Part shown: piece after piece, positions 1 through 64,000 of the stretch
Position numbering within the stretch: position 1 is the stretch's first letter
Layout: every line of letters begins with the position of its first letter
The notes under the pieces: generated by a model
Database searches by the model: none
What the model saw: the letters and a program-made list of their open reading frames with translations, nothing else
Told to the model about the DNA's origin: nothing
Made by a program: the position numbers and the translations under genes
DNA from: Bilabrum cf. latius
Lineage: Eukaryota
DNA length: 64,000 nt
Direction of reading: 5' to 3'
Assembly (NCBI GenBank): GCA_965178125.1
Contig: OZ237739.1
Span: 1,426,001 to 1,490,000 of the forward strand

Positions 1-195
1 TATTGATTCGTCGCAAATTACATGGACATGATACTTACTTTGACGTTACATACAAGCATATTGTGGGTAAGTAGGCGCATGGTGTGTTAGTCCTCTATTG
101 GTCTCAAGTGCAACTTCCCCGTTCTGCCTTTGCAATATAACGTTACCTAAACATTTTAAACCAGACTCGAAGCGATCACAATCTGTGTCTCGTTG

Positions 196-822
196 ATGGC
201 AGCGACTGCGTCGTCTACCCCTGCAAGTGCAACATCATCAACTTCTTCTAGTGTTCTTGACGAGTTCAAGGAATAGACCTTGAACGATGCCTTAAAGCGA
301 GGGCACGACGTTGTGTTTCTTGACGTTGCGATTGCCGGCAAGAAAGTAGGCAGAATAAAGATTGAGTTGTTCAACTCAGTGACACCAAAGACAGCAGACA
401 ACTTTAGACAGTTCTGCACCGGCGAATACAAGAAAGGAGGCCTCCCAATTGGATACAAGGGGAGCAAGTTCCATCGCGTAATCAAGGATTTTATGCTATA
501 GGGCGGAGATTTCATCAAGGGAAACGGTACGGGGAGCCTATCCATTTATGGCTCGCAATTCGATGACGAGAATTTTAAGCTCAAGCACAAGACCGGTGGG
601 ATGCTCTCAATGGCAAACACTGGGCCGGGAACGGGCACGAACGGCTGCCAGTTCTTTGTTACCACCGTGCCTTGCGAGTGGCTGGACGGAAAGCACGTAG
701 TGTTTGGGCGGGTTTTGGACACTGAAAGTATGAAGGTAGTCTCCATGGTGGAGAACATCCCGACGAAGGGCAGGGACGTACCGGTGCATGCCGTAGAAAT
801 AGTTGAGTGCGGACAGCTGTGA
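196..822 (+). CDS. PPIH: Peptidyl-prolyl cis-trans isomerase, cyclophilin H-like; two in-frame TAG (274-276, 499-501) read as Gln
   Basis: ATG 196 to TGA 820-822 in one frame. Motifs [32 protein letters not shown][TAG]GGDF, SMANTG..NGCQFF and [15 protein letters not shown] 499-501 sits at the invariant active-site Gln of FMxQGGDF. Confidence 0.93.
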
Positions 823-1525
823 ACTTCGTTGAACATGGTACGAAGGTAGCGAATAGAATGACATACACGAGTATGTCGTAAACTTGGGGCATTGGAGCAT
901 TGGGTGAGGCGAGGGGTGTTGTGGCTCAATTCTTCCTTTCCCTTCAGGGGCTGATGTTGGTGCTGGGCGAGGAGACCTCCGCTGCCTGTCCCCCCAGCTA
1001 GGGCAACCACGACCGTGACGCTGTGGCAGCACATTGACGTACTTCTTGGCGATAGCTGGTTCCTTATGCGAGGTATCTAAGGATGAATCACGTCAGGAGG
1101 TCCAGAACGCAAGCCAGCCTCGGCTGCGGCCACTGCCGGGAGGGCACGGATCGACGGCTCGGCTTATGTTACGCATCCTGCCCGCCTTTAGACAGCTGCA
1201 GAGATCGACGACCAGACGCACGATGGCGGCTGCGCCGTCAGGCAGCCTGAGGAGAGTTCTCCGAGCAGTGTGGGGCAGCCGCACGCCTGGAAGACCTCTG
1301 GTGGAGAACGAACGGGGCGAATTCCAGCATTACACAACGTCAAAATTGTCACTGGCTGCAATTAATTTCCTGCCCCGCGCGAACAACCACTAACATGTCT
1401 CGCATTAAGAGCCAAGTTGGCAATCATCACCATGGTGCACCGCTGTGAGCGCGCCGTTACCACACAGTAAGCAACGCTGCAAACTAACTAGCACAAACGA
1501 GTGCACCCGAAGCAATTTCAACAGC

Positions 1526-4500
1526 ATGAATTTCCTTAGGGCTGCGGTCAGTGGGAAGAGATAGCGCCTGAAGGATGGCGACTACGACCTGGACTTGACC
1601 TACATTACTGATCGGCTCATTGCAATGGGATTGCCTGCCTTCGGCATGGAGGGGATGTATCGGAACGATGGGACAGAAGTGAGCCGCTTTTTAAGGGAGA
1701 AGCACAGGGATGCAGCTTGGATTTGCAACCTTAGCGAGAGGCTGTACGACAAGGAGCTCTTTGACAATCGCGTGAGCGAGCTAGGTTTCCCGGACCACCA
1801 TTCACCTCCATTAGAAATTGCTTTAGGAAATCTATATGCTACGGAATCATGGCTGAGAGCCGGCGAGGCGAACGTTGTTGTAGTGCACTGCCTAGCCGGC
1901 AAGGGCCGCACAGGCGCGATCCTGGGGGGCTTTCTAGCGATGATAGGCACCTTTGCGTTCGAGCCAGTGCGACCCGTGCCCGGAAAATCCCTGTCCGACT
2001 CGTGGTGCGACGCCACTGGCGAGTTTCACGACGTGTTCCGCGAGCTGCTGCCCCCGCACGTCGAGAGCGACGAGCCTGACGCCGACGGAAGCAGCGACGC
2101 AACCGGCTTGCGGACGCCGGCCGGCGCGTCGCGAGCCAGGTGGGTGCTCAGCCCGCAGCGACCCGGGGGCTATGGCAGGGCGGGCCTTCTCTCGCTGGTT
2201 ACGCCAAGCGCGATGAAGCAGTCGAAGCGCCTGACCCTAGCGGCGCAGATGGCGGCCGAGGGTTTCATCGACGACGAGGGCGAGGTCGAGGACGAAGAGT
2301 CGAAGGGGCAGGGCGTGGAGATGGGGCCGGTAGCCGCGTCGGGGAGCAGCGGCGCCGCGCACTCCGCGGAACCGATGGCCCGATGGCGGCTAGCGCACCC
2401 CCATCGAGCTGCCTGCATGTCGCTCCGCGCCTTCCACGTCAGGAGGGGAGAGGGGGTCACCTACGCGGCGCAGACACGGACCGTCACGCAGATTGCCTTC
2501 GCGGCGCGCGCGTGCATGCGGAGAGCAGCGATGCAGGAGCTGCCCCCGGGGCAGGTGCACCTGTGCGGTCACCCACCCGAGGAGGACGGAGGCGGGGGCG
2601 CGGGGGCGGGTGCGGGTGCATCGCACTGCGGATCCCCGCGACTCGCGCGCGGCGGTGACGTCCCCTGCCTGGAGATAGACGCGACGCCGGCCCAGCTGGA
2701 GGCGGTGCGGGCCCGGGCGACGAGGCTGTTCCGGTCCACGCCCCTCGCCGCTCCCGCGCGCAAGGTGCGGCTGCTGGCGGTGGAGATCGCGCTGTGCCCG
2801 CGTGTGACGAGTGGGCGGCTGCACCCCTACCTGACGATCCGCAGCACGCCCCACCAGCGCGAGGGCAGGCAGGGCCGCGTGTTCTACAACTCGGCATGGG
2901 ACTGCGCGGGCAGGCGGCTCGGCAGCTACAGCCCGCCGGAGCGGGCCTTGTTCGACGCCGACTCGGGAGACGCCTGGCGGGGCGTGCTGATGGGCAGACG
3001 AGCAGCCGCGGGGGCCGGGATCAGGCCCAGGGGCTCATCCTCCTCCTCCTTGTCCAGGGCGTCAGACGCGAGCGGCTTTACGCCTGACGGGATGCAGGAG
3101 GCGAGGGCTAGGGCGAGGTCTGCCACCGCGGGGACGGGGACGGCCGCGGCGGAGGTGCTCAGGCGGTGTGACGACCACGCGTCGCCGATGCGTAAGGCCT
3201 CGTTCGTGTTCCGGCTAGGGGGTCCCGGGGGTGGCGGGGCGGGGGCGAGGGATGCGGGTGCATGGGAGCAGGGCGCGGGGTGCGTCGTGGACGGGGACGT
3301 GACGGTGCGGCTTGTGCACCAGCCGGGGCCAGAGGGCGCTCTGGAGCCGGGTGGTATCGTGGCTGCGGAGCCGCAGGAGCTGTGCCGCTGGACGCTGCAT
3401 ACGAACTTGATGCATACGGAGCGCAGCTTCAGCCACGCCAGTCCCGCCGACGGCAGCGTGCAGCGCCGCACGGTGTATCGCCTGGGCGACGTTGACATGG
3501 AGGGCAGGAAGGGAAGCATCAACGCGTTCCATCCTGCCTTCCGTGCGGACGTGGTGTGGCAGTACGAGGACGAGCAGGAGCAGCGGTTGGAGGAGGAGGC
3601 AAGGGGCGAGAGGGAGAGTGAGGCGCAGGCGGCGGGCGGGGCGCTGGCTGCCGCGATCGGAGGCGGCAAGGCGGCCAAAGTCGCACCGGGTGACGCCTCG
3701 GGGGGCGAGCATGAAGAAAGTGCCTCGGGAGGCGAGCACGAAGCAAGTGCCCCGGTTGCGGAGGAGGCAAGCGATCAGGCAGCCTCTTCCATGGACCAAG
3801 CTGCTAGCGCCACGTTCGTGGACATTGGTGACGAGGACGAAGAAGGGGAAGGGGATGGGGAGCACGCGGGTGCTGCTCGAGATGGCGGTAAAGACAAACA
3901 CGAAGGCAAGGCCGAGACTGGTGGTGCGGATAGTTCAGGCAAGACGGACGGCAAGGTAGTAGGCGCATCGTCGCGTGCTCCTGTCGAACGGTCTGGGACA
4001 AGTCATGCCGTCCTCGCAGCAGCAGAGGAAGGTGAAGTCGAGGAAGGAGCGCCTGCCAAGGCCAGATCAGATGCGCTTCGTGTGGCGGCGGCGGGCCACG
4101 CCAGAGCGCAAGAGCAGGATGCAGCTCGCAAAGAAGAAGCGAAGCGCGTGGCTGGCAGGTCGGCAGCAGCGGCGGCAGCCGGGGCTGCCGACCGGGCTGC
4201 AGGAGCAGACGGAACGCCGCCGGACAAGGGAAGCGGCTCAAGTGTTGCCTCCAGCCAGGCGGCCCGCCCCCCGACGCAGAGCTATGGCCCGCCGTCGAGG
4301 CAGCCCCTGCCCCTGCCCCGGGCCCGGGCCCCCCTCGTGGCGCGAGGGGGGCTCGCTGCTGCACACGGCGTGCTGGAGACTCTGACGGAGGGCAGCATCG
4401 CCGAGCTGCTGCAGGGAACAGGACCCATGCCCAGGGGCGGGGGGCCTGCGGGAGGGCTGGCGCACGGCGCTGGAGTTGAAGGAGTCGCCCCCGATGACCG

Positions 4501-4963
4501 AAGCGAGATGGGCCCAGAGAGAGGCAAGGGGGATGGCCAGGGCGGATCCAAGGGTCGCCGGGGGCTCCTGCCCTCTGCAGGGAAGTGGGTGCCCCGGCAC
4601 TGGGTGCTGCGGAGGTGCGTGCTGTACAGCTACCGGTCTCCCCTGGACGCTGTTCCCTGGGAGGGTCTTCCCCTGTCTGACGTGGTGGGGCTGGGGCGGG
4701 CGCCTGCCTCTGTCGTGGGGTAGGGCAGGATTGGGATCCAGCTGACTCTGCGGTCTGCCGCGGGCTCGGGGCCGCTGGGCACCGCTGGTTTCTTTGGAGG
4801 GGAGCGGCAGCTGGTGCTGCGGTGCCCTGCGGTGCGAAGAGGCGAGACCGGGGATTCCGTGGCTGATTTTGAGAGGTGGTTCGTGGCGCTTGTGACCGCA
4901 CACGCGGCAGTGACCGCGCTGAGGCACCGACCTGGGGCCAAGCAGGGCCGTAGCGGGCGGTGA
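1526..4963 (+). CDS. PTEN/TPTE-like phosphoinositide phosphatase with long low-complexity inserts, C2-like region and C-terminal PH domain; TAG at 1562-1564 and 4721-4723 read through
   Basis: N-terminus VSGKR[TAG]RLKDGDYDLDLTYITDRLIAMG matches the PTEN start. FPDHHSPP loop and P-loop HCLAGKGRTG are present. The C-terminal KWVPRHWVLRRCVLYSY...LPLSDV...DFERWFVALVTA resembles a PH domain and is complete only if TAG 4721 is read. Ends TGA 4961-4963. Confidence 0.82.
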
Positions 4964-5327
4964 TTTCCATCCTGTAATGCCAGCGTCATGGTCTAGCACG
5001 CGCTTTGGTATGATTGGACGCGAATGTGATGTTGTGGGGTGCGGACGGCACCGTCCGATGGTTGGCGCCGCGGCAATCGACATGCACCATCAAATGTTCG
5101 CTTCAACAAACACACGTAAGCACAATCCCTTCTATTCAGGTACAGTTCCCATCTTGCTTTTTTGTTTCCCCGCCACCCTGCCCGGCACGCACGCCCATCC
5201 ACCGGCCCGGTGGCCACCTCCTGAGCCAGCCAACCACGCAATAATCTGCCGACTCCGCTATTCAACCTGCTGCATGCATGCAACCGCCCAACCCACCCCA
5301 CCACAAATTGAACCCTACTGAAAGGGC

Positions 5328-6640
5328 TCAGAACTTGGCCTCGCTGCCCAGCTTGATTCTCAGCTGCTCGAGCATGTCGTCCGTCATGCGGTCCAGGTCG
5401 TACTCGTGCGACCAGCCCCAGTCCTTGCGGGCCGCCGAGTCATCCAGGCTCTGCGGCCACGTGTCTGCGATGGCCTGCCTGTCGTCCACCTCGTACCCTA
5501 TCTCGAATGAGGGGATGTGCCGCTGGATGGAGCGCGCGACGTCCTCGGGCCCGTAGCTGACACCCGCCATGTTGTAGGTGCGCTGCGAGAGGCTATCGCT
5601 AGGTGCCATCAGGAACTCCGCGGTGCCCCTGATGCAGTCGGGCATGTACATCATGGGCAGGACAGTGCCCTCCTGCAGGAAACTAGTGTACTTTGCCTTT
5701 GCCAGCGCCTCGAAGTACACCCACACGGCGTAGTCCGTGGTGCCCCCGCCGGGCTCCGTCTTGCTGCTGATGATGCCGGGGTATCGCAGGGATCGGAAAT
5801 CGGTCCCGTACTTGGCGTGGTAATACTCGCCCAGCAGCTCTGCGTAGATCTTGCTGATGCCGTACACAGTCGTGGGGCGCATTACGGTCAGGTCCGGGGT
5901 GTTCACCCGAGGGGTGGTGGGGCCGAACGCGCCGATCGTTGAGGGGATAAAGACTCTCATGTCGTTTTCCCTAGCAATATTCAGAACATTTTCGCTGCCA
6001 CGCGTGTTGATACGCAAGGCCAGCTGGGGATCGCGCTCCCCCACGGCGGACAGGATGGAGGCAAGGTGAACAATGCAGTTCACCCTGTTCTCCAGCACGA
6101 CACGCTTCATCATGTCCTGGTTGAGGACATCACAGTACACATAGGGGCCATCATTGACTTCCTTGTTATCGCGGGGCAAAGCCTTGATGTCCGAGGCGAT
6201 GACGTTGTCGTCTCCTAGCATGTTGCGAAGATACGGTACCAGCTCCATCCCCACTTGGCCGCCTGCGCCCGTCACCTGCGGGCAGAAACTCAATGATTTT
6301 AGCTTGTTCGTGAGCAGGGTCCAAGAAGACTGACAAAGAAGGGCGCCAGAGCGCGTATACTTGATAGCTCCGAAGCTCAATGTGCAACCGAAGACTCAGG
6401 CGCGACATGCTCAACGCAGTCATACACTGGGGGCGTAGTAATAGTACTAGCACATACTTTGCTCACAAGGACTCTCATCTTCCCGTTGTCTCCCCTGTGC
6501 TTGCCTTCTCCAGGGTACATTTGGTCAGTCGCTTCGACCTCTGCTGCGGCAGAAGACATCCAGCGCGGGACACCCGTGCACCTTCTAGTCACGGTTCTGA
6601 GCATTGATCCAGTCCTAGCGATTCGGGCCAACCTGTTCAT
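5328..6640 (-). CDS. TDH: L-threonine 3-dehydrogenase (SDR/epimerase type), probably mitochondrial; join(complement 6467..6640, 5328..6275)
   Basis: The spliced product gives [12 protein letters not shown] (Rossmann motif), [24 protein letters not shown] and YPGIIS...[10 protein letters not shown]. The Arg-rich N-terminus resembles a transit peptide. Ends TGA. Confidence 0.9.
6276..6466 (-). other. Spliceosomal intron (191 nt, GTGAGC...CCCGCAG), phase 0
   Basis: Canonical GT-AG ends. Removal restores the [13 protein letters not shown] motif in frame. Confidence 0.85.
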
Positions 6641-6857
6641 GATGCTGGTAATCGATGGTGCGCGGTGCAAAGGTTTTGAGATGCTCGCCCCGCTAGCGGT
6701 TCGGCGAGGCACAGGGCTTCGGCGAAGGGCGATGACGAGTCATCGAGGCACTCCCGTGTTGTTGGCTTAGTTCTTCTCATATAGGCCCAAAAGCACGAAC
6801 AATAAGCTTTCTCACAATAAAATAGCGAACTTCCTCGCTTCGAAGCGACCTCATGCC

Positions 6858-8585
6858 TCAGGGCACCTGCCCCACCGTGGCCCCCACCCCCACCCCAACC
6901 GACTTGCTACCTGCCACAGCGGCCATTCCCGCGGCACTGCCGGCCGAAGCAGCTGAAGCCTTGGGCGTCTTTAGCTCAAAGAAGCGGGCCACCTCCCTCC
7001 GCGCCGCCTGCACCCAGTCCTCCTCGTCGTCGTCGCCGTCGCCATCGCCGCCCCCATTCGGCCCATCGGCACCCGCCCCCTCCCCGCCCCTACTAGTAGC
7101 ACTACTTTCAGGCGAGAAACTCACCTTAATGGGCCGCAGGGAAGGACCATCATCTGCCTTAGCGCCTGTCCCTCGCCCTACAACGATGCCGTTCGAGCCA
7201 CCTCCCTTCCCCACCCGTGCTCCGGCCCTGCCAGCCTCCCTGCGGGCCCCCTCCTCCTCCTGGCGGTGCAACGCCACCAGCTGCTGCTGGGCCCGCCCCA
7301 CCTGCAGCATCAGCTCACCAGTCCTGGCCCTCGCCCTCCTCACCTCCTCCTCTGCCGCGTGTGCCCTAGCTCTCAGGGAACACAGCTGTCCCTCGGCCGC
7401 TTCCGCACGCTCCCTGTACTGCTCGACTTCGCCCCTTGCTCGGCCCAGCTGCTCCCTCAGCTGCAACATGGTGAGTGTCAGCGATGCTGCCTCGGGCACG
7501 TCATCCGCTGGGGGTCCACGGGGTGCAGTGCACGCAGACTCAGGCGCCCATGCATCAGAGCAAGGTTTGCTTGCTTTGCTCTCTTCACGGTCGCAGGCCC
7601 CGCCCCGATCAGCTGCAGTTGCCACTGCAAGTGGTGCGGCCGCCGCACTTTGTCCCGCCTATGCTTTTGATTCATTAGGCGGTGGGGTGCCATGGATAGG
7701 TGCCGCATCACCGGGTGATGAATGGTGGCGATTCTACGGCGTGCCTGGTGCTGGCGATCCGGATGCTCGCTCCGATGGGGCACTTGCTTGGGGTGCAGCG
7801 ATGCTCCCAGGCCTGGCCTTGAGCGGGTTTCGCCTTCCTTTGCCAGGAATCGAGCTGGACTCCATCAAATCTGGCTCTTTTTCTGCAGCGCGAGCAAAAT
7901 CATGTGAACCGGGCCCGCCGCCTGTGCCGTGGGCCAGTGGACAAGTAGCTGTGTTGCCAAGCGATATCGGAGCAGGGGAGGCCGAGGCTCCCAGAGAACG
8001 GGCTGTTACAGCCCCACTGCTGCCGCGTGTTCGCAGAGTAGTGCTGCCTGATTCATGCAACACAGCCTGCTCGACAGGTCGCTCAATTTCAATCCAAGAG
8101 TTTTGAGCCGTAGTAGCAGTTGAGGATGCGGGTAGCTGCATTGACCCGCCCTATCTCGGCAGAGTAGCTCTTCTAGAAAATGAGAAGGTATGAGTACTAC
8201 TAGAACGATTCACCCTCGAAGGAATTAATCCAAGAGCGCCGAATGCTGCCGCGCGGCCGAGGAGCAACGCTGTAGCGTCAGCCTCAGCCGCTCGAAGCGC
8301 AGCCGCCTGTTTCGCAAACGCAGCGCTAGAGGTATCCGCGAATGCGTCTGATCGCTAATGTCCGCGATTTTCTGCTGGTACGTGTCCCTGTGCCGTCAAT
8401 TTTGTAGGTGGCTCGCGCGCTGTCGATTGGGAATGTGCACCTTGCACATTATGTCGGCCACGCCTCTCTCTTCTTCGTAGTCGAGCCGATTGTCGCTCTG
8501 CAGAGCTAGCTGCTGTGGAAACAATTCGCCGCCGGGAAATGTCCTGCATCCTTTCTCGAGCCCTGCAAGCCTCGGGTGAGTTCAT
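6858..8585 (-). CDS. Hypothetical low-complexity protein with C-terminal coiled coil; four in-frame TAG
   Basis: Track ORFs 8355..8747, 7734..8141 and 6858..7625 are in one frame and separated only by TAG (8355, 8151, 7734, 7659). Heptad-like stretch LQLREQLGRARGEVEQYRERAEAAE. Ends TGA. The start at ATG 8585 is a guess. Confidence 0.6.
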
Positions 8586-9000
8586 GTCAAAGAAATGACT
8601 CCGACGTTGCCTGGATTCAGTAAGTTTGCAACCGATAACCGCGAGACGTACCTTCCGCAATGGGCGTGTACTCTTTGAAGCACTTAAATGCCGGGTGAAT
8701 CTCAACGAATACCGTTGCTGTGCTCCAACTGTACGCCGCATCGTCAAGTCGAGTCAATGATTTGATTCCGGACACCGACTTGATCCGATCCCAGCATGCG
8801 TGGGAACTTCATCACTAATATGAACACAGTATGTCTGCAGGTAAACTCTCTGCTGTGCTCTCGAGCAAGGCAGCCGAGGCGGGGCAGCGATACGGTAGCA
8901 CTGCCCGAGCCGAGCGGCACTCGCCTGGCACGAGGCAACGAGTGTGACATCGCACGAGGACCGCCGCACCTTCCCACGCGCAGCGAGGAACACACGCCCC

Positions 9001-10324
9001 TCAGTGCTCCCACGCAGTCACGCACCAGAGATCATCGTGCAGCTTGTCGTCCAGCCCGCCCGAGTATCCGCTGAACCCGCCGAACAGAAGCACCCGGGAC
9101 GTGGTGGCTGCGGGGCCCTGCGGCCCCTGGCACTTGAACACTGCCACGCCGCCAGGCCCGTAGCCCCCCGCGGGCCCGGACTGCCCCGGTGCCAGGATGG
9201 TGGTCTGGAAATAGTCCCTGGCCTGAGGCTGCCCCTGCCCTGGCTTGAACACGGGCTGCACCTGCTCCGTCCAGTTCTGCTTGCCCACGCCCCCCGCCTG
9301 GAAGGGGAGGTCCAGGTTCCAGAACCCGCCCAGGTAGGGCGAGTCCTCGCCGCTGCTCGACTGGCCCCCGAACACGATCACGTGGCCCTCGCCCTGCCGG
9401 GTCACGGCGGACGGCCACACGCCGAGTCCGTGGGAGGGCGCGGGCTGCGGCGCCGAGGGGGAGGCGGGCTTGTACGACGTCCAAACGAGCGTCCTCGTGT
9501 CGAGCACGAACGCGTCTGCCGTGTCCTCGCCCTGTGCGTCGGAGCCGCCCACCACCACAAGCGCGGGGTCGTACCCCACCGTGGTGCCGACGGTGGCGGC
9601 GTGGCCCACCCTCGGCCCCGGTCCGCCCTTGGTCTGGGTGCTGGCCTGCAGGAGCTTCCAGGCTCCCGAGGCCGGGTCCAGCGTCCACAGGTCGTCCAGC
9701 ACCGCGGTCTGGTTGCGGCCCCCGAACACGTAGATCAGCTGGTCTCCGATGACGTTGTAGGTGGACGTATGGGAGCCGCGAGGGGGCAGCGAGACGGCGG
9801 TGGATGGCTTCACTTCTCTCCAGCTGGCCTGCACGGGCGGCTGGGAGAGCTTCAGCTGCCACACGTCGCCGAGGAAACCTTCCACGATGGAGCTACCTCC
9901 GATCACGAACATGGTACCGTCCTAAACGGCTGTTGCCGTGTGATACAGCCGAGGGCCTGGGGCTTCTTTCGGCTTCGAATCATCGTCGTCTTGCTGAGGC
10001 TGGGCGAGCTCGGTCCAACCAGTCCCGTTGTGCAGCCACAGGTCGCTCAGAGGAGCATAACAGCAGCTTGAAGAGCATCCTGCATGCACAACCTGCAAGT
10101 ATCAGGCACGATTTATTCAAAGATGCTGTGTACACCGGATGATTGAGACATGGTAGGCCAGGGAAACGATATCGCCGCGGTCTCACCAATCCCTGTTGCA
10201 ACACGGTAGAGGCGGCTCCAAGGCGCTTTGATGGCTTGTTGTTTCCCTAAGGCTAAAGATCAAAATAATATGTAACCTCTGCAGCGGCTACAGAGAATAC
10301 TATCGCACTCAAAGCGGTAAGCAT
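9001..10324 (-). CDS. Secreted kelch-repeat (beta-propeller) protein; join(complement 10187..10324, 9001..10092); TAG at 10253, 10247, 9922 read through
   Basis: Signal peptide MLTALSAIVFSVAAA. Repeated kelch motifs: PGPRLYHTATAV..MFVIGG..DVW, PPRGSHT..IYVFGG..DDLW, PGPRVGHAAT and LLFGG..DDLW. Ends TGA. Confidence 0.82.
10093..10186 (-). other. Spliceosomal intron (94 nt, GTGAGA...TTGCAG), phase 0
   Basis: GT-AG ends. Removal gives PSKRLGAASTVLQQGL|VVHAGC, a plausible first kelch blade. Confidence 0.7.
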
Positions 10325-10479
10325 GGCGCTGATCGTGCACGTCACCACGCTGAAGTGGCGACGAGCCGGCTGCGGGAAATTGCCACTGTGAGGAACGTTC
10401 CAAAATATTGTATCGAACCTTTTGGTTGTAGCGTGCTTTAGATAGCGAACCAAGAATTCGGGGCAATATTGTGACCGCC

Positions 10480-12678
10480 ATGGTAGATCCAGCGAATGTT
10501 GAGCAGGCCAATAAGCACAAAGACGAGGGAAATGGCTTTTTGAAGGCGAAGAAGTTTCATGAGGCCGTGGAGGCCTACTCAAAGGTAAGCAGATCCGTTC
10601 CTGACCTATGGATGCCTGCATTTGCCCAGCTTTAGATCGTATGAATGGACGTATAATGCACCATAGCTCTATCATGCATGAGTTCGTGCCTGGTAGAGCG
10701 GGGCATGCTTCATCTGCTGCGGTGCGGTCCCCAGTCGTGTAGTGCCCGTGGCAGCCACGTGTACCACGGGTTCCTCATGGGTTTTAGTCGCTCAGACCAG
10801 GTTGGTCATTGATTCGTTCCAACTTGTTCGTTTAAGTCCGAAGGAAGCATTGGCATGGTTGATGCTCTAGTGTGCTTGGTCCCCATCAGCGATGCCTGAG
10901 CTTGGCCGAGTTACTGCAGCATCTCTGCCCTCTATCATGCCCTCCATGTTTTACGTTGAATGGGTGCCCTCACGGTAGCGCAGGCGATTTCACTGAACCC
11001 ATTGAATCATGTTTTCTACTCGAACCGGAGTGCCGCTCTTCTGAGCTTAGGAAAGGCCGAGAAAGCGCTGGAAGACGCCACTTAGTGCGTGGGAATCAAG
11101 CCAGACTGGGCCAAAGGATACGGCCGAAGAGGCGCTGCTCTGTACGCGCTGGAGCGCTTTGATGATGCGATCAAGGCGTACGATGAGGGCCTCGGGCTGG
11201 ACGCATCCAACAAGCAGCTGGCCTCGGGCAAGGCGCAGGCCGAGAAGGCGCAGGTGTAGAGGAGCGCAGCCGCCAACCCCTTCGCAACGCTGGGGGCATA
11301 GCTGTCTGCCTCCCCGAAATTCCGGCAGTGGATGGAAGAGGACCCTTAGTTTAAGGCCAAAGTAGACCTCCTTGAAAAGACGGGCGTGTCGGGGCTGCAG
11401 ACGATGGTACAGATGGGCATGCAGGGGGGCGGCATGGACGAGAAGACTGGGGCGCTGCTGGAGGCGATCGGTCTCAAAGTGGGCGACGGGGAGGGGGCGG
11501 CGGGAGGAGGGGCTGGAAAGTCTGCGGCCGAGCGCGCCCGGGAGGAGGAGGAGGCGAGGAAGAGAAGAGATGCCGAGGAGGAGGAGAGGAAGAGGAAAGA
11601 GGAGGAGGAGAGAGAGGCGGCGATGAGCCCAGAGGAGAGAGCGGAGCTGCAGAGAAAGAGAGACGCCGCAGCCAAGAAGGAGGAGGGCGTGGCACTGTAC
11701 AAGCAGCGCAAGCTGGAGGAAGCCTTCGCCAAGTTTCAGGAGGCCAGAGACCTGGATCCGACAGACACGCTCTACCTGCTGAACCAGGCGTCAGTGAGGG
11801 TGGAACAGGGCAAGCCGGAAGATGCACTCGCCATCTGCGAGGAGGCCATCAAGCACGCCGGCGAGAACGGCGCGTCCTTCGCGGTGACTGCCAAGTGCAT
11901 GGCGCGGAAGGGCGGCGCGTACATGAAGATGGGCAAGTTCGAGGAGGCGGCCGCTGCATTCGAGGACTCGCTGACTGAGAGCGACGACCGCAAGGTCAGG
12001 ATCAGGTTCAAAGAGGCCAAGAGGCTGGCCAAAGAGGCGGCTGCCAAGGCGTACATCGACCCTGAGAAGGCTGCCGAGGCCAAGGAGCGGGGCAACGCCC
12101 TCTTCAAGGAGAAGAAGTTCCCAGAAGCCATCGAGGAGTACACCGAGGCGATCAAGCGAGACCCCGATAACGCCACGTACTACCACAACCGGGCACAGGC
12201 ATACCTCAAGGTGGTGCGCCCGCAGTAGGCCCGCGATGACGCCCAGCGAGCGATCGATAGAGACCCCAAGTATGTGAGGGCGCACGCGCGGCTGGGATAC
12301 GCCCACATGCAGCTGAAGGAGTACCACAAAGCGATCAAGGCCTTCTCCACGGGGCTAGAGTACGACGAGGCAAACAAGGAATGCAAGCAGGGCTTCATGG
12401 ACGCGGAGAGGGCCATCCAGAGCGGCATGATGGCGAGCGGGGCGGGGGGGGACCCGGACGCGGATAAAGAGAGGATGGCGCGGGCCATGCAGGACCCCGA
12501 GATCCAGGGCATCGTGTCCGATCCGCTGGTCGGCATGGCGCTGCAGAGGCTGCAGCAGGGGCCCGAGCAGGCAGCAGAGGTGCTCAAGGACCCGAGCATG
12601 GCCGCGAAGATTCAAAAGCTAATCGCGGCTGGCGTCCTGCGGATGGGGGAGCAGCCCGCCGCTGGCGGGGGCATGTGA
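10480..12678 (+). CDS. STI1: Hsp70-Hsp90 organizing protein STI1/HOP (TPR1-DP1-TPR2A-TPR2B-DP2); join(10480..10584, 10984..12678); five in-frame TAG
   Basis: KDEGNGFLKAKKFHEAVEAYSK|AISLNPLNHVFYSNRSAA, PDWAKGYGR, YIDPEKAAEAKERGN and a DP2 ending AMQDPEIQGIVSDP...KIQKLIAAGVL. TAG at 11083, 11257, 11299, 11347 and 12226. Ends TGA. Confidence 0.92.
10585..10983 (+). other. Spliceosomal intron (399 nt, GTAAGC...CGCAG), phase 0
   Basis: GT-AG ends. Removal joins TPR1 helices in frame. Confidence 0.85.
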
Positions 12679-15600
12679 AGGAGGGCTAGATCCAGTAGTC
12701 TTGCTGAGTGCCTGGGCGTGGTTGTGTGATTCTCGCTCTGATCGATGGATGTTTGGCTTGCTGTGAATAGTTGCAGTCGAAATCGTACCATTCAACCTCA
12801 TTGTACGCCCTCGCGCCATCCGGTTTGACACCCAAACTTGTACAGCAGAGCAAATCCGGCTCCATCGACCCCCTCAACTGACCCGGATTCGACTCCATGC
12901 AAAGAAGCAAAGGCCAGCTTACATCAGGACTCGCGACAAGTGTACGGCATAGATCAGGATACTAGTATGAGCCATCCTGGATACCTTATCCAGAACTTTT
13001 AAGCCAGAGGGTATGGGTCACAAGCTCCAAGCTGTGGACGGGGGCATGGGACCCGAGGGGTGGTGCTCCCTACACAGGTAGGTGCTAGCGGGCAACTTCT
13101 TCACGTCATACTCCAGTCTCATCAAACTCCGGTCTCGTCGCCATCCGAGGACGTCTCCAGCGTATCATTGCTCTCGTTGTCCTCCAAGAGACTCGGCAGG
13201 CTGGCCATCCCGAGCCCGAAAGCAGAGGCAACCGCTGCTCGTGGACGGTAGAACGGGACAGGCGCCACAGCACCACGCCCGCGCCTTCCGGTGGAGCCAG
13301 CAGAAGAGGCAGCACCCTTCCGCGTTGAGTCTTCGGACTCCATCGCGTAGGACGCAGCCGTACCTGTAGAAGCAGACGTGGAGGTGGCCTCAGTCGTACC
13401 GAGCCTATCGGCCCACGCAGTCGAGCTGCCCTCAGGCCGCAGCAACGTCACAGCCGCCTTGGATACCGACAGCCCCGTGCTCCTCAAGTCTGTCAGCGAA
13501 GCATCCTGCTGTGCTGCTGCAGATACCAGGGACTGGAAGCCTCCCAATATGTTAGTTAAGGTGAATTCCACCTTCCGACGCTTCCGTGACATCGCGACTA
13601 TGGCCGCGCACAGCCTGTCCTTGTACCGTATGTAGGCCACCTTCCTTGCGGCTGCTAGCGTCTTCGAGATGGTTGCCCTACGTGCACCAGCCGAAGAATG
13701 AGCCATCGCTGCACCCGGAGCGTCAATCGCTGCCCCTTGTGCATGCGATTCTCCTCCGAGCAAGCTTGCAGACGGGCCGACAGTGACGATGCAAGCGGCC
13801 GGGTCGGCGAGTGGTGCTGTCTGAACCGCCGCTTTGGCGGTACGCGACGAATCGCAGTCTGTGCCCCTGCTTTGGGAAGAACCAGCAGCAGCAGCAGCAC
13901 CGAGTTCGTTGATGGCTTCCACGACGATCTTCCTGCGCACGTAGTCCACGCCCTCCTTGTCGTCCTCATCAGAGCTCTACGTCCGTGTCAAAAGACGGCT
14001 GGAGTGGTCCGTCGAAAGGCGCTTCCGAGCGGGTGTTTTGCCGCCCTCTGAGGCTCTTGGCGTGCCGTGAGCTGCTGTTGGCCGCGCTCTGGCGGATGGG
14101 GACTCAGTTCCATGGACGCCGCCTGCTGGATCCATGAAGGGATTGTCTGCTTTCCAACGTGCAGCCACGACGATACTCTGGCCAACACCGCCGTGGGCTC
14201 CGGTGATGCTCACAATTGCGTTTCGAGTTGAATCTGAACGTGGTAGCAGCCATGGGTGTGCTGCCAGCACGGAAGCATTGTACCGCTTCTCCACGCGCAC
14301 CTCCAGCAGGCCCCGCAGCAGGTCCAAGCACTCGTGGCTCAGGTCATTCGGCAGCAGGTGCCAGCTGACTCGGCCCGCCTTGGCTGCAGACAGCTGGGTC
14401 GAGGCGCCAATGCCCTCGAACGGCATGCGACCCGCGAGCAGCCAGAACAGCGTCACGCCCAAGGACCAGTAGTCGCTGGCCCTCTGCCCCTGGTGCTTGA
14501 AGAGCTCTGGGGCCATGAAGAGAGGGGTGCCTGCGATGCCTGCCACGAAGGGCTGCTTCTCGCGATGCACCCCGCGCTGCTTATGATCGTCGGTCCCAGC
14601 ATCAAGGTGCACCTCCAGCAACTTCAGCACGTCTCTCTGGCCTACAGTCGGCAAACTTCCCGCATCTGTTCGACCGGCCATGTCGGCTGCTTGTCGCGCC
14701 CATTGCAATAGCGTGGTGCTGGTCCCAGACGATCCGCTGGAGCCGTGTGCCGCCGTGTTCTGCGAGCCCTTGCTCTGCTTGGAGCCAGAGCTGGACGATG
14801 CACCAGGCTGCCCTCGCCAAAAATTATGCACTGTACTGCTCTGCCGCGCTCCAAGATCCGTACCAAACTGGCTAGACTCAGTGTTGTTCGAGAGTGAAGC
14901 TACACCTTGGAGTGGGTCGAATCCAGACGAGGCCGCGCCTTCGCTGCCGCGTAACCGCGCAGACACCACAGACCGAGGCATCGCCACTGCTGCTGTCCCA
15001 CTAGCATGACGACTCCTCTGCCATCGTTTCTCCTTGGATTGATGAGAGCGGCTGCCTTGCGTGGATCCAGAATAGGAGGCAGAGTGCTTGCTGGTGGACA
15101 CACGGCTAGGCTCGTGGGCGACCCCGGCATCTGCTGAGTCGAGTGAGGATCCATCTTTTCGACTGCCAGAAGTCTGGCTAGAGGTTTCTGTGGGGTACTG
15201 TATTGCTTTGGGTGTCCTGCTGCCGGATGCACCTCGCGAGTGACCGGCCGCCTCGGTGCTCGACCTGGATACCCACGAGGGTAGCCGGATGGACCCCTTT
15301 TCATTCCTGGACGACTTGCCCACCTGTCCGGATGCATCGCTTCTGGCCCCAAAAGAGGTCTGCCGCCGCGGCCCGCTTAATTCCTTGATGCGTGTAATCT
15401 CTGCAAATCGCCGCACTACCTCCTCCAGAGATACCTCTGCCACCTATGGCCGGCTTGCGTCGATCTGGTCAGTTGGGCCGGCTGCCTCAGGAATGGTGGA
15501 GATCTCTGGATTGCCAGGCGATGGCGTGTCACGATCAGAAAGTGCATCCAGTAGAAAAAACCAAGGTACCGAGTCGATGGCACCGGGGCCGACTGCGCGC

Positions 15601-18600
15601 TCATGATCGCCACGTTCCAGAGTGCAGATTGCACAAGCTAGGTGTGAGCCGGGGCCTGAGCCAGCTGCTTGATCGTCATTCACAGACATTGCAGCAGCAT
15701 GCAACTAGCCCAAGCTTGCAGTTACGGCTGGGGTGTCATTGTCCTCATTCATTGCCTGCAGCTCCTACGCAGCCGTTCGAATGCCAACTACACCATCGTA
15801 CAGAGAGGGCTCATCCACTAGCATCGCCTAGAGCTCCCCTAGACTCATCGCGACAGAAATAACTGCCTGCACGCTCACAGAATCAGCATACTCCTCAATG
15901 GATTGTGCGATCGCCTCGAGCTCAAGCCGAGACTGCGATGGCTTGATCGCAGAGGCGAGACCACCACCTGTGCCTGGCTACTGCCGTCCCGCCAACGGGA
16001 TAACAATCAGTCTGATAGTATCTGCACCGTCCGTAACGTCCCGTGAAAAAGGCTGGGCTCTCTCGGAATGGAGTGCAAGCGGTGCGTAGGTCGGCATTGC
16101 AAGCCGCAGGTCGTCACAGGCCACACATTCGTTCCAAGTCTTGTTGCCGGTACCCGGGCCAGACCTCTCCGACGTGTCCATCGAGGCAGCTACATCACTC
16201 ACAGTAGTGGGGGGTTTGTTATTTTCCAGCCTTGCAGCTAAATCATCCTTCTGCAGTTGATCTATCACTGCCAGTCCGAAGTCCACCAGCCTGGCGTGTC
16301 CCAGCTCGTCCACCACCACATTCGATGGCTTCACGTCCCGGTGCAGCACTCCACACGCATGCAGATTGCTCAAAGCACATGCCAGCTGACGACACACCAC
16401 TCGCACCGCCTCCTCGCTCAGACGCACCCTGCCGCCCCGCTTCCGAAGCATGACAGCCAGGCTCTCGCCGCGGATCAGCTCCATCACCAGCCCCACCTCG
16501 CCCTCGCCCAGTACCACTCCCTCCAGCCGGCACACCCCCGGCACGTCCTGCACGCCTGCCCGCATGAGTGCCAGTATCTCCCCGCGCACCACGTCAGCCT
16601 TAAGCGAGGCGTGGTGGGCTGAGTTGCCGGCAGAGAAGGAGGCAGAGTTGGACGCGGCAGCGCCGGCACGACGACCGTTGGCCTGTCCGTGCTTGTGGCT
16701 GCTACTGCGACTGACTTTGAGGGCAACGAGTCGGCCCGTGGGTCGGTGGGTAGCCAGGTAGACGCGAGCAAACCCGCCCTCGCCCAGCACCTTGAGTCTT
16801 GTGTAGTCCTGCATGTGAGAGCGAGGCAGTGGTGCGTCGGGCTAGCCATGCAACCCCACGTCAGGCGCTGGCATGGACGCGCACAGCCTCCTCAATAGAT
16901 CACCTCGAGGCATGGCCAGCACTAGAAGATCCCAGCCAGCTCTGTTGGCATCTGCATCTGTACCAACTGTAGATATTACGTTTGAGCGCCGCTCAGATGT
17001 GGCTTGCCTTGGTAATGGCGCTGCCGCGTAAAAGCACCGACGGGTGCGCAGCTTCGGCGAAGGCGGCGTGCTGCCTCGCCCGCTGGCTCGGTGCGTCCAT
17101 CCAACCCACGACTGCAGCCAAGCGGTGCACCGAGATTCATCTTTTGACCCCTTCGACGCATCTTCGTAGCCCTGTTCTGCCATGGCTTTGATGTCTCGCA
17201 CCATGTCTCCCTGCCACAAGCGCACCGCATCGGCATGCTTGGCCAGCCCAAGCTCGTTGCGCACTGACTGCACAGCACCAGCTGCGTCCAGGCTGATCCG
17301 GCACACGACCCCCACAAAGTCGCAGCGTATCCCATGCTAGGACCTAGGTGCTCTAAAACTTCGGAGCGGCTACTCTAGTACAAAGAAGCCGTCTACTTCT
17401 TTATCATAAGCAGCGGAAGTACCAGCTGCAGCTACTGCAGCAGGATTTGACTGCACGTTGGCCTCTTGGGTGCGTGGCCTAGGTAATCGTCTAGTCGACA
17501 CTACAGCAAGCTCTGGCGATGCACGAGCCAGTGAACTTCGCAACGAGCCCGATGTTCCTAGACCCACGAGCCTGGCCTCAGCCTCAGAGTGGCATCTCCT
17601 GCTGAGCGCGCACAACCTGTCAGCGATACCTTGGCTCTCGGCTAGCGGGTTCCTCGCCCTGCCGCTGTCCGAGTACAGCACCGTGGCAGGGGCCCGGCCC
17701 ACCCATGTGGCTTGCACCCTGCCGTCGGCCAGTCCCACCACGGGCCGCAGCTGGATGCTCATCTCTGCCAGCACGGTTCGGGTCTTTGCTTGCAGTTGCA
17801 GCACGCCATCAACGGCCTACAGCTTCCAGTTGTTGGTGCTAGAGCGACTTTCTTTCGGCATTTCAGCTTGGCCACCGCTGCCTCTCTCCGCACGTGACAC
17901 ACCCTTCTGACTTTCGAACCAGCCCAGCAGGAAGCGCCCCGCCCCTCCCCTCACCCGAATGGCCCCGTACCTCGCACAGACCTCGTCCACAACAGTCCCA
18001 ATCCGTCGATGTAGACCCAGTGCAGCCACGGGCCCCGCCAAGTCTGCAATGCGGTCGTACCCGCACAGATTCAGCGTGGCAATCATGGACTCGCCGAGCG
18101 CAATACCCCTTTGTGGCGGTCCGTTGCTCGCTTTCGCACGACGGATACGGTCCTGCCCGTTGCAGGTGATGCCACCGACAGACACGCGCATGCTACTGTC
18201 CGATTCCGCCTCTTGCTTCATACGTTGTAGAAGCACGGCCCGTGGAAGCACAGCAGCGGCTGCTGCTTTAAGTTTCCTCCGCATCTCCAACAGAATGAAT
18301 GCCGTCTGTGCTGCTCGCATGCTCAGCTGCTCGAGGACTCCTTGCATGTCCCAAGTCCAGGCCAGCTGAAGAAGCACCACGTGCAGCACGAAGAGCGCCC
18401 CCAGGCAAAACAACAACATGCTTAGAAGCGACACTCGATTTAGGCCCGAGGCATGTGGTCCAGGCCCCCACACAGCTGCACACGCCTGACCAGCCTCTTC
18501 CTGGGTTCGCACGGATGTTCCCTCCAGAGCGGCCTGCAAGATGATGTAGGGTCCGGTGGGCGTCAGTACTGCAACCCCGACACCAAGTGCGGCAGCTATA

Positions 18601-18809
18601 ACCACCGATGGCACGAGCGCGAATATCCCTAGAACGAGCTGCACAGCCACGAGGGCTGACGCACCTGGGTTAAGCAAGGGCGCGCGTGAATGGCAGGAGT
18701 AGGAGGCCACCTCCAAGATGTGAAGGGAGTGCATCAGCACGGTCGTCAGCACACCAAGGGCATACACACTGGTTGCAAACCACAGAGGGAGCAAGGATCC
18801 CTTGCAGTG

Positions 18810-20210
18810 AGCATACTTAGCAGGTCTGGGGTTACAACCAGTAAGACCGGAACTGTAGAAACTGGGATTGATTTGCGTGAAGCTCGACTCATCTTCCCGA
18901 GGGTACGCCGAGTACAGTGGTCTCGGCCGAGCTCAATAAGACACGTACTACAGGATATTGTAGTTCTGAGTCGGCTTGCAAAAAGTTTTCGGAAAAGTGC
19001 GCGTGACTTCACTGTGAAATATGGCCCAGGTGGAGCAGGGCACACAGGCTGCAGCGGCTCTATCGCATCTTCAAGGTTCCTAGCCGCACAAGGCATTGAT
19101 TGCTATCGCAAAGCAAGAATCCGCAAATATTCTGGATAATTGCGTTGGTGAATCCTGGGAAGCATGGATGGAAACAGCAATGGGCGCCGGAGGTCATGCT
19201 GGGTTCATCGAGGCTATCAGCAACCAAGCAGCGGGCGACAAACCAATGGACACGGCAACAGCAAACGGTCTGGGTAATGACTTTAAGACCTTACTGTCGG
19301 TGGGAATGGACGACAACCAGAAGAAACGGGCAGTCCTGATGACGGCCACGGCATGGGTGATTTCACTGTACGTGAAATTACCTCATCGTCCTACCAAGGA
19401 GGAGCTGAAACGAGTTTTGCACGACTGCAAGCGTAACTTCCCTGCTTAGGAAGGAGCGCAGCTGTCAACAGGTGCAGCTGGATGGTTTGCGGTCCTCACA
19501 ACGTCTGCGGGCGGTGGGCTCCTACATCAACTACTACGAGCTGCAGCAGTGTTGCAGTCCGCGTATGGTCCGCTGCGAGCGGCCAAACGGACATCTCTGC
19601 TGTCAATGACACGTTTCGCCTCTAATTGGGGGTGGCGACTTACGACTGAGAAGTTGGAATAGCAGGACAGCTACCCGGACCACGTGCTTGCGAAGGCGAT
19701 CGCAGCCGTGGTAAACGAACAAAACGCGACACAGGCCCTGGGAGAAGAACAAGACGATGCAGATGGGGAAGCTCCTGGAGAGGACCCCGATGACGTCGAT
19801 GCAGAGGCTGACGAGGTCGAGCAGGTCCAGAAGCTCCCGCCAACAGCTTGGCCCACGACCGACGACGCGGCGACCCAGTTCATCACGCAGGAGAAGGCGG
19901 CGTGGAGCGCAGCAGGTGATGTTCTACATCGTGCTAACGCCATTGTCGCATGGTGGGTTCCGCGGCTGGATGCCATGCGTGAGGAGTGCAAGACGGGGGA
20001 CGGGCGCCAACGCACGGCTCGGATCTTAAAGACGCTCGCCGACGTTCTCCCGGACTAGAAGATAGGAATATTTCTAGCTGGTAAGGTGGATGACCTGTTC
20101 CAGTCGATTCTGCCAAAGGACGAGGAGCTCATGAAGGAAATCGGTAAAATGGCCGTGAGGGAACTCACGTCAACACTGATGAACCCTGCGGGAGCATCGT
20201 CAGGGGCAGC

Positions 20211-20250
<40 letters not shown>

Positions 20251-21298
20251 TTCTGGGGCGGGGCTGCGGGGAGCGCAGCGAGCGCACCTGCAAAAGCTTA
20301 GAGATGGCCTACGTACCGCCTGCAGGCGGTCGTCGCTCACGCCCTTCGTACGACCCTTCACGACTTGGGCGACAAGCTGAAAACTGCCCGTATGGATTTC
20401 GGACATCGGGTGCTGGCAGGCACACAGTACCAGCCTAAGGCAAGTGATACCGCGGTACGCGCAGCTCACTCCAGTGTGACTCTCTGGCTGCCCCAGGGAA
20501 TGAGCTGGGTGTTGGAGTAGCTTGTCGGTCCTATCAATTACCTCCTGCCGCTGTATCTGGATGCGGACTCCCACACATATGTCTGGTCGGGCAAGACCAC
20601 GACGATAACCGCCTACATCCACCGGTTGAGCGAGCGTACTTCAGGTGCGCTGAGGGCAGCAGGACACGCTGGAGATTGGGATCGGATCGTGAAGGCGGCC
20701 GATCGGTTGAACACTATCGTCACTCGTGCAGGAGTCCGGGGGCTGGACGATCTCCCACCGTGGGATCGGGCACTGTGGCATGCGTACGCAGGACACCACG
20801 CAATGGTGCAGGAGGACGTCTCGGATTTGACATTGAGCAACCCGGAGTCCAAGGATATTACCGCCAGAGCCTTCATTCGATCGGTGCAGGGCGCAGCGGC
20901 CGCAGTAAAGGAGCGGTTTGCTCGGAGCGTCAGCATGCAAGGTGGACATTGTGGCTTGGGCCGCATGGTAGTCGAACTGATGCTCGCCACTAGGATCGGA
21001 TTCTATCCAGATCTGTCTGCAGCCGATGCGGGGACGATGCAGCTGCTCTTGCGTAGCATCCCGTCAACTCTCCTCCCAGAGCCACCCAGGCGCGGCCAGG
21101 ACACCATGGACCGGCAGAATCACCTGATGCCGCACTAGTTGGCAGTATGGCTGGCGCAATACTTCAACGTGAACACTGGGCCGCTCGGGAGCAGATACCC
21201 GGGCAGCGGAGTCCCGCCCACGTCATCGGCATCCAGCGCAACCAGCGGTTCGGGGACATCAACGTCCGCCTCGCCAATGGGATCGTCAGCTGCAGCGG
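18810..21298 (+). mobile_element. 2.5-kb insertion of unknown class, flanked by GTG on both sides (18807-18809 and 21299-21301)
   Basis: Foreign sequence splits paralogue A at a single codon with no apparent loss of host sequence. It carries a long antisense ORF. No TIR, poly-A tail or LTR pair seen. Confidence 0.72.
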
Positions 21299-21327
21299 GT
21301 GCAGCAATGGCCCGATAGCCACCATGA
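19021..21327 (+). CDS. Insertion-encoded ORF of about 768 aa with no recognisable domain (possibly a gag/ORF1-like retroelement protein); runs off the element and stops in host sequence
   Basis: ATG 19021. Track ORFs 19096, 19684, 20086 and 20626 are all in this frame, separated only by TAG (19081, 19447, 19660, 20056, 20299, 20518, 21136). Contains an acidic tract and a poly-Ser tract. First TGA is 21325-21327. Confidence 0.62.
20212..20250 (+). repeat. (AGC)13 microsatellite encoding poly-Ser
   Basis: Direct reading of the sequence. Confidence 0.9.
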
Positions 21328-24300
21328 GCACGCCCAATGAGGCCCTCGGCAGAAAGGGCACGTACAGTCTGAACGCTTCTGTGGGTGCCATACTGATCTC
21401 ACCGCGGGCTGCCACTTCAAGCATGAAAGCCTAAGTCCCAATTGAGACCGCACTTTGGACCAAGGCAAGCCCCAGCAACACCATCATGAAGCCGGACCGG
21501 AGTGGTATTCCGAGCCCCGTGCAGTGATCATGCTCCAGAGCAGCCTCGTTTTCGATGCCCGGCAGCAGCGCAGTCGTCACGTATCCCTTATCTATATCAA
21601 TTTTGTTGGCATTTGTATCGTGATGCTCGGTCTTCGATCTGACTCGCATGTCTGGACTGCAGCCGACGAGTACATCAGGGCTGCCACCTGCGGCCTCCTA
21701 TGGATTCGGAGTTGAAGGACGCGCAGGTACTCTGGCAGCTTGCGTTATGCTATGAACGGCAGACAGAGCCGCCTCCACGGAAAGAGGTATGTGCTTCCCG
21801 TCCTCCATGATTATGCATGGCAAGGCCAGCACCACTGCGGTATCATGCGGAGCAGCAGCCATGCGACTCCCAGCCCCTGACAACGAATCTGTAGTCTTGC
21901 TGTCTGGTTCACCAGAGCTCTCCTATCTGGCATCAGGTAGCTCCAAGCCGGCTGGACTAGCAGCTCGCACGCCTGATGCTGCCTGAAGGTCACCATGCGC
22001 CAGCTCGCCGGTGCTTGCAGGTACCGTTTCTGACGCATCTACAGCGTGTCGGACCCAAGCAAGCAGCATTGAAACCAATCGGTGGAATTCCTGTGACTGT
22101 GCTAGCTCAACAGCCCCGAGGCCATCTGATGATTGCTCGCGCTGGGACTTGGTGTCCCGGCCGTCCCTCGACCTCGAACAAGCCACGCCAGGGCCCGGGG
22201 CCAGGTCCCGTCTTCTCTCTCTCTTGGATTCTGGGCCACTGAAGCCCTGCTCACTGGTTGCCATGGCCAGGTGCCACTGCAGCATGGCAGCAGCTGCATC
22301 CTAGAGCTTCTGCAGCACGCTGATCATCCTGTTGGCTGCATCTCTCGACATTGCTAGGCGATGCTGCAACTGGGCCGAGGGCTGGGCAAGTGAAGCAGTG
22401 CTGGCAGTAAAGATGGAAGACTCGGCATCGTTGACAGCGCTTGTCTCCGACCGGCCCATCCTGGCGCTGTAACGAGAAGCACGCGCCAGCCCTCCCCCGA
22501 ATGCCGCCCACTCGTGAGGCTGCTACTGCAGGCCCATCAGCCCCACCACCATCGCGCACTGGGACGAGGACGGGTAGGTCAGCCCGCCCCTCAGCAGCAC
22601 GGCCCTGCTCCTGGCCTGCATGGCCCCCAGCAGGAACCGCTCCAGAGCAGCCAGGCAGGCGAAGGTCGACACGAAGCGGCGCGACTCGTACGGCAGTGGG
22701 TCTGTGGAGCGGGCCGGGGTGCGCAGGCCGGCGGCGGCAGTCCATTGCGAGTCGTTCACGCCCACGCTAACTGTAGATTGCATCGGCAGCTTATCAATCG
22801 TCATCTATTTTCCGATCGTTGTCCAAGGCAGCTTTGCCATCAAGTACAGGCTTCGACGCACGTCCCTCGACAGCACGCCAAGGGCAGCTGCTCCCACGGA
22901 TGCGTCCGTGCTGCTCCGGTTGGCCCGCGTGTACCGAGTTGCTTGCTCTTGGAGGAACCCGGGATGGAGCACAGAGAATAGCGGCCCCCCAGACGCAATA
23001 GATGCTGAATCCAAGCAGTTGCACAGCATTTCCATGGTAGGCAAATTGACATGAGCCCCCGACCCGTTTGTTGGCCCGCTACTTGGTAACCCGGCCTCAT
23101 GGTGCTAAGCCGAGATGCCACCATCGCCCATCCCCCTACGTGCGTCTCTTTCCCGCTCAAGAGACTCAGTATGTACCGGAAAGGAGGTCGAACTTTCTTT
23201 CGGCAGTGTGGCCTCCGCTCCCTTCTGGCACGACACGGCCATGATCACTGGCCTCGCCTCGAACGCCATCACCCCCGCCTCCATGCACTCCCTGGCGAAT
23301 GGAGGCACCTGCTGCGCCACAGACTGCGCAATGATGGCGTGCTAGGCGTGAGCTTTCCTCTGCGAATCCAGCTACTTCGCCCTCGCTGCCTCTCCCCTCC
23401 ATCTGAGGTACTCCCGCTCCATGCCGAGAATGGCGACGTAGGCGAAGGACACAAAAAGGCTGTACATGAGCTGGTCGAGGATAAGGCTCAGAGCATTCAG
23501 ACCCATGGGACTGGTGAAACTGTACCTGTGTTCCGCGGGAGTCTGCTTGGGACCGACCTGTCCGAAGGGATAGGCGTCGCCCGAGAGGCTCAGGCAGGCC
23601 AGCAGCAGGGCAACCCAGGCCGTATACGACAGCTGCAGAAACACCCAAGGTCCCGCCGCTAGCTCGAAATCGAATGGGGCGAGCAGGGGCCAGATGATCC
23701 ATATCGTCGTTGCTACTGGGGTGCCCCGTCCCGGACTCACAGCCAGGTCAAGCACCATACCCAATAGCGTTGCCGCTGCCAGTGAGACGATTGGCACGGC
23801 AACGCCAGAGGCGTACTAGACCGCGTCGATGACCACAGGCAGCGCTACCCGCAGCCTATTATCTTCAGAGAGGCTGCCAGACCGCGGTGTATCATCGCTT
23901 GAGGCACGCCCGGCCAGTGAGCCAATGTTGCTTTCCTGGAGCCTTTCAGTCGCAGGTGGCCAGGAGCCTTCCTGCTCTGGAGCCTCTGCCGCTGGCCCAG
24001 CCTGCGCTCTCCTCCTCTAGTTCCTTCCAATGCCCCGCCCCCCGGCTGCTGCCTGCACTTCAGGGACGGGGTCCTAGATCTGGGGGCGATCGATCTGACG
24101 CAAACGGCTTCGCGGAGTTTCTGCGGCGGGAAGCTCCTCCATGGGTAGCCTTGCATCTGCAGAGCCGAAGGGGTTCACCTCATCATCGTGCAGATCGCCG
24201 GGATGCACCCTGGCGCTGGAATCGCGCGATGCGCCTGCCGGTGGCAGCAGAGCCGAACAGCAGCGAACAGGAGGCATGCATGTAATATCGGAATCGATTG

Positions 24301-25451
24301 CGGACCGGCGGCCGCCTAGCGCTCTAGCTAGCCTCATGAGCACGCTACGTGGCGAAGCGGTCGCTGCAAAGGAGCGGTCCTGGGCAGCTCGCAGGCCAAT
24401 TCTAGCAATGCATGATACTGCGTGAGCCGGGCTGCATACGAGAGGTCTTGATGCCTAAATACAGCACCATGCCATGCATACGGCACCAGTAGTAGGATGA
24501 AAACTTGCGCAAGCGGCAGTTCGATCCGATGCGCTACCACTACCTGACGTATCCGAAGATGATCGGCCCCCGGCATCTGGTGCTGTCGGAAAAGCCCTAC
24601 CTCTGCGCGAGTTTGAGCTTGGTGTGCTCATAGTTTGCTTAGAATTTGTCAAGTTCGACATCTTCCCCCGCTTGCCACGGCCCCAAGCCTGCTGTGAAGG
24701 CTGCATTCTTTCCTCCACAATCTCAGACCCTTTCACGCAGAATAACCACAATCGCATCGACCACGCTATAGTAATTGACAGCACAACTACAAATGCACAG
24801 CTAAATGAGACAGAAACGAAGTCCTCATCGATTGTAGTAGCGGCAATTGGTGGGTCGCCGGCAGTTCGGTTGCGCGGCAGCGTAGACAACATGACCATGG
24901 CCATCAAGAATATTACCGAAGATCCAATTAAAAGGGCCTAGTCCCATCGTAAAACATGTCTATCCATCTTAGTGAGGTGCGCTTGGTCTCGGGGAGGGCG
25001 TCCCAGTCAACGCAATCAACCTTCTCTCAAACGGACTGGTTGCCGTGCCGAAAAGCTTGGAAACCTCTCTGAAAGCTCCGACCAAAACGCAAGTTACAAT
25101 ATGAATAATACCGGTTCCCAATCGTAGACCAAGGCTCGTCAATTGGACAGTTTGGGAGGAATTATGTGCCCGTGGTGTATCTAATACAGACCAAGCCTCT
25201 GAGACACCTCAAATATACTCGCAACTCCCATTTCGTGAATTTCGGGTTCAATAATATCCAAAGGTAAAAGTACAATTTTAAGATTCGATTATTGTGCCGT
25301 GTGGTACTTTTGGAGCAGCTTATCTGCGAATCCAGAACGATGCGGAGGTCGCAACGGTACAAGCAACCGGCGTACACCCGTGCTGGTCCTGACGTGGTCG
25401 CACGCTCTACGATATAACCCACGCTTAACGAACAAACACATTCCATGGCAT

Positions 25452-26294
25452 TCAAAGCCACTAGAAACTGTCAGTCAATTCTCTGCGCACCGATCCTATC
25501 GGTCCTTCCGAAGACCGCAAGCTGTCTTCCTCTTGCATCCCCTCCAGCACACTCGGCAGCGAGGCAACTGCCAGTCCAAACGCAGACGCGGCCCCGCGGC
25601 GCGGGCGATAGAATGGAGCAGCGAATGCCTGCCCATTCGGCGCAGGCTCGGCCTGACCAGGCAGCGAGGGTGTCAGCTGAGGAGACAAAGAGCTCGGTGT
25701 CCTGCCCGACGTGGTGCGTGTGACGGCCTCTGCAGCCCCACCGCCAGCTGCACCACTATCACCTGCGGGGCCTGCTTCTCGCAGCTCCGCGCACAGTCTG
25801 CGGGAGTCCTCGTCGTGCACTTGCAGGTCCACATCTGTCTCGCACCGCACTAGCTCGGTCGTTATGGCTCAGCCTCCATGCCGATGCTGCTGAGGTCCTA
25901 CATCGCACCCTCACGGCGGACGGCAGGATGCACCATCAGCTCGGACGCACCAAGCATCCAGCGCAAGCCCAATCCAATCTGCACACGATGCCTGCGCAGA
26001 TACAGCGTGAGCACAGCTTTTGCGTGCTTGGCCTGCATCTCGCCATGTACCATGTACAGGTCCATGGCCTGCATGTTGCCTCTGCTGGACCAAGAGCTCA
26101 TGCTCCCCAGCAGGGTCCATGAATGGGTTGTCAACAGACCAGCGCTCCATGACCGGGTCCTGTCCCGCGCGAGACAGCTGACCTGCTAGTCCAACTCTGC
26201 CCAATGCGATGCGTACTGACTCGCCGGCAGGCAACAGCCATGGATGTGCTGCCAGCACGGAAGCATTGTACAGCCGCTCCAAGCGCACTTCCAG
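25452..26294 (-). pseudogene. Decayed copy of the 3' end of kinase paralogue B
   Basis: Highly similar to about 40975-42130 (YNASVLAAHPWLLP...DNPFMDPAGEHELL...PFYRPRRGAASAFGLAVASLPSVLE). It has an internal deletion of about 345 bp with a GTACATG duplication at the junction (about 26044-26057) and a 1-nt deletion near 25870. Both shift the frame. Confidence 0.85.
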
Positions 26295-26305
26295 CGCTCC
26301 AGGCG

Positions 26306-26350
26306 GTAGCGCCGCGCGCCTACAATAGCGTGAGCGGAACCTAATTTGGC
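26306..26350 (+). repeat. Left 45-bp terminal inverted repeat
   Basis: Exact inverted match to 29522-29566. Confidence 0.93.
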
Positions 26351-26912
26351 CGCGCGCGCGGCCGGCGAGGCGCCCGGATCACGTTTGGGCGCCTGTGAGC
26401 GGGCGGGGAGAAGATATGCGAGAAAAAACGCGCCTACTCTATTCTTTGTGACTGTGTGCGTCGATTGTGCCGGGATTTGATCGGCGGCAGAAAATTTGCC
26501 GGCGGCGCGGCGCGACTGTCTCGCCCACTGCAGCCGAAACGTGCGGGCCCAGCAAATTTTGCTTCCTATAGCTTCCATGACAGATTTTTGATATGTTGTT
26601 CTTTATGGTATGTTCTTTCGATTGTGGCCATGTGAGAGGCTGGGTGGCGCTGGTTCGGGCGCAAGGAGCCTCTCTAGCTGGCCCGTCCAAACGCTCTCTC
26701 GGCCGTCTGCAGGCCGCCCCAGCGGCTGCATCTGCATGCGCGTGAGCGGAGCCTGTTGTTCGATCTCATATCTATCACACGAACCGAAGGGGCGCTCCCG
26801 TCCGGGCGAAGAAGTGCCGACTTTCGACCCGAACGGGTCCCGCCACCCCGCTGCGGCCCTGGCAGGCCGCGCCAGGCCGTCGCTCCCGCGGCCCCCAGAG
26901 CTAGCAGGGCGC

Positions 26913-28600
26913 TCAGATGTCTTCCTATGGGTCTGATAGCATTGGGGGCTTCTTTCCTCCGATCGCGTCGAACGCCTAGGTCTGCTTGCTGGCCAACACA
27001 GCCGCCGCCCCCCTGGCCGCCCGAGGCGCGTCCTCCGCGTCTTCCCCCTCGGCGTCGATCTGCGCATCGGAATCGGGAATTTCCTCGCCCATCGGATCGG
27101 GGGCGACATCAACGCCCTATTCTGCGTCCATCATCGCGGCAGCCGCGCCCTTTGCATCCCCGTCGCCCGCCGCGCCCCCCTCGTCCTCGTCGCTCCCGTC
27201 GCGGAGCCACCCCCGGTCCTCCGCCATGGCTCTCGCAAACGTCTCTTGGTAGTCCATTCCCTTTTGCGTGGGCAGCCTCGTTCGGCTCGATCTGCGAGAG
27301 GACCGGTGCTGGGGGTCACGGGACCGCTTCGAGGCGTCCGCCAGTCCTTCCTCGTACTCGTCCTCGCTGCTGGACCAATCCCCTGCCTTGCGCGCTGCGG
27401 CTGACCCCCCCCCCCCCCCCCCCCGCCTTCCTGTTCCGCCCTTGACCCTCCCCCTGCTCGGCCTGCCTCTGAACCTCCCCTGTCTGCCCCTCGTCCGCCC
27501 CTTGCTGGTGCCGTCCGAGGCAGGATTCGAGCCTCTCGCAGGGGCGGCAGCCGCGCCTGCTCTGCCCCCCCCCCCCCTCCGATGGTGGGGCGAGCGATCC
27601 GCAGCCGCTTGGTGACGGTGGGGTGGATCCGCGCCCACCACGAGTCCCCTCCTGTTGCTATGCAAGCCCTCATGTACTCCGCCTGAGGGTGATGCCCACG
27701 ATGCTCTCGCCAGGCGCCAGAGAAGGTCCGCCCCCGTTGAAGTGTACTCCATCAGCAGCTGCCACCCGAACTTCCGGAGCAGCTCGTCGTCACATTTAGC
27801 CAGCAGCGGGGGCAGCAGGAACACCAGCCGCCCCATGCTCCCGAGGCGATAAGCCTGCATTCGCAGGCCCACCACCACGGGACCCGCCAGATTCTGCCCG
27901 AGGCCTGCCATGCGGCGCGCGTCATCGTCCGCCTCTTCCGCCTCACCCTCCTCTACAGCCCCTTCATCCTCGCCCCCCCCCCCCCCCCCCCCCATCCCCT
28001 CCTCCTCGCCACCACCCCCGCCCCCTTCCTCGTCTCCGTCCATTCCGGGGCGCCCCCTACCTCGCCCCCTCTCGGCGACAGAAAGGTAGTCCGAGGTCGC
28101 CGTCCGACGCGCGGCATGCTCCTGCCGCACGGCCTCCCTGAGGGCCACAAGCAGCACGTCCTCGGGGTCCCTGTGCTAGAACCGCTCGTTGTCAGCCTCG
28201 CCGCAGCGACACGCGCCATCAGGCTCGGCAACCGCAGCAGTCGGCACATGGCGCAGGTGGCGCGGAGGACGTCTTCCTGCGAGACGCCCTATACCAGGGG
28301 CGTCGCCGTCCGAACCGCGGCCGCCAGCAGCGACACTCAGGCCCAGCCCACGGCGAGCGCCAGCACGGACAGGGACGGCGCCTTGCGCGCCATGCCCTCA
28401 TGCCCAGCCCCACCACCCCGCTCAGGGCCTGCACACCGCTGAGCACGTCGGGGGGGGCGGGGCCTGGCCGTCGTCCGCCCCGCCGGAGGCACCTTTACCC
28501 GGAGCCTGTGCGGCCGCAGACGCAGCAACCCTGCAGACAAAAGAAGTAGAGGCCCCCATCTCTGTCGCCTGCCCGGACTTAGAGCCATGCCTCAAATTCT
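26913..28600 (-). pseudogene. Degenerate ORF inside the TIR element (acidic and Gly-rich, unknown function); upstream boundary approximate
   Basis: One frame is open from about 28390 to TGA 26913 with TAG read-through. The most protein-like upstream sequence lies in another frame that contains a TGA at 28337. Long C homopolymers could also hide assembly errors. Confidence 0.4.
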
Positions 28601-29521
28601 TTCACTGTGGGGCAGATATCCCGAGTTCCAGCGATGTTGTACTCGTACATGCCAAGGGCAACCAGACAGGCCGCCAGCACGCCGAGCGCGGAGGCCCCCG
28701 TCCCGGGTGTGCCTGAGCTCTCATACCCCAAGCTCTCGTCCAAAGTAGATTTTTTCTGCATCGTACATGATGGTAGGAAAATGGGCTGCACACATCGCCG
28801 TAAAACAGAGAAAAGTGGGAAATCACGCAGTTCGAGACCACGAAAAGGCTCCGACTTGCATCGACAATTGCAAAAAAGTATCATCTTCAAAATCCGCGAA
28901 ACTGGGTACATCTCTTTAAAACTTCAAGAACTAAGTAATGGTCCCGGTGGAACAATCGCCCCACCAAGACACGCCGAGCGCAGCGCAAACGCGCACGGCC
29001 CCGAACCCCCAAAACTACGACCTTGCGGTAGTGGCGATGGCTTCTGAGTGGAACATCACCACATATACGGCCCCAAAAGGATTAAATTAATATCTTACAT
29101 CAATCAACGGCGGAATCTTCAGCGTGGACCCAGATTTGGCTGCGCTAGAGGCGCTGGCAGATTTGCGCCTGCGCTCGGTTGCCATCTCCATTCAATCCGG
29201 GGGGGCTACGCGAGATCTGCGCGAGACAGAGAACGATGGCCCTTAGACGATTTATTACGGCAAAATTCAAAATATGGGAGAGATACTTTTTCTAAAATTG
29301 CCTGTAGCCCGAGAAAAGCGGGCGGCAAGCCGACACCAGGAAACGGCCTAAATCACTCACGAAGACCGGGCAAACGGCCTACGCTTCGAGCCTCAGCGGG
29401 CGCAGGCATGGCGATCCGATTTTCATACCATGTAAACTCACATTTGCCGCAAGAGAATCACCATAACCCCATCGTGGACGGAGGTCGAGTGCCGCAAAGT
29501 TTCAGATTCCCGTCCGGGGCC

Positions 29522-29566
29522 GCCAAATTAGGTTCCGCTCACGCTATTGTAGGCGCGCGGCGCTAC
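29522..29566 (-). repeat. Right 45-bp terminal inverted repeat
   Basis: Exact inverted match to 26306-26350. Confidence 0.93.
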
Positions 29567-30082
29567 TAAGGGCACCCTGCACTGAATGTTTACGTTATAA
29601 TGGCATCGTGCCGATCGATGTCCGGCGGTATGGATGACTTGACGCCAGCTACGGCAGGCGGGACTTGCCCCGGCGCAAATAGGCCTCTCAAACGGATAGG
29701 TTGCCAGAAAGGCTGGATTATTTTGAAAGCTACGTATACTACGCGTCACAAACTCGAGCACACACCAGCACTCCACATGCAACAGGAGACCGCGCCGGGC
29801 TCGCCGCGCATTTGGTTGCGGAACCACTATACGAGAATTCGAGCCGGTCCACGTTGCCTTCACGGGCGACTCATGGCCTCTCGAAACGGGGCCAGGGCGG
29901 CCAAGCCCACTAGAAAAGACCAAACCTGGCAGTTCCGCCTTGGCAAGCGCCTTCGTGACGGCGGTTGGCCGCAGTGGGCGATCGGGATGCTGTCGGCAGC
30001 GCTTTGCACGTAGCTTGGAGCTTATACTTCTGGTCCAGGCGGGCCACAAGTCCCGAGGCGCTCATGTATTCTATCTATATGT

Positions 30083-32473
30083 ATGTGTTTTCTCACGCTA
30101 GGGCTAGTAGTGTCTCTGTTTGCCCTACTGTCAATTCGTCAGCTCGGCGTTCACGATACACTGCGCGAGATCAAGAACTGGACACCGGGCACTCTGGAAC
30201 TAGATGATGAAGTGATTATGGCACCATTTCGATCGGTGTTTGGAGATGACAGCGGATTTGATGACTTAATGCCAGCTACTCCAGGAGAAGTAGAGCCCTC
30301 AACCCCACCAGCTCCAGCCGAAGCAACAGCGCCAACCAGTGTTTCCAGCGTCAGCAGCGCGGAGGTTGGCAGCGCAGTCGCGCCCTCCATAGAAGACTAC
30401 GCTAGGGCAGAAGAGCTGTACGGCGAAGGGTCCACGGCGGCGGATGCCTCGGCCCAGGACCCTAGGCGAGCAGCGCTGCTGGAGCACGCCAAGAAGGTCC
30501 AGCAGCAAGCGAGCGAGGTCTCCAAGCCAAAGAAACTGGACCTGGAGCCTGATTTCACCCCGATGGCCACTCTGGACGACATGCAGCTGCGTGGAGCCCG
30601 CTGCTTCAAGTCTTGGTTCAACGCGAACAAGGCGGGCCAGCCCTCGTGCTTCTCCCCCCAAGGAGTGCCATGCCCGGTGGACCACACCCCGGAGATGCTG
30701 GACTCGGCGCAGAACGGCAACCAGGCCACCTGCCTCGATACGAGCAAGTATTTCTGCACCATACAATGCAAGGGAGTGGACGAGGAGACCGCGTGGTCTG
30801 CTTCGCCATGCGGCGGTGAGAACCAGATCGCCTGTCCCCCCGTGCCCTCGGAGGTGCCAAAGGACGATCCCAGGCGCAAGCGCAAGACGTTCGGCCTGCT
30901 GCCGGGAGACGACGGCGAGGTTGATGACCGCTTCGGCAGCATCAAGAAAGCGGAAGAAGCTACGAAGAAGTGGCAGAGCGAGCATTCGGAAGAAGCGACC
31001 AAGGCCATGCAGGCGAAGAAGCAGCAGGACGGGAGGAAGCACCTGTCCGAGCAGGTCAAGGAGGGCTCCCCAGAGGCCGCCAAGAAGCTGGGGTGGGTAA
31101 AGGGGTCCGCGGGCGGGCTCCCCGCAGGCACTCTGGTGAACCTCCAGGGCCTGCAGTGCGAGCTGCTAGACGGCAAGGAGCGCTGCTTCTTGCAGGACTC
31201 GCAGGGGAGGGAGCTGTGCCCCGAGCACGTGACGGCGAAATACCTAACGGAGGCACATGGGCAGCAGCTCTGCACGGAGGAGACTCACTTCTGCACGGTC
31301 ATGTGTCAAGAGGGGGTGAAGGACATCCGGTGGACTGCCTACGAGCACGCCTACTGCAAGCAGAACAGGGATGCGTGCGTGGACGCGCCTCCGCGCACTC
31401 CCGTGGACAAGTTCTGGGTCAAGCCATGGTCAGGACTGCCCCGCATGCGCAAGCAGTGCGAGGACATCGGGTACAGCGAGCAGCTGGCCAGCAAGCAGAG
31501 GAAGCAGGGGGCTGGAGGGGGCGGGCTCAGGGGATCAGCTCAGGGAGGGGCCGGTGTGGGCCCGTTGCAGGCGGGATACGACCCCGAGGAACTCACCGCG
31601 ATGGCATCTCCTGCCGACCTCTCCCAGGTGAGCGTGGGCATTCTGACTCGGCCGGGGGAGGAACCTACGCTGGGCGACACTCTGCAGACGTACGACGAAG
31701 GGGGTTTCTTGGCGCGCATGGGCGAGGTGAACGTCCTTGTGAACGGGCAGTCCGCCAAGATGGACGACCTGCTGGGCAAGTACGAGGCCAAGTACCCTGA
31801 TAGCTTCCACGTGACGAGGGAGAAGGGCAACACAGGCATCGCTTTGGGCATCAACAAGCTCGCCTTCATGTCGGAGAAGCCGTATTTCTTGTTCCTCGAG
31901 AAGGACTTCAGGCTGGTGGATCCTTGGGGGTGCGCGCACGAGCAGCTGGCCCGTGGGATCGAGCTGCTCAAGGCAGGCACGGCGCACGTGATCCGATACA
32001 GGTCCAGGGACCGGGCGGGGCGTCCCAACTGGGCCGAGAAGATGTTCGCGGGTCACGAAGACGACGTGTTCAAGAGGCAGAACAACCTGTTCTGTAACGT
32101 GTACTATTGGCTGAAGCGCCCGGACCAGCGATGGCCGGACAAGATCTGGCCATGCGAGCAGGCGGACGAGGAGGCGCTGGTGGCCAACGAGGAGGCCGAG
32201 TCCTTGCCCGCGGGGGAGGGCAGGAGGAGGAGCGCGTTTTTCTGCAGCAAGGCGTTCTACTGCAACTGGACGAACAACCCGTTCCTCGTGGAAGTGGCCT
32301 GGTGGAAGAAGGAGTACGCGGACAAGTTCAAGGACTTCAAGCACCACAGCCCCATCAAGGACCTCGAGTACTACATGAACTGGGAGCCGGGGGCGTGGAA
32401 CGACAGGCCCTGGATCGTGGCGCAGGGCGACGGCCTCTTCAAGCACCAGGACAGGAATAACCCCGGTTTCTAA
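30083..32473 (+). CDS. Type II membrane protein with two Cys-rich modules and a C-terminal GT-A glycosyltransferase-like domain; start may be upstream (e.g. ATG 29987, reading through TAG 30011)
   Basis: N-terminal hydrophobic anchor, then GT2-like features VSVGILT..TL..TLQTY, GNTGIALGINKL and YFLFLEKDF. Strongly biased GC3. Ends TAA 32471-32473, followed by an abrupt shift to AT-richer sequence. Confidence 0.7.
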   Translation: MCFLTLGLVVSLFALLSIRQLGVHDTLREIKNWTPGTLELDDEVIMAPFRSVFGDDSGFDDLMPATPGEVEPSTPPAPAEATAPTSVSSVSSAEVGSAVAPSIEDYARAEELYGEGSTAADASAQDPRRAALLEHAKKVQQQASEVSKPKKLDLEPDFTPMATLDDMQLRGARCFKSWFNANKAGQPSCFSPQGVPCPVDHTPEMLDSAQNGNQATCLDTSKYFCTIQCKGVDEETAWSASPCGGENQIACPPVPSEVPKDDPRRKRKTFGLLPGDDGEVDDRFGSIKKAEEATKKWQSEHSEEATKAMQAKKQQDGRKHLSEQVKEGSPEAAKKLGWVKGSAGGLPAGTLVNLQGLQCELLDGKERCFLQDSQGRELCPEHVTAKYLTEAHGQQLCTEETHFCTVMCQEGVKDIRWTAYEHAYCKQNRDACVDAPPRTPVDKFWVKPWSGLPRMRKQCEDIGYSEQLASKQRKQGAGGGGLRGSAQGGAGVGPLQAGYDPEELTAMASPADLSQVSVGILTRPGEEPTLGDTLQTYDEGGFLARMGEVNVLVNGQSAKMDDLLGKYEAKYPDSFHVTREKGNTGIALGINKLAFMSEKPYFLFLEKDFRLVDPWGCAHEQLARGIELLKAGTAHVIRYRSRDRAGRPNWAEKMFAGHEDDVFKRQNNLFCNVYYWLKRPDQRWPDKIWPCEQADEEALVANEEAESLPAGEGRRRSAFFCSKAFYCNWTNNPFLVEVAWWKKEYADKFKDFKHHSPIKDLEYYMNWEPGAWNDRPWIVAQGDGLFKHQDRNNPGF

Positions 32474-33611
32474 TGTGCGGGCTTTGGCCTCTTGGGTGTA
32501 GTACCGTCTCTGATTGAAACTGCTAAGCCGAAACCGGGTGACGTTTGTGCGGGCAACGTGCTAGCTAGCAGTGCCGGGGCCAAACGGGAAGTGTTGCGAC
32601 CATTGGCTTTAACGGCGTCATTGCGACCGCCTGAATTGCAAATCAAACAAACGCAAATTTTATTGACTATCGCGATAAACACATATAGTATGTTGTTATG
32701 CATCAACAACGGGCCCAGTTAGAGGCTTGCATGACAACAAGCGGCTAAGAACGGTCCGAAAGCCATGTCGATCTGCTGGGCGATCTAGTTGGGTGCTGAT
32801 TCGTGAATTGTATTTTAAATCAGATTCTTCTTTTCAAGACTAAGAACCCCGCCACTTCCCCACATTCGGCATTGTTTGGCGTATTACTGTTGAAGAATTG
32901 TGTGGGTAACCCTCACCCAGGATATTCCACTGCAGCGACTGCCGCACAGCATAAAAATTCCTCACCCGTCTTGTGACGTAAGTTGCATCGGCACTCTCCA
33001 CACTGGCACACAGCATTTGCGTCATGTGCGAGCAAAATTGCCTCAAGAATGTTTTGGGGATTCAGAGCTTCTGCTTCTTGATTGCCATAGTGCAAATGAC
33101 TAGGCTTGCTCGGCCATTGACAACTGGAGACTCGCCATCTATTTCGGATGCCAGGCAGCCCAACTCAGTTCCGGCCTTTGCCATCGCTTCCTCTGGATTC
33201 ATTGTCTGGGTATTCATCGCCCATGCTGCTCGCTGGTGGGAAGAGTGGTTTGCCGGAAAGGGGCGCACTCAAAACCAATTGATTTAGGATGCGGCTACTG
33301 AGAACTATTGCAGCTCACGCAATCGCCCCCTATCATGTGTACATGTATGTGCAGGATATGATCAAGCGATTTGTTGCTCTCGCTTGTGTTTGGTTGCCGT
33401 ACGACCGTTTTGGTGTGACGGAGGTCGACTGCTCAGGTCGCTCGGCTTCGCAACACACGAAGCGCCGTCAAACTCTGAGCCGACAGCGCGCAGTACCAAT
33501 GATAAACCGGCTATCGATAGGACATTGGCGCTCCTGAGTCGAGCAGGTCGTGCACAGGGTGGCGCAACATCGCATCTTGACCGTCAGACGGATTCGCGAT
33601 CGTGCTGCAAT

Positions 33612-36600
33612 ATGGCTACGCCCAGCCTTGGACGTGATGAGACCGCCGTGCAACCAGATCAGGGCATGAGCAGCTTTGAATCGCATGTTTCTACCATATA
33701 CTCAGGCCAGTCTTCGGCGAGGGGCAGCTCTGCGCTGAGCGAGGGCAGGCAGTTCAGCCTGAGGCGCCCCACCGCGCTCGCAAGCTCCAAGGAGGCAATA
33801 ACGGACCCGGCCCCGGCTCCCGTCCCGGACCCTTCGCTTGCTGGCTCAGTACCCAATGAATCCAACGCAAACCCCGCAGCATCTGCCGAGGCCGCGGAAG
33901 CCCTGAAACGAAGGGCCGCAGTGGCCGGGCTGCAGCTGACCAGCTCGGTGGCTGCCCCTCTGCTGGCCATGCTGACGCTCACATGCCTGGCCATGGTGCT
34001 CGACCTAGCCATCAGTCCGGGCAGGGGAAATCCCAAGATCACGATTGTGGTGCTGCTTTGGCCTGCGGTGGCCCCCTTTGACCACGAGCTGGCCCTTGTT
34101 CCCTGGACGGCGCTGCAGCTGCTGTACGCCCTGTGGACCACGATCCTGTTCGTGGCTGTGAGTCTGACGGGGGATGCGTGGCCGTTTGGGCGAGTGGACA
34201 TCGACGTACCTCCTGCAGAGCACAGGTACAGCTTCTTCCGGGCAGACGGGCTCAACGGTACTGGTCATTTGATGGATATTTGGATGATTGCTCTCTTTCT
34301 GCCTTGCATATACGTGATCATGCTAGGTCTGGAGTGGGAGTACCTCAGGTGGCGGACCGCCCTGGCCCAGCACTCTCTCGAAGTGTCCTTTGCATCGGCC
34401 AGGGAGCAGCAGAAGGTAGTGGTGCAGTCTGTGGCGCAGCAGGTGCCTCCATTCGCCAGGGAGTGCATGGAGGCGGGGGTGATGGCGTTCGAGGCGAGGC
34501 CAGTGGTCATGGCCGTGTCGTGCCAAAAGGGAGAGGAAATTAGGCTGCCAGCAAGCGAGTCCAATATGGTTGAATCGACTTCATGTGGTCCTGTAGCTGC
34601 CTTGTTGGGCGGAAGCAGCGTGGAAACTTCTGTGAAGCAGACACCCTTGGGCGTCAGCGTGGGCAGCACGGGCGCTAGCAGCAGCAGGAAAGCCGTGGTG
34701 GATGCATCTGCTCTATCCGACATCATGGATACGGAAGGCCATGGTCTGATCAGCAGTGAAACGCTCAACCGGGCTGCATCCATCACTGTCATGCAGGCTC
34801 GGTCCACTGTGCCCCAAGGGCACGTGCATCAGCTGTGCAAGTACTACCGGTACGCCAACACCACCAGCACGGAGGTTTCGATGGGAGCAGCAGCCCTTGG
34901 TGTGCTGTCGAGAGACTCGCGGAAGGCGATGTTCCGCATGAACAGGATACCATGGGCCAGAGTCAGTGAGGCCATGCTCGTGGATCGCTTGCCTGCAAGC
35001 ACCGCAGCTGCATCGCAGAGTCGGAGCGGCTTGTGGACTGCCGCCGCCGGCCTGCGCACCCCGGCCCGCTCCACAGACCCACTGCCGTACGAGTCGCGCC
35101 GCTTCGTGTCGACCTTCGCCTGCCTGGCTGCTCTGGAGCGGTTCCTGCTGGGGGCCATGCAGGCCAGGAGCAGGGGCGTGCTGCTGAGGGGCGGGCTGAC
35201 CTACCCGTCCTCGTCCCAGTGCGCGATGGTGGTGGGGCTGATGGGCCTGCAGTAGCAGCCTCACGAGTGGGCAGCATTCGGGGGCGGACTGTCGAAAGCC
35301 GAAGTTTATGCCAATGCTGCGATGCAAGTGGAGCAGGATCCAGCCATGGAGGAGCCATTGGCCGGGGGAGTCACGCCGCACACCACTGACTCCCTCTCTG
35401 GAGGCGTGCACGTTGTATGCACTACTGTGGAAGCGGCCACTCGGATCGTGCGATCCCTGCAGTTGATGCAGCGGGGCATCGACGCAGTGGTGCAGTGGTA
35501 CCTGGCCATCGCAGCTTCGAAGAAATCGGGTGTTGGCTGCAGTGCCAAGCAAGGGGCTGGCGGTAGTTAGCGCGGGGTGCAGGCACCAGGCCCATCTCTC
35601 CGATATAGAGGAGTGAATGAGGCAGAGAAAGACCCAGCAGTGGCTCTTTGGAGGGTGCAGGAGTTGTAGCGGTCGCTTGGTGTCGTCATCGGGTGGTTCC
35701 AAGGATCTACGGCAGCTGTCGGCAATGGACATGAGCTCGCTGTTCAAGACCAAACTTAGGCCGCCGATATGCCTAGCGATATTGGAGATGAGCAGACAAG
35801 GGATGGTGCCCGCCGTGTTTCTCTTGTAGCACCGTGTAGTATGTGTCCAGACGGCTCGTCCGCATCTCCATCCAAGCGCTACTCGGTGCGTGATATGCTG
35901 CTTGCCGTGGCGTAGGTGTGCTCAGCTGCTAGGCAGCCAATTGCAACTGGTACGGTATCGCATACGACTGAAGACGGATACCAAGACGTGGACGAAGGCA
36001 ATACTGAGAGCGAGCTTCCAGTTGCAACGAGCCAAACGTACGCAAATAATGCCTAGTCAGATGCTGTCAATATCCCAGGCTGGTTGCTGCAAGTGCTGCC
36101 TCACGACACGCTGAGTCAGCTTGGGTTGGGAGCCTCAAAAAGGGCAGTGCCTACTGGTGCTAATGCGCATGTATAGGCCCAGTATGAACAGAGTCAACAG
36201 TAGCCAACAGTGCTTGGTTAGAGTTGCACGTCTGTGCCAAGGCTTGGTGCCTTTGCCTCACTGGTGCTTCCTGGCTCATAGCAGAGTTTTCTTGATGTCA
36301 ACGACACGACCGGCCTGACTGTGCGTTCTGGCCTGCTGATGGCACTGCTGGGCCTGGCATCCTTGATGGCATGTATCTTCATCCCGCTGCAGGTGATCAA
36401 CTTGGAAGTGGCAGCTAAATTGATGTAGTGGTCCGATGCAGGGGTGGCATTTGGTCACTTCATCCCCATGCTTCCCCGGATGTTGGCCAGCCTTGCTCTG
36501 ATCTCTGTAGGCACCATGGCGCACTAGAAACAGCAGCTGCTTAGTATGGGCTTTGCCACAGCGATGTACGGTGCAACCACTGCATTCACGGTGCTGTACC

Positions 36601-39600
36601 AGCTACTGTTGGTACTAGAGGTGGTGCAGCAATCGTGCTTCGGACGCATGCCATCGATGAATACAGGGGCAAGTGTGCTTGTCACAGTTCAGCTTATCCG
36701 AGGAATAGCAGCTCTGTCTAATTCACACGCGATTGGGGCTCCTGTAGGTATCTTTGCGGCGATGCTCATCCCGGCTGGGCCATTCATCATCTTACAGGCG
36801 CTGCTGGAAGGGGGCATAGTCAGGACTCAGGCAGAAGCTGCCATCACTTGTCAGCATGTATGGAGTGACGAAGCACCTGCAGCTGGCTAGGATCGGATCA
36901 CATTGTCGCTGTTCTTTCTGTTCTTTGGCGCAGCGTTTACACTTCATTTCGTGCTGATATAGGTGGTTCGCAGCCAGGAGATGAAGGAGAAACTTCTATA
37001 GGCACACCGGATCGCCAGCTAGACCCGCAAAGTGTTGCGTTAGACCAAACAGCAGCTGCATTCGGCAGCATCTTCCATCATGCCTCGAGCTATCATCCTG
37101 GACCGCATCAGGCGCATCAGGCGAGATGCAGTTGGAAGCAGATTGAATGGACTCCTTAATTCACATACAGACAGACAAAGCGGCTACTTGGTGCCAGCAG
37201 CATTACATACAGCTGTAGGTGTCGATCTTGGCGAGTCAGTCGTGACTGCATTGCATCTGTGCGGGTACGACCGCATTGCAGACTTGGCGGGCCCCGTGGC
37301 TGCACTGGGTCTGCATCGACGGATCGGGACCGTTGTGGACGAGGTCTGTGCGAGGTATGGGGCCATTCGGGTGAGGGGAGGGGCGGGGCGCTTCCTGCTG
37401 GGCTGGTTCGAGAGCTAGGGGGAGAGCTCCTACGGGGGGCTAGGGCCCAGCAGTGCGCGGGCTACTAAATCACGTAAGGCCGGCTCATCAATCAAACGGG
37501 TTGCCATAGCCCGAAGCAAGATGAAGGAGCGAGCCAAGCCAGCGAGTGATCGGGCAGTCGGGTCTTCGTGGAAGGTGCGGGTGCTGCCAGGTGTGATTCG
37601 ATTGCTCGCACAGACCCGAGCCGTGCTGGCAGAGATGAGCATCCAGCTGCGGCCCGTGGTGGGACTGGCCGACGGCAGGGTGCAAGCCACATGGGTGGGC
37701 CGGGCCCCTGCCACGGTGCTGTACTCGGACGGCGGCAGGACGAAAAAGCCGCTGGCAGAGAGCCAAGGCATCGCTGAAACACTCTGTCGAAACGCATCCC
37801 ATGACATGTCGCAGGCAGCGCCAGGCGACTTTGGCCTTAGTCCCACACTTGCCTCCATCTTGCAGGCACAGCGGCCGGGTATGTCAATGGTGCTCTCGAG
37901 GACGCTGCCGCCGAGCAGGGTGAGTGCTGGATCCAACCAGCTGCTGGACTGGAGAGAACTGGTCGGTGCTGCGCTCGCTAGACGAGGGCGGGAGTCAAGG
38001 CTGCTGCGATATGAAGTTCAGCAATGCGTGAGTCTAGTGGTGGAGGTGTCGCGGGGCAGCAGTGCTGCGGAGGGATGCAGGGTGAGGGTGCTGACCCCGC
38101 TGTCTAATTCATCCGAGGTGCTGCGTGCATGGCAGGTCGTGTGGGCGTCGAGGGTGCGGGCGGTGGCGGCGCGGGTTGCCGGCGCACACCCCGAACTTTC
38201 AGCATCTGACACGCAGGCTCTACACACCGACACACCATCGTCGGAGCGGGCGATTGGCGTATCAAGCGAAATATCAACGCAGTTGTCAGGGTCGGAATCT
38301 ACAGAGATGGTTGATCCACCAGTGGAGTTATGGACTGCACAATGGATCGGTATGACGTGTCCTGCACCATCTGATGCTGCCGGTACCCTGCCAACCACAA
38401 GTGTTTCTGCTGCGGGTGACACGTTGGTTGCAACCAATAATTCACTAACCTTCGAGCCTCAGGATTCCAACACTGCAGAGCAAGGATAGTCTGTGTTTTT
38501 TTTAGTGCGCCCGAGCCAGCAGCTGCTGCTAGACATTAAGGCGAACGAGGCACGGAAAACAGCAATCATGGTGCGGAATGGTTTATTGCCATTATACTCG
38601 CAAGCGGGGGAACGCATGCCTCATTCTCACATGCAGGACTACACAAGACTCAAGGTGCTGGGCGAGGGCGGATTTGCTCGCGTCTACCTGGCTGCCCACC
38701 GACCCACGGGCCGCATCGTTGCCCTCAAAGTCAGTCGCAGTAGCAGCCACAAGCACGGACAGGCCAACCGTCGCCGTGGCGGCGCTGCTGCATCCAACTC
38801 TGCATCTTTCTCTGCCGGCAACTCAGCCCACCACGCCTCGCTTAAGGCTGACGTGGTGCGCGGGGAGATGCTGGCACTCATGCGGGCAGGCGTGCAGGAC
38901 GTGCCGGGGGTGTGCCGGCTGGAGGGAGTGGTGCTTGGCGAGGGCGAGGTGGGGCTGGTGATGGAGCTGATCCGCGGCGAGAGCCTGGCTGTCATGCTTC
39001 GGAAGCGGGGCGGCAGGGTGCGTCTGAGCGAGGAGGCGGTGCGAGTGGTGTGTCGTCAGCTGGCATGTGCTTTGAGCAATCTGCATGCGTGTGGAGTGCT
39101 GCACCGGGATGTGAAGCCATCGAATGTGGTGGTGGACGAGCTGGGACACGCCAGGCTGGTGGACTTCGGACTTGCCACGCAGGTTGAATCGCACGGTGGA
39201 CCGGGCACAGTCCCGTCAGACGACCACGTTGCAAGTTTTGCGGCCCAGGCGCAGCCCAAGCAAAAGGGCAGTATGGCTAGCAACTCGCCAAGTACATCTG
39301 CGATCGAGACATGGCGCACGTCAGCGATCGACAGCTCGGATGACCTTCACCTGGCCATGCCAATGTATGCCCCCGCGCAACGTGTCCCCGAGGCATAGAG
39401 GTCCACTGCTGCAGTAGAAAGGCCGCGCCCGGAACATGTCAGCGTGCTTCTACTCGCTTCATCCTGGGTAGGTAACCAGAGTCGCATCTCTGCTAGCATG
39501 AATGCCAGGGCCAAGCTGGGTGACATAGCCAGGCTCTTGGAGGCAGTGAAAATCGCGGATTACCATCCTAGGATGATATTGTCGGTTGCTGCCAGCGCTG

Positions 39601-42149
39601 GTGAGGCCGAGAGTATGCTGCACGATGAGCCGGCCATGTACGACCACGTGGTGGCTGTGGCGCTTCCAGTGGAATCAAGTGCTAGATCTAGTGGGCAGTA
39701 GAGTTGTGTGGACGCGGCTGTTCGGAGCGCCCGTGAGGCAGTGGGCCGGGCATGTGGAGTGTCATGGGCAAAGGGTTTGCCTGTATCTAGCACAAGTCAC
39801 TCAAATGCAGATACCTCGACGGCTCCTAGTGTGGAAGGGCTGGTATGGCCGGCTGAGCTGGACCGAGTAACAGCGGACAGCGCTGCCCCCGAGAGCAGGA
39901 TAGCCTGGCTGCGGGATGTTGCAGCCTCAATCGCTGCCGCTGCGACTGCGCGGCGCATCAAACTGGAAGCATCCATGTATCCACGCGCGAATCAAGCACA
40001 GCCGGAGGACGGCTTGGATCCTTCGCATCCCGCCGGTAAATCACTCACGCCCGGTCGACGAGGAACAGCAGACGACTGCAGTATGCGTTGGTCCTCCACG
40101 ACCTCTAGACCTGCGTCTGAGTCTAGTGCAATCTCTGCGGAAGATTCTGCCATGTACATTCCGCAGACACCCGGAAGCGCGCCCAGACCCCGCCAAATCA
40201 CTCGATCCACAAACAACTCTGGCTCCGGCTCCGACGTGTAGCTGGCCAGTGCCAGCGTCGACGGGCGCCCTCTGTCCCTGCTGCCCAGCCGGTCCAGCAC
40301 GAAGGCATCCGCAGACTCATCGCTGTCAATGCATGCATCGCCCAGTCTAGCGAGCAGCGAGGAGCCACTGCAATCGAGCTTGGAGACTCACAGGTCCGTA
40401 TCTGGCTCTAGACGGGGGGGTGCAAGCAGGCACATCACCCATGACTTTTGGCGGTCTATATCAGGACAAGCGGTGGAGCTGCTTGCTCTTGGGTCCGACT
40501 CGTCGCGAGATTCGAGCATTCACGATGGCAGCTCGCACGATTCGGGCTCTCCCCGCAGCGAGCACGAGCACGTGGTCGGCTGGGCCAGGTCAGTTGGCTC
40601 GAACCGATATCGCGGCGAGCAGCGAGGTGCAATCGGGACCTCAAAAGGGCCCAGAGCTGAGCTTGCTGGTCTAAGAGATGTGTCTGCTGCCGCCACTGTC
40701 GCCGCGGATTTGCATCGCGAGAAGCAGCCCTTCGTGGCAGGCATCGCTGGCACCCCTCTCTTCATGGCCCCCGAACTCTTCAAGCACCAGGGTTAGAGAG
40801 CCAGCGACTACTGGTCGTTGGGCGTGACGCTCTTCTGGCTGCTCGCTGGCAGGATGCCGTTCGAGGGCATCGGTGCCTCGACCCAGCTGTCTGCAGCCAA
40901 GGCGGGCCGAGTCAGCTGGCACCTGCTGCCGAATGACCTGAGCCATGAGTGCTTGGACCTGTTGCGGGGCCTGCTGGAGGTGCGCGTGGAGAAGCGGTAC
41001 AATGCCTCCGTGCTGGCAGCACATCCATGGCTGTTACCGGCCAGCGAGTCAGCACGCGTCGCATTGGGCAGGGTTGGACTAGCAGGGCAGCTGTCTCGCG
41101 CGGGACAGGACCCGGTCATGGAGCGCTGGTCTGTTGACAACCCATTCATGGACCCTGCTGGGGAGCATGAGCTCTTGGCCCAGCAGAGGCAACATGCAGG
41201 CCATGGACCTGTACATGGCAACCTGGCGGTCAAACCGACTTGCCTGCAGGGCACGGACCTTGAGCCCGGTAATGATCCAGGCGAGTCGGTGGTGGGGCAA
41301 GTTCACCGCACGCGACCGTATCCATCAGCAAGCAGTGATGAGGGATCCACTGCCGCTAGTGCAGCCACAAAGTAGGGCCCTCAGAAGTCCGTGCTGGCCA
41401 CACCATCTGCATGCATCATGCCATGTGACCCCACCCACTCACTGCTGGGCACTGCCTACACTCTGGCTCGATCAAGGCGGCAGCAACGACGGGCGCCTGA
41501 CAGGCTTACCACAGGCCGCAAAGCCGGCAAGGCCATCAAGCGCATGCAGAGGGAACAAGCCATCGAGATGCAGGCCAAGCACGCAAAAGCTGTGCTCACG
41601 CTGTATCTGCGCAGGCATCGTGTGCAGATTGGATTGGGCTTGCGCTGGATGCTTGGTGCGTCCGAGCTGATGGTGCATCCTGCCGTCCGCCGTGAGGGTG
41701 CGATGTAGGACCTCAGCAGCATCGGCATGGAGGCTGGGGCCATAACGACCGAGCTAGTGCGGTGCGAGACAGATGTGGACCTGCAAGTGCACGACGAGGA
41801 CTCCCGTAGACTGTGCGCGGAGCTGCGAGAAGCAGGCCCCGCAGGTGATAGTGGTACAGCTGGCGGTGGGGCTGCAGAGGCAGTCACACGCACCACGTCG
41901 GGCAGGACGCCGAGCTCTTCGTCTCCTCAGCTGACACCCTCGCTGCCTGGTTAGGCCGAGCCTGCGCCGAATGGGCAGGCATTCGCTGCTCCATTCTATC
42001 GCCCGCGCCGCGGGGCCGCGTCTGCGTTTGGACTGGCAGTTGCCTCGTTGCCGAGTGTGCTGGAGGGGATGCAAGAGGAAGACAGCTTGCAGTCTTCGGA
42101 GGGTCCGGACGGATCCGTGCGCAGAGATCTGGCTGATTTGGACAATTAA
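33612..42149 (+). CDS. Giant multi-TM / degenerate class III cyclase-like x2 / split AGC-type Ser-Thr kinase (paralogue B, 2845 aa, intact under TAG=Gln)
   Basis: Track ORFs 33384, 35322, 36546, 37080, 37521, 38493, 39444, 39708, 40329, 40818, 41391 and 41727 are all in one frame. By hand count there are about 26 internal TAG and no internal TAA or TGA. All kinase motifs are present. Ends TAA 42147-42149. Confidence 0.85.
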
Positions 42150-42220
42150 TTTCGAAACTCTGCACAGATCTAGTCGAGCACACCAAGTTTACAAGTTTTT
42201 AACCTTGTCACCAGCCAGAG

Positions 42221-44167
42221 TCAAACGAATGCACCGTCTGGCTCAGGCCCTGTATTAGCCTTCGTGCCCTCGCTCGCTCGAACCAGCGGGTTTATTGACA
42301 CTTTTCCACTGCCTGGGCCTCGCCCTGGTGCCCCATCGCTTGATATATGGCCCCTGCCCCTCGAGCCCCCTTTGATGGCAGCCTGCACGATCCTCTCCTG
42401 CCTGGATGGATCACCCGCCCCTCTCCCTCCCGTCGGGCCCTTCCGCTCCATTGCCTCCCTCCTCTCCTCGGCCCGCCTGGCCGCAAGCTCCATCTCCTTC
42501 TGCCTCATCTTGGTCTCTTCCTCGCTACGGCTCACTTCCAGTCCATTCTTCCAGGCAGACGCCGACGAGTACAGCGGATGCGCGGATGGCATCTCCAGGG
42601 TACCGTCCCTCCCCCTCGCAGGCCGCCTCGTGGCGATCACCTTGAAGTAGTACCCCGCGAAGCACCCCGCCATCAGCACCCCCACGACGCTCAGAGACAC
42701 GATCACGGCCACGAGAGCCCCGTTGCTGTTACTCCCGTTGTCAGGCTCGTCCCCGCCACCACCTCCACCACCACCACCACCACCTGGGTTGCCGCCCGGG
42801 CCATCGTCATCCCCGCCACCCCCGGGCCCTCCCTAGCCCCCATCGTCGTCGTCCGCCCCGCCGGCCCCCGGATCAATGCAAGTTGCCGCTGCTCTCGCCG
42901 CGCTGGGACAGAGGCCCGGCAGCTGTCCCGCGCACAGACCAGGGGAGCATCCCGCGCACGTCTCAACCAGCACGTACCCGGCAGTCCTTGCATCCTGCCC
43001 CAGCCCGCACACGCACTTGCACGAGGTCCGACCGGCGGGCACGGTGGGTGCAGGAGTGGGTGTGGGGGTGCTGGAGGTGCCTGGGGTGCTTGTGGGTGTG
43101 CTGGTGGGGGCGGGAGTAGTGGTGGCAGACGGTGTGGAGGAAGGCGTGGAGCTGGGGCTTGGGCTGGGGCTGGGTGGTGCTGTGGCGCTGGCGGTGAAAT
43201 TGAGCGCGGTGTCCGCAGCACAGAGACCCGCATTGCCGGCTCCATCGTCACAGTGCAGCACGAGGCAACAGTCCACGTCTTCCCCCAGCCCGGGGGTATC
43301 CTGAGGGGAGCACCACCCCACGGGGCCCGTGCCTCCTCCTGGTGGCGACGGCTGGAAGGGGATGCTCCGTGTGACGACTGCCTGGGAGAGCGGGGGTGCG
43401 AGCAGCGCTGCTCTGGGCAGAGATCCACCGCCCACGAGAGGCAAGGGCTGGCTGGCGTTGAGGTCGATCGGGAGCTGCAGCCTACCGTCCCTTGCCGCCT
43501 GGCAGCCGATGCTGCCCTGCATGAGATACACGCTCAGCGGGGCGCTGTCCCTCGACACCTGCACGCTGACTTCCTCGATCCGCTGGGCGCGAAGGGTGCC
43601 CCCCGTGAGGCTAGAGCCGTTGCAGCGGTGTACCACTGAGTTCCCCTGCTGCATCGCGTCTGAAAGGAACTCAAACGAGCACTCCTCGATGGCAGGCAGC
43701 TGGTCCGGCGGCTGCATGTCGATCGTGAACGACTGCACTACGACACCCGCGCACCCCTGAGAGTCGTCGCAGCGCACCTAAAAGCAACCTGGATAATTCG
43801 TGTTGATTCGAGATACGGTGCTGCCTGTCAGCTCCAGCACGGTCTCAGTGCCCTCGAGACTGCCGCCAGACAACCCAGGTATGGTCCCAGACTCATCACG
43901 GCCATTATCGCACGCCGAACCCTAGTCAACGGCAGTTGCTAGCCTTCTGTTATTAGGATTGAATACTCTGTACGTGAACCGAATGACTACATCGCTCTAA
44001 TAGGGGCTTGTGTCCGGGTCCGTATCGCAAGTCCACAGCACCCTGTCATCTCTTGCTTCCAGTAGGCTACTCAGACGCGCATTACGCACACGGCATCCAT
44101 CTGGCAAATAAACAGCAGCCTACAACTAAATCGACAGCACAACGGCTACGAAATATGCCTGCCTCAT
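42221..44167 (-). CDS. Type I cell-surface protein: signal peptide, Cys-containing ectodomain, Ser/Thr/Pro mucin-like stalk, Gly/Asp linker, single TM, cytoplasmic tail; six TAG
   Basis: Starts MRQAYFVAVVLSI. One frame is open to TGA 42221 apart from TAG at 44126, 44120, 43997, 43922, 43778 and 42833. Stalk PSPSPSPSSTPSSTP; TM ALVAVIVSLSVVGVLMAGCFAGYYF. Confidence 0.75.
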
Positions 44168-44439
44168 CGGAAACGATTGATGAACCCAATTTAGGTTTCG
44201 AAGTTGATCTGCAGCCTCGGTAGCAGTTTTTGCGGCTGCTTGGACGCAATAAATGGTCTATATTCACAACTATGTTCCGGGTCACAGGATTTTCAATGAA
44301 AATGCTTCTAACTGGCCGATTCTGTTTCGCAAGGTCGCGCCAGACCGGAAGAGAGAGCTGTTGGTCGCACCACCGTGAGGCAAAAATTCAGCAGCTGCAC
44401 CGCTCCCCCCAGATTCATCTGATTGGCCATATCTTGTTC

Positions 44440-45552
44440 ATGTCATCTCTTCGCCAGGCATGTAGACGCATTCAGCCGGTCTCAAAGATGATGGCGACTA
44501 GAATCGCTGCACACACTAGCATGGTTTCAGTGCCTCCGTTGAACATGTATCCGATGTATTTGATAACAACAAGAGACGAATTGTGGACTGCATCTCTCTC
44601 TAGAGCCACTGATGTCTTCCCAGAGAGTCCATACTGGGCATTCTGTTGGCCTGGCTCGTATGGAGTGGCGAGGCACTTGCTCGAAACGCGAAGTTTGGAG
44701 CTCGCAGGAAGAACGGTGCTGGATTTTGGCAGCGGGTGTGGCATTGGAGCCATTATGGCATGTAGGTTAGGGGCGTTACGTGCCACGATGAATGACATTG
44801 ACGCTGTTGCTGTTGAAGCTGGCTTTGCCAATGCGCGACTAGCAGCAATGATGGACATATTGAATGCGAATGGTTCGATCTAGTCAGACTCACGTACAAA
44901 CTCTCAACTTGAGGGTGGATACCGATTTCTAAGCGAGCAAGGTGTCGTTGCTAGTGCGACTGTCCACGACGAGGCCGAGCTCCACAATTTGTGGCAGTCC
45001 GTCCGGTCTGCCGGCCTAACACTCGAGGCACGAGCCGTGGGTTTGCCAGAGGTGCCAGCGACTGCAACGACCGGAATCGAGCCTACTGCCAGCCCATAGC
45101 CGGTCTCCGACTTCGAAGCCAGGGCCAGCGCGGCGGTGAGCTGGGCCAGCCGCCTGCGGGGCAGCACGGAGGACTGGATCGGGAGGCCTCTGCGGCCGAC
45201 GACTCGGACTGGAGCTAGCGGGCGCCCCACACAGGCACATCCAAAAGAAGATGAAAAAGAAGAAGAAGAAAGCAAGGATCAAGCACCTGCATCGAACGCA
45301 GTGGACGTGGTGCTCGCCGGGGACGTCCTGTACGATGCCTGGCTTCTCAAGCACGCGGTGCCATGGCTGGAGGAGGCCGCGGGGAGGGGCGTCACCGTGC
45401 TGGTGGGTGACCCGGGGAGGCACGGGATGGAGCAGAGGGCGCTGGACCGGGGGTGGAGGAAACTGGCGAGCTATGACCTCCCGGCGGACCTGTCCGACGT
45501 GACGAACGGGCTGCGGACCTCCCACGTGTGGCAGGTCGAGGGCGGGCGCTGA
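44440..45552 (+). CDS. SAM-dependent protein lysine methyltransferase, METTL20/ETFBKMT-like; TAG at 44881 and 45097
   Basis: PYWAFCWPGSYGVARHL, motif I VLDFGSGCGIGAI and NDID. Motif II DVVLAGDVLYD...VLVGDPGR is reached only by reading through both TAGs. Ends TGA. Confidence 0.82.
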
Positions 45553-45660
45553 GAGGGCGAGGGCAGGCAGAATGTGGGCCTGCCTGTGGCTGTTGTTCGT
45601 GTTTAAGTTGCTGAAAGGATATCAATATAAATAAGGCCGTGCCATGCTCAATTCGATTAT

Positions 45661-48600
45661 TCACACTGCCTAGGTGTCCTGCTGCCCCACGGCCGCAGCA
45701 GCGCCCCGGGCTGTGCCTGCCTGGCCTGCTGCCACAGTCGCCTGTGCCTGTGCCTCATCATCCTACTCTTCAGCACCTTTACTTGCTCCAGTACCGTCCT
45801 TTCCCTGCCCCTTGCCATCGCTACCTTCTTCCTCTCCCTCTTCCGCCTCAAGCTCGTCCGTGCCCCAGCCCGCTTCCACCACGGGCGCACTCGGCAACTC
45901 GCCACCGCACACCTGAGCCAGCATCGTGCTGGACCGCATCCACAGTGGCTCCAGAGCCACGGGAGGGATCATCCTACCACCCCTGTGCGCACAGGAGGAG
46001 AAGAGGGCGGCGGCCCGCCGGCCCGTCCTCAGCAGGTCTCCGAACATGTCGCTCCGAAGCCAGGCGCGGGCAGGAGGGGAGTCGTCCGCCAGTCGGGCCA
46101 GGCACTCTGCAGTGCGATGCAGCACCCGAATGGCCCTCGCCTCTGCGGGGCCCAGCTGCAGAGGACCGCCGGGTCCTTGGGAGGAGGACGAGGACGAGCC
46201 TGCTGCAGCTGGGGTGCTGGCACCCGGCATCCATGCAGGCGGCTGATGCGGTCCTTGGAAGGCCCCCTCCATCTTGGCACCGTCCACACGTAGTCGAGAG
46301 GCGGGCCTGCCCTGCCCACGGGCAAGAGAAGGTCCCCGCTGCCTCTGCTCCTGCTGCTGCTACTCCTCCTAGTCGTCCTGAAAAAGTGCACGTGGCTCGG
46401 GCAGGGAGGCCAACTCGTCATCGTCACTTCCATCGCCACGATCCTTGCCCTCGGCTGCCCCGCCCTCATTGTCTGCCTCAGCTTCATCATCATCCTCTTC
46501 TTCCTCTTCTTTTCCTTCGCCCGCCTGGTCATAGCCATCAAGGACATCACCATGCAGTGCATCTGGAGGGGCCCAAGCCTCTTCCTCCTCCAGCAGCCGC
46601 AGCCGCTTCCTGGCCCACAGACCCAGGGATACTCCCAGCGCAGAGGCCCGTGCCAGCAGGTTGAACAGTGCACGAGCCAGCACTGGACCAGGCATGCGAC
46701 CCACCTGACGAGGCACGCTGTCCTGAGGTGACAACGCACGGGAGCTGACGGCGTGCTCGGCCAGCCGCAGCAGTGCAGACAGCACCCTGGCCTGACCGTC
46801 ACGCAGTTCCTGCACCGCCGCCCACGTGACCCGGTCATGCCCGCGCAACCCCACTCGAGCAGCAATCGCACCATGTGCGCTCATGCTATTACCTGGCCCC
46901 TCCCTGCTGCTGGTGCCAACCAGCCCACCCACCCCGGCATGCGGCATCGCAGATCCACCCCCCACTTCAGTGCTGTCTCTCTCCCGCCGCCGCCCCAGCC
47001 TCGACTTGGTACCAGCAACGGCTCCACCACCCCCGGCCGGAGCAACAGCGACAAGAGACTTGCCGCCGCCGGCGCGTGCGTGCACATCCTCACCATCCCC
47101 GACCGCCCCGCGCCCAGACGAGCCTCGAGCCGTGCTTCCAACTGGGAGCGCCTTGCCGCCGCACAGCGAGGAGACAAAGATCGATTTGGAGCGGAAGACA
47201 TGCCCCCCTCGCGAGCTATGACTGGCGATTTGCCTGTCTCCGTCCTTGCTCCGTCCAGCTCTCGCACTTGCACCCGGAGAAACATCCCCCGTGTGACGGG
47301 TGCCGAGCGTCTGCCCCGCCTCTGCCACCGCGCTAGCCAGCAGATCCACGGCGGGGCCGTTGCGCCCCCCCGCGCCCCGCTCGCTTCCGCCCATCGCTAG
47401 GGCCAGAGCAGAACGCCCCTGTCCCTTGGACTTCCCGGAGCTTGCCGCCCTGGCCTTGCGCCTCTGGTTGTGCACCGCCCGCAGCATCGACTGCACGCTC
47501 CGAGGGTCTGCCCCCTCCTCCAGCAGCCGCAGAGCCTGCTCCATGTCGGCCACCTGGTGCGAGTGCGAGGGCCGCCCGGGGGCCGCGTGGTGCAGCCCTC
47601 CCGCTCCGAGTCGTTCCTCATCCCCATCCCCTTCGCTGTGGCTGTCGCTGTCCGTGTACAGGCTGGCGGTGGACTCGGAATCAGAACTGTCGGATAGACT
47701 CGACTCGCTGCCGGAAGAAGAGCTGCTGCCACCGCTGGCCCCCTCGCTCGTGGTGGCTGCGACCCTGCGGCCCCCGTGGTGTTTGCGCCCCGACCATTCC
47801 ACGCTCTTGGAACCGCTGCCGCTCCCAGTCAGCCAGCCCAGGCGCATCCCGTGCCTGCGTCTCGGCCGGTGTGACGACGATGGCCCGGTCCTCGAGCGAC
47901 CGTCATCGGCGCCGCCGCCCTCTCCGCTCGCACTGGTCCCGCCCTCCCGCTCGATCACTTGGGCCACCGCCCCTTGCAGCCGGTGCAGGCCGCTGTTGCC
48001 CCGATCCTACGACGGAACTGCTGGGGTCTCGGCTAAACCTGCAGTATTTCTAGACGCAGATCGACTGCTGGCTCTCACACTCGACCTGCCCGCGCCTGTC
48101 CTCCTCCCCCTACTCTCCCTCGCCCCTGGCTGCCCCCCCCTCCTCTTCCACCGCATGACTTCCTCGGGGTCTTCCCTAGACCAGTCAATGCCGCCGTGCG
48201 CACTCAGCCCATGCAGCCCGGCTCCCCCCGCTGCGTCGTTGGCAGTGGTGCGCTCGCCTCGCAGGTATCGGTGCAGGTGGTGCGTCTGGTGCACTCGATG
48301 CGGCTATCCCACGCCTCTGGGGGGTCGGCCTGCTCCCGGCTGCTCCTGGCTCTCTTTGCGCCCATCATCCGGTCCCAACAGCCTGTCGTACTCCGACTCC
48401 GAGTCGGAAGAGCAGCTGCTTGCCAGCCCGGCATCTGCGATCAGGTGACCTGCCCCGCGGCCCACAGCGAAAGCCGCCGCGATGGCAGAGACCGTAGAGG
48501 CCTCGATGGCGCGGTGCCGCGTGGGCCCGTTGGCGCGGTAGTTCTCCTCCATGGAGGCAAGGGGGAGGCCGCGGTGTGACGAGTGCGTTGGCTCGCCGCC

Positions 48601-51600
48601 GTCGCTCTCCAACCCGCTGGGTGCTCCTTCCGGGTCCTCGTTCTCGTCCTCGTCCCCGTCTGTGTCCCAGCTCCTGACGGAACTCCTCGCAGAACCTTCG
48701 CTGCTCTTGCGGTCCTTGCCAGCTCCTCGCTGTCCCGTGGAGGATGATGAGGAGGGCAGGAACCCGCTGCGGTTCACCGCGTCTCCCCTATCGCGGGAGG
48801 GACCGCCCTCGTCATTGCTTGGCAGGGTCGCATAGCTGCGGCGAAGCCTCCTTTCGTCCACGGCCTCATCACCTTCCTCTTCGTTCCCATCGTCGCCGTC
48901 GCCTACAAGCATACCAATCTGTCCCCTGTGGTGCCCACTGCTGCCATCAGCGTCGCTGCCACTGCCATCGCTGCTGCTGCCATCACTGCTGCTGCCCTCC
49001 TCACCATCCCTGCGGTCCAGACCCGCCTGCCGCAGCAGCAGCCGACAGACCCTCTGCTCTGCAGCAGCCTCGGCAACCCTCACCGCGTCCTCTTCCTCCT
49101 CGTCACACGGCAGGCTAAGCACGCCGAACAGCCGGACCTTGCCCCCCTGGTCCAGCACGGGACGCACCAAAGGCTGCCGGTTCCCCGCGCCCACGAGCAC
49201 CGAGGAGGACTCGGAGCCGTTAAATTCCCGCGAGCTGCTGCTCTCCGACCCGAGCCTGGACCGAGACTCGGTGTACTCCCCGCTCCCGCCGCTCTCCTTC
49301 TCCCCCACGCCCTTGCCGCCTGCCCCGGTATCCCCCTTGCCGCCTGCCCCGGCATTCTCCCACCTGCCTTGCTGACCCGCGAGCCCAACGCCCTCTCTTT
49401 CATTCTCACCTGACGACGACGAGGAATCGTCGCTGTGCTGCTCTCCCAGCCTCTGGGCCTCCCGTCGCGCCGCAGCCCTGGCTGCCTGCCGCAGCGACTG
49501 CCTGGCTGTCAGCCCCATCACGTGCTTGGATCCAGCGATGTCAGCGTCCGCATGGCCACCCTCCCCATCGGGGCCCAGCCCCAGGGCCTCAGCCACAGCA
49601 CGCTCCGACTCAGTCAGCTGGCTGAAGTCCACCTTGCTCGGCCGCCCGTGAGCACCCATACCGGCCCGCGACGCCCCGCCCTCCGCCATGGTGCCAGCAG
49701 TGGCCCCCATGTCCCCCAGCCGACCCCCGCCCGCCACGAAGGTGATGGATCTTCCCGTCCCGCTCCTCGTCCAATCATGCACCTAGTCATCATCGGCACC
49801 ACCAGTAGCCTGCTTGATGCGTCCGTCCGCGCCACCGTCCTTGCCCCCTCCAGGCATGAACGCACGGTCATGAATGCGCCGCCCGCGCCCCTCCGCAGGG
49901 CCCCCGTCTCCGGCCCCATCCACCAGCTCGCCACGGGCTCTCGCAAGCTCCAATCGCGCATCCCAGCCAGTCCTGTAGCTCCCCGCGCCTCCATCACTTC
50001 CGCGCCCCGCAAGCCCCAGCCCCGAGTGCACGCCTGCCAGCACAGTGCGCCCAGACGAGGGCACTCTCTCCCAGGCCAGCACATCAGTGCCGGTGGTAGA
50101 TGCCGGTGCACGGCGGGGAAGGCCGGGTGACCCACCTCTGAGGCCGCCTGCCTGTTCCTCACGGCGCCCCCGACGAAACCTGACCATGGCATCGTCATCA
50201 TTGGCATCTCCACCCACCTCGCCAAAGCTAATGCCCCGAGCCCTTGCTCTCGCTCGCTTCCTCTCGGCCTCCTCCTCCGCCGCCTGAACTGCACCAACCA
50301 CGTGTTGCAGCCGGTGCGCTAGCCCGGCCTCCGTGGCCTCCTCGTCTTCCTCCTCCCTCTCATCGCGGGCTCTTGCGTAGCCAGTCACCGGGCCAGACAG
50401 GCCGGCTCTGCTTCCTGTGTGCGTGGGCGAGGCCACGTGCCCCCGCCAGCTCTTCACCCTGTCCCTGTCGAATTCAGGGGCCCTGCCTTTCTGCGTACCC
50501 GGACTGGCAAGCGGCGTGCCATCGCCCCCGCCGGTGCCACTTGCACCATCATCTGAAGCCAGCTCACCCCAGGCCGCCCCCTGCCCCCGCTGCCTCCTCC
50601 TTTCGCCTCCCGTCCCGCTTGAAGCAGGGCCCCACGGGGTGGCGGCGCCGGGCCCAGGCACGGACAGGGCGGGGGTGGTGGCGTCTGCAGGCAGCCTGGG
50701 GTGGGCAGGGGTGGGTGGCAGTCCCAAGGAGTCCCTGCGACCGGTGCTGGATCTTCGTACCAGGGCGCCTCCATCCACTTCAGTTTTCCCCCGCCCGTTC
50801 TCCACTCTCTCTTGCCCTGCACCTGTATCGCCGTGGTAGCGCGTAATCGTGCCGGACCCAGAGCTGCCGCCCCTCCCGTGCTGCAGTGCAATCCCCCCTT
50901 CCCGCCTAGACAGCGGAGTCATGGCCGAGCCCACGTCAGTGCGCGAGTCATGCACAGCGCCCCCCGGCCCCCCACCCTCGATTGCCAGGGCGCGAGCTCG
51001 CTGCCTCTTCCTGCGTGCATACTCCTGGCCCCACTCCCACCAGCTCTTCTCCTACTGCGGGCTCCACAGGCCCAGCTTCCGGTCCTTGGTTGCCAGCACC
51101 GCTGCACCTTGCGTCGCCAGAGCCCAGGCAGGTGGCGCGGCCAGGCTGTCACCGCCCACACCCGCAGAGGACGCCCTGGCGGCAGCGAGCGCCTCGAAGC
51201 GGGCCTCGGCCTTGGCCCGCGATACGAGCACCCTGGCATGCGGCCGCAGGGCGACCGGCAGGTCCTCCACCACCCGAGGACCACGGTGCTGTTTGCGGTA
51301 CTCGCGCCGCTGCCTGCGACTCGCGTCCAACGCCTCGCGCACCATCGACATGAAGCCCGCTCCAGCAGCCCTGGCCCGGGCCCCCGAATGGTTCCCAGCC
51401 ACAATGCCACCCTGTGTCCCGGCAACGAGGGCGTTGCCATGTCCATCTGCCATTGACATGCTGCCGTTGGTGCGGACGTCCCTGGTTATAAATGCGCCTG
51501 TGTCTTCCCGTTCAAGCAGCATGTCCGTTCCATCCGGCTCGATGGCGGCGTTCTTCCATGCCCTCCTTTGCTGCCTCCTGAAGCTCTTCGTGGCGGCAAA

Positions 51601-54600
51601 TGGAAGGCCTGATGTTGGCCTGGGACCGTTGTAGCCCCGAGCTAGCCCCTCCTGCGCCGTCGGTCCCACCCCAGACTGCACCCCCTGTGGCCCGGGGGTT
51701 CCACCGCCGACGTGCCTATTCAACGCCACAGTGCGGTGCCCCACAGAACTAAGTGCCCCCATGTTTGCACCCTCACTTGCTCCTGTCTCCTCAAACCCAT
51801 CGGTCAGCATGGGCCGGGAAGCGGAGGATGGGGAGGAGGAGGACTGCGGCTCAGCATTGGCATGCCGCGAGCCGAACCTGCGCTCGCCTGGGGGCGGGAT
51901 CCGGAGCTGCGGCGGGTCCTCCCGGAGCTCACCCCCTTCCTCGCTTGCTCCCTCCTCGGCCTTACCCCCAAACTGATGCCCCCCAGTCTCGGCCTCGCCC
52001 ACGCCCCTCTCCCCCACAGGCGTCCTCCTCAGGCTGGCGGGGCTGGCGTGCACCCTGGGCAGGGCCGTCATGGACCTGTCCTTTAGCATGCCGGCCCCTC
52101 TCCCACCTTTCGCTCCACTGACCCCTCTTGTTCCTTGGGCCAGGGCCAGACCCTCGGAAACGGTGCGACCCGGGTAGGCCCGACCGGCGGCCCCTCCCTG
52201 CGACAGGTGCATGCCCACGGGCCCGAGTGCCCTTGCCCCCGCACCCGTGGCCTCATCTGCAAGGAGGCCCATGGCGTAGTACGGGCTGGGATCCGAGGGA
52301 AGCAGCGTCTGACCACGGGCAAGCTGCACGCGGAACCGGCTTACGTCGGGGCGGCGGTCCCACCCGCCCGCCCTCGCTGCCACGGTCAGAGCCAGCTCGT
52401 GCTCCTGGTCGGTGCGCGCCAGCCTGAGCCGGTCTCTCTGCTGCGGTACCTGCGAGTCTCCCGCCAGCACGCCGTCCTTTGCCCTGGCCCTGGCAGAGGG
52501 TTCCTCCAGCGACAGGCCCGAGCCAGGGGCAGCCTGCGCCCAGCCCCACCGGACAGCCACCAGCGCCCTGCTGAGCCCCCGGCCCTGCCACGCGCCCCCC
52601 TGACCCACCGCCCCGTCCACACCCCCGCCCTCGATGGACTCAAGCACCCCACGCAATCGCTCCGCCCTGTCCCTGGCCCGCTGCTCGGCCATCTCGTGCA
52701 GCGAGTCCGCGGCCCCGCGAGGTGCCCCGCGGTCGCTGCCATGCACCGCACCACCGTGCGATGCACCGTGGCCAGACGCCCCCGCCGCAACGCCGGTGGG
52801 TGCCGCCAGAGCCACGCTCGTGGCACACGCCGCGGAGAGCAGACCAGAGGCGTCTGCCCTGCACAGGACTCGCCAGCGCTTCGGCAGCGCCAGGCCGCCG
52901 TACCCCGACACTGCACTGGCGAGCGCCGCGCCGTCCGCTGCAGCAGACGCGTCCACGGTGCGGCATATCGCGGGCGTCTGCGAGAAGCTTGACGACTGCC
53001 GGCCACTATCCTCCTCCATTGTCTGCCTCCTCCCCACGGCGGGGTCCTGCCCTCCTGGGGTGCTCCCCGCACCATGCGTCCAGCGGAAGCCGACCAACGT
53101 TTGAGATCCACGGAACCCCGGGGAACTTTCCTCGGGGCCGCCCGTACTCGTCGAATAGGGCGTTTCGGTGGCGAGCGGCGGTCGGTTCCCCCCTGCCGCC
53201 TCCCCGCGAGGCAAGGCATCCTCGGGCCCGAAGGAAACGCCGCTGCTTGCATCCACCTGTGCCCTGGAAATGGCTCGCCGGGTGGGCTCGTCCAGGTTGA
53301 TCGATGCACCCGTCGCGACGGCGGATCCGCCCGTACCCCTGCCGCTACCGCTGCCTCGGCTCTCCGCGCCACCGCCGCCGCTGCTGCTGCTGCTGCCAGC
53401 TGCCCCCCCGAGACCCCCACGGGACAAAGACCCTGCCCCCAGGAGGGCCCCCTCCTGCGACCCCACCGGCGCCGTCATGCCCCCCACGTCCACCACATAC
53501 CTCCGGAGACGGTCTGCTGCTCCATCGCCGCCCCCCTGGCCGTTTTCAGCCTGGACGTGCCACCCCGGGCCACCTGTGGTGCCCAGCCCCGCCAGGTGCA
53601 GTGCAGGTTGGTGTGATGCTGTGCGGGTATTGGTGCCATCTGCCTCCTTTTGTGTTCCCTGTACACTGCTCGCGCCCGCCCGCCTCCATAGAGCGGCGGC
53701 CCACGGTACGGGTGGAGGCGCGCCCTGGCGGTGGTGGTGTCTGCGGCGCTGCATGCGGTGTCGGTCTGCTGCAGCACCACCTCCTCTGCTCTGGTTGCTG
53801 GCCCTGGACAAGCGATGCCTGCTGGAGCGGGAGTGTCTTGGGGACCTGGATCGAGACCGAGACCGGCTGTGCCGTGGACTGCGGCTGGCAGACGATCGTC
53901 TGGATTCCCTTGACTGCCTCTGATGTGCATGCATGCGGGAATCTGCCCCCGTGTACGTGGGTCGCGTGGAAGCGGGGTATACCCACCAGTGCCCGGGCAC
54001 GGGCATGCGTCCAAATAGGCCATGGACGCCGGTGGAGGAGGACTCGAAGGGCGGTGCACCGTGGGTACCACGCCGGGACACAGCCGAGGAGGAGGAAGCG
54101 GGCGCCAGCTGCTCTCGAGGCAACGACAGGGACATGGTCCCACCCTGTTCCTCTCCGATGGAGGAACCGACTGCGGTCGACCCATGCACCCCGGAGCCAT
54201 CCAGCAAAAGGCGCAGTCGCCGCAGCTCCTCCTGCCCCAGCGTGCTCCTCGCTGACAGTCGGTAGTAGTACTGCGCCAGGAGGGGGAGCCTACCGGACAT
54301 CTCGTCCTCCCCACCGGGGCTCGATCCCGCACCCGCCCCACCAGAACCGCGCCCACTCAGGGCCTCACCCTCCCCGCCGGGCCTGGCGAGACCCCCCGCA
54401 TGAGCAGCCTGGCACAGCCCGGGCACCCACCATGAGGGAGCCGGGTCCACGAGCACCGCTGCCAGCAAAGTGGCCATCCCAACAGAGTCCCGGGTCGAGC
54501 CTAGGACACCGCCCGCTCCTGCTCCCCGTGCAGAACCAGCCGCATCCATCCCGGAACCACGACCGCCGCGCGAACCGTCCAGCCGCCTGTCTTGCCACCC

Positions 54601-56604
54601 TCCCCTCTCGCCCTCGCTCTGGTCCAAGTCCTGGTCACTGTCCTCCTCCTCGTCCTCCTGCTCCTCCTCGTCCTCCTGCTCCTCCTCGTCGTCATGGTGC
54701 TCCCACTCGCTCTGCATCGCTGCTGTTTCTGCGGCCTGCACGGCCTCTCTCTCCAGTGCGAAAGCCGCATGCTCGCTACTGGGCGCAGGGAGAAGCACCT
54801 CCCGGAACAGCCGCGCCACCAGCGACCGATCGCTACCGCTCTGGCCGGTGGCCGCCGCAGCTGCTGCAGACCCCTCCTCCTCCTCGATTTGCGCACGGGC
54901 AAGCGCGGAGGTCTCGCCGCCCGAGCCTACGCCAGTGCCGTCGTGTTTCGACTCCGAGCCGCGCCACACGGAATCTCCTTGGTCCTATTCCCCCCCCTCC
55001 TTCTCCCCAGGGGAATACCCCGTGGCTGCCCCTCCAGACAAAGGTGTGGAAGGCGGCGGGGACAGCCTTCTCCTGCTCCTCCTGCTCGTTCTTTTCGTCC
55101 TGCTGGCAGCTGCAGCGTGTTTTTCAGGCACTGCTTCTTCCTCCCCCCGGGATCGTGCGCCCATGGGCAGCTGGGCGCAGATGTGCGCCGCCGCCGCGCC
55201 CTCCAGCAGCACGGCCACGAGGTTGCTGAGTGCACCCGCGTGCCGCAGCAGACAGGCCACTTCCGCCCGCCTCCGCCGATGCCTCCTGTTCAGCCGCACC
55301 CTAAGCCGTTTCATGCGACCCACCCGGCGGCTCATGGCAAAGAACTTCTTCAGCTTGCGCCTGTACCTGCGCCGCACCGTCTTCCGATCCCTTGAGCTGA
55401 GCTCCACCCCTGCCGACCTGTCCTGCAGCACAGCGGGCTTCCTGGGTGCCTTGGGCGCGGGAGGGATGCGCGGTGGGGGCGGCGGCACGTAGCAGCGGGC
55501 TGCAGCCATGGCCGCAGACATGTCCGCCACTGCTGCAGGCAGGACGTCCCCGTCCAGGAGAGCGAGCCTGCACCGCCGATCAGCCGCCGCCAGCCGAGAA
55601 AGGGCGCCGACGGCCAGCGTGCATGCCTCCAGCGAGGTGGCACCCCGCACGGCACCTAGCGCGCGCTCCAGCACCCCTGCCACCCCGTGGGCCGGGGCTG
55701 CATCCAGTCTACTGCGCGGTGCATCTGCCAGCGGGGCGCGGTACCCATGGCGACCCTCCCCGCCGCTGAGAGCCGCGCGCAGGGACCTCCACGAGGCCAG
55801 CGCGGGCGGTGGGCTCAGGTCACAGGCCCACGCAGGGGCAGATAGAGAGGAAGCCGAGGGCCGAGCTCTCGCGCCCTGCCAGTGGTGTGTGGGGATGGCA
55901 GTGGTCGTCGGCAGCCGCAGCACCCTGGGGATTGCAGCCGTCCTGCCGCCGATCCACGCGTCCTGGCAGTGGAGGCCCAGTCGTTGGGCGGGCTGCAGGG
56001 AGTAGAGATGCAGGGGCAGGCCCCATCTGGGAGAGGGGCGCCAGGGCTGCAGCACGACGTGCTCCGCAGAGGCCGGCTTCCCATCGGGCCCCTGGAGGAA
56101 GGGGGCTCCGTCCATGGGGGCGAGCACCGCGCCAACGTGCTGCCAGCTCACGAGCAAGGCGCTGCGGGAGCGAAATATCTCAGACACTCTAGGGGGAGGG
56201 TCCATCGATTCGGCGGGAGGGGCGAACCCGAGGCCCAGCCGGCTCGGGGGATGATGCTGCTGCTGCTGCCCGTCGGTGCCGCCTTGGTCGACTCCACGAC
56301 GCTACATGTTCACGTTGCTACCACTGGAAGACCTTGCACTGGTTCTTGTTTCGTTCATGCCTGCCCCGCCAGGGAATGAAACGAACAGTCCAGCATCTAG
56401 CACTGCAATCGCACAAAACCGGATGGCTGTCGGGTCGTCGCTCTGCGTCGCGCCCCAGGAATCGTCTCTAAAGTCGGCCAACAGGGAAGCAGTCACACAT
56501 CGTGACCCAATCAGAGCTGATCGGCTGCTGAGGGTGCGGCTCAAGGCTGCAGGGTCTCCTAATCGGTTGGGCTGCAGCAGTGCAAGCGCCTCTCGCGCAG
56601 ACAT
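45661..56604 (-). CDS. Giant hypothetical protein (3647 aa), mostly low-complexity with short helical/ARM-like islands; ten TAG
   Basis: Track ORFs 56302, 54985, 51052, 49783, 48304, 48007, 46369 and 45763 are all in one frame, separated only by TAG. ATG 56604 is preceded by an in-frame TAA. Ends TGA 45661-45663. Confidence 0.75.
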
Positions 56605-56907
56605 TTACGTCGATTCGTTTGGTACCCAAGGCGCAATTCTGCACAGGACACAAATCAAACTACTCGTACTGCTAATGGTGTGGATTTCGTGTCGTATCTC
56701 AGTTTGATTTGCAAAATCTTTGGTGCGACCAACGGTAACGAAACGCAGAGGCTGCAAGCGAACCAGGAACGAAACAAAAAGGAACTGCGGCAGTAGCCGC
56801 AGCGGGTAGAAGGGCAGTTCCGGGAAGCCTCCGCTGCCAAACAAGTGAACCTGTTGAATTCTGTAGCGCTGCATCAAGTAGAAACGTGGCTGGACTGTGT
56901 AGCTGCT

Positions 56908-57567
56908 ATGTCTACCTTCGATGACCCATTTTTTAATACCGACGACGGCGACGCTGACGACGGAACTTCGGCCGAAGGGCTACCAGATTTCGCCATTGGT
57001 ATCTTTGCGGCCGTTGGTGTGATCTTCGTTTGCCTGGTAGGTTTCACAATTTATCGCATGGTCAGACACTTCGCGCTCATCCGCCAAATGTTCGCCATGC
57101 AGGGGGGGGTGGTAGAGGCATACGAAATGCAACAACGAGTCAATGCCGGAGCTCAAGTATATGTGGTTGGAGGAGCGGGAATAAATGGCCAGGTTTCATA
57201 GAGCAACCCATCCTTCAATGCGGCTACTGGATAGGTCCAGCCAACCCCCGTCCCCCAGATATCGTACGCCGCGCCAACAGCACTCGGCCCGTTCGAGCGA
57301 CTTGCCGTCTCGCTGTCCACCGCCCCTACAGAAGCAGATCTTAGCAGCATAATGCAGCAGATATTGGAAATTGTATTAAATGATTAGTTTCACAAGCCTG
57401 GCGATGCCCGCAACCGGCTGCTGGGCAGCAAGCTGGCCGGCACTGTGCAACACGCCGGTGCGTGGACTCCGGCCAACGAGGCTGCGTTCGAGAAGGTGCT
57501 GGCCAGCCTGCCCCCCGACTCGTTCCGACCACCGGATCAGCCGGACTACTCCGCAACTTTTGCCTGA
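56908..57567 (+). CDS. Single-TM protein, tandem array copy 1 (C-terminus truncated or frameshifted relative to siblings)
   Basis: MSTFDDPFF acidic N-terminus, TM, and shared domain FERLAVSLSTA...KPGDARNRL..SKLAG...PPDSFRPPDQPDY. TAG at 57199, 57232 and about 57384. TGA at 57565 comes before the family tail. Confidence 0.65.
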
Positions 57568-58106
57568 GCAGGCGCAGTAACTGGCAGCTCAACTAGCGGG
57601 GGAATGGACCCGGTGGGGCGCATGGGCATGGGCATGGGCATGGGCCCGGGTAAGATGGTCGGCGGCATGATGGGCGGTTGAAGGGTTGGGGGCGGCAAAG
57701 GCGTTACTAGGATCATGATTCCTGGACCAGCCGGGCTGGGTATTCCGGGGACGACTCGGAGTGAATTCGTTCGATGAGGGCCTGAGCAGCCCCCAGGCTG
57801 CCAGTGGTGTGGTCCGATGTTGCCGGTGGTGTTAACAGGTGGTGCATGCGCTGGTTGCGTCTCGGACGCGTGATGGGTGCGGCGGGGTCGCCGATGCAAG
57901 ATATTGTCATCAATTGCACCGCAATGGAGTTAAGGCGATAGCAGCCCAATGCGATCACCACCCCCTGGCCATCATCGGTGGATTCCCATCGCCGCGACCG
58001 ACCGGAACCGGCTGCTGTGTGTTCCGAGATTTCGCGGGAAAGCCCGGCACCCTGTTTTCCCCTGTTCGAAGCAACTTGTATTCACCCGAGGTTTACTGCC
58101 TGATTC

Positions 58107-58904
58107 ATGTCAACCTTTGACGATCCATTTTTCAACGATGATGGTGGAAGGGCTGAAGACGCGCACAATGAGGCCAAGAAACGAATAGAGACCGCCATCA
58201 CGATTGCAATAGTAGTGTCTAGCATTATTGGCGGTCTGATGGTATTGTGTATTGCATATGCAATAATATCGAGTTGCTTGAGCCAGCAGTAGCCCGTGAA
58301 TCCCGATGCAATTCAGTTGTCGCCCGACGAAATGGAGCGTCGGGTCACTTCCGCAGCCCCGGGGCAAGGGGTGGGTGGCACGCAAATCAACGGCCAGGTT
58401 TCATAGAGCAACCCATCTTTCGATGCAACTACCGGATAGACTCAGTCTTCCTCTGTTCCCCGGTCGCCATATGCCGCCCCAATAGCTCTCGGACCGTTCG
58501 AAGGACTCGCCGTCTCGCTGTCGGCTGCATCAACGGAAGCAGATCTCGATCAAGCGCTACAAAAACTAGATATCGTACTAAGGAATCATTCCGTGCAGAA
58601 GCCAGGTGATGCCCGCAACCGGCTGCTGGGCAGCAAGCTGGCCGGCACCGTGCAGCACGCCGGTGCTTGGACTCCGGCCAACGAGGCTGCGTTCGAGAAG
58701 GTGCTGGCCAGCCTGCCCCCCGACTCGTTCCGGCCCCCGGATCAGCCAGACTATGCCGCTGTATTGTCGCAGCAGGCGCAGCGGCAGGCGTACTCGGGGC
58801 AGGGCACGGGTGTGGCGGGGAGCGACGGGGGCAACAACGAGGGGCTGTGGGGAGCTCCGCAGGCGGGGGGGGGTGCTGCCGTGTCGAGCGGGTTCCTCGT
58901 TTGA
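58107..58904 (+). CDS. Single-TM protein, tandem array copy 2
   Basis: MSTFDDPFF, TM, three TAG, shared domain, ends SSGFLV-TGA. Confidence 0.78.
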
Positions 58905-59318
58905 ACGATACTGTCCGTAGCGGGTATGCTCCTGACAGTCGTGTGCACGTTGCAGCGCACCAGTCACCACACACTGGCAGGGTGTTCGTTGGCTATGCAA
59001 TGCTGGCAGTCCCGCTGCTGGCGGGGCAGTCGCGTCTCGAATGACAGCTGCAAGCATTCGGTTGGTCGGCTCACACGCTGACATTCATTTTAATAGTCGT
59101 CTTTCCTCGCGACGCTCATTATCTGCCCCGGGCCAGGCACTCTCGAACGCCGATTCCCCCGCCGGGCCGGCGGCGGCTCCGAGCCGCGGCAGACTGCCAG
59201 TCACTGGCAGTGATTTGTTTCTCCTCTTCGCGCCACCGAGACTCACCCAGTGCTTGCCCGGTCACTAATCCCCCCGAGCCCAACGATTGCCTTTCAAGGG
59301 CTTTCACGAGACTCTTTG

Positions 59319-60446
59319 ATGTTTGACGATGACGATCCATTCCAAGACGACGATCCATTCCAAGACGACGATCCATTCCAAGATGATGGCCCAGACCCTG
59401 GTGCTGTGGTAGGCAGCGTGGTTGGTAGCATGACCGGCCTCGTGTGCTGCTGCGGGATCATTGGAGTAATTGTATATTTTGTTTGTATCAGGCCTGGCTA
59501 GCAAGCAAGGATGCGCCAAACGGCAAGGCCAAACGTGGTGGTGCACACGAACGCAGTGAATGCAGCGCAGCATGCCCAGACACAGCAAGCGCGGCAGGGC
59601 CAGACCGATTCATACTAGCAGTTCTTTGGTAATCCGGTAGCGCAGCCTGCCTAGCACCAGCAGACGCAGTCCTACAGCGGCCACGTGCCCCAGTCGCCGT
59701 ACGCCCAGCAGCCGCCATCGATGGGCCGTTTCGAGCAAGTCGCCTTTTCGCTGTCCACGGCCTCCTCTGACGAAGAAGTGAATAAGCTGCTGCAGCAGCT
59801 GCGGCAGGTCGTGTCGGACCCTTCGGTGCAGAAGCCCGGCGATGCCCGGAACCGGCTGCACGCGAACAAGCTGGCGGGGTCGGCACAGCACCCGGGCGCG
59901 TGGGGCGCACTGAACACGTCTGAGTTTGGAGAGATCATCACGATGCTGCCGCCGGACGCGTTCCGTCCCCCCGGGCAGCCGGACTACGAGGCGATCGCGG
60001 CGCAGCAGGCGCAGCAGCAGGCGTACTCGCTGTCTGGCGGGGCTCCTCCGCCCCAGCCTCAGCACCACCACGCTCCATCTGCTCCTGCGGCAATGGGGGC
60101 CGGCATGGCGGCGTCACCGTACGGCGGGCAGGGCCAGGGCCAGGGCCAGGGCGTTCCGCCATATGGTATGCAGGGTGCCCCCACTGCGCCTGCTGGCGGT
60201 GCTCCAGCGTACCCGGGGATGGGCGGCGCGTCGCCTTACCCGAATGGGACGGGCATGGGCGGTGCTGGGAGTGGACCCGCGCCGTATCCGTTCGATGCAG
60301 GGGCAGGGGCAGGGGCAGGGGCAGGGTCTCCGTATCCGCCGGGTGGGCTAGGGGTGGGAGGGGTGCAGGGGCAGGGGGGTGTGCCCTACCCGACGGGCCC
60401 TGCACCGGGCACTCCTGGTGGCTCGCACGTGAGCGGGTTCGTCTGA
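59319..60446 (+). CDS. Single-TM protein, tandem array copy 3, with long Gly/Pro/Tyr tail
   Basis: MFDDD(DPFQDD)3, TM containing CCCG, three TAG, shared domain, ends VSGFV-TGA. Confidence 0.8.
59331..59384 (+). repeat. 18-bp tandem repeat x3 (GACGATCCATTCCAAGAY) encoding DDPFQD
   Basis: Direct reading of the sequence. Confidence 0.9.
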
Positions 60447-60799
60447 TCCACCAGCCCTTGAGGTGTGGTGGTTGAGTGCTGCATGTTTGTGGAGGCTGGC
60501 TGACCTCCTGACTGAAATGCGGGAAAGAGAACGACTGTTGTGTGTATCTGTGTTCCTATGCGACTTCTGCGAATCTCACTAGCGAGGGTGCTGTGGGGTG
60601 GCCAGCCAGTTTCCCGGAAAGATCGGAGAAACCGAACGTTCGACTCGAAAACCGAACCGGAACGTGCGACCTGACGCTGCAGAAGGAGGTTCGGCAGAAG
60701 ATAACAAAACTAATTGGCATTGACAGGACACCAGTCAAGTACAGAAGAAGCTTCGGGTTGTTTTCATTTCCTTCTCAACTACAGATCAACGCTGCTCGT

Positions 60800-61729
60800 A
60801 TGTCGAGCTTTGACGACGATTTTTTTAGAGATGACGACGATACATTTGCGGACGATCCCGATGAGGACACTGGAACGGTTGTTGGAGGTGTGATTGGAAG
60901 TCTAGTCAGTCTATTGTGCTGCTGTGGTATTATTGGTGGTATCGTGTATTTTGCGTGCATCAGGCCGGCCCAGATTTCTTCTGCTGTTCGGTCGCAATAG
61001 TAGCAATAGGCAACCGCTGCAGCGCAGGCACAAGCCGCCAGTGCAGGGCAGCCTCATCATTAGCAGGGACAAGTAGCAACAAAAGATTAGTTCTTTGGTA
61101 ATCCGGTAGCGCAGCCTGCCTAGCACCAGCAGACGCAGTCCTACAGCGGCCACGTGCCCCAGTCGCCGTACGCCGAGCAGCCGCCATCGATGGGCCGTTT
61201 CGAGCAAGTCGCCTTTTCGCTGTCCACGGCCTCCTCTGACGAAGAAGTGAACAAGCTGCTGCAGCAGCTGCGGCAGGTCGTGTCGGACCCTTCGGTGCAG
61301 AAGCCCGGCGATGCCCGGAACCGGCTGCACGCGAACAAGCTGGCGGGGTCGGCGCAGCACCCGGGCGCGTGGGGCGCACTGAACACGTCTGAGTTTGGAA
61401 AGATCATCACGATGCTGCCGCCGGACGCGTTCCGCCCCCCCGGGCAGCCGGACTACGAGGCGATCGCGGCGCAGCAGGCGCAGCAGCAGGCGTACCAGCC
61501 GCAGCAGCCTCAGCACCACCACGCTCCATCTGCTCCTGCGGCGATGGGGGCCGGCATGGCGGCGTCACCGTACGGAGGGCAGGGCCAGGGCTACGTGTAG
61601 GGGGCACAGTCGGTGCCAAACGCACCCAATGCACCTGTGTACCCGGGGGCAGGGACAGGGTCGGGGGGCGCCGCACCCTACCCGACGGGTCCATCGCCGG
61701 GTGGGCATACCACCGGGGGATTCGTGTGA
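60800..61729 (+). CDS. Single-TM protein, tandem array copy 4
   Basis: MSSFDDDFF, TM containing CCCG, CAA-TAG-TAG-CAA-TAG run at 60995-61009. About 400 bp are nearly identical to copy 3. It reaches the family terminus TGGFV-TGA only through TAG 61598. Confidence 0.8.
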
Positions 61730-61848
61730 TTTGAGTTCGACACGTCTGCCCCTATGTACGTTTATTATTCGTTGTTAGTAGAATACCGCACCTTGGACTT
61801 GCTTCGTGGCCCAAGTTCAGGCTCGATTTCCGATTGTTCCCCTCGCGA

Positions 61849-61869
61849 GGGGGGGGGGGGGGGGGGGGG
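61849..61869 (+). repeat. G21 homopolymer
   Basis: Direct reading of the sequence. Confidence 0.85.
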
Positions 61870-62490
61870 CACTTCTCAATGCAACGCAGCAAAGTTTGGG
61901 CTCGCACCGAGGCAGCCTGGGCCTCGCACTTCTTTCCTGACTCAATCAGTCTGATTGTCACTCTGCGCTTGTTGGTGACACAATACGCAAAGAATCGCTG
62001 GTTTCACCACCACGAGCTGGAGAAATGACGGTTCAGGCAATCCAGCTGGCTGCTCTCACTCCCGCGTTCTACAAGGACACTCCATCCTGCAGCCTTATTG
62101 CTGCTGCCATCTTGCGAAGGCTTGGCCTCTCAGGTGCGCTCTCTCAGTCTCAGATTAGTTGCTGAGAGTACAGGGCTGCAACATGGATCTTCGGCAGTGA
62201 GCTCCGAGTCAATGTAGCGATTACGAGTTGGTCTGGGGCATAGCAATGGGGAGGTGGTGGTGCTCTGGACCGCATTGCCGCCGCAACCGCAAAACGAAGC
62301 ACCTACAAATCCATTCACTCCCGAGACGAACCGGAAGGCAACAAGACTTGGCGTGGGTCTTCCAGTCCGTGACTGTAGGCTGTCCGTGAAGTTTTACATA
62401 GAAAACACGACTAAGATGAAGGATTGGTATCCGGGCTGTCATGCATGAGAGCAACGGCGGGCCCTTTCAGCTATGGTGTGGAGCTGCCGC

Positions 62491-63249
62491 TCACTTGCCC
62501 TCTGCCTCCCCCTCTTTGCTCTCCTCCACGCCCGACTCGGATGCTTCCACGCGGGCCTTCTTCGCCGGGTCCTCGCCGTCGGCGGGCCCGTCTGCGGCAC
62601 GCTTCCCCGCCTCGGAGGACGCCCCTTCCCCCGCGCCCCCGGTTGCAGCCCCGGCGCCTGCCTCCGCCTCCTTGCTCTCCCCCGCGGCAGCTCCGGCACA
62701 GTCTACCAGCTTCGTCACCACTTCTTGGACGTACTGTTTCCTTGCGTCCATGCTGTCGCATGGGCGGTTGTATGGCGTCCACACTGGCTCACCGACAAAG
62801 AGGCGCATAGCCTGGATGAAGTTCTTCTCATCCAGCGTAAACCTGTGGTAGATACCCGCAGGGAGCACGATCATGTCGCCCTTGCCCATGGCAATACGGA
62901 TCCATTTATCATTCTCGTCGCGGACGTCGAAGTATCCTGTTCCATCCAGCACAAGACGGATCTCCTCGTCGGTGTGGATGTGCTCCTCGAAGAACGACTT
63001 GATCTTGTTCTCATAGTCCGGGAGCGTGTCGGGATGGCACGTGATCTAGTCATTGTATGTGTATCCTCGTTCTGTTCTAATCTTGTTGAAAGTTTCGTCT
63101 TTCTCAAGGTCATCGACCCCGAGTCCCTCCCACGCCAGCACCCCTAAAGCCTTCAGCTTGTCCTTGCTAACTGGGGCGTTAGGAGACAACTGATGCGGCT
63201 TCCGCTGATCTTCAGAGCTATCATCCATATACCAGGCTACGATCGGCAT
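62491..63249 (-). CDS. ADI1: Acireductone dioxygenase (methionine salvage) with Ala/Glu-rich C-terminal extension; TAG at 63046
   Basis: AWYMDD..DQRKPH, RGYTYND[TAG][54 protein letters not shown] and [17 protein letters not shown]. Ends TGA. Confidence 0.93.
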
Positions 63250-63438
63250 CGTACGCTGCCTTCTAGGTGTAGGAATGCCGGCTCCACGTCGCCCATTTTC
63301 GATCTGTCACCGGAAAATCAGATCTCTTTTTTTTTTTGTCACGCAACCAAACACCCGAGCAAATCTGCAAGGAAGTACTTGGCCAAAACCACTGCGCAGA
63401 GAAATCCACACTCGGTAATCCATGCTTGCATCCTTCGC

Positions 63439-64000
63439 TCAGTCCCTCCCTCCCCCATCCGCATTCGCCTTCATCTGCCTCCGGACCTCGTCTTCACCGA
63501 GCCCCTCCACCTCCCGCTCGCTCAGCGGTGCCTCCCCTCGGATCTTGCGCTTCGCATTCAGGCGGTGCTGCGTGCTGCGGAAATGAGCGCGGAACCCTGC
63601 CGAGTCCGCGAAACCCACGTGGCACGTGCCGCAGCTGAACTTGGACGCGGCCGCTGCAGCAGCGGTGGCAGTTGCGTCCGGTGCTGCTTCTGGAGCTGGC
63701 GCTGGCGCTGCTGCCGCACGGTCTGCGTCTGCGTCCGATGCAAGCGCCCCGGCATCGCTCGATGAGGGGCCATCCGGCCCCTCCCCATACGCCCACAGCA
63801 CGGCCCGACCCCTGGCCGCACCTGCATCCACATCTGCGCCCATGCCCACGCCCATGCCTCCAGTGGCAGACCCGCTGCCGTCAGCCGCCGCCCCCACCAC
63901 ACTTGCCTCCACCACCTCCACGCCCGCAACCGGGGCACTGCCCGTGCCCGCCACCGCGTCCAGCCACCCTCCCCCCCGGGCACAGCCCCTGGCCATCGCC
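63439..64000 (-). CDS. 3' end of a gene running off the window, with a C-terminal C2H2/U1-type zinc finger (Rei1/ZNF622, ANKZF1 or plant-type SBDS class)
   Basis: FSCGTCHVGFADSAGFRAHFRSTQHRLNAKRKIRGEAPLSE. Ends TGA 63439-63441. Confidence 0.65.
   Translation of the reverse strand, partial: AMARGCARGGGWLDAVAGTGSAPVAGVEVVEASVVGAAADGSGSATGGMGVGMGADVDAGAARGRAVLWAYGEGPDGPSSSDAGALASDADADRAAAAPAPAPEAAPDATATAAAAAASKFSCGTCHVGFADSAGFRAHFRSTQHRLNAKRKIRGEAPLSEREVEGLGEDEVRRQMKANADGGGRD

Follow-up and report, generated by a model that had tools for sequence, protein, structure and literature searches.

The window, the whole 64,000-nucleotide stretch of DNA analyzed here, very probably comes from the nuclear genome of a protist rich in GC and poor in introns, which translates UAG as an amino acid, most likely glutamine, and uses UGA (mainly) and UAA as stop codons. 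The evidence supports the decoding of UAG as sense in nuclear genes, with glutamine as the best assignment. The gene set consists of 20 ORFs, which contain 18,070 codons and cover 84% of the window (Table 1). The GC content of the window is 61%, with values of 0.68–0.70 across 48–56 kb.

Table 1. Positions and properties of features identified in the window.
Feature	Position	Strand	Properties
Cyclophilin (PPIH-like)	196..822	+	TAGs 274–276, 499–501; TGA end; Pfam PF00160 E 1.4e-46; PDB 1mzw E 4e-69
Long ORF, weak dual-specificity phosphatase-like N-terminus (Pfam matches under the curated cut-off)	1445..4963	+	TAGs 1562, 4721; TGA end
NAD-dependent epimerase/dehydratase	5328..6671	-	Intron 6272–6462; Pfam PF01370; 0 TAG
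Kelch-repeat gene, 3' exon	9001..10098	-	TAG 9922; upstream intron 10091–10184; Pfam Kelch families
STI1/HOP	join(10480..10584, 10984..12678)	+	TAGs 11083, 11257, 11299, 11347, 12226; TGA end; Pfam TPR and STI1-HOP_DP families; human HOP 7kw7 E 2e-81
Kinase K1	13122..18794	-	1890 codons; 10 TAGs; TGA end; Pfam Pkinase E 2e-41
ORF N	19021..21327	+	768 codons; 8 TAGs; between ORF M and K1
ORF M	21164..24967	-	1267 codons; 14 TAGs; paralogous to K2 (N-terminal half)
Partial third copy of the K2 C-terminal region	25471..26295	-	blastn of the window against itself: 573 bases at 96.7% identity, 256 at 93.4%
Kinase K2	33024..42149	+	3041 codons; 27 TAGs, including 35253, 37416, 40794, 41952; TAA end; Pfam Pkinase E 1.2e-42
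Giant low-complexity ORF	45661..56604	-	3647 codons; 10 TAGs; TGA end
Four tandem paralogous small membrane-protein genes	56680..61729	+	4, 3, 3, and 7 TAGs
Acireductone dioxygenase (ADI1/ARD)	62491..63249	-	TAG at residue 68; TGA end; Pfam PF03079 E 1.8e-52; PDB 5i8s E 2e-75

TAG occurs in frame 115 times in the 18,070 codons of the 20 ORFs (0.64%), which is similar to its off-frame rate of 0.72% in the same genes. The corresponding number for TAA and TGA together is zero, whereas their off-frame rate predicts 369, and internal TAA is absent although CAA is used 149 times. Nearly every gene had been described as containing in-frame TAG, and 19 of the 20 ORFs do, the exception being the epimerase gene. 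The ORFs, which were delimited as stretches between TAA and TGA stops, end at TGA in 18 cases and at TAA in two, so that these ends partly follow from the definition. Therefore, the telling points are the lengths of the frames and the completeness of genes with homologues. The longest ORF in the standard code has 1310 amino acids; reading TAG as sense results in single frames of about 3647, 3041–3055, 1890–1936, and 1267–1280 codons. The chance of 3647 codons being free of TAA and TGA is approximately e^-74. The genes encoding cyclophilin, STI1 (with its five TAGs), and ADI1 are complete, with conservation on either side of the TAGs and domains continuing downstream of them, in agreement with the earlier description of these housekeeping genes as otherwise intact.

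It is very unlikely that UAG also terminates some of the coding sequences. Codes of such a type exist, and ORFs built with TAG as sense could never end in TAG. However, the C-termini of cyclophilin, STI1, and ADI1 are fixed by homology, and all three genes stop at TGA at the expected place. The stops of K1 (TGA) and K2 (TAA) are positioned within approximately eight codons of each other, and the complete absence of in-frame TGA and TAA indicates that dedicated stop codons exist.

Three GT-AG introns are present in the first 20 kb of the window, and the DNA is intron-poor, as had been claimed, yet not intron-free. The contigs of public runs X5 and X6 have transcript-like lengths and contain spliced joints. 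The joints of the epimerase gene (6271>6463, CT..AC) and the kelch gene (10090>10185, CT..AC) are present in both runs, and that of STI1 (10582>10982, GT..AG, cut +2) in X6. The contigs were taken as cDNA because of these joints; the library type is uncertain, as the software only guesses RNA and calls X5 “probably DNA”. Contigs of the two runs span nine in-frame TAGs with zero differences: two in cyclophilin (X5 contig 189–1380 and X6 contig 192–1352), all five in STI1 (X6 and/or X5 contigs), one in the kelch gene (X5 contig 8812–10090), and the TAG at 4721 of the phosphatase-like ORF (X5 contig 3571–5021). The unchanged state of these nine TAGs in spliced, transcript-like contigs argues against editing, splicing-out, and assembly errors, and indicates that UAG is retained in mRNA.

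The notion that the TAGs are untranslated, because they belong to pseudogenes, result from assembly or sequencing errors, are edited from UAG to CAG, or are spliced out, is thus highly improbable. The same sequence is present in several public runs from different studies, domains are intact beyond the TAGs, and certain TAGs are common to paralogues. The absence of TAA and TGA from the reading frames, together with TAG being equally common in and out of frame, is unlike decaying pseudogenes. No support for untranslated TAGs was found, and the uncertain library type of the runs treated as RNA is the sole formal gap.

The TAG at 499–501 of the cyclophilin gene, in the context GAT TTT ATG CTA TAG GGC GGA GAT TTC, is opposite Q of the motif FMIQGGDF in all three printed alignments with cyclophilins from the PDB. 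The codon is therefore positioned, as previously claimed, at a glutamine known to be catalytic and invariant. The relative P0002, a protein of 367 amino acids with 97% identity to STI1, carries Q at the position of TAG 12226, and ends exactly before CAG 12505 of STI1. Among homologues of ORF M, the column of residue 542 contains Q in six of eight sequences, and that of residue 815 in two of two.

Paralogues in the window swap TAG and CAG, and all four of the swaps named in the earlier note are real. TAG 40794 of K2 is paired with CAG 14484–14486 of K1, and this codon is the sole difference in its stretch, the flanks being 100% identical. Similarly, TAG 37416 of K2 corresponds to CAG 17907–17909 of K1, TAG 41952 of K2 to CAG 25653–25655 of the third copy, and TAG 61088 to CAG 59619 in the tandem membrane-protein genes. 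TAG 25898 of the third copy is paired with TAG 41706 of K2. Duplicated DNA segments that are 90% or more identical provide 992 codon pairs, five of which include TAG: three are TAG/TAG, two are TAG/CAG, and none are of another kind. Direct reading confirmed that TAG is located inside glutamine runs: CAA TAG TAG CAA TAG at 60995–61009 in the tandem membrane-protein genes, CAG TAG CAG at 35250–35258, and TAG GAG GAG TAG CAG CAG CAG GAG CAG at 46345–46371 on the minus strand, in the giant ORF. Each of the TAG and CAG coordinates given previously was checked in this way and is correct.

Three statistics, derived from neighbors, paralogue partners, and alignment columns, rank glutamine first and support its assignment to UAG. 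Glutamine is the most enriched residue within two codons of TAG (40 observed, 18.8 expected), and the neighbor profile of TAG is nearest to that of glutamine. In six paralogue alignments, glutamine is the commonest non-TAG partner of TAG (11 of 64), and lysine does not occur among the 64. The partner profile fits glutamine best, with log-likelihood gaps of 6.6 for threonine, 29.7 for glutamate, 37.7 for leucine, and 45.6 for lysine. The summed column log-odds, which are crude, are positive only for glutamine (Q +8.6, R -5.4, K -6.3, L -14.9). In addition to the 11 glutamine partners there are four TAG/TAG columns, and glutamine codons are matched by glutamine in 47% of columns. The rarer match for TAG indicates that it occupies less conserved sites than CAG and CAA.

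Individual columns differ from this overall preference. Residue 532 of ORF M is leucine in all eight homologues and is encoded by CTC in paralogue K2. In STI1, lysine occupies residue 114 in 95 and residue 42 in 65 of the 119 homologues, and the five TAG columns contain glutamine in just 2–10 of 119. The TAG of ADI1 is opposite isoleucine in four of four mammalian chains, and the relative P0184 (80% identical) shows L, K, and Q opposite the ORF M TAGs at residues 1015, 1090, and 1179. Glutamine is best overall, but some columns are dominated by leucine or lysine. The columns with leucine or lysine in ORF M, STI1, and P0184 could be explained if UAG encoded another residue (leucine, lysine, or glutamate) or were subject to ambiguous near-cognate decoding, with glutamine as one of several products. 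Precedents are UAG as leucine in a rhizarian and as glutamate in a ciliate. Nevertheless, such decoding is unlikely in view of the TAG at the catalytic glutamine of cyclophilin, the glutamine in P0002, the lack of lysine partners, and the gaps of -37.7, -45.6, and -29.7 for leucine, lysine, and glutamate. The column sums, positive for glutamine alone, and the high-identity duplicates, which give TAG/TAG and TAG/CAG pairs only, also speak against it.

Glutamine could be inserted at UAG by a tRNA-Gln with the anticodon CUA, which would differ from tRNA-Gln(CUG) by a single anticodon change. Recognition of UAG by eRF1 would be lost or weakened, with that of UAA and UGA kept. TAG codons may be gained and lost mainly via C/T transitions from and to CAG. 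The 64-kb window contains no tRNA genes, and an Rfam search of the window returned nothing.

In a tree of STI1, the query belongs to a clade with SH-aLRT support of 100, the named rows of which are all stramenopiles, and is grouped with two bicosoecids (SH-aLRT 93). This single gene agrees with the earlier guess of a possible stramenopile, and the organism is probably a stramenopile near bicosoecids, as judged from the one gene tree. The UAG = Gln variant is known from a few other protists and is apparently new for this lineage; no such code was found for stramenopiles in the literature searched. The reassignment may have arisen independently, as the earlier note suggested.

In the code of NCBI table 6, both UAA and UAG encode glutamine, as in Tetrahymena, Oxytricha, Hexamita, Streblomastix, ulvophyte green algae, and Amoeboaphelidium. 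The window resembles these organisms in the use of a stop codon for glutamine and in TAGs within glutamine-rich runs and at conserved glutamine sites. However, UAG alone is reassigned here, whereas TAA is absent in frame from the 18,070 codons and ends two ORFs. The rhizarian exLh code, in which UAG encodes leucine and UAA and UGA are stops, is alike in that UAG alone is reassigned in a non-ciliate protist, and one TAG of the window occupies an all-leucine column. In contrast to that code, leucine matches the partner profile of TAG far worse than glutamine (log-likelihood gap -37.7) and would replace the catalytic glutamine of cyclophilin. Code 15 of crAss-like and other phages also reads TAG as glutamine, but in phage genomes read in bacteria, whereas the window contains eukaryotic genes with spliceosomal GT-AG introns. 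Reassignment of UAG only to glutamine corresponds to NCBI table 15, which is listed for Iotanema spirale (Fornicata), Protocruzia tuzeti, and the phyllopharyngean ciliates Hartmannula sinica and Trochilia petrani (PMC11687900). These organisms share with the window UAG as a glutamine codon, UAA and UGA as stops, and the decoupling of UAG from UAA (PMC11687900, PMC5304391). The window differs from them in its GC content of 61% and in the placement of STI1 among stramenopiles rather than fornicates or ciliates. The main stop here is TGA (18 of 20 ORFs), whereas the primary stop of I. spirale is UAA (PMC5304391).

Several gene descriptions were revised. The second TAG of the cyclophilin gene is at 274–276, and STI1 starts in an upstream exon, with 10960–10983 being intronic; both correct the earlier note. 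The label “METTL20-like” is tentative, with only weak methyltransferase matches in Pfam and no match in the PDB. TAG 9922 of the kelch gene is opposite variable positions of kelch proteins from the PDB. ORF N has no known family, and coverage by reads is elevated in its first 1 kb, with a depth of 54–192 in run X1 at 18677–20000 compared with approximately 9.5 in the flanks.

The window has a GC content of 61%, with values of 0.68–0.70 between 48 and 56 kb. Its genes are eukaryotic and include those of a PPIH-like cyclophilin, an STI1/HOP co-chaperone, acireductone dioxygenase (ADI1), an NAD-dependent epimerase, a kelch-repeat protein, two very large protein kinases, and several lineage-specific ORFs. 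A search of the PDB with a methyltransferase-like ORF gave no matches. Read with the standard code, the window contains no ORF longer than 1310 amino acids. When TAG is treated as a sense codon, ORF calling yields single frames of 3647, 3055, 1936, and 1280 codons; treating TAA as sense leaves the ORF lengths nearly unaltered. Codons were counted in 20 ORFs, which together account for 84% of the window and comprise 18,070 codons. In-frame TAG occurs 115 times (0.64%), which is similar to the off-frame rate of 0.72% in the same genes, and is present in 19 of the 20 ORFs. In contrast, in-frame TAA and TGA are absent, although the off-frame rate predicts 369 of them. The probability of 3647 codons without TAA or TGA arising by chance is about e^-74. 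The cyclophilin, STI1, ADI1, kinase, and kelch genes are intact around their in-frame TAGs. Stops flanked on both sides by long open segments were also counted, but this measure was set aside because the high GC background confounds it. The in-frame TAGs described in the earlier note are thus a real observation, every coordinate it gave is correct on direct reading of the window sequence, and TAG is almost certainly translated in these genes. With TAG counted as glutamine, 115 to 117 of the approximately 840 glutamine codons are TAG.

Eighteen of the 20 ORFs end with TGA and two with TAA, under a definition of ORFs with TAG as sense, which makes a TAG end impossible. The two TAA ends belong to the kinase gene K2 (33024..42149, +, 3041 codons) and to the ORF 29600-32473. 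The TAA end of K2 lies within about eight codons of the TGA end of its paralogue, the kinase gene K1 (13122..18794, −). Within the 18,070 codons of the window, CAA is used 149 times and TAA never. UAA therefore does not encode glutamine here, which sets the code apart from the common one in which both UAA and UAG do. It may be that UAG also terminates some genes, as in a context-dependent code of the Condylostoma type. However, the C-termini that can be fixed by homology, those of cyclophilin, STI1, and ADI1, all end with TGA at the expected place, although three genes are few for testing termination at UAG.

The retention of UAG in messenger RNA was examined in public sequencing data. A run search seeded with positions 150-4000 of the window identified ten runs from five studies that match all or part of these positions, none of which is on record as RNA, and four of them were aligned to positions 1-20000. 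Run X1 has an even depth of approximately 9.5 and provides one contig over 1-14304 without a difference, in which the repeat 11539-11611 is skipped; it behaves like DNA and could be the source run. The depth of runs X5 and X6 is highly variable, and their contigs are of transcript size and begin and end at gene borders. Their contigs contain the joints 6271>6463 and 10090>10185, with the CT..AC ends of minus-strand genes, and 10582>10982, with GT..AG ends. Because of these splice joints, the X5 and X6 contigs are taken as derived from cDNA, the RNA nature of the two libraries being a software guess of library type. Nine in-frame TAGs (two in cyclophilin, five in STI1, and one each in the kelch gene and a phosphatase-like ORF) lie inside X5 or X6 contigs without a single difference. 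This is evidence against editing, splicing-out, or assembly error at those sites, and indicates that UAG stays in the message to the extent that the library type has been guessed correctly. In run X10, from a relative that is about 90% identical, no difference falls on a TAG among the 40 of 837 differences listed.

The splice joints also modify gene details of the earlier note. Introns exist in the genome, and since they lie near 5' ends, simple ORF calls miss true first exons. The joint 10582>10982 places the start of STI1 in an upstream exon at 10480-10584, so that the gene is join(10480..10584, 10984..12678), and its product after splicing begins MVDPANVEQANKHKDEGNGF..., like HOP proteins. 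The second TAG of the cyclophilin gene (196..822, +) is at 274-276.

Several lines of evidence point to glutamine as the residue encoded by UAG. In all three printed alignments of the cyclophilin with PDB structures, of which human PPIH is the top match (E-value 4e-69), TAG 499-501 is opposite the catalytic and invariant glutamine of FMIQGGDF. Self-comparison of the window by blastn identified duplicated segments at 90–98% identity. They contain 992 codon pairs, of which 883 are identical, 66 are synonymous if TAG is glutamine, and 43 are non-synonymous. TAG is involved in five of these pairs, three TAG/TAG and two TAG/CAG, and is never paired with another codon. The flanks of the pair TAG 40794 and CAG 14484 are 100% identical. 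The pairs TAG 37416 with CAG 17907 and TAG 61088 with CAG 59619 are positioned just beyond the blastn segments and were confirmed by direct reading.

In six protein alignments of paralogues, TAG has 64 non-TAG partners, among which glutamine is the commonest with 11 and lysine is absent. With a substitution pattern taken from the same six alignments, the partner profile of TAG is fitted best by glutamine, with log-likelihood gaps of 6.6 to threonine, 29.7 to glutamate, 37.7 to leucine, and 45.6 to lysine. Glutamine is also the most enriched residue within two codons of TAG (40 observed, 18.8 expected), and the neighbor profile of TAG is nearest to that of glutamine, with histidine next at -3.2. 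Database protein P0002, which has 367 residues, comes from another assembly, and is about 97% identical to STI1, contains glutamine opposite TAG 12226. It stops exactly before the CAG at 12505 of the window, and the simplest reading of the sequences is that its source organism would have TAG at this site. In M, the lineage-specific ORF 21164..24967 (−) that is a paralogue of the N-terminal half of K2, the column of residue 542 contains glutamine in six of eight homologues and that of residue 815 in two of two. A crude sum of log-odds, taken across every column for which homologues were available and with assumed background frequencies, is positive only for glutamine (Q +8.6, R -5.4, K -6.3, L -14.9). 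The TAG content of individual genes compared with their amino-acid content was uninformative (best Spearman coefficient 0.34, for isoleucine).

The assignment draws on a small number of conserved columns. Aligned columns favor glutamine overall, but not at every site. Residue 532 of M, only ten residues from the glutamine column 542, is leucine in all eight homologues and is encoded by CTC in K2. In protein P0184, which is about 80% identical to M, the residues opposite three TAGs of M are leucine, lysine, and glutamine. Across 119 homologues of STI1 with identities near 40%, the columns of the five TAGs (11083, 11257, 11299, 11347, and 12226) are led by lysine (65), alanine (45), lysine (95), aspartate (55), and glutamate (39), with glutamine in 2 to 10 sequences each; residue 114 of STI1 is mostly lysine. 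The ADI1 TAG is opposite isoleucine in four of four mammalian chains. In the paralogue alignments, 11 of the 64 non-TAG partners of TAG are glutamine, with four further TAG/TAG columns, which is a lower share than the 47% of columns in which glutamine is matched by glutamine. The TAG of the kelch gene is at variable positions in PDB alignments, which are thus silent on the meaning of TAG. It is possible that these exceptions, the leucine, lysine-, alanine-, aspartate-, and glutamate-led columns and the isoleucine, reflect ambiguous decoding of UAG. However, they are taken here to mean that TAG, as befits a minor codon, sits for the most part where constraint is weak, and glutamine ranks first over all columns. 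The assignment of UAG to glutamine made in the earlier note is supported, and a code in which UAG encodes glutamine, with UAA and UGA as stops, is very probable.

By analogy to other lineages, UAG would be decoded by a tRNA-Gln(CUA), and eRF1 would no longer read UAG. The window does not encode eRF1, a tRNA scan of it identified no tRNA gene, and an Rfam scan gave no matches, including to rRNA.

Changes of the nuclear genetic code are rare. Reassignment of UAG while UAA stays a stop is even less common and has been described for only a few lineages (PMC11687900, PMC5304391). UAG alone encodes glutamine in the fornicate Iotanema spirale, the ciliate Protocruzia tuzeti, and two phyllopharyngean ciliates (NCBI table 15), leucine in an uncultured rhizarian, and serine in Scotinosphaera (PMC11687900, PMC5304391). 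The window resembles table 15 in having in-frame UAG in intact genes, UAG at glutamine sites, UAA that is not sense, and UAG in transcript-like contigs. It differs from table 6, in which UAA also encodes glutamine, because TAA terminates two of the 20 ORFs and is not in frame in any. The kind of code is thus already known from the table 15 lineages, and the novelty may be in the lineage and in a GC-rich genome with UGA as the main stop.

The earlier note guessed at a stramenopile flagellate. A quick maximum-likelihood tree was calculated from 41 STI1 sequences. Besides the query in its spliced form, these comprise 40 homologues hand-picked from 120 listed; 21 of the 40 are named and 19 are not. 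The query lies within a clade that includes diatom, oomycete, and bicosoecid sequences (SH-aLRT 100), and it clusters there with Bicosoecida sp. CB-2014 and Cafeteria (SH-aLRT 93), beside an unnamed protein. The tree agrees with the guess, but it is of one gene and the best identity is 43%. Apart from P0002, no close relative was found with STI1 in the protein collection, where the best matches are about 40% identical, or in a scan of JGI metagenomes. The scan kept 80 loci, the best of which is 41% identical, and therefore did not provide DNA of a close relative. A search with K2 for shorter fragments of close relatives returned only generic kinases and a fragment of K1 itself. The same search with M returned one useful relative, P0184. 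A search of representatives with M gave 21 matches, most of them 30–50% identical. None of ten standard-code ORF fragments was present in the protein collection by exact look-up.

No report of nuclear UAG reassignment in stramenopiles was found in the openly accessible literature searched. The UAG-only case described here is a further one, probably of independent origin. More specifically, and tentatively, it could mark the first time that a nuclear stop codon is seen reassigned in Stramenopiles, through an independent change of UAG alone to glutamine in a bicosoecid-related flagellate with 61% GC, UGA as nearly the sole stop, UAA retained but rare, and a close relative that shares the code and has traded TAG and CAG at different sites. 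If so, closely related strains would show a young code change in progress, and the base composition would be sharply unlike that of most known code-variant lineages. The case, in a GC-rich non-ciliate protist, adds data on the uncoupling of UAG from UAA and puts to the test proposals that link code change with base composition and stop-codon usage. By analogy, the organism would offer a natural eRF1/tRNA pair that tells UAG from UAA. Annotation with the standard code cuts nearly every gene of the organism into pieces, and fragments in the protein database indicate that this has already happened.

Coordinates of introns, repeats, gene copies, and ORFs in the window
Feature	Position	Strand	Remarks
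Spliceosomal GT-AG intron	6272-6462	−	Spliced X5/X6 contigs; near 5' end of epimerase gene
Spliceosomal GT-AG intron	10091-10184	−	Spliced X5/X6 contigs; near 5' end of kelch gene
Spliceosomal GT-AG intron	10585-10983	+	Spliced X5/X6 contigs; near 5' end of STI1 gene
Partial third copy of K2 C-terminal region	25471-26295	−	93–97% DNA identity; without part matching 41229-41563; last few codons differ
Inverted repeat, 48 bases, 98% identical	26306-26353 and 29519-29566		Self-comparison; flanks 26.3–29.6 kb
3647-codon ORF	45661-56604	−	Rich in Gly, Ala, Ser, and Arg; in most GC-rich part (0.68–0.70)
Four tandem paralogous small-protein genes	56680-61729	+	Acidic N-terminus, one hydrophobic stretch, common QKPGDARNRL...PPD.FRPP.QPDY block

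Neither the four tandem genes nor the 3647-codon ORF matches a Pfam family, and many long spurious ORFs overlap the latter on both strands. The third, incomplete copy of the K2 C-terminal region could represent a pseudogene or a gene fragment. M and K1, both on the minus strand, look like a single K2-like gene in two halves. P0184 has the end of M joined directly to the start of K1, whereas here N (19021-21327), an ORF on the opposite strand, separates the halves. In the DNA-like run X1, positions 18677-20000 are covered 5–20 times as deeply as the flanks, and in X5 their depth is very high. N could represent an inserted element present in multiple copies or a gene family with high expression. 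In both X5 and X6, contigs that start at 18817 have the same unmatched upstream letters, ending TGTCAGTTT; these may mark the edge of a repeated element or stem from a leader joined to the transcript.

Follow-up and report, generated by a model that had tools for sequence, protein, structure and literature searches.

Genes of the window and their in-frame TAG codons

The window, which denotes the whole 64-kb stretch of DNA that was analysed, had a GC content of approximately 60%, and it was examined together with a 6.3-kb metagenome contig of a relative (L001; orthologue identity 77%). A GT2-like glycosyltransferase gene with Cys-rich N-terminal repeats was located on the forward strand (30083–32473; coding score 186.6; 320 homologues). 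This gene had no TAG from position 30095 onward and ended in TAA, and the Atlas feature search for it led to glycosyltransferase family 2-like clusters. On the same strand, the membrane-anchored protein kinase gene kinA (32982–42149; Pkinase, E = 1.2e-42) formed a stop-to-stop ORF of 3055 codons with 27 TAG and no TAA. The best-scoring coding part of kinA (33636–42146) comprised 2837 codons with 26 TAG, which agreed with the 2845 codons and about 26 TAG given in an earlier sequence-only reading of this DNA. A TAG of kinA at 40794–40796 (forward strand) was positioned in the kinase catalytic domain and was spanned by the Pkinase match. Two paralogues, both on the reverse strand and both with a TGA stop, corresponded to halves of a kinA-like gene: kinB (13122–18932; 10 TAG) to the C-terminal half and kinC (21164–25006; 14 TAG) to the N-terminal half.

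In-frame TAG codons were also carried by other genes. The main exon of Hop/STI1 (10960–12678, forward strand; 779 homologues) matched the Pfam families TPR and STI1-HOP_DP, and had five in-frame TAG and a TGA stop. The conserved core of the acireductone dioxygenase (ARD) gene (62491–63249, reverse strand) contained a single in-frame TAG; the gene stopped at TGA, and its match to solved ARD structures (E = 2e-75) crossed the TAG. A low-complexity ORF of 3647 codons (45661–56604, reverse strand; coding score 478.8) contained 10 TAG, as counted before, and no TAA, and ended in TAG-GCA-GTG-TGA; the Pfam search of this ORF gave no family. Standard gene callers cut proteins at each TAG, so table 15 is needed for correct annotation; the proteins P0001 and P0121 are fragments that were cut in this way.

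The X6 contigs were joined from 28755 to 29099 in a way that fits GT..AG-type splicing of the minus strand, and they kept unchanged two TAGs of kinA and five TAGs of the gene at 42221–44263. The RNA status of runs X5 and X6 is a guess, with X5 flagged as "probably DNA"; if X6 is RNA, the unaltered TAGs argue against RNA editing.

Usage of TAG, TAA and TGA

The coding sequence was evaluated via a test in which TAA did not delimit the ORFs: TGA was the sole hard stop, and TAG and TAA were scored neutral. Across the 16,615 codons of the 21 best-scoring coding segments, there were 104 TAG and two TAA, and the latter were precisely the two codons proposed as terminators (32471 and 42147). Extension of the segments past these two TAA gained just +1.8 and +0.5 score units. 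The sequence-only reading had claimed that no in-frame TAA occurred inside intact genes, and this held across all the coding codons, where no internal TAA was present. In 14 long ORFs, the CAA/CAG counts were 141/527 and TAG was found 105 times, i.e., TAG made up approximately 14% of the glutamine codons (105/773). According to the CAA/CAG ratio and the 105 TAG, approximately 28 TAA were expected if TAA was used like TAG, and the absence of internal TAA is far outside chance.

The number of ORFs of at least 400 codons increased from 13 to 26 when TAG was read through, and from 13 to 14 when TAA was read through. The sole extra TAA-containing ORF (62449–63765, forward strand) overlaps the ARD and zinc-finger genes in antisense orientation. 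In the flank test, a stop triplet was counted if the K codons on either side of it resembled coding sequence. The values for TAG were 15/892, 18/890 and 19/886 at K = 40, 80 and 120, respectively; the corresponding values were 0/393, 1/388 and 0/385 for TAA, and 1/1468, 0/1463 and 2/1459 for TGA. The lone TAA match was antisense to a TDH-like gene, and two TGA matches were stops separating two adjacent same-frame genes.

The 21 gene models had 116 in-frame TAG in total, and 19 of them ended in TGA. The remaining two ended in the TAA codons noted previously, at 32471–32473 and 42147–42149 (both forward strand), each of which closed a long coding frame. The TAA at 32471–32473 was located at the conserved C-terminus of the glycosyltransferase family: it coincided with the last alignment column, which was common to eight of eight homologues, and 15 of the 19 strong matches that reached the query end stopped at most 7 residues from their own C-terminus. 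Moreover, the L001 orthologue had TAA at the same residue. The coding score dropped to −0.084 per codon 3′ of this TAA, and the next in-frame TGA was 87 codons on. The RNA-like contigs over this gene, which came from two studies (29990–32631 for X5 and 29864–32663 for X6), stopped at 32631 and 32663, short of the in-frame TGA at 32732, and a DNA contig extended beyond; these contig ends are a weak hint that the TAA at 32471 terminates. For the TAA of kinA (42147–42149), kinB, which ends in TGA, stopped within 8 residues of the aligned position. Reading through this TAA added 384 codons, which scored −28.7 and ran antisense across the convergent gene at 42221–44263. It was shown that the coding interiors lack UAA and that UAA ends a gene at a conserved C-terminus, both here and in the related organism. 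These counts cover 64 kb and the 6.3-kb contig, and the genome may have rare UAA sense codons in other places.

Amino acid at UAG and alternative explanations

The L001 contig had 13 TAG and no TAA in 1,631 coding codons. The alignable TAG codons of the L001 orthologue corresponded to CAG in the window in five of five cases, and a sixth was in an alignment gap. In the kinase family, the TAG at 40794 (A2605 of kinA) paired with a CAG of kinB (B1483), and the flanks were 100% identical. T>C at position 40794 was found in seven contigs of X3 (depth 627.8 of 717.1), nine of X5, three of X6 and six of X8, and most other genomic copies of this segment read CAG. A further TAG–CAG correspondence was given by the paralogue pair E193 (TAG) and D136 (CAG), and one TAG with 100% identical flanks was common to kinC and kinA. 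P0001, a 97% identical relative, had Q at Hop TAG codon 423 and ended just before a CAG of the window. UAG was shown to be translated within conserved domains, with a CAG counterpart in orthologues and paralogues. The distant homologues gave little information on the residue at TAG, and the glutamine assignment therefore rests on the close orthologues and paralogues. At the five Hop TAG sites, Q was found in 2–10 of 120 distant homologues, which mostly had K, A, D or E.

These distant residues bear on the possibility that UAG encodes another amino acid, e.g., Lys, Glu, Leu or Ser, to which UAG is assigned in other codes that changed UAG alone. K was the commonest residue at two Hop TAG sites (65 and 95 of 120 distant homologues), the residue at the ARD TAG site was R in the close relative P0287 and I in mammals, and the paralogue pairs included one TAG/GAG and one TAG/TAT. 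However, CAG or CAA was the commonest non-TAG partner (9 of 45 paralogue pairs), TAG/AAG was absent among these pairs, and the TAG/CAG pairs held in all the orthologous comparisons, within identical flanks and across the multi-copy kinase family, so that an amino acid other than glutamine is very unlikely. A change of both UAA and UAG to glutamine (table 6 type), with UAA going unseen owing to its rarity at high GC content, is equally improbable. TAA was indeed the rarest stop triplet over all six frames (398 TAA, 895 TAG and 1473 TGA), and UAR-to-Gln is described as the commonest nuclear variant (PMC5304391). Nevertheless, the expected internal TAA codons were missing, the position of TAA matched the conserved C-terminus exactly in both species, and the sequence past either TAA of the window was non-coding. 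The standard code, with pseudogenes, assembly errors or unspliced introns interrupting the frames, was scarcely credible. Some introns exist, as indicated by the separate exon 1 of Hop (10456–10584) and the X6 joint; against this, the frames of up to 3647 codons had no TGA or TAA in spite of the 116 TAG, exact contigs from four runs had no joints at TAG sites, and the related species had the same pattern. The pseudogene, assembly-error and intron reading of the TAG-containing frames was refuted by the frame statistics.

The position of TAG near some gene ends was explored as well. TAG was found two codons before TGA at the end of the 3647-codon ORF (45661–45672, reverse strand) and in gene 19018–21327 (21316–21327, forward strand), and three codons before TGA in gene 26913–28397 (26913–26927, reverse strand). 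TAG two to three codons before TGA was thus observed in 3 of 21 genes, compared with 0.37 expected (Poisson P ~0.006), and TAG may still terminate at some gene ends. Context-dependent stop or sense meaning has been described for Condylostoma, the karyorelicts and, for UAA, Blastocrithidia; for the present DNA, a UAG that is read as glutamine in gene interiors but as a stop close to the 3′ end is supported by the three gene ends, but is unlikely. A TGA or TAA terminator was available in every gene model. Coding sequence or conservation extended past the last TAG in Hop, ARD and kinA versus kinB, and the GFV end common to the tandem pair 59214–60446 and 60512–61729 was located past the last TAG. 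Furthermore, frequent TAG termination would give random-length non-coding tails, whereas most tails after the last TAG scored as coding; beyond genuine stops, the median distance to a following in-frame TAA or TGA was ~25 codons. In line with the earlier statement, a TAG stop was required by none of the 21 models, with the three near-terminal TAGs as a nuance. According to the simplest reading, these may be former TAG terminators, past which translation now continues to a nearby TGA that serves as a back-up stop.

Overall, UAG is very probably a glutamine codon, and UAA (rare) and UGA (dominant) are the terminators, in the nuclear DNA of a GC-rich, gene-dense and intron-poor eukaryote. The uncoupling of UAG from UAA, which the sequence-only reading had proposed, was supported by the orthologous pairs (5/5 TAG to CAG), the CAG of the paralogues at the kinase-domain TAG, the TAA at the family C-terminus, and the lack of internal UAA.

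Significance and comparison with known codes

UAG would be decoded by a tRNA-Gln with the anticodon CUA. The C34 of this anticodon is unable to pair with the A of UAA. The eRF1 is predicted to have lost or weakened its recognition of UAG and to have kept that of UAA and UGA. Neither the window nor L001 yielded a tRNA gene, and no eRF1 gene was found within the 64-kb window. The pairing of such an eRF1 with a CUA-only tRNA-Gln is a standard deduction, which was likewise made in the report on Iotanema (PMC5304391).

UAA and UAG nearly always change together, and each uncoupled case is therefore a natural experiment, which informs how a release factor separates UAA from UAG and how a stop codon is captured. 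The UAG-only glutamine code type itself has already been described and is rare, being known from Iotanema, Protocruzia and phyllopharyngean ciliates. We tentatively suggest, at somewhat less than even confidence, that the present code may represent another origin of this type, independent of the others and not reported until now. It would belong to a GC-rich, TGA-terminating and probably aerobic lineage of at least two species (that of the window and the relative represented by L001, P0121 and P0287, with 77–86% protein identity), in which TAG and CAG interchange freely and old TAG stops are kept as gene ends of TAG, two to three codons and TGA. If true, such gene ends would be a visible footprint of stop-codon capture. 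The case is set apart from those described by its GC-rich DNA with TGA as the main stop, by the codon-by-codon comparison of two related species, and by the possible relics of old TAG terminators.

In code 15 phages, e.g., crAss-like phages, TAG is glutamine and suppressor tRNAs are carried; unlike these, the window belongs to the nuclear DNA of a eukaryote and has genes for Hop, ARD and kinases as well as spliceosomal-type introns. Codes with UAR as glutamine are used by Amoeboaphelidium protococcarum, hexamitin diplomonads, oxymonads, ulvophytes and many ciliates. The present code is similar to these in that the change from stop to glutamine took in UAG, whereas UAA is a stop here and glutamine there. 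Amoeboaphelidium was rejected as a candidate source of the DNA: its genomes were given as ~40% GC (PMC10608142), compared with ~60% here, and its NCBI proteins were absent among the homologue matches. The window was also unlike a ciliate macronuclear genome, with its 60% GC and genes of at least 3,000 codons adjoining on one 64-kb stretch, a combination that is untypical of ciliates. Among the ciliates, UAG-only glutamine codes were reported for two phyllopharyngean lineages and Protocruzia tuzeti (McGowan et al., 2024, PMC11687900), and the present code is like theirs in that UAG, not UAA, became glutamine, which is NCBI table 15. Other uncoupled UAG codes are listed in the same report (PMC11687900), i.e., UAG as Leu in the rhizarian exLh and as Ser in Scotinosphaera; UAG was reassigned and the UAA stop was kept in these as in the window, but the amino acid here is Gln (5/5 CAG).

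In the fornicate Iotanema spirale, the nuclear code has UAG as Gln and UAA and UGA as stops, as reported by Panek et al. (2017, PMC5304391). The codon meanings are the same here, and the predicted mechanism in both is tRNA-Gln(CUA) with an altered eRF1. UAG is a minority glutamine codon in both, at ~8% according to the Iotanema report (PMC5304391) and 14% in the window. Iotanema is an anaerobic endobiont represented by a transcriptome, and UAA is given as its dominant stop (PMC5304391). By contrast, TGA was dominant in the window (19/21), the DNA was 60% GC, and an oxygen-dependent acireductone dioxygenase was encoded.

Gene content of the window

The GC content of the window was approximately 60%, and eukaryotic genes with few introns were densely set on both strands. 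These genes encoded a PTEN-like phosphatase (1409-4963), the Hop/STI1 protein (Hop, 10960-12678), a GT2-like glycosyltransferase (30083-32473), acireductone dioxygenase (ARD), which matched solved structures (E = 2e-75), and one TDH-like epimerase, one kelch protein and one methyltransferase. The glycosyltransferase gene matched only GT2-like, phage-labelled clusters in the Atlas search. It also had the deepest cover by RNA-like contigs among the window genes compared, depth being a poor guide to expression. Three paralogous genes encoded membrane-anchored protein kinases, namely, kinA (32982-42149), kinB (13122-18932, minus strand) and kinC (21164-25006, minus strand); kinA was matched by kinC over its N-terminal third and by kinB over the rest. 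A plus-strand ORF of 769 codons with 8 TAG (19018-21327) was located between kinB and kinC and overlapped the kinC end, and no Pfam family was found for it. This arrangement suggests that an insertion split a kinA-like gene, or else that the ORF is a gene lying within a 2-kb intron.

A small ORF of its own, 5' of the main exon, encoded the first TPR helix of Hop (MVDPANVEQANKHKDEGN...; 10456-10960). Hence, the Hop gene is interrupted by an intron of approximately 370 bases. A 343-base gap (28756-29098) in one contig of run X6 had CT..AC ends, corresponding to a minus-strand GT..AG intron, and was positioned upstream of the gene at 26913-28397. Four tandem plus-strand genes (56563-61729) encoded a set of related proteins, all Q/P/G-rich and with a single membrane segment; the last two had long identical stretches in common and both ended in GFV. 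The region 45661-56604 had a strong coding score and encoded a protein of 3647 residues, in which G, A, S, R and E were abundant. No Pfam family was found for the tandem genes or for this protein. The contig depth of the DNA run X3 rose from approximately 42 to 150-800 at 40748-40832, 28500-29667 and 44852-45435, and the contigs carried many variant letters at 40748-40832. These three intervals are multi-copy segments, and the one at 40748-40832 represents the kinase core conserved in a large gene family.

In-frame TAG and TAA

Reading through TAG raised the number of ORFs of at least 400 codons from 13 to 26, and the opened frames included those of 3055, 3647, 1936 and 1280 codons. Reading through TAA gave only one extra ORF of this length, on the plus strand at 62449-63765 (439 codons). 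Considered as a TAA-containing gene, this ORF was rejected, being antisense to real genes and without a Pfam match. The 14 long ORFs contained 105 TAG, 0 TAA, 527 CAG and 141 CAA codons, and approximately 28 TAA were expected if TAA and TAG were used in the same proportion as CAA and CAG. Because these ORFs had been delimited by TAA, the codons were recounted with hard stops set at TGA alone. In this count, the 16,615 codons of the 21 coding segments with the best scores included 104 TAG and 2 TAA. Both TAA were those at 32471 and 42147, and extending the segments past them added a negligible amount to the score.

A flank test, in which coding-like sequence was required on both sides of a stop triplet, was positive for 15-19 TAG, 0-1 TAA and 0-2 TGA, and the exceptions were explained. 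The apparent in-frame TGAs at 63441 and 63309 were really stops that separated the ARD gene from a zinc-finger gene in the same frame. In the 21 gene models, TGA was the terminator in 19 and TAA in 2. The ORF, stop and codon tallies were repeated in the window, and the coordinates and counts of the sequence-only reading were right, as were its statements that intact genes have no internal TAA and that two genes end on TAA and the others on TGA.

Glutamine at TAG and termination at TAA

The residue encoded by TAG was evaluated through close relatives. L001, a metagenome contig of a related species (56% GC), carried a glycosyltransferase orthologue with 77% identity to that of the window. Its ORF had 404 codons in the standard code and, with TAG read through, was open for 830 codons with 6 TAG and 0 TAA. 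Five of the six TAG could be aligned, and all five corresponded to CAG in the window in a well-conserved context. The kinA TAG at 40794, which fell within the Pfam kinase match, was CAG in kinB with identical flanks, and, in four runs, position 40794 was C rather than T in the majority of the remaining copies of this multi-copy segment. Moreover, Q stood at a window TAG in a Hop fragment with 97% identity from a different assembly; the fragment stopped just before a window CAG. Distant homologues were uninformative on this residue because the TAG sites occupied variable, hydrophilic positions in them. Glutamine was assigned to UAG on the basis of these close relatives. A PH-like domain suspected after the TAG at 4721 had no Pfam match at E up to 1 and was not counted as evidence. 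The window glycosyltransferase gene (30083-32473) had 0 TAG in 792 codons, whereas its orthologue (L001:1-2490) had 6; therefore, the turnover between TAG and CAG is fast between the two species.

Gene ends of the form TAG-NNN-NNN-(NNN)-TGA were found in 3 of 21 genes, whereas the frequency of in-frame TAG predicts approximately 0.37 such near-terminal TAG (P about 0.006). Proximity of the TGA would be expected of old TAG terminators that are now read through and were kept only beside a close back-up stop. The same excess leaves as much room for some termination still taking place at TAG close to the ends of genes. Translation clearly goes on past the last TAG wherever the C-termini could be checked, that is, in Hop, in ARD, in kinA compared with kinB and in the tandem pair ending in GFV.

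The window glycosyltransferase ended in ...NNPGF-TAA. The last alignment column was common to all eight aligned homologues, which all ended there. Among 46 matches with E up to 1e-30, the best match reached the last nine residues of the query in 19, and in 15 of these 19 the match's own C-terminus was at most 7 residues away. The L001 orthologue had TAA at the identical residue. The coding score collapsed 3' of the window TAA (32471), and 87 codons separated this TAA from the next TGA in frame. RNA-like contigs from two studies ended 69-101 bases before that TGA, and one DNA contig continued. These ends give a weak hint of a stop at this TAA, the RNA nature of runs X5 and X6 being a guess. Similarly, kinB ended on TGA at most 8 residues from the TAA end of kinA in the alignment, and a read-through of the kinA TAA would append 384 codons that resemble non-coding sequence and lie antisense to the convergent gene. 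In L001, the gene downstream of the glycosyltransferase was not a homologue of kinA.

Decoding and comparison with known codes

The decoding of UAG without UAA was deduced for Iotanema in PMC5304391, and the same reasoning was carried over to the window. A tRNA reading UAG but not UAA would need the anticodon CUA and would most simply be derived from tRNA-Gln(CUG), and eRF1 would be predicted to show weakened UAG recognition. In Iotanema, the eRF1 change T32G faces the third base of the stop codon. The ARAGORN scans of the window and L001 gave no tRNA, and no Rfam match was found at gathering thresholds.

The highest identity of Hop to any named protein was 41%, and ARD was equally close to animals and plants (62-68% identity). 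The GC content of Nuclearia thermophila is 44%, compared with approximately 60% for the window, and the preprint on this species does not mention its genetic code. Amoeboaphelidium, an algal parasite reported with UAR as glutamine, was considered as the source and rejected, having genomes of approximately 40% GC, in contrast to this 60%, and being absent among the named NCBI matches of Hop and ARD. In the open main-text literature, this code was not found in any GC-rich lineage outside the ciliates, and the assembly may have a paper of its own.

According to PMC5304391 and PMC11687900, UAG encodes leucine in a rhizarian and serine in Scotinosphaera. The uncoupling of UAG and UAA proposed from the sequence was confirmed as an observation and is supported in the window by 104 TAG against 2 terminal TAA, by TAG/CAG exchange in the orthologue and by TAA at a conserved C-terminus. 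According to the same two sources, codes with UAG alone as glutamine have been described in Iotanema spirale, Protocruzia tuzeti and two phyllopharyngean ciliate lineages; therefore, this kind of code is already known.
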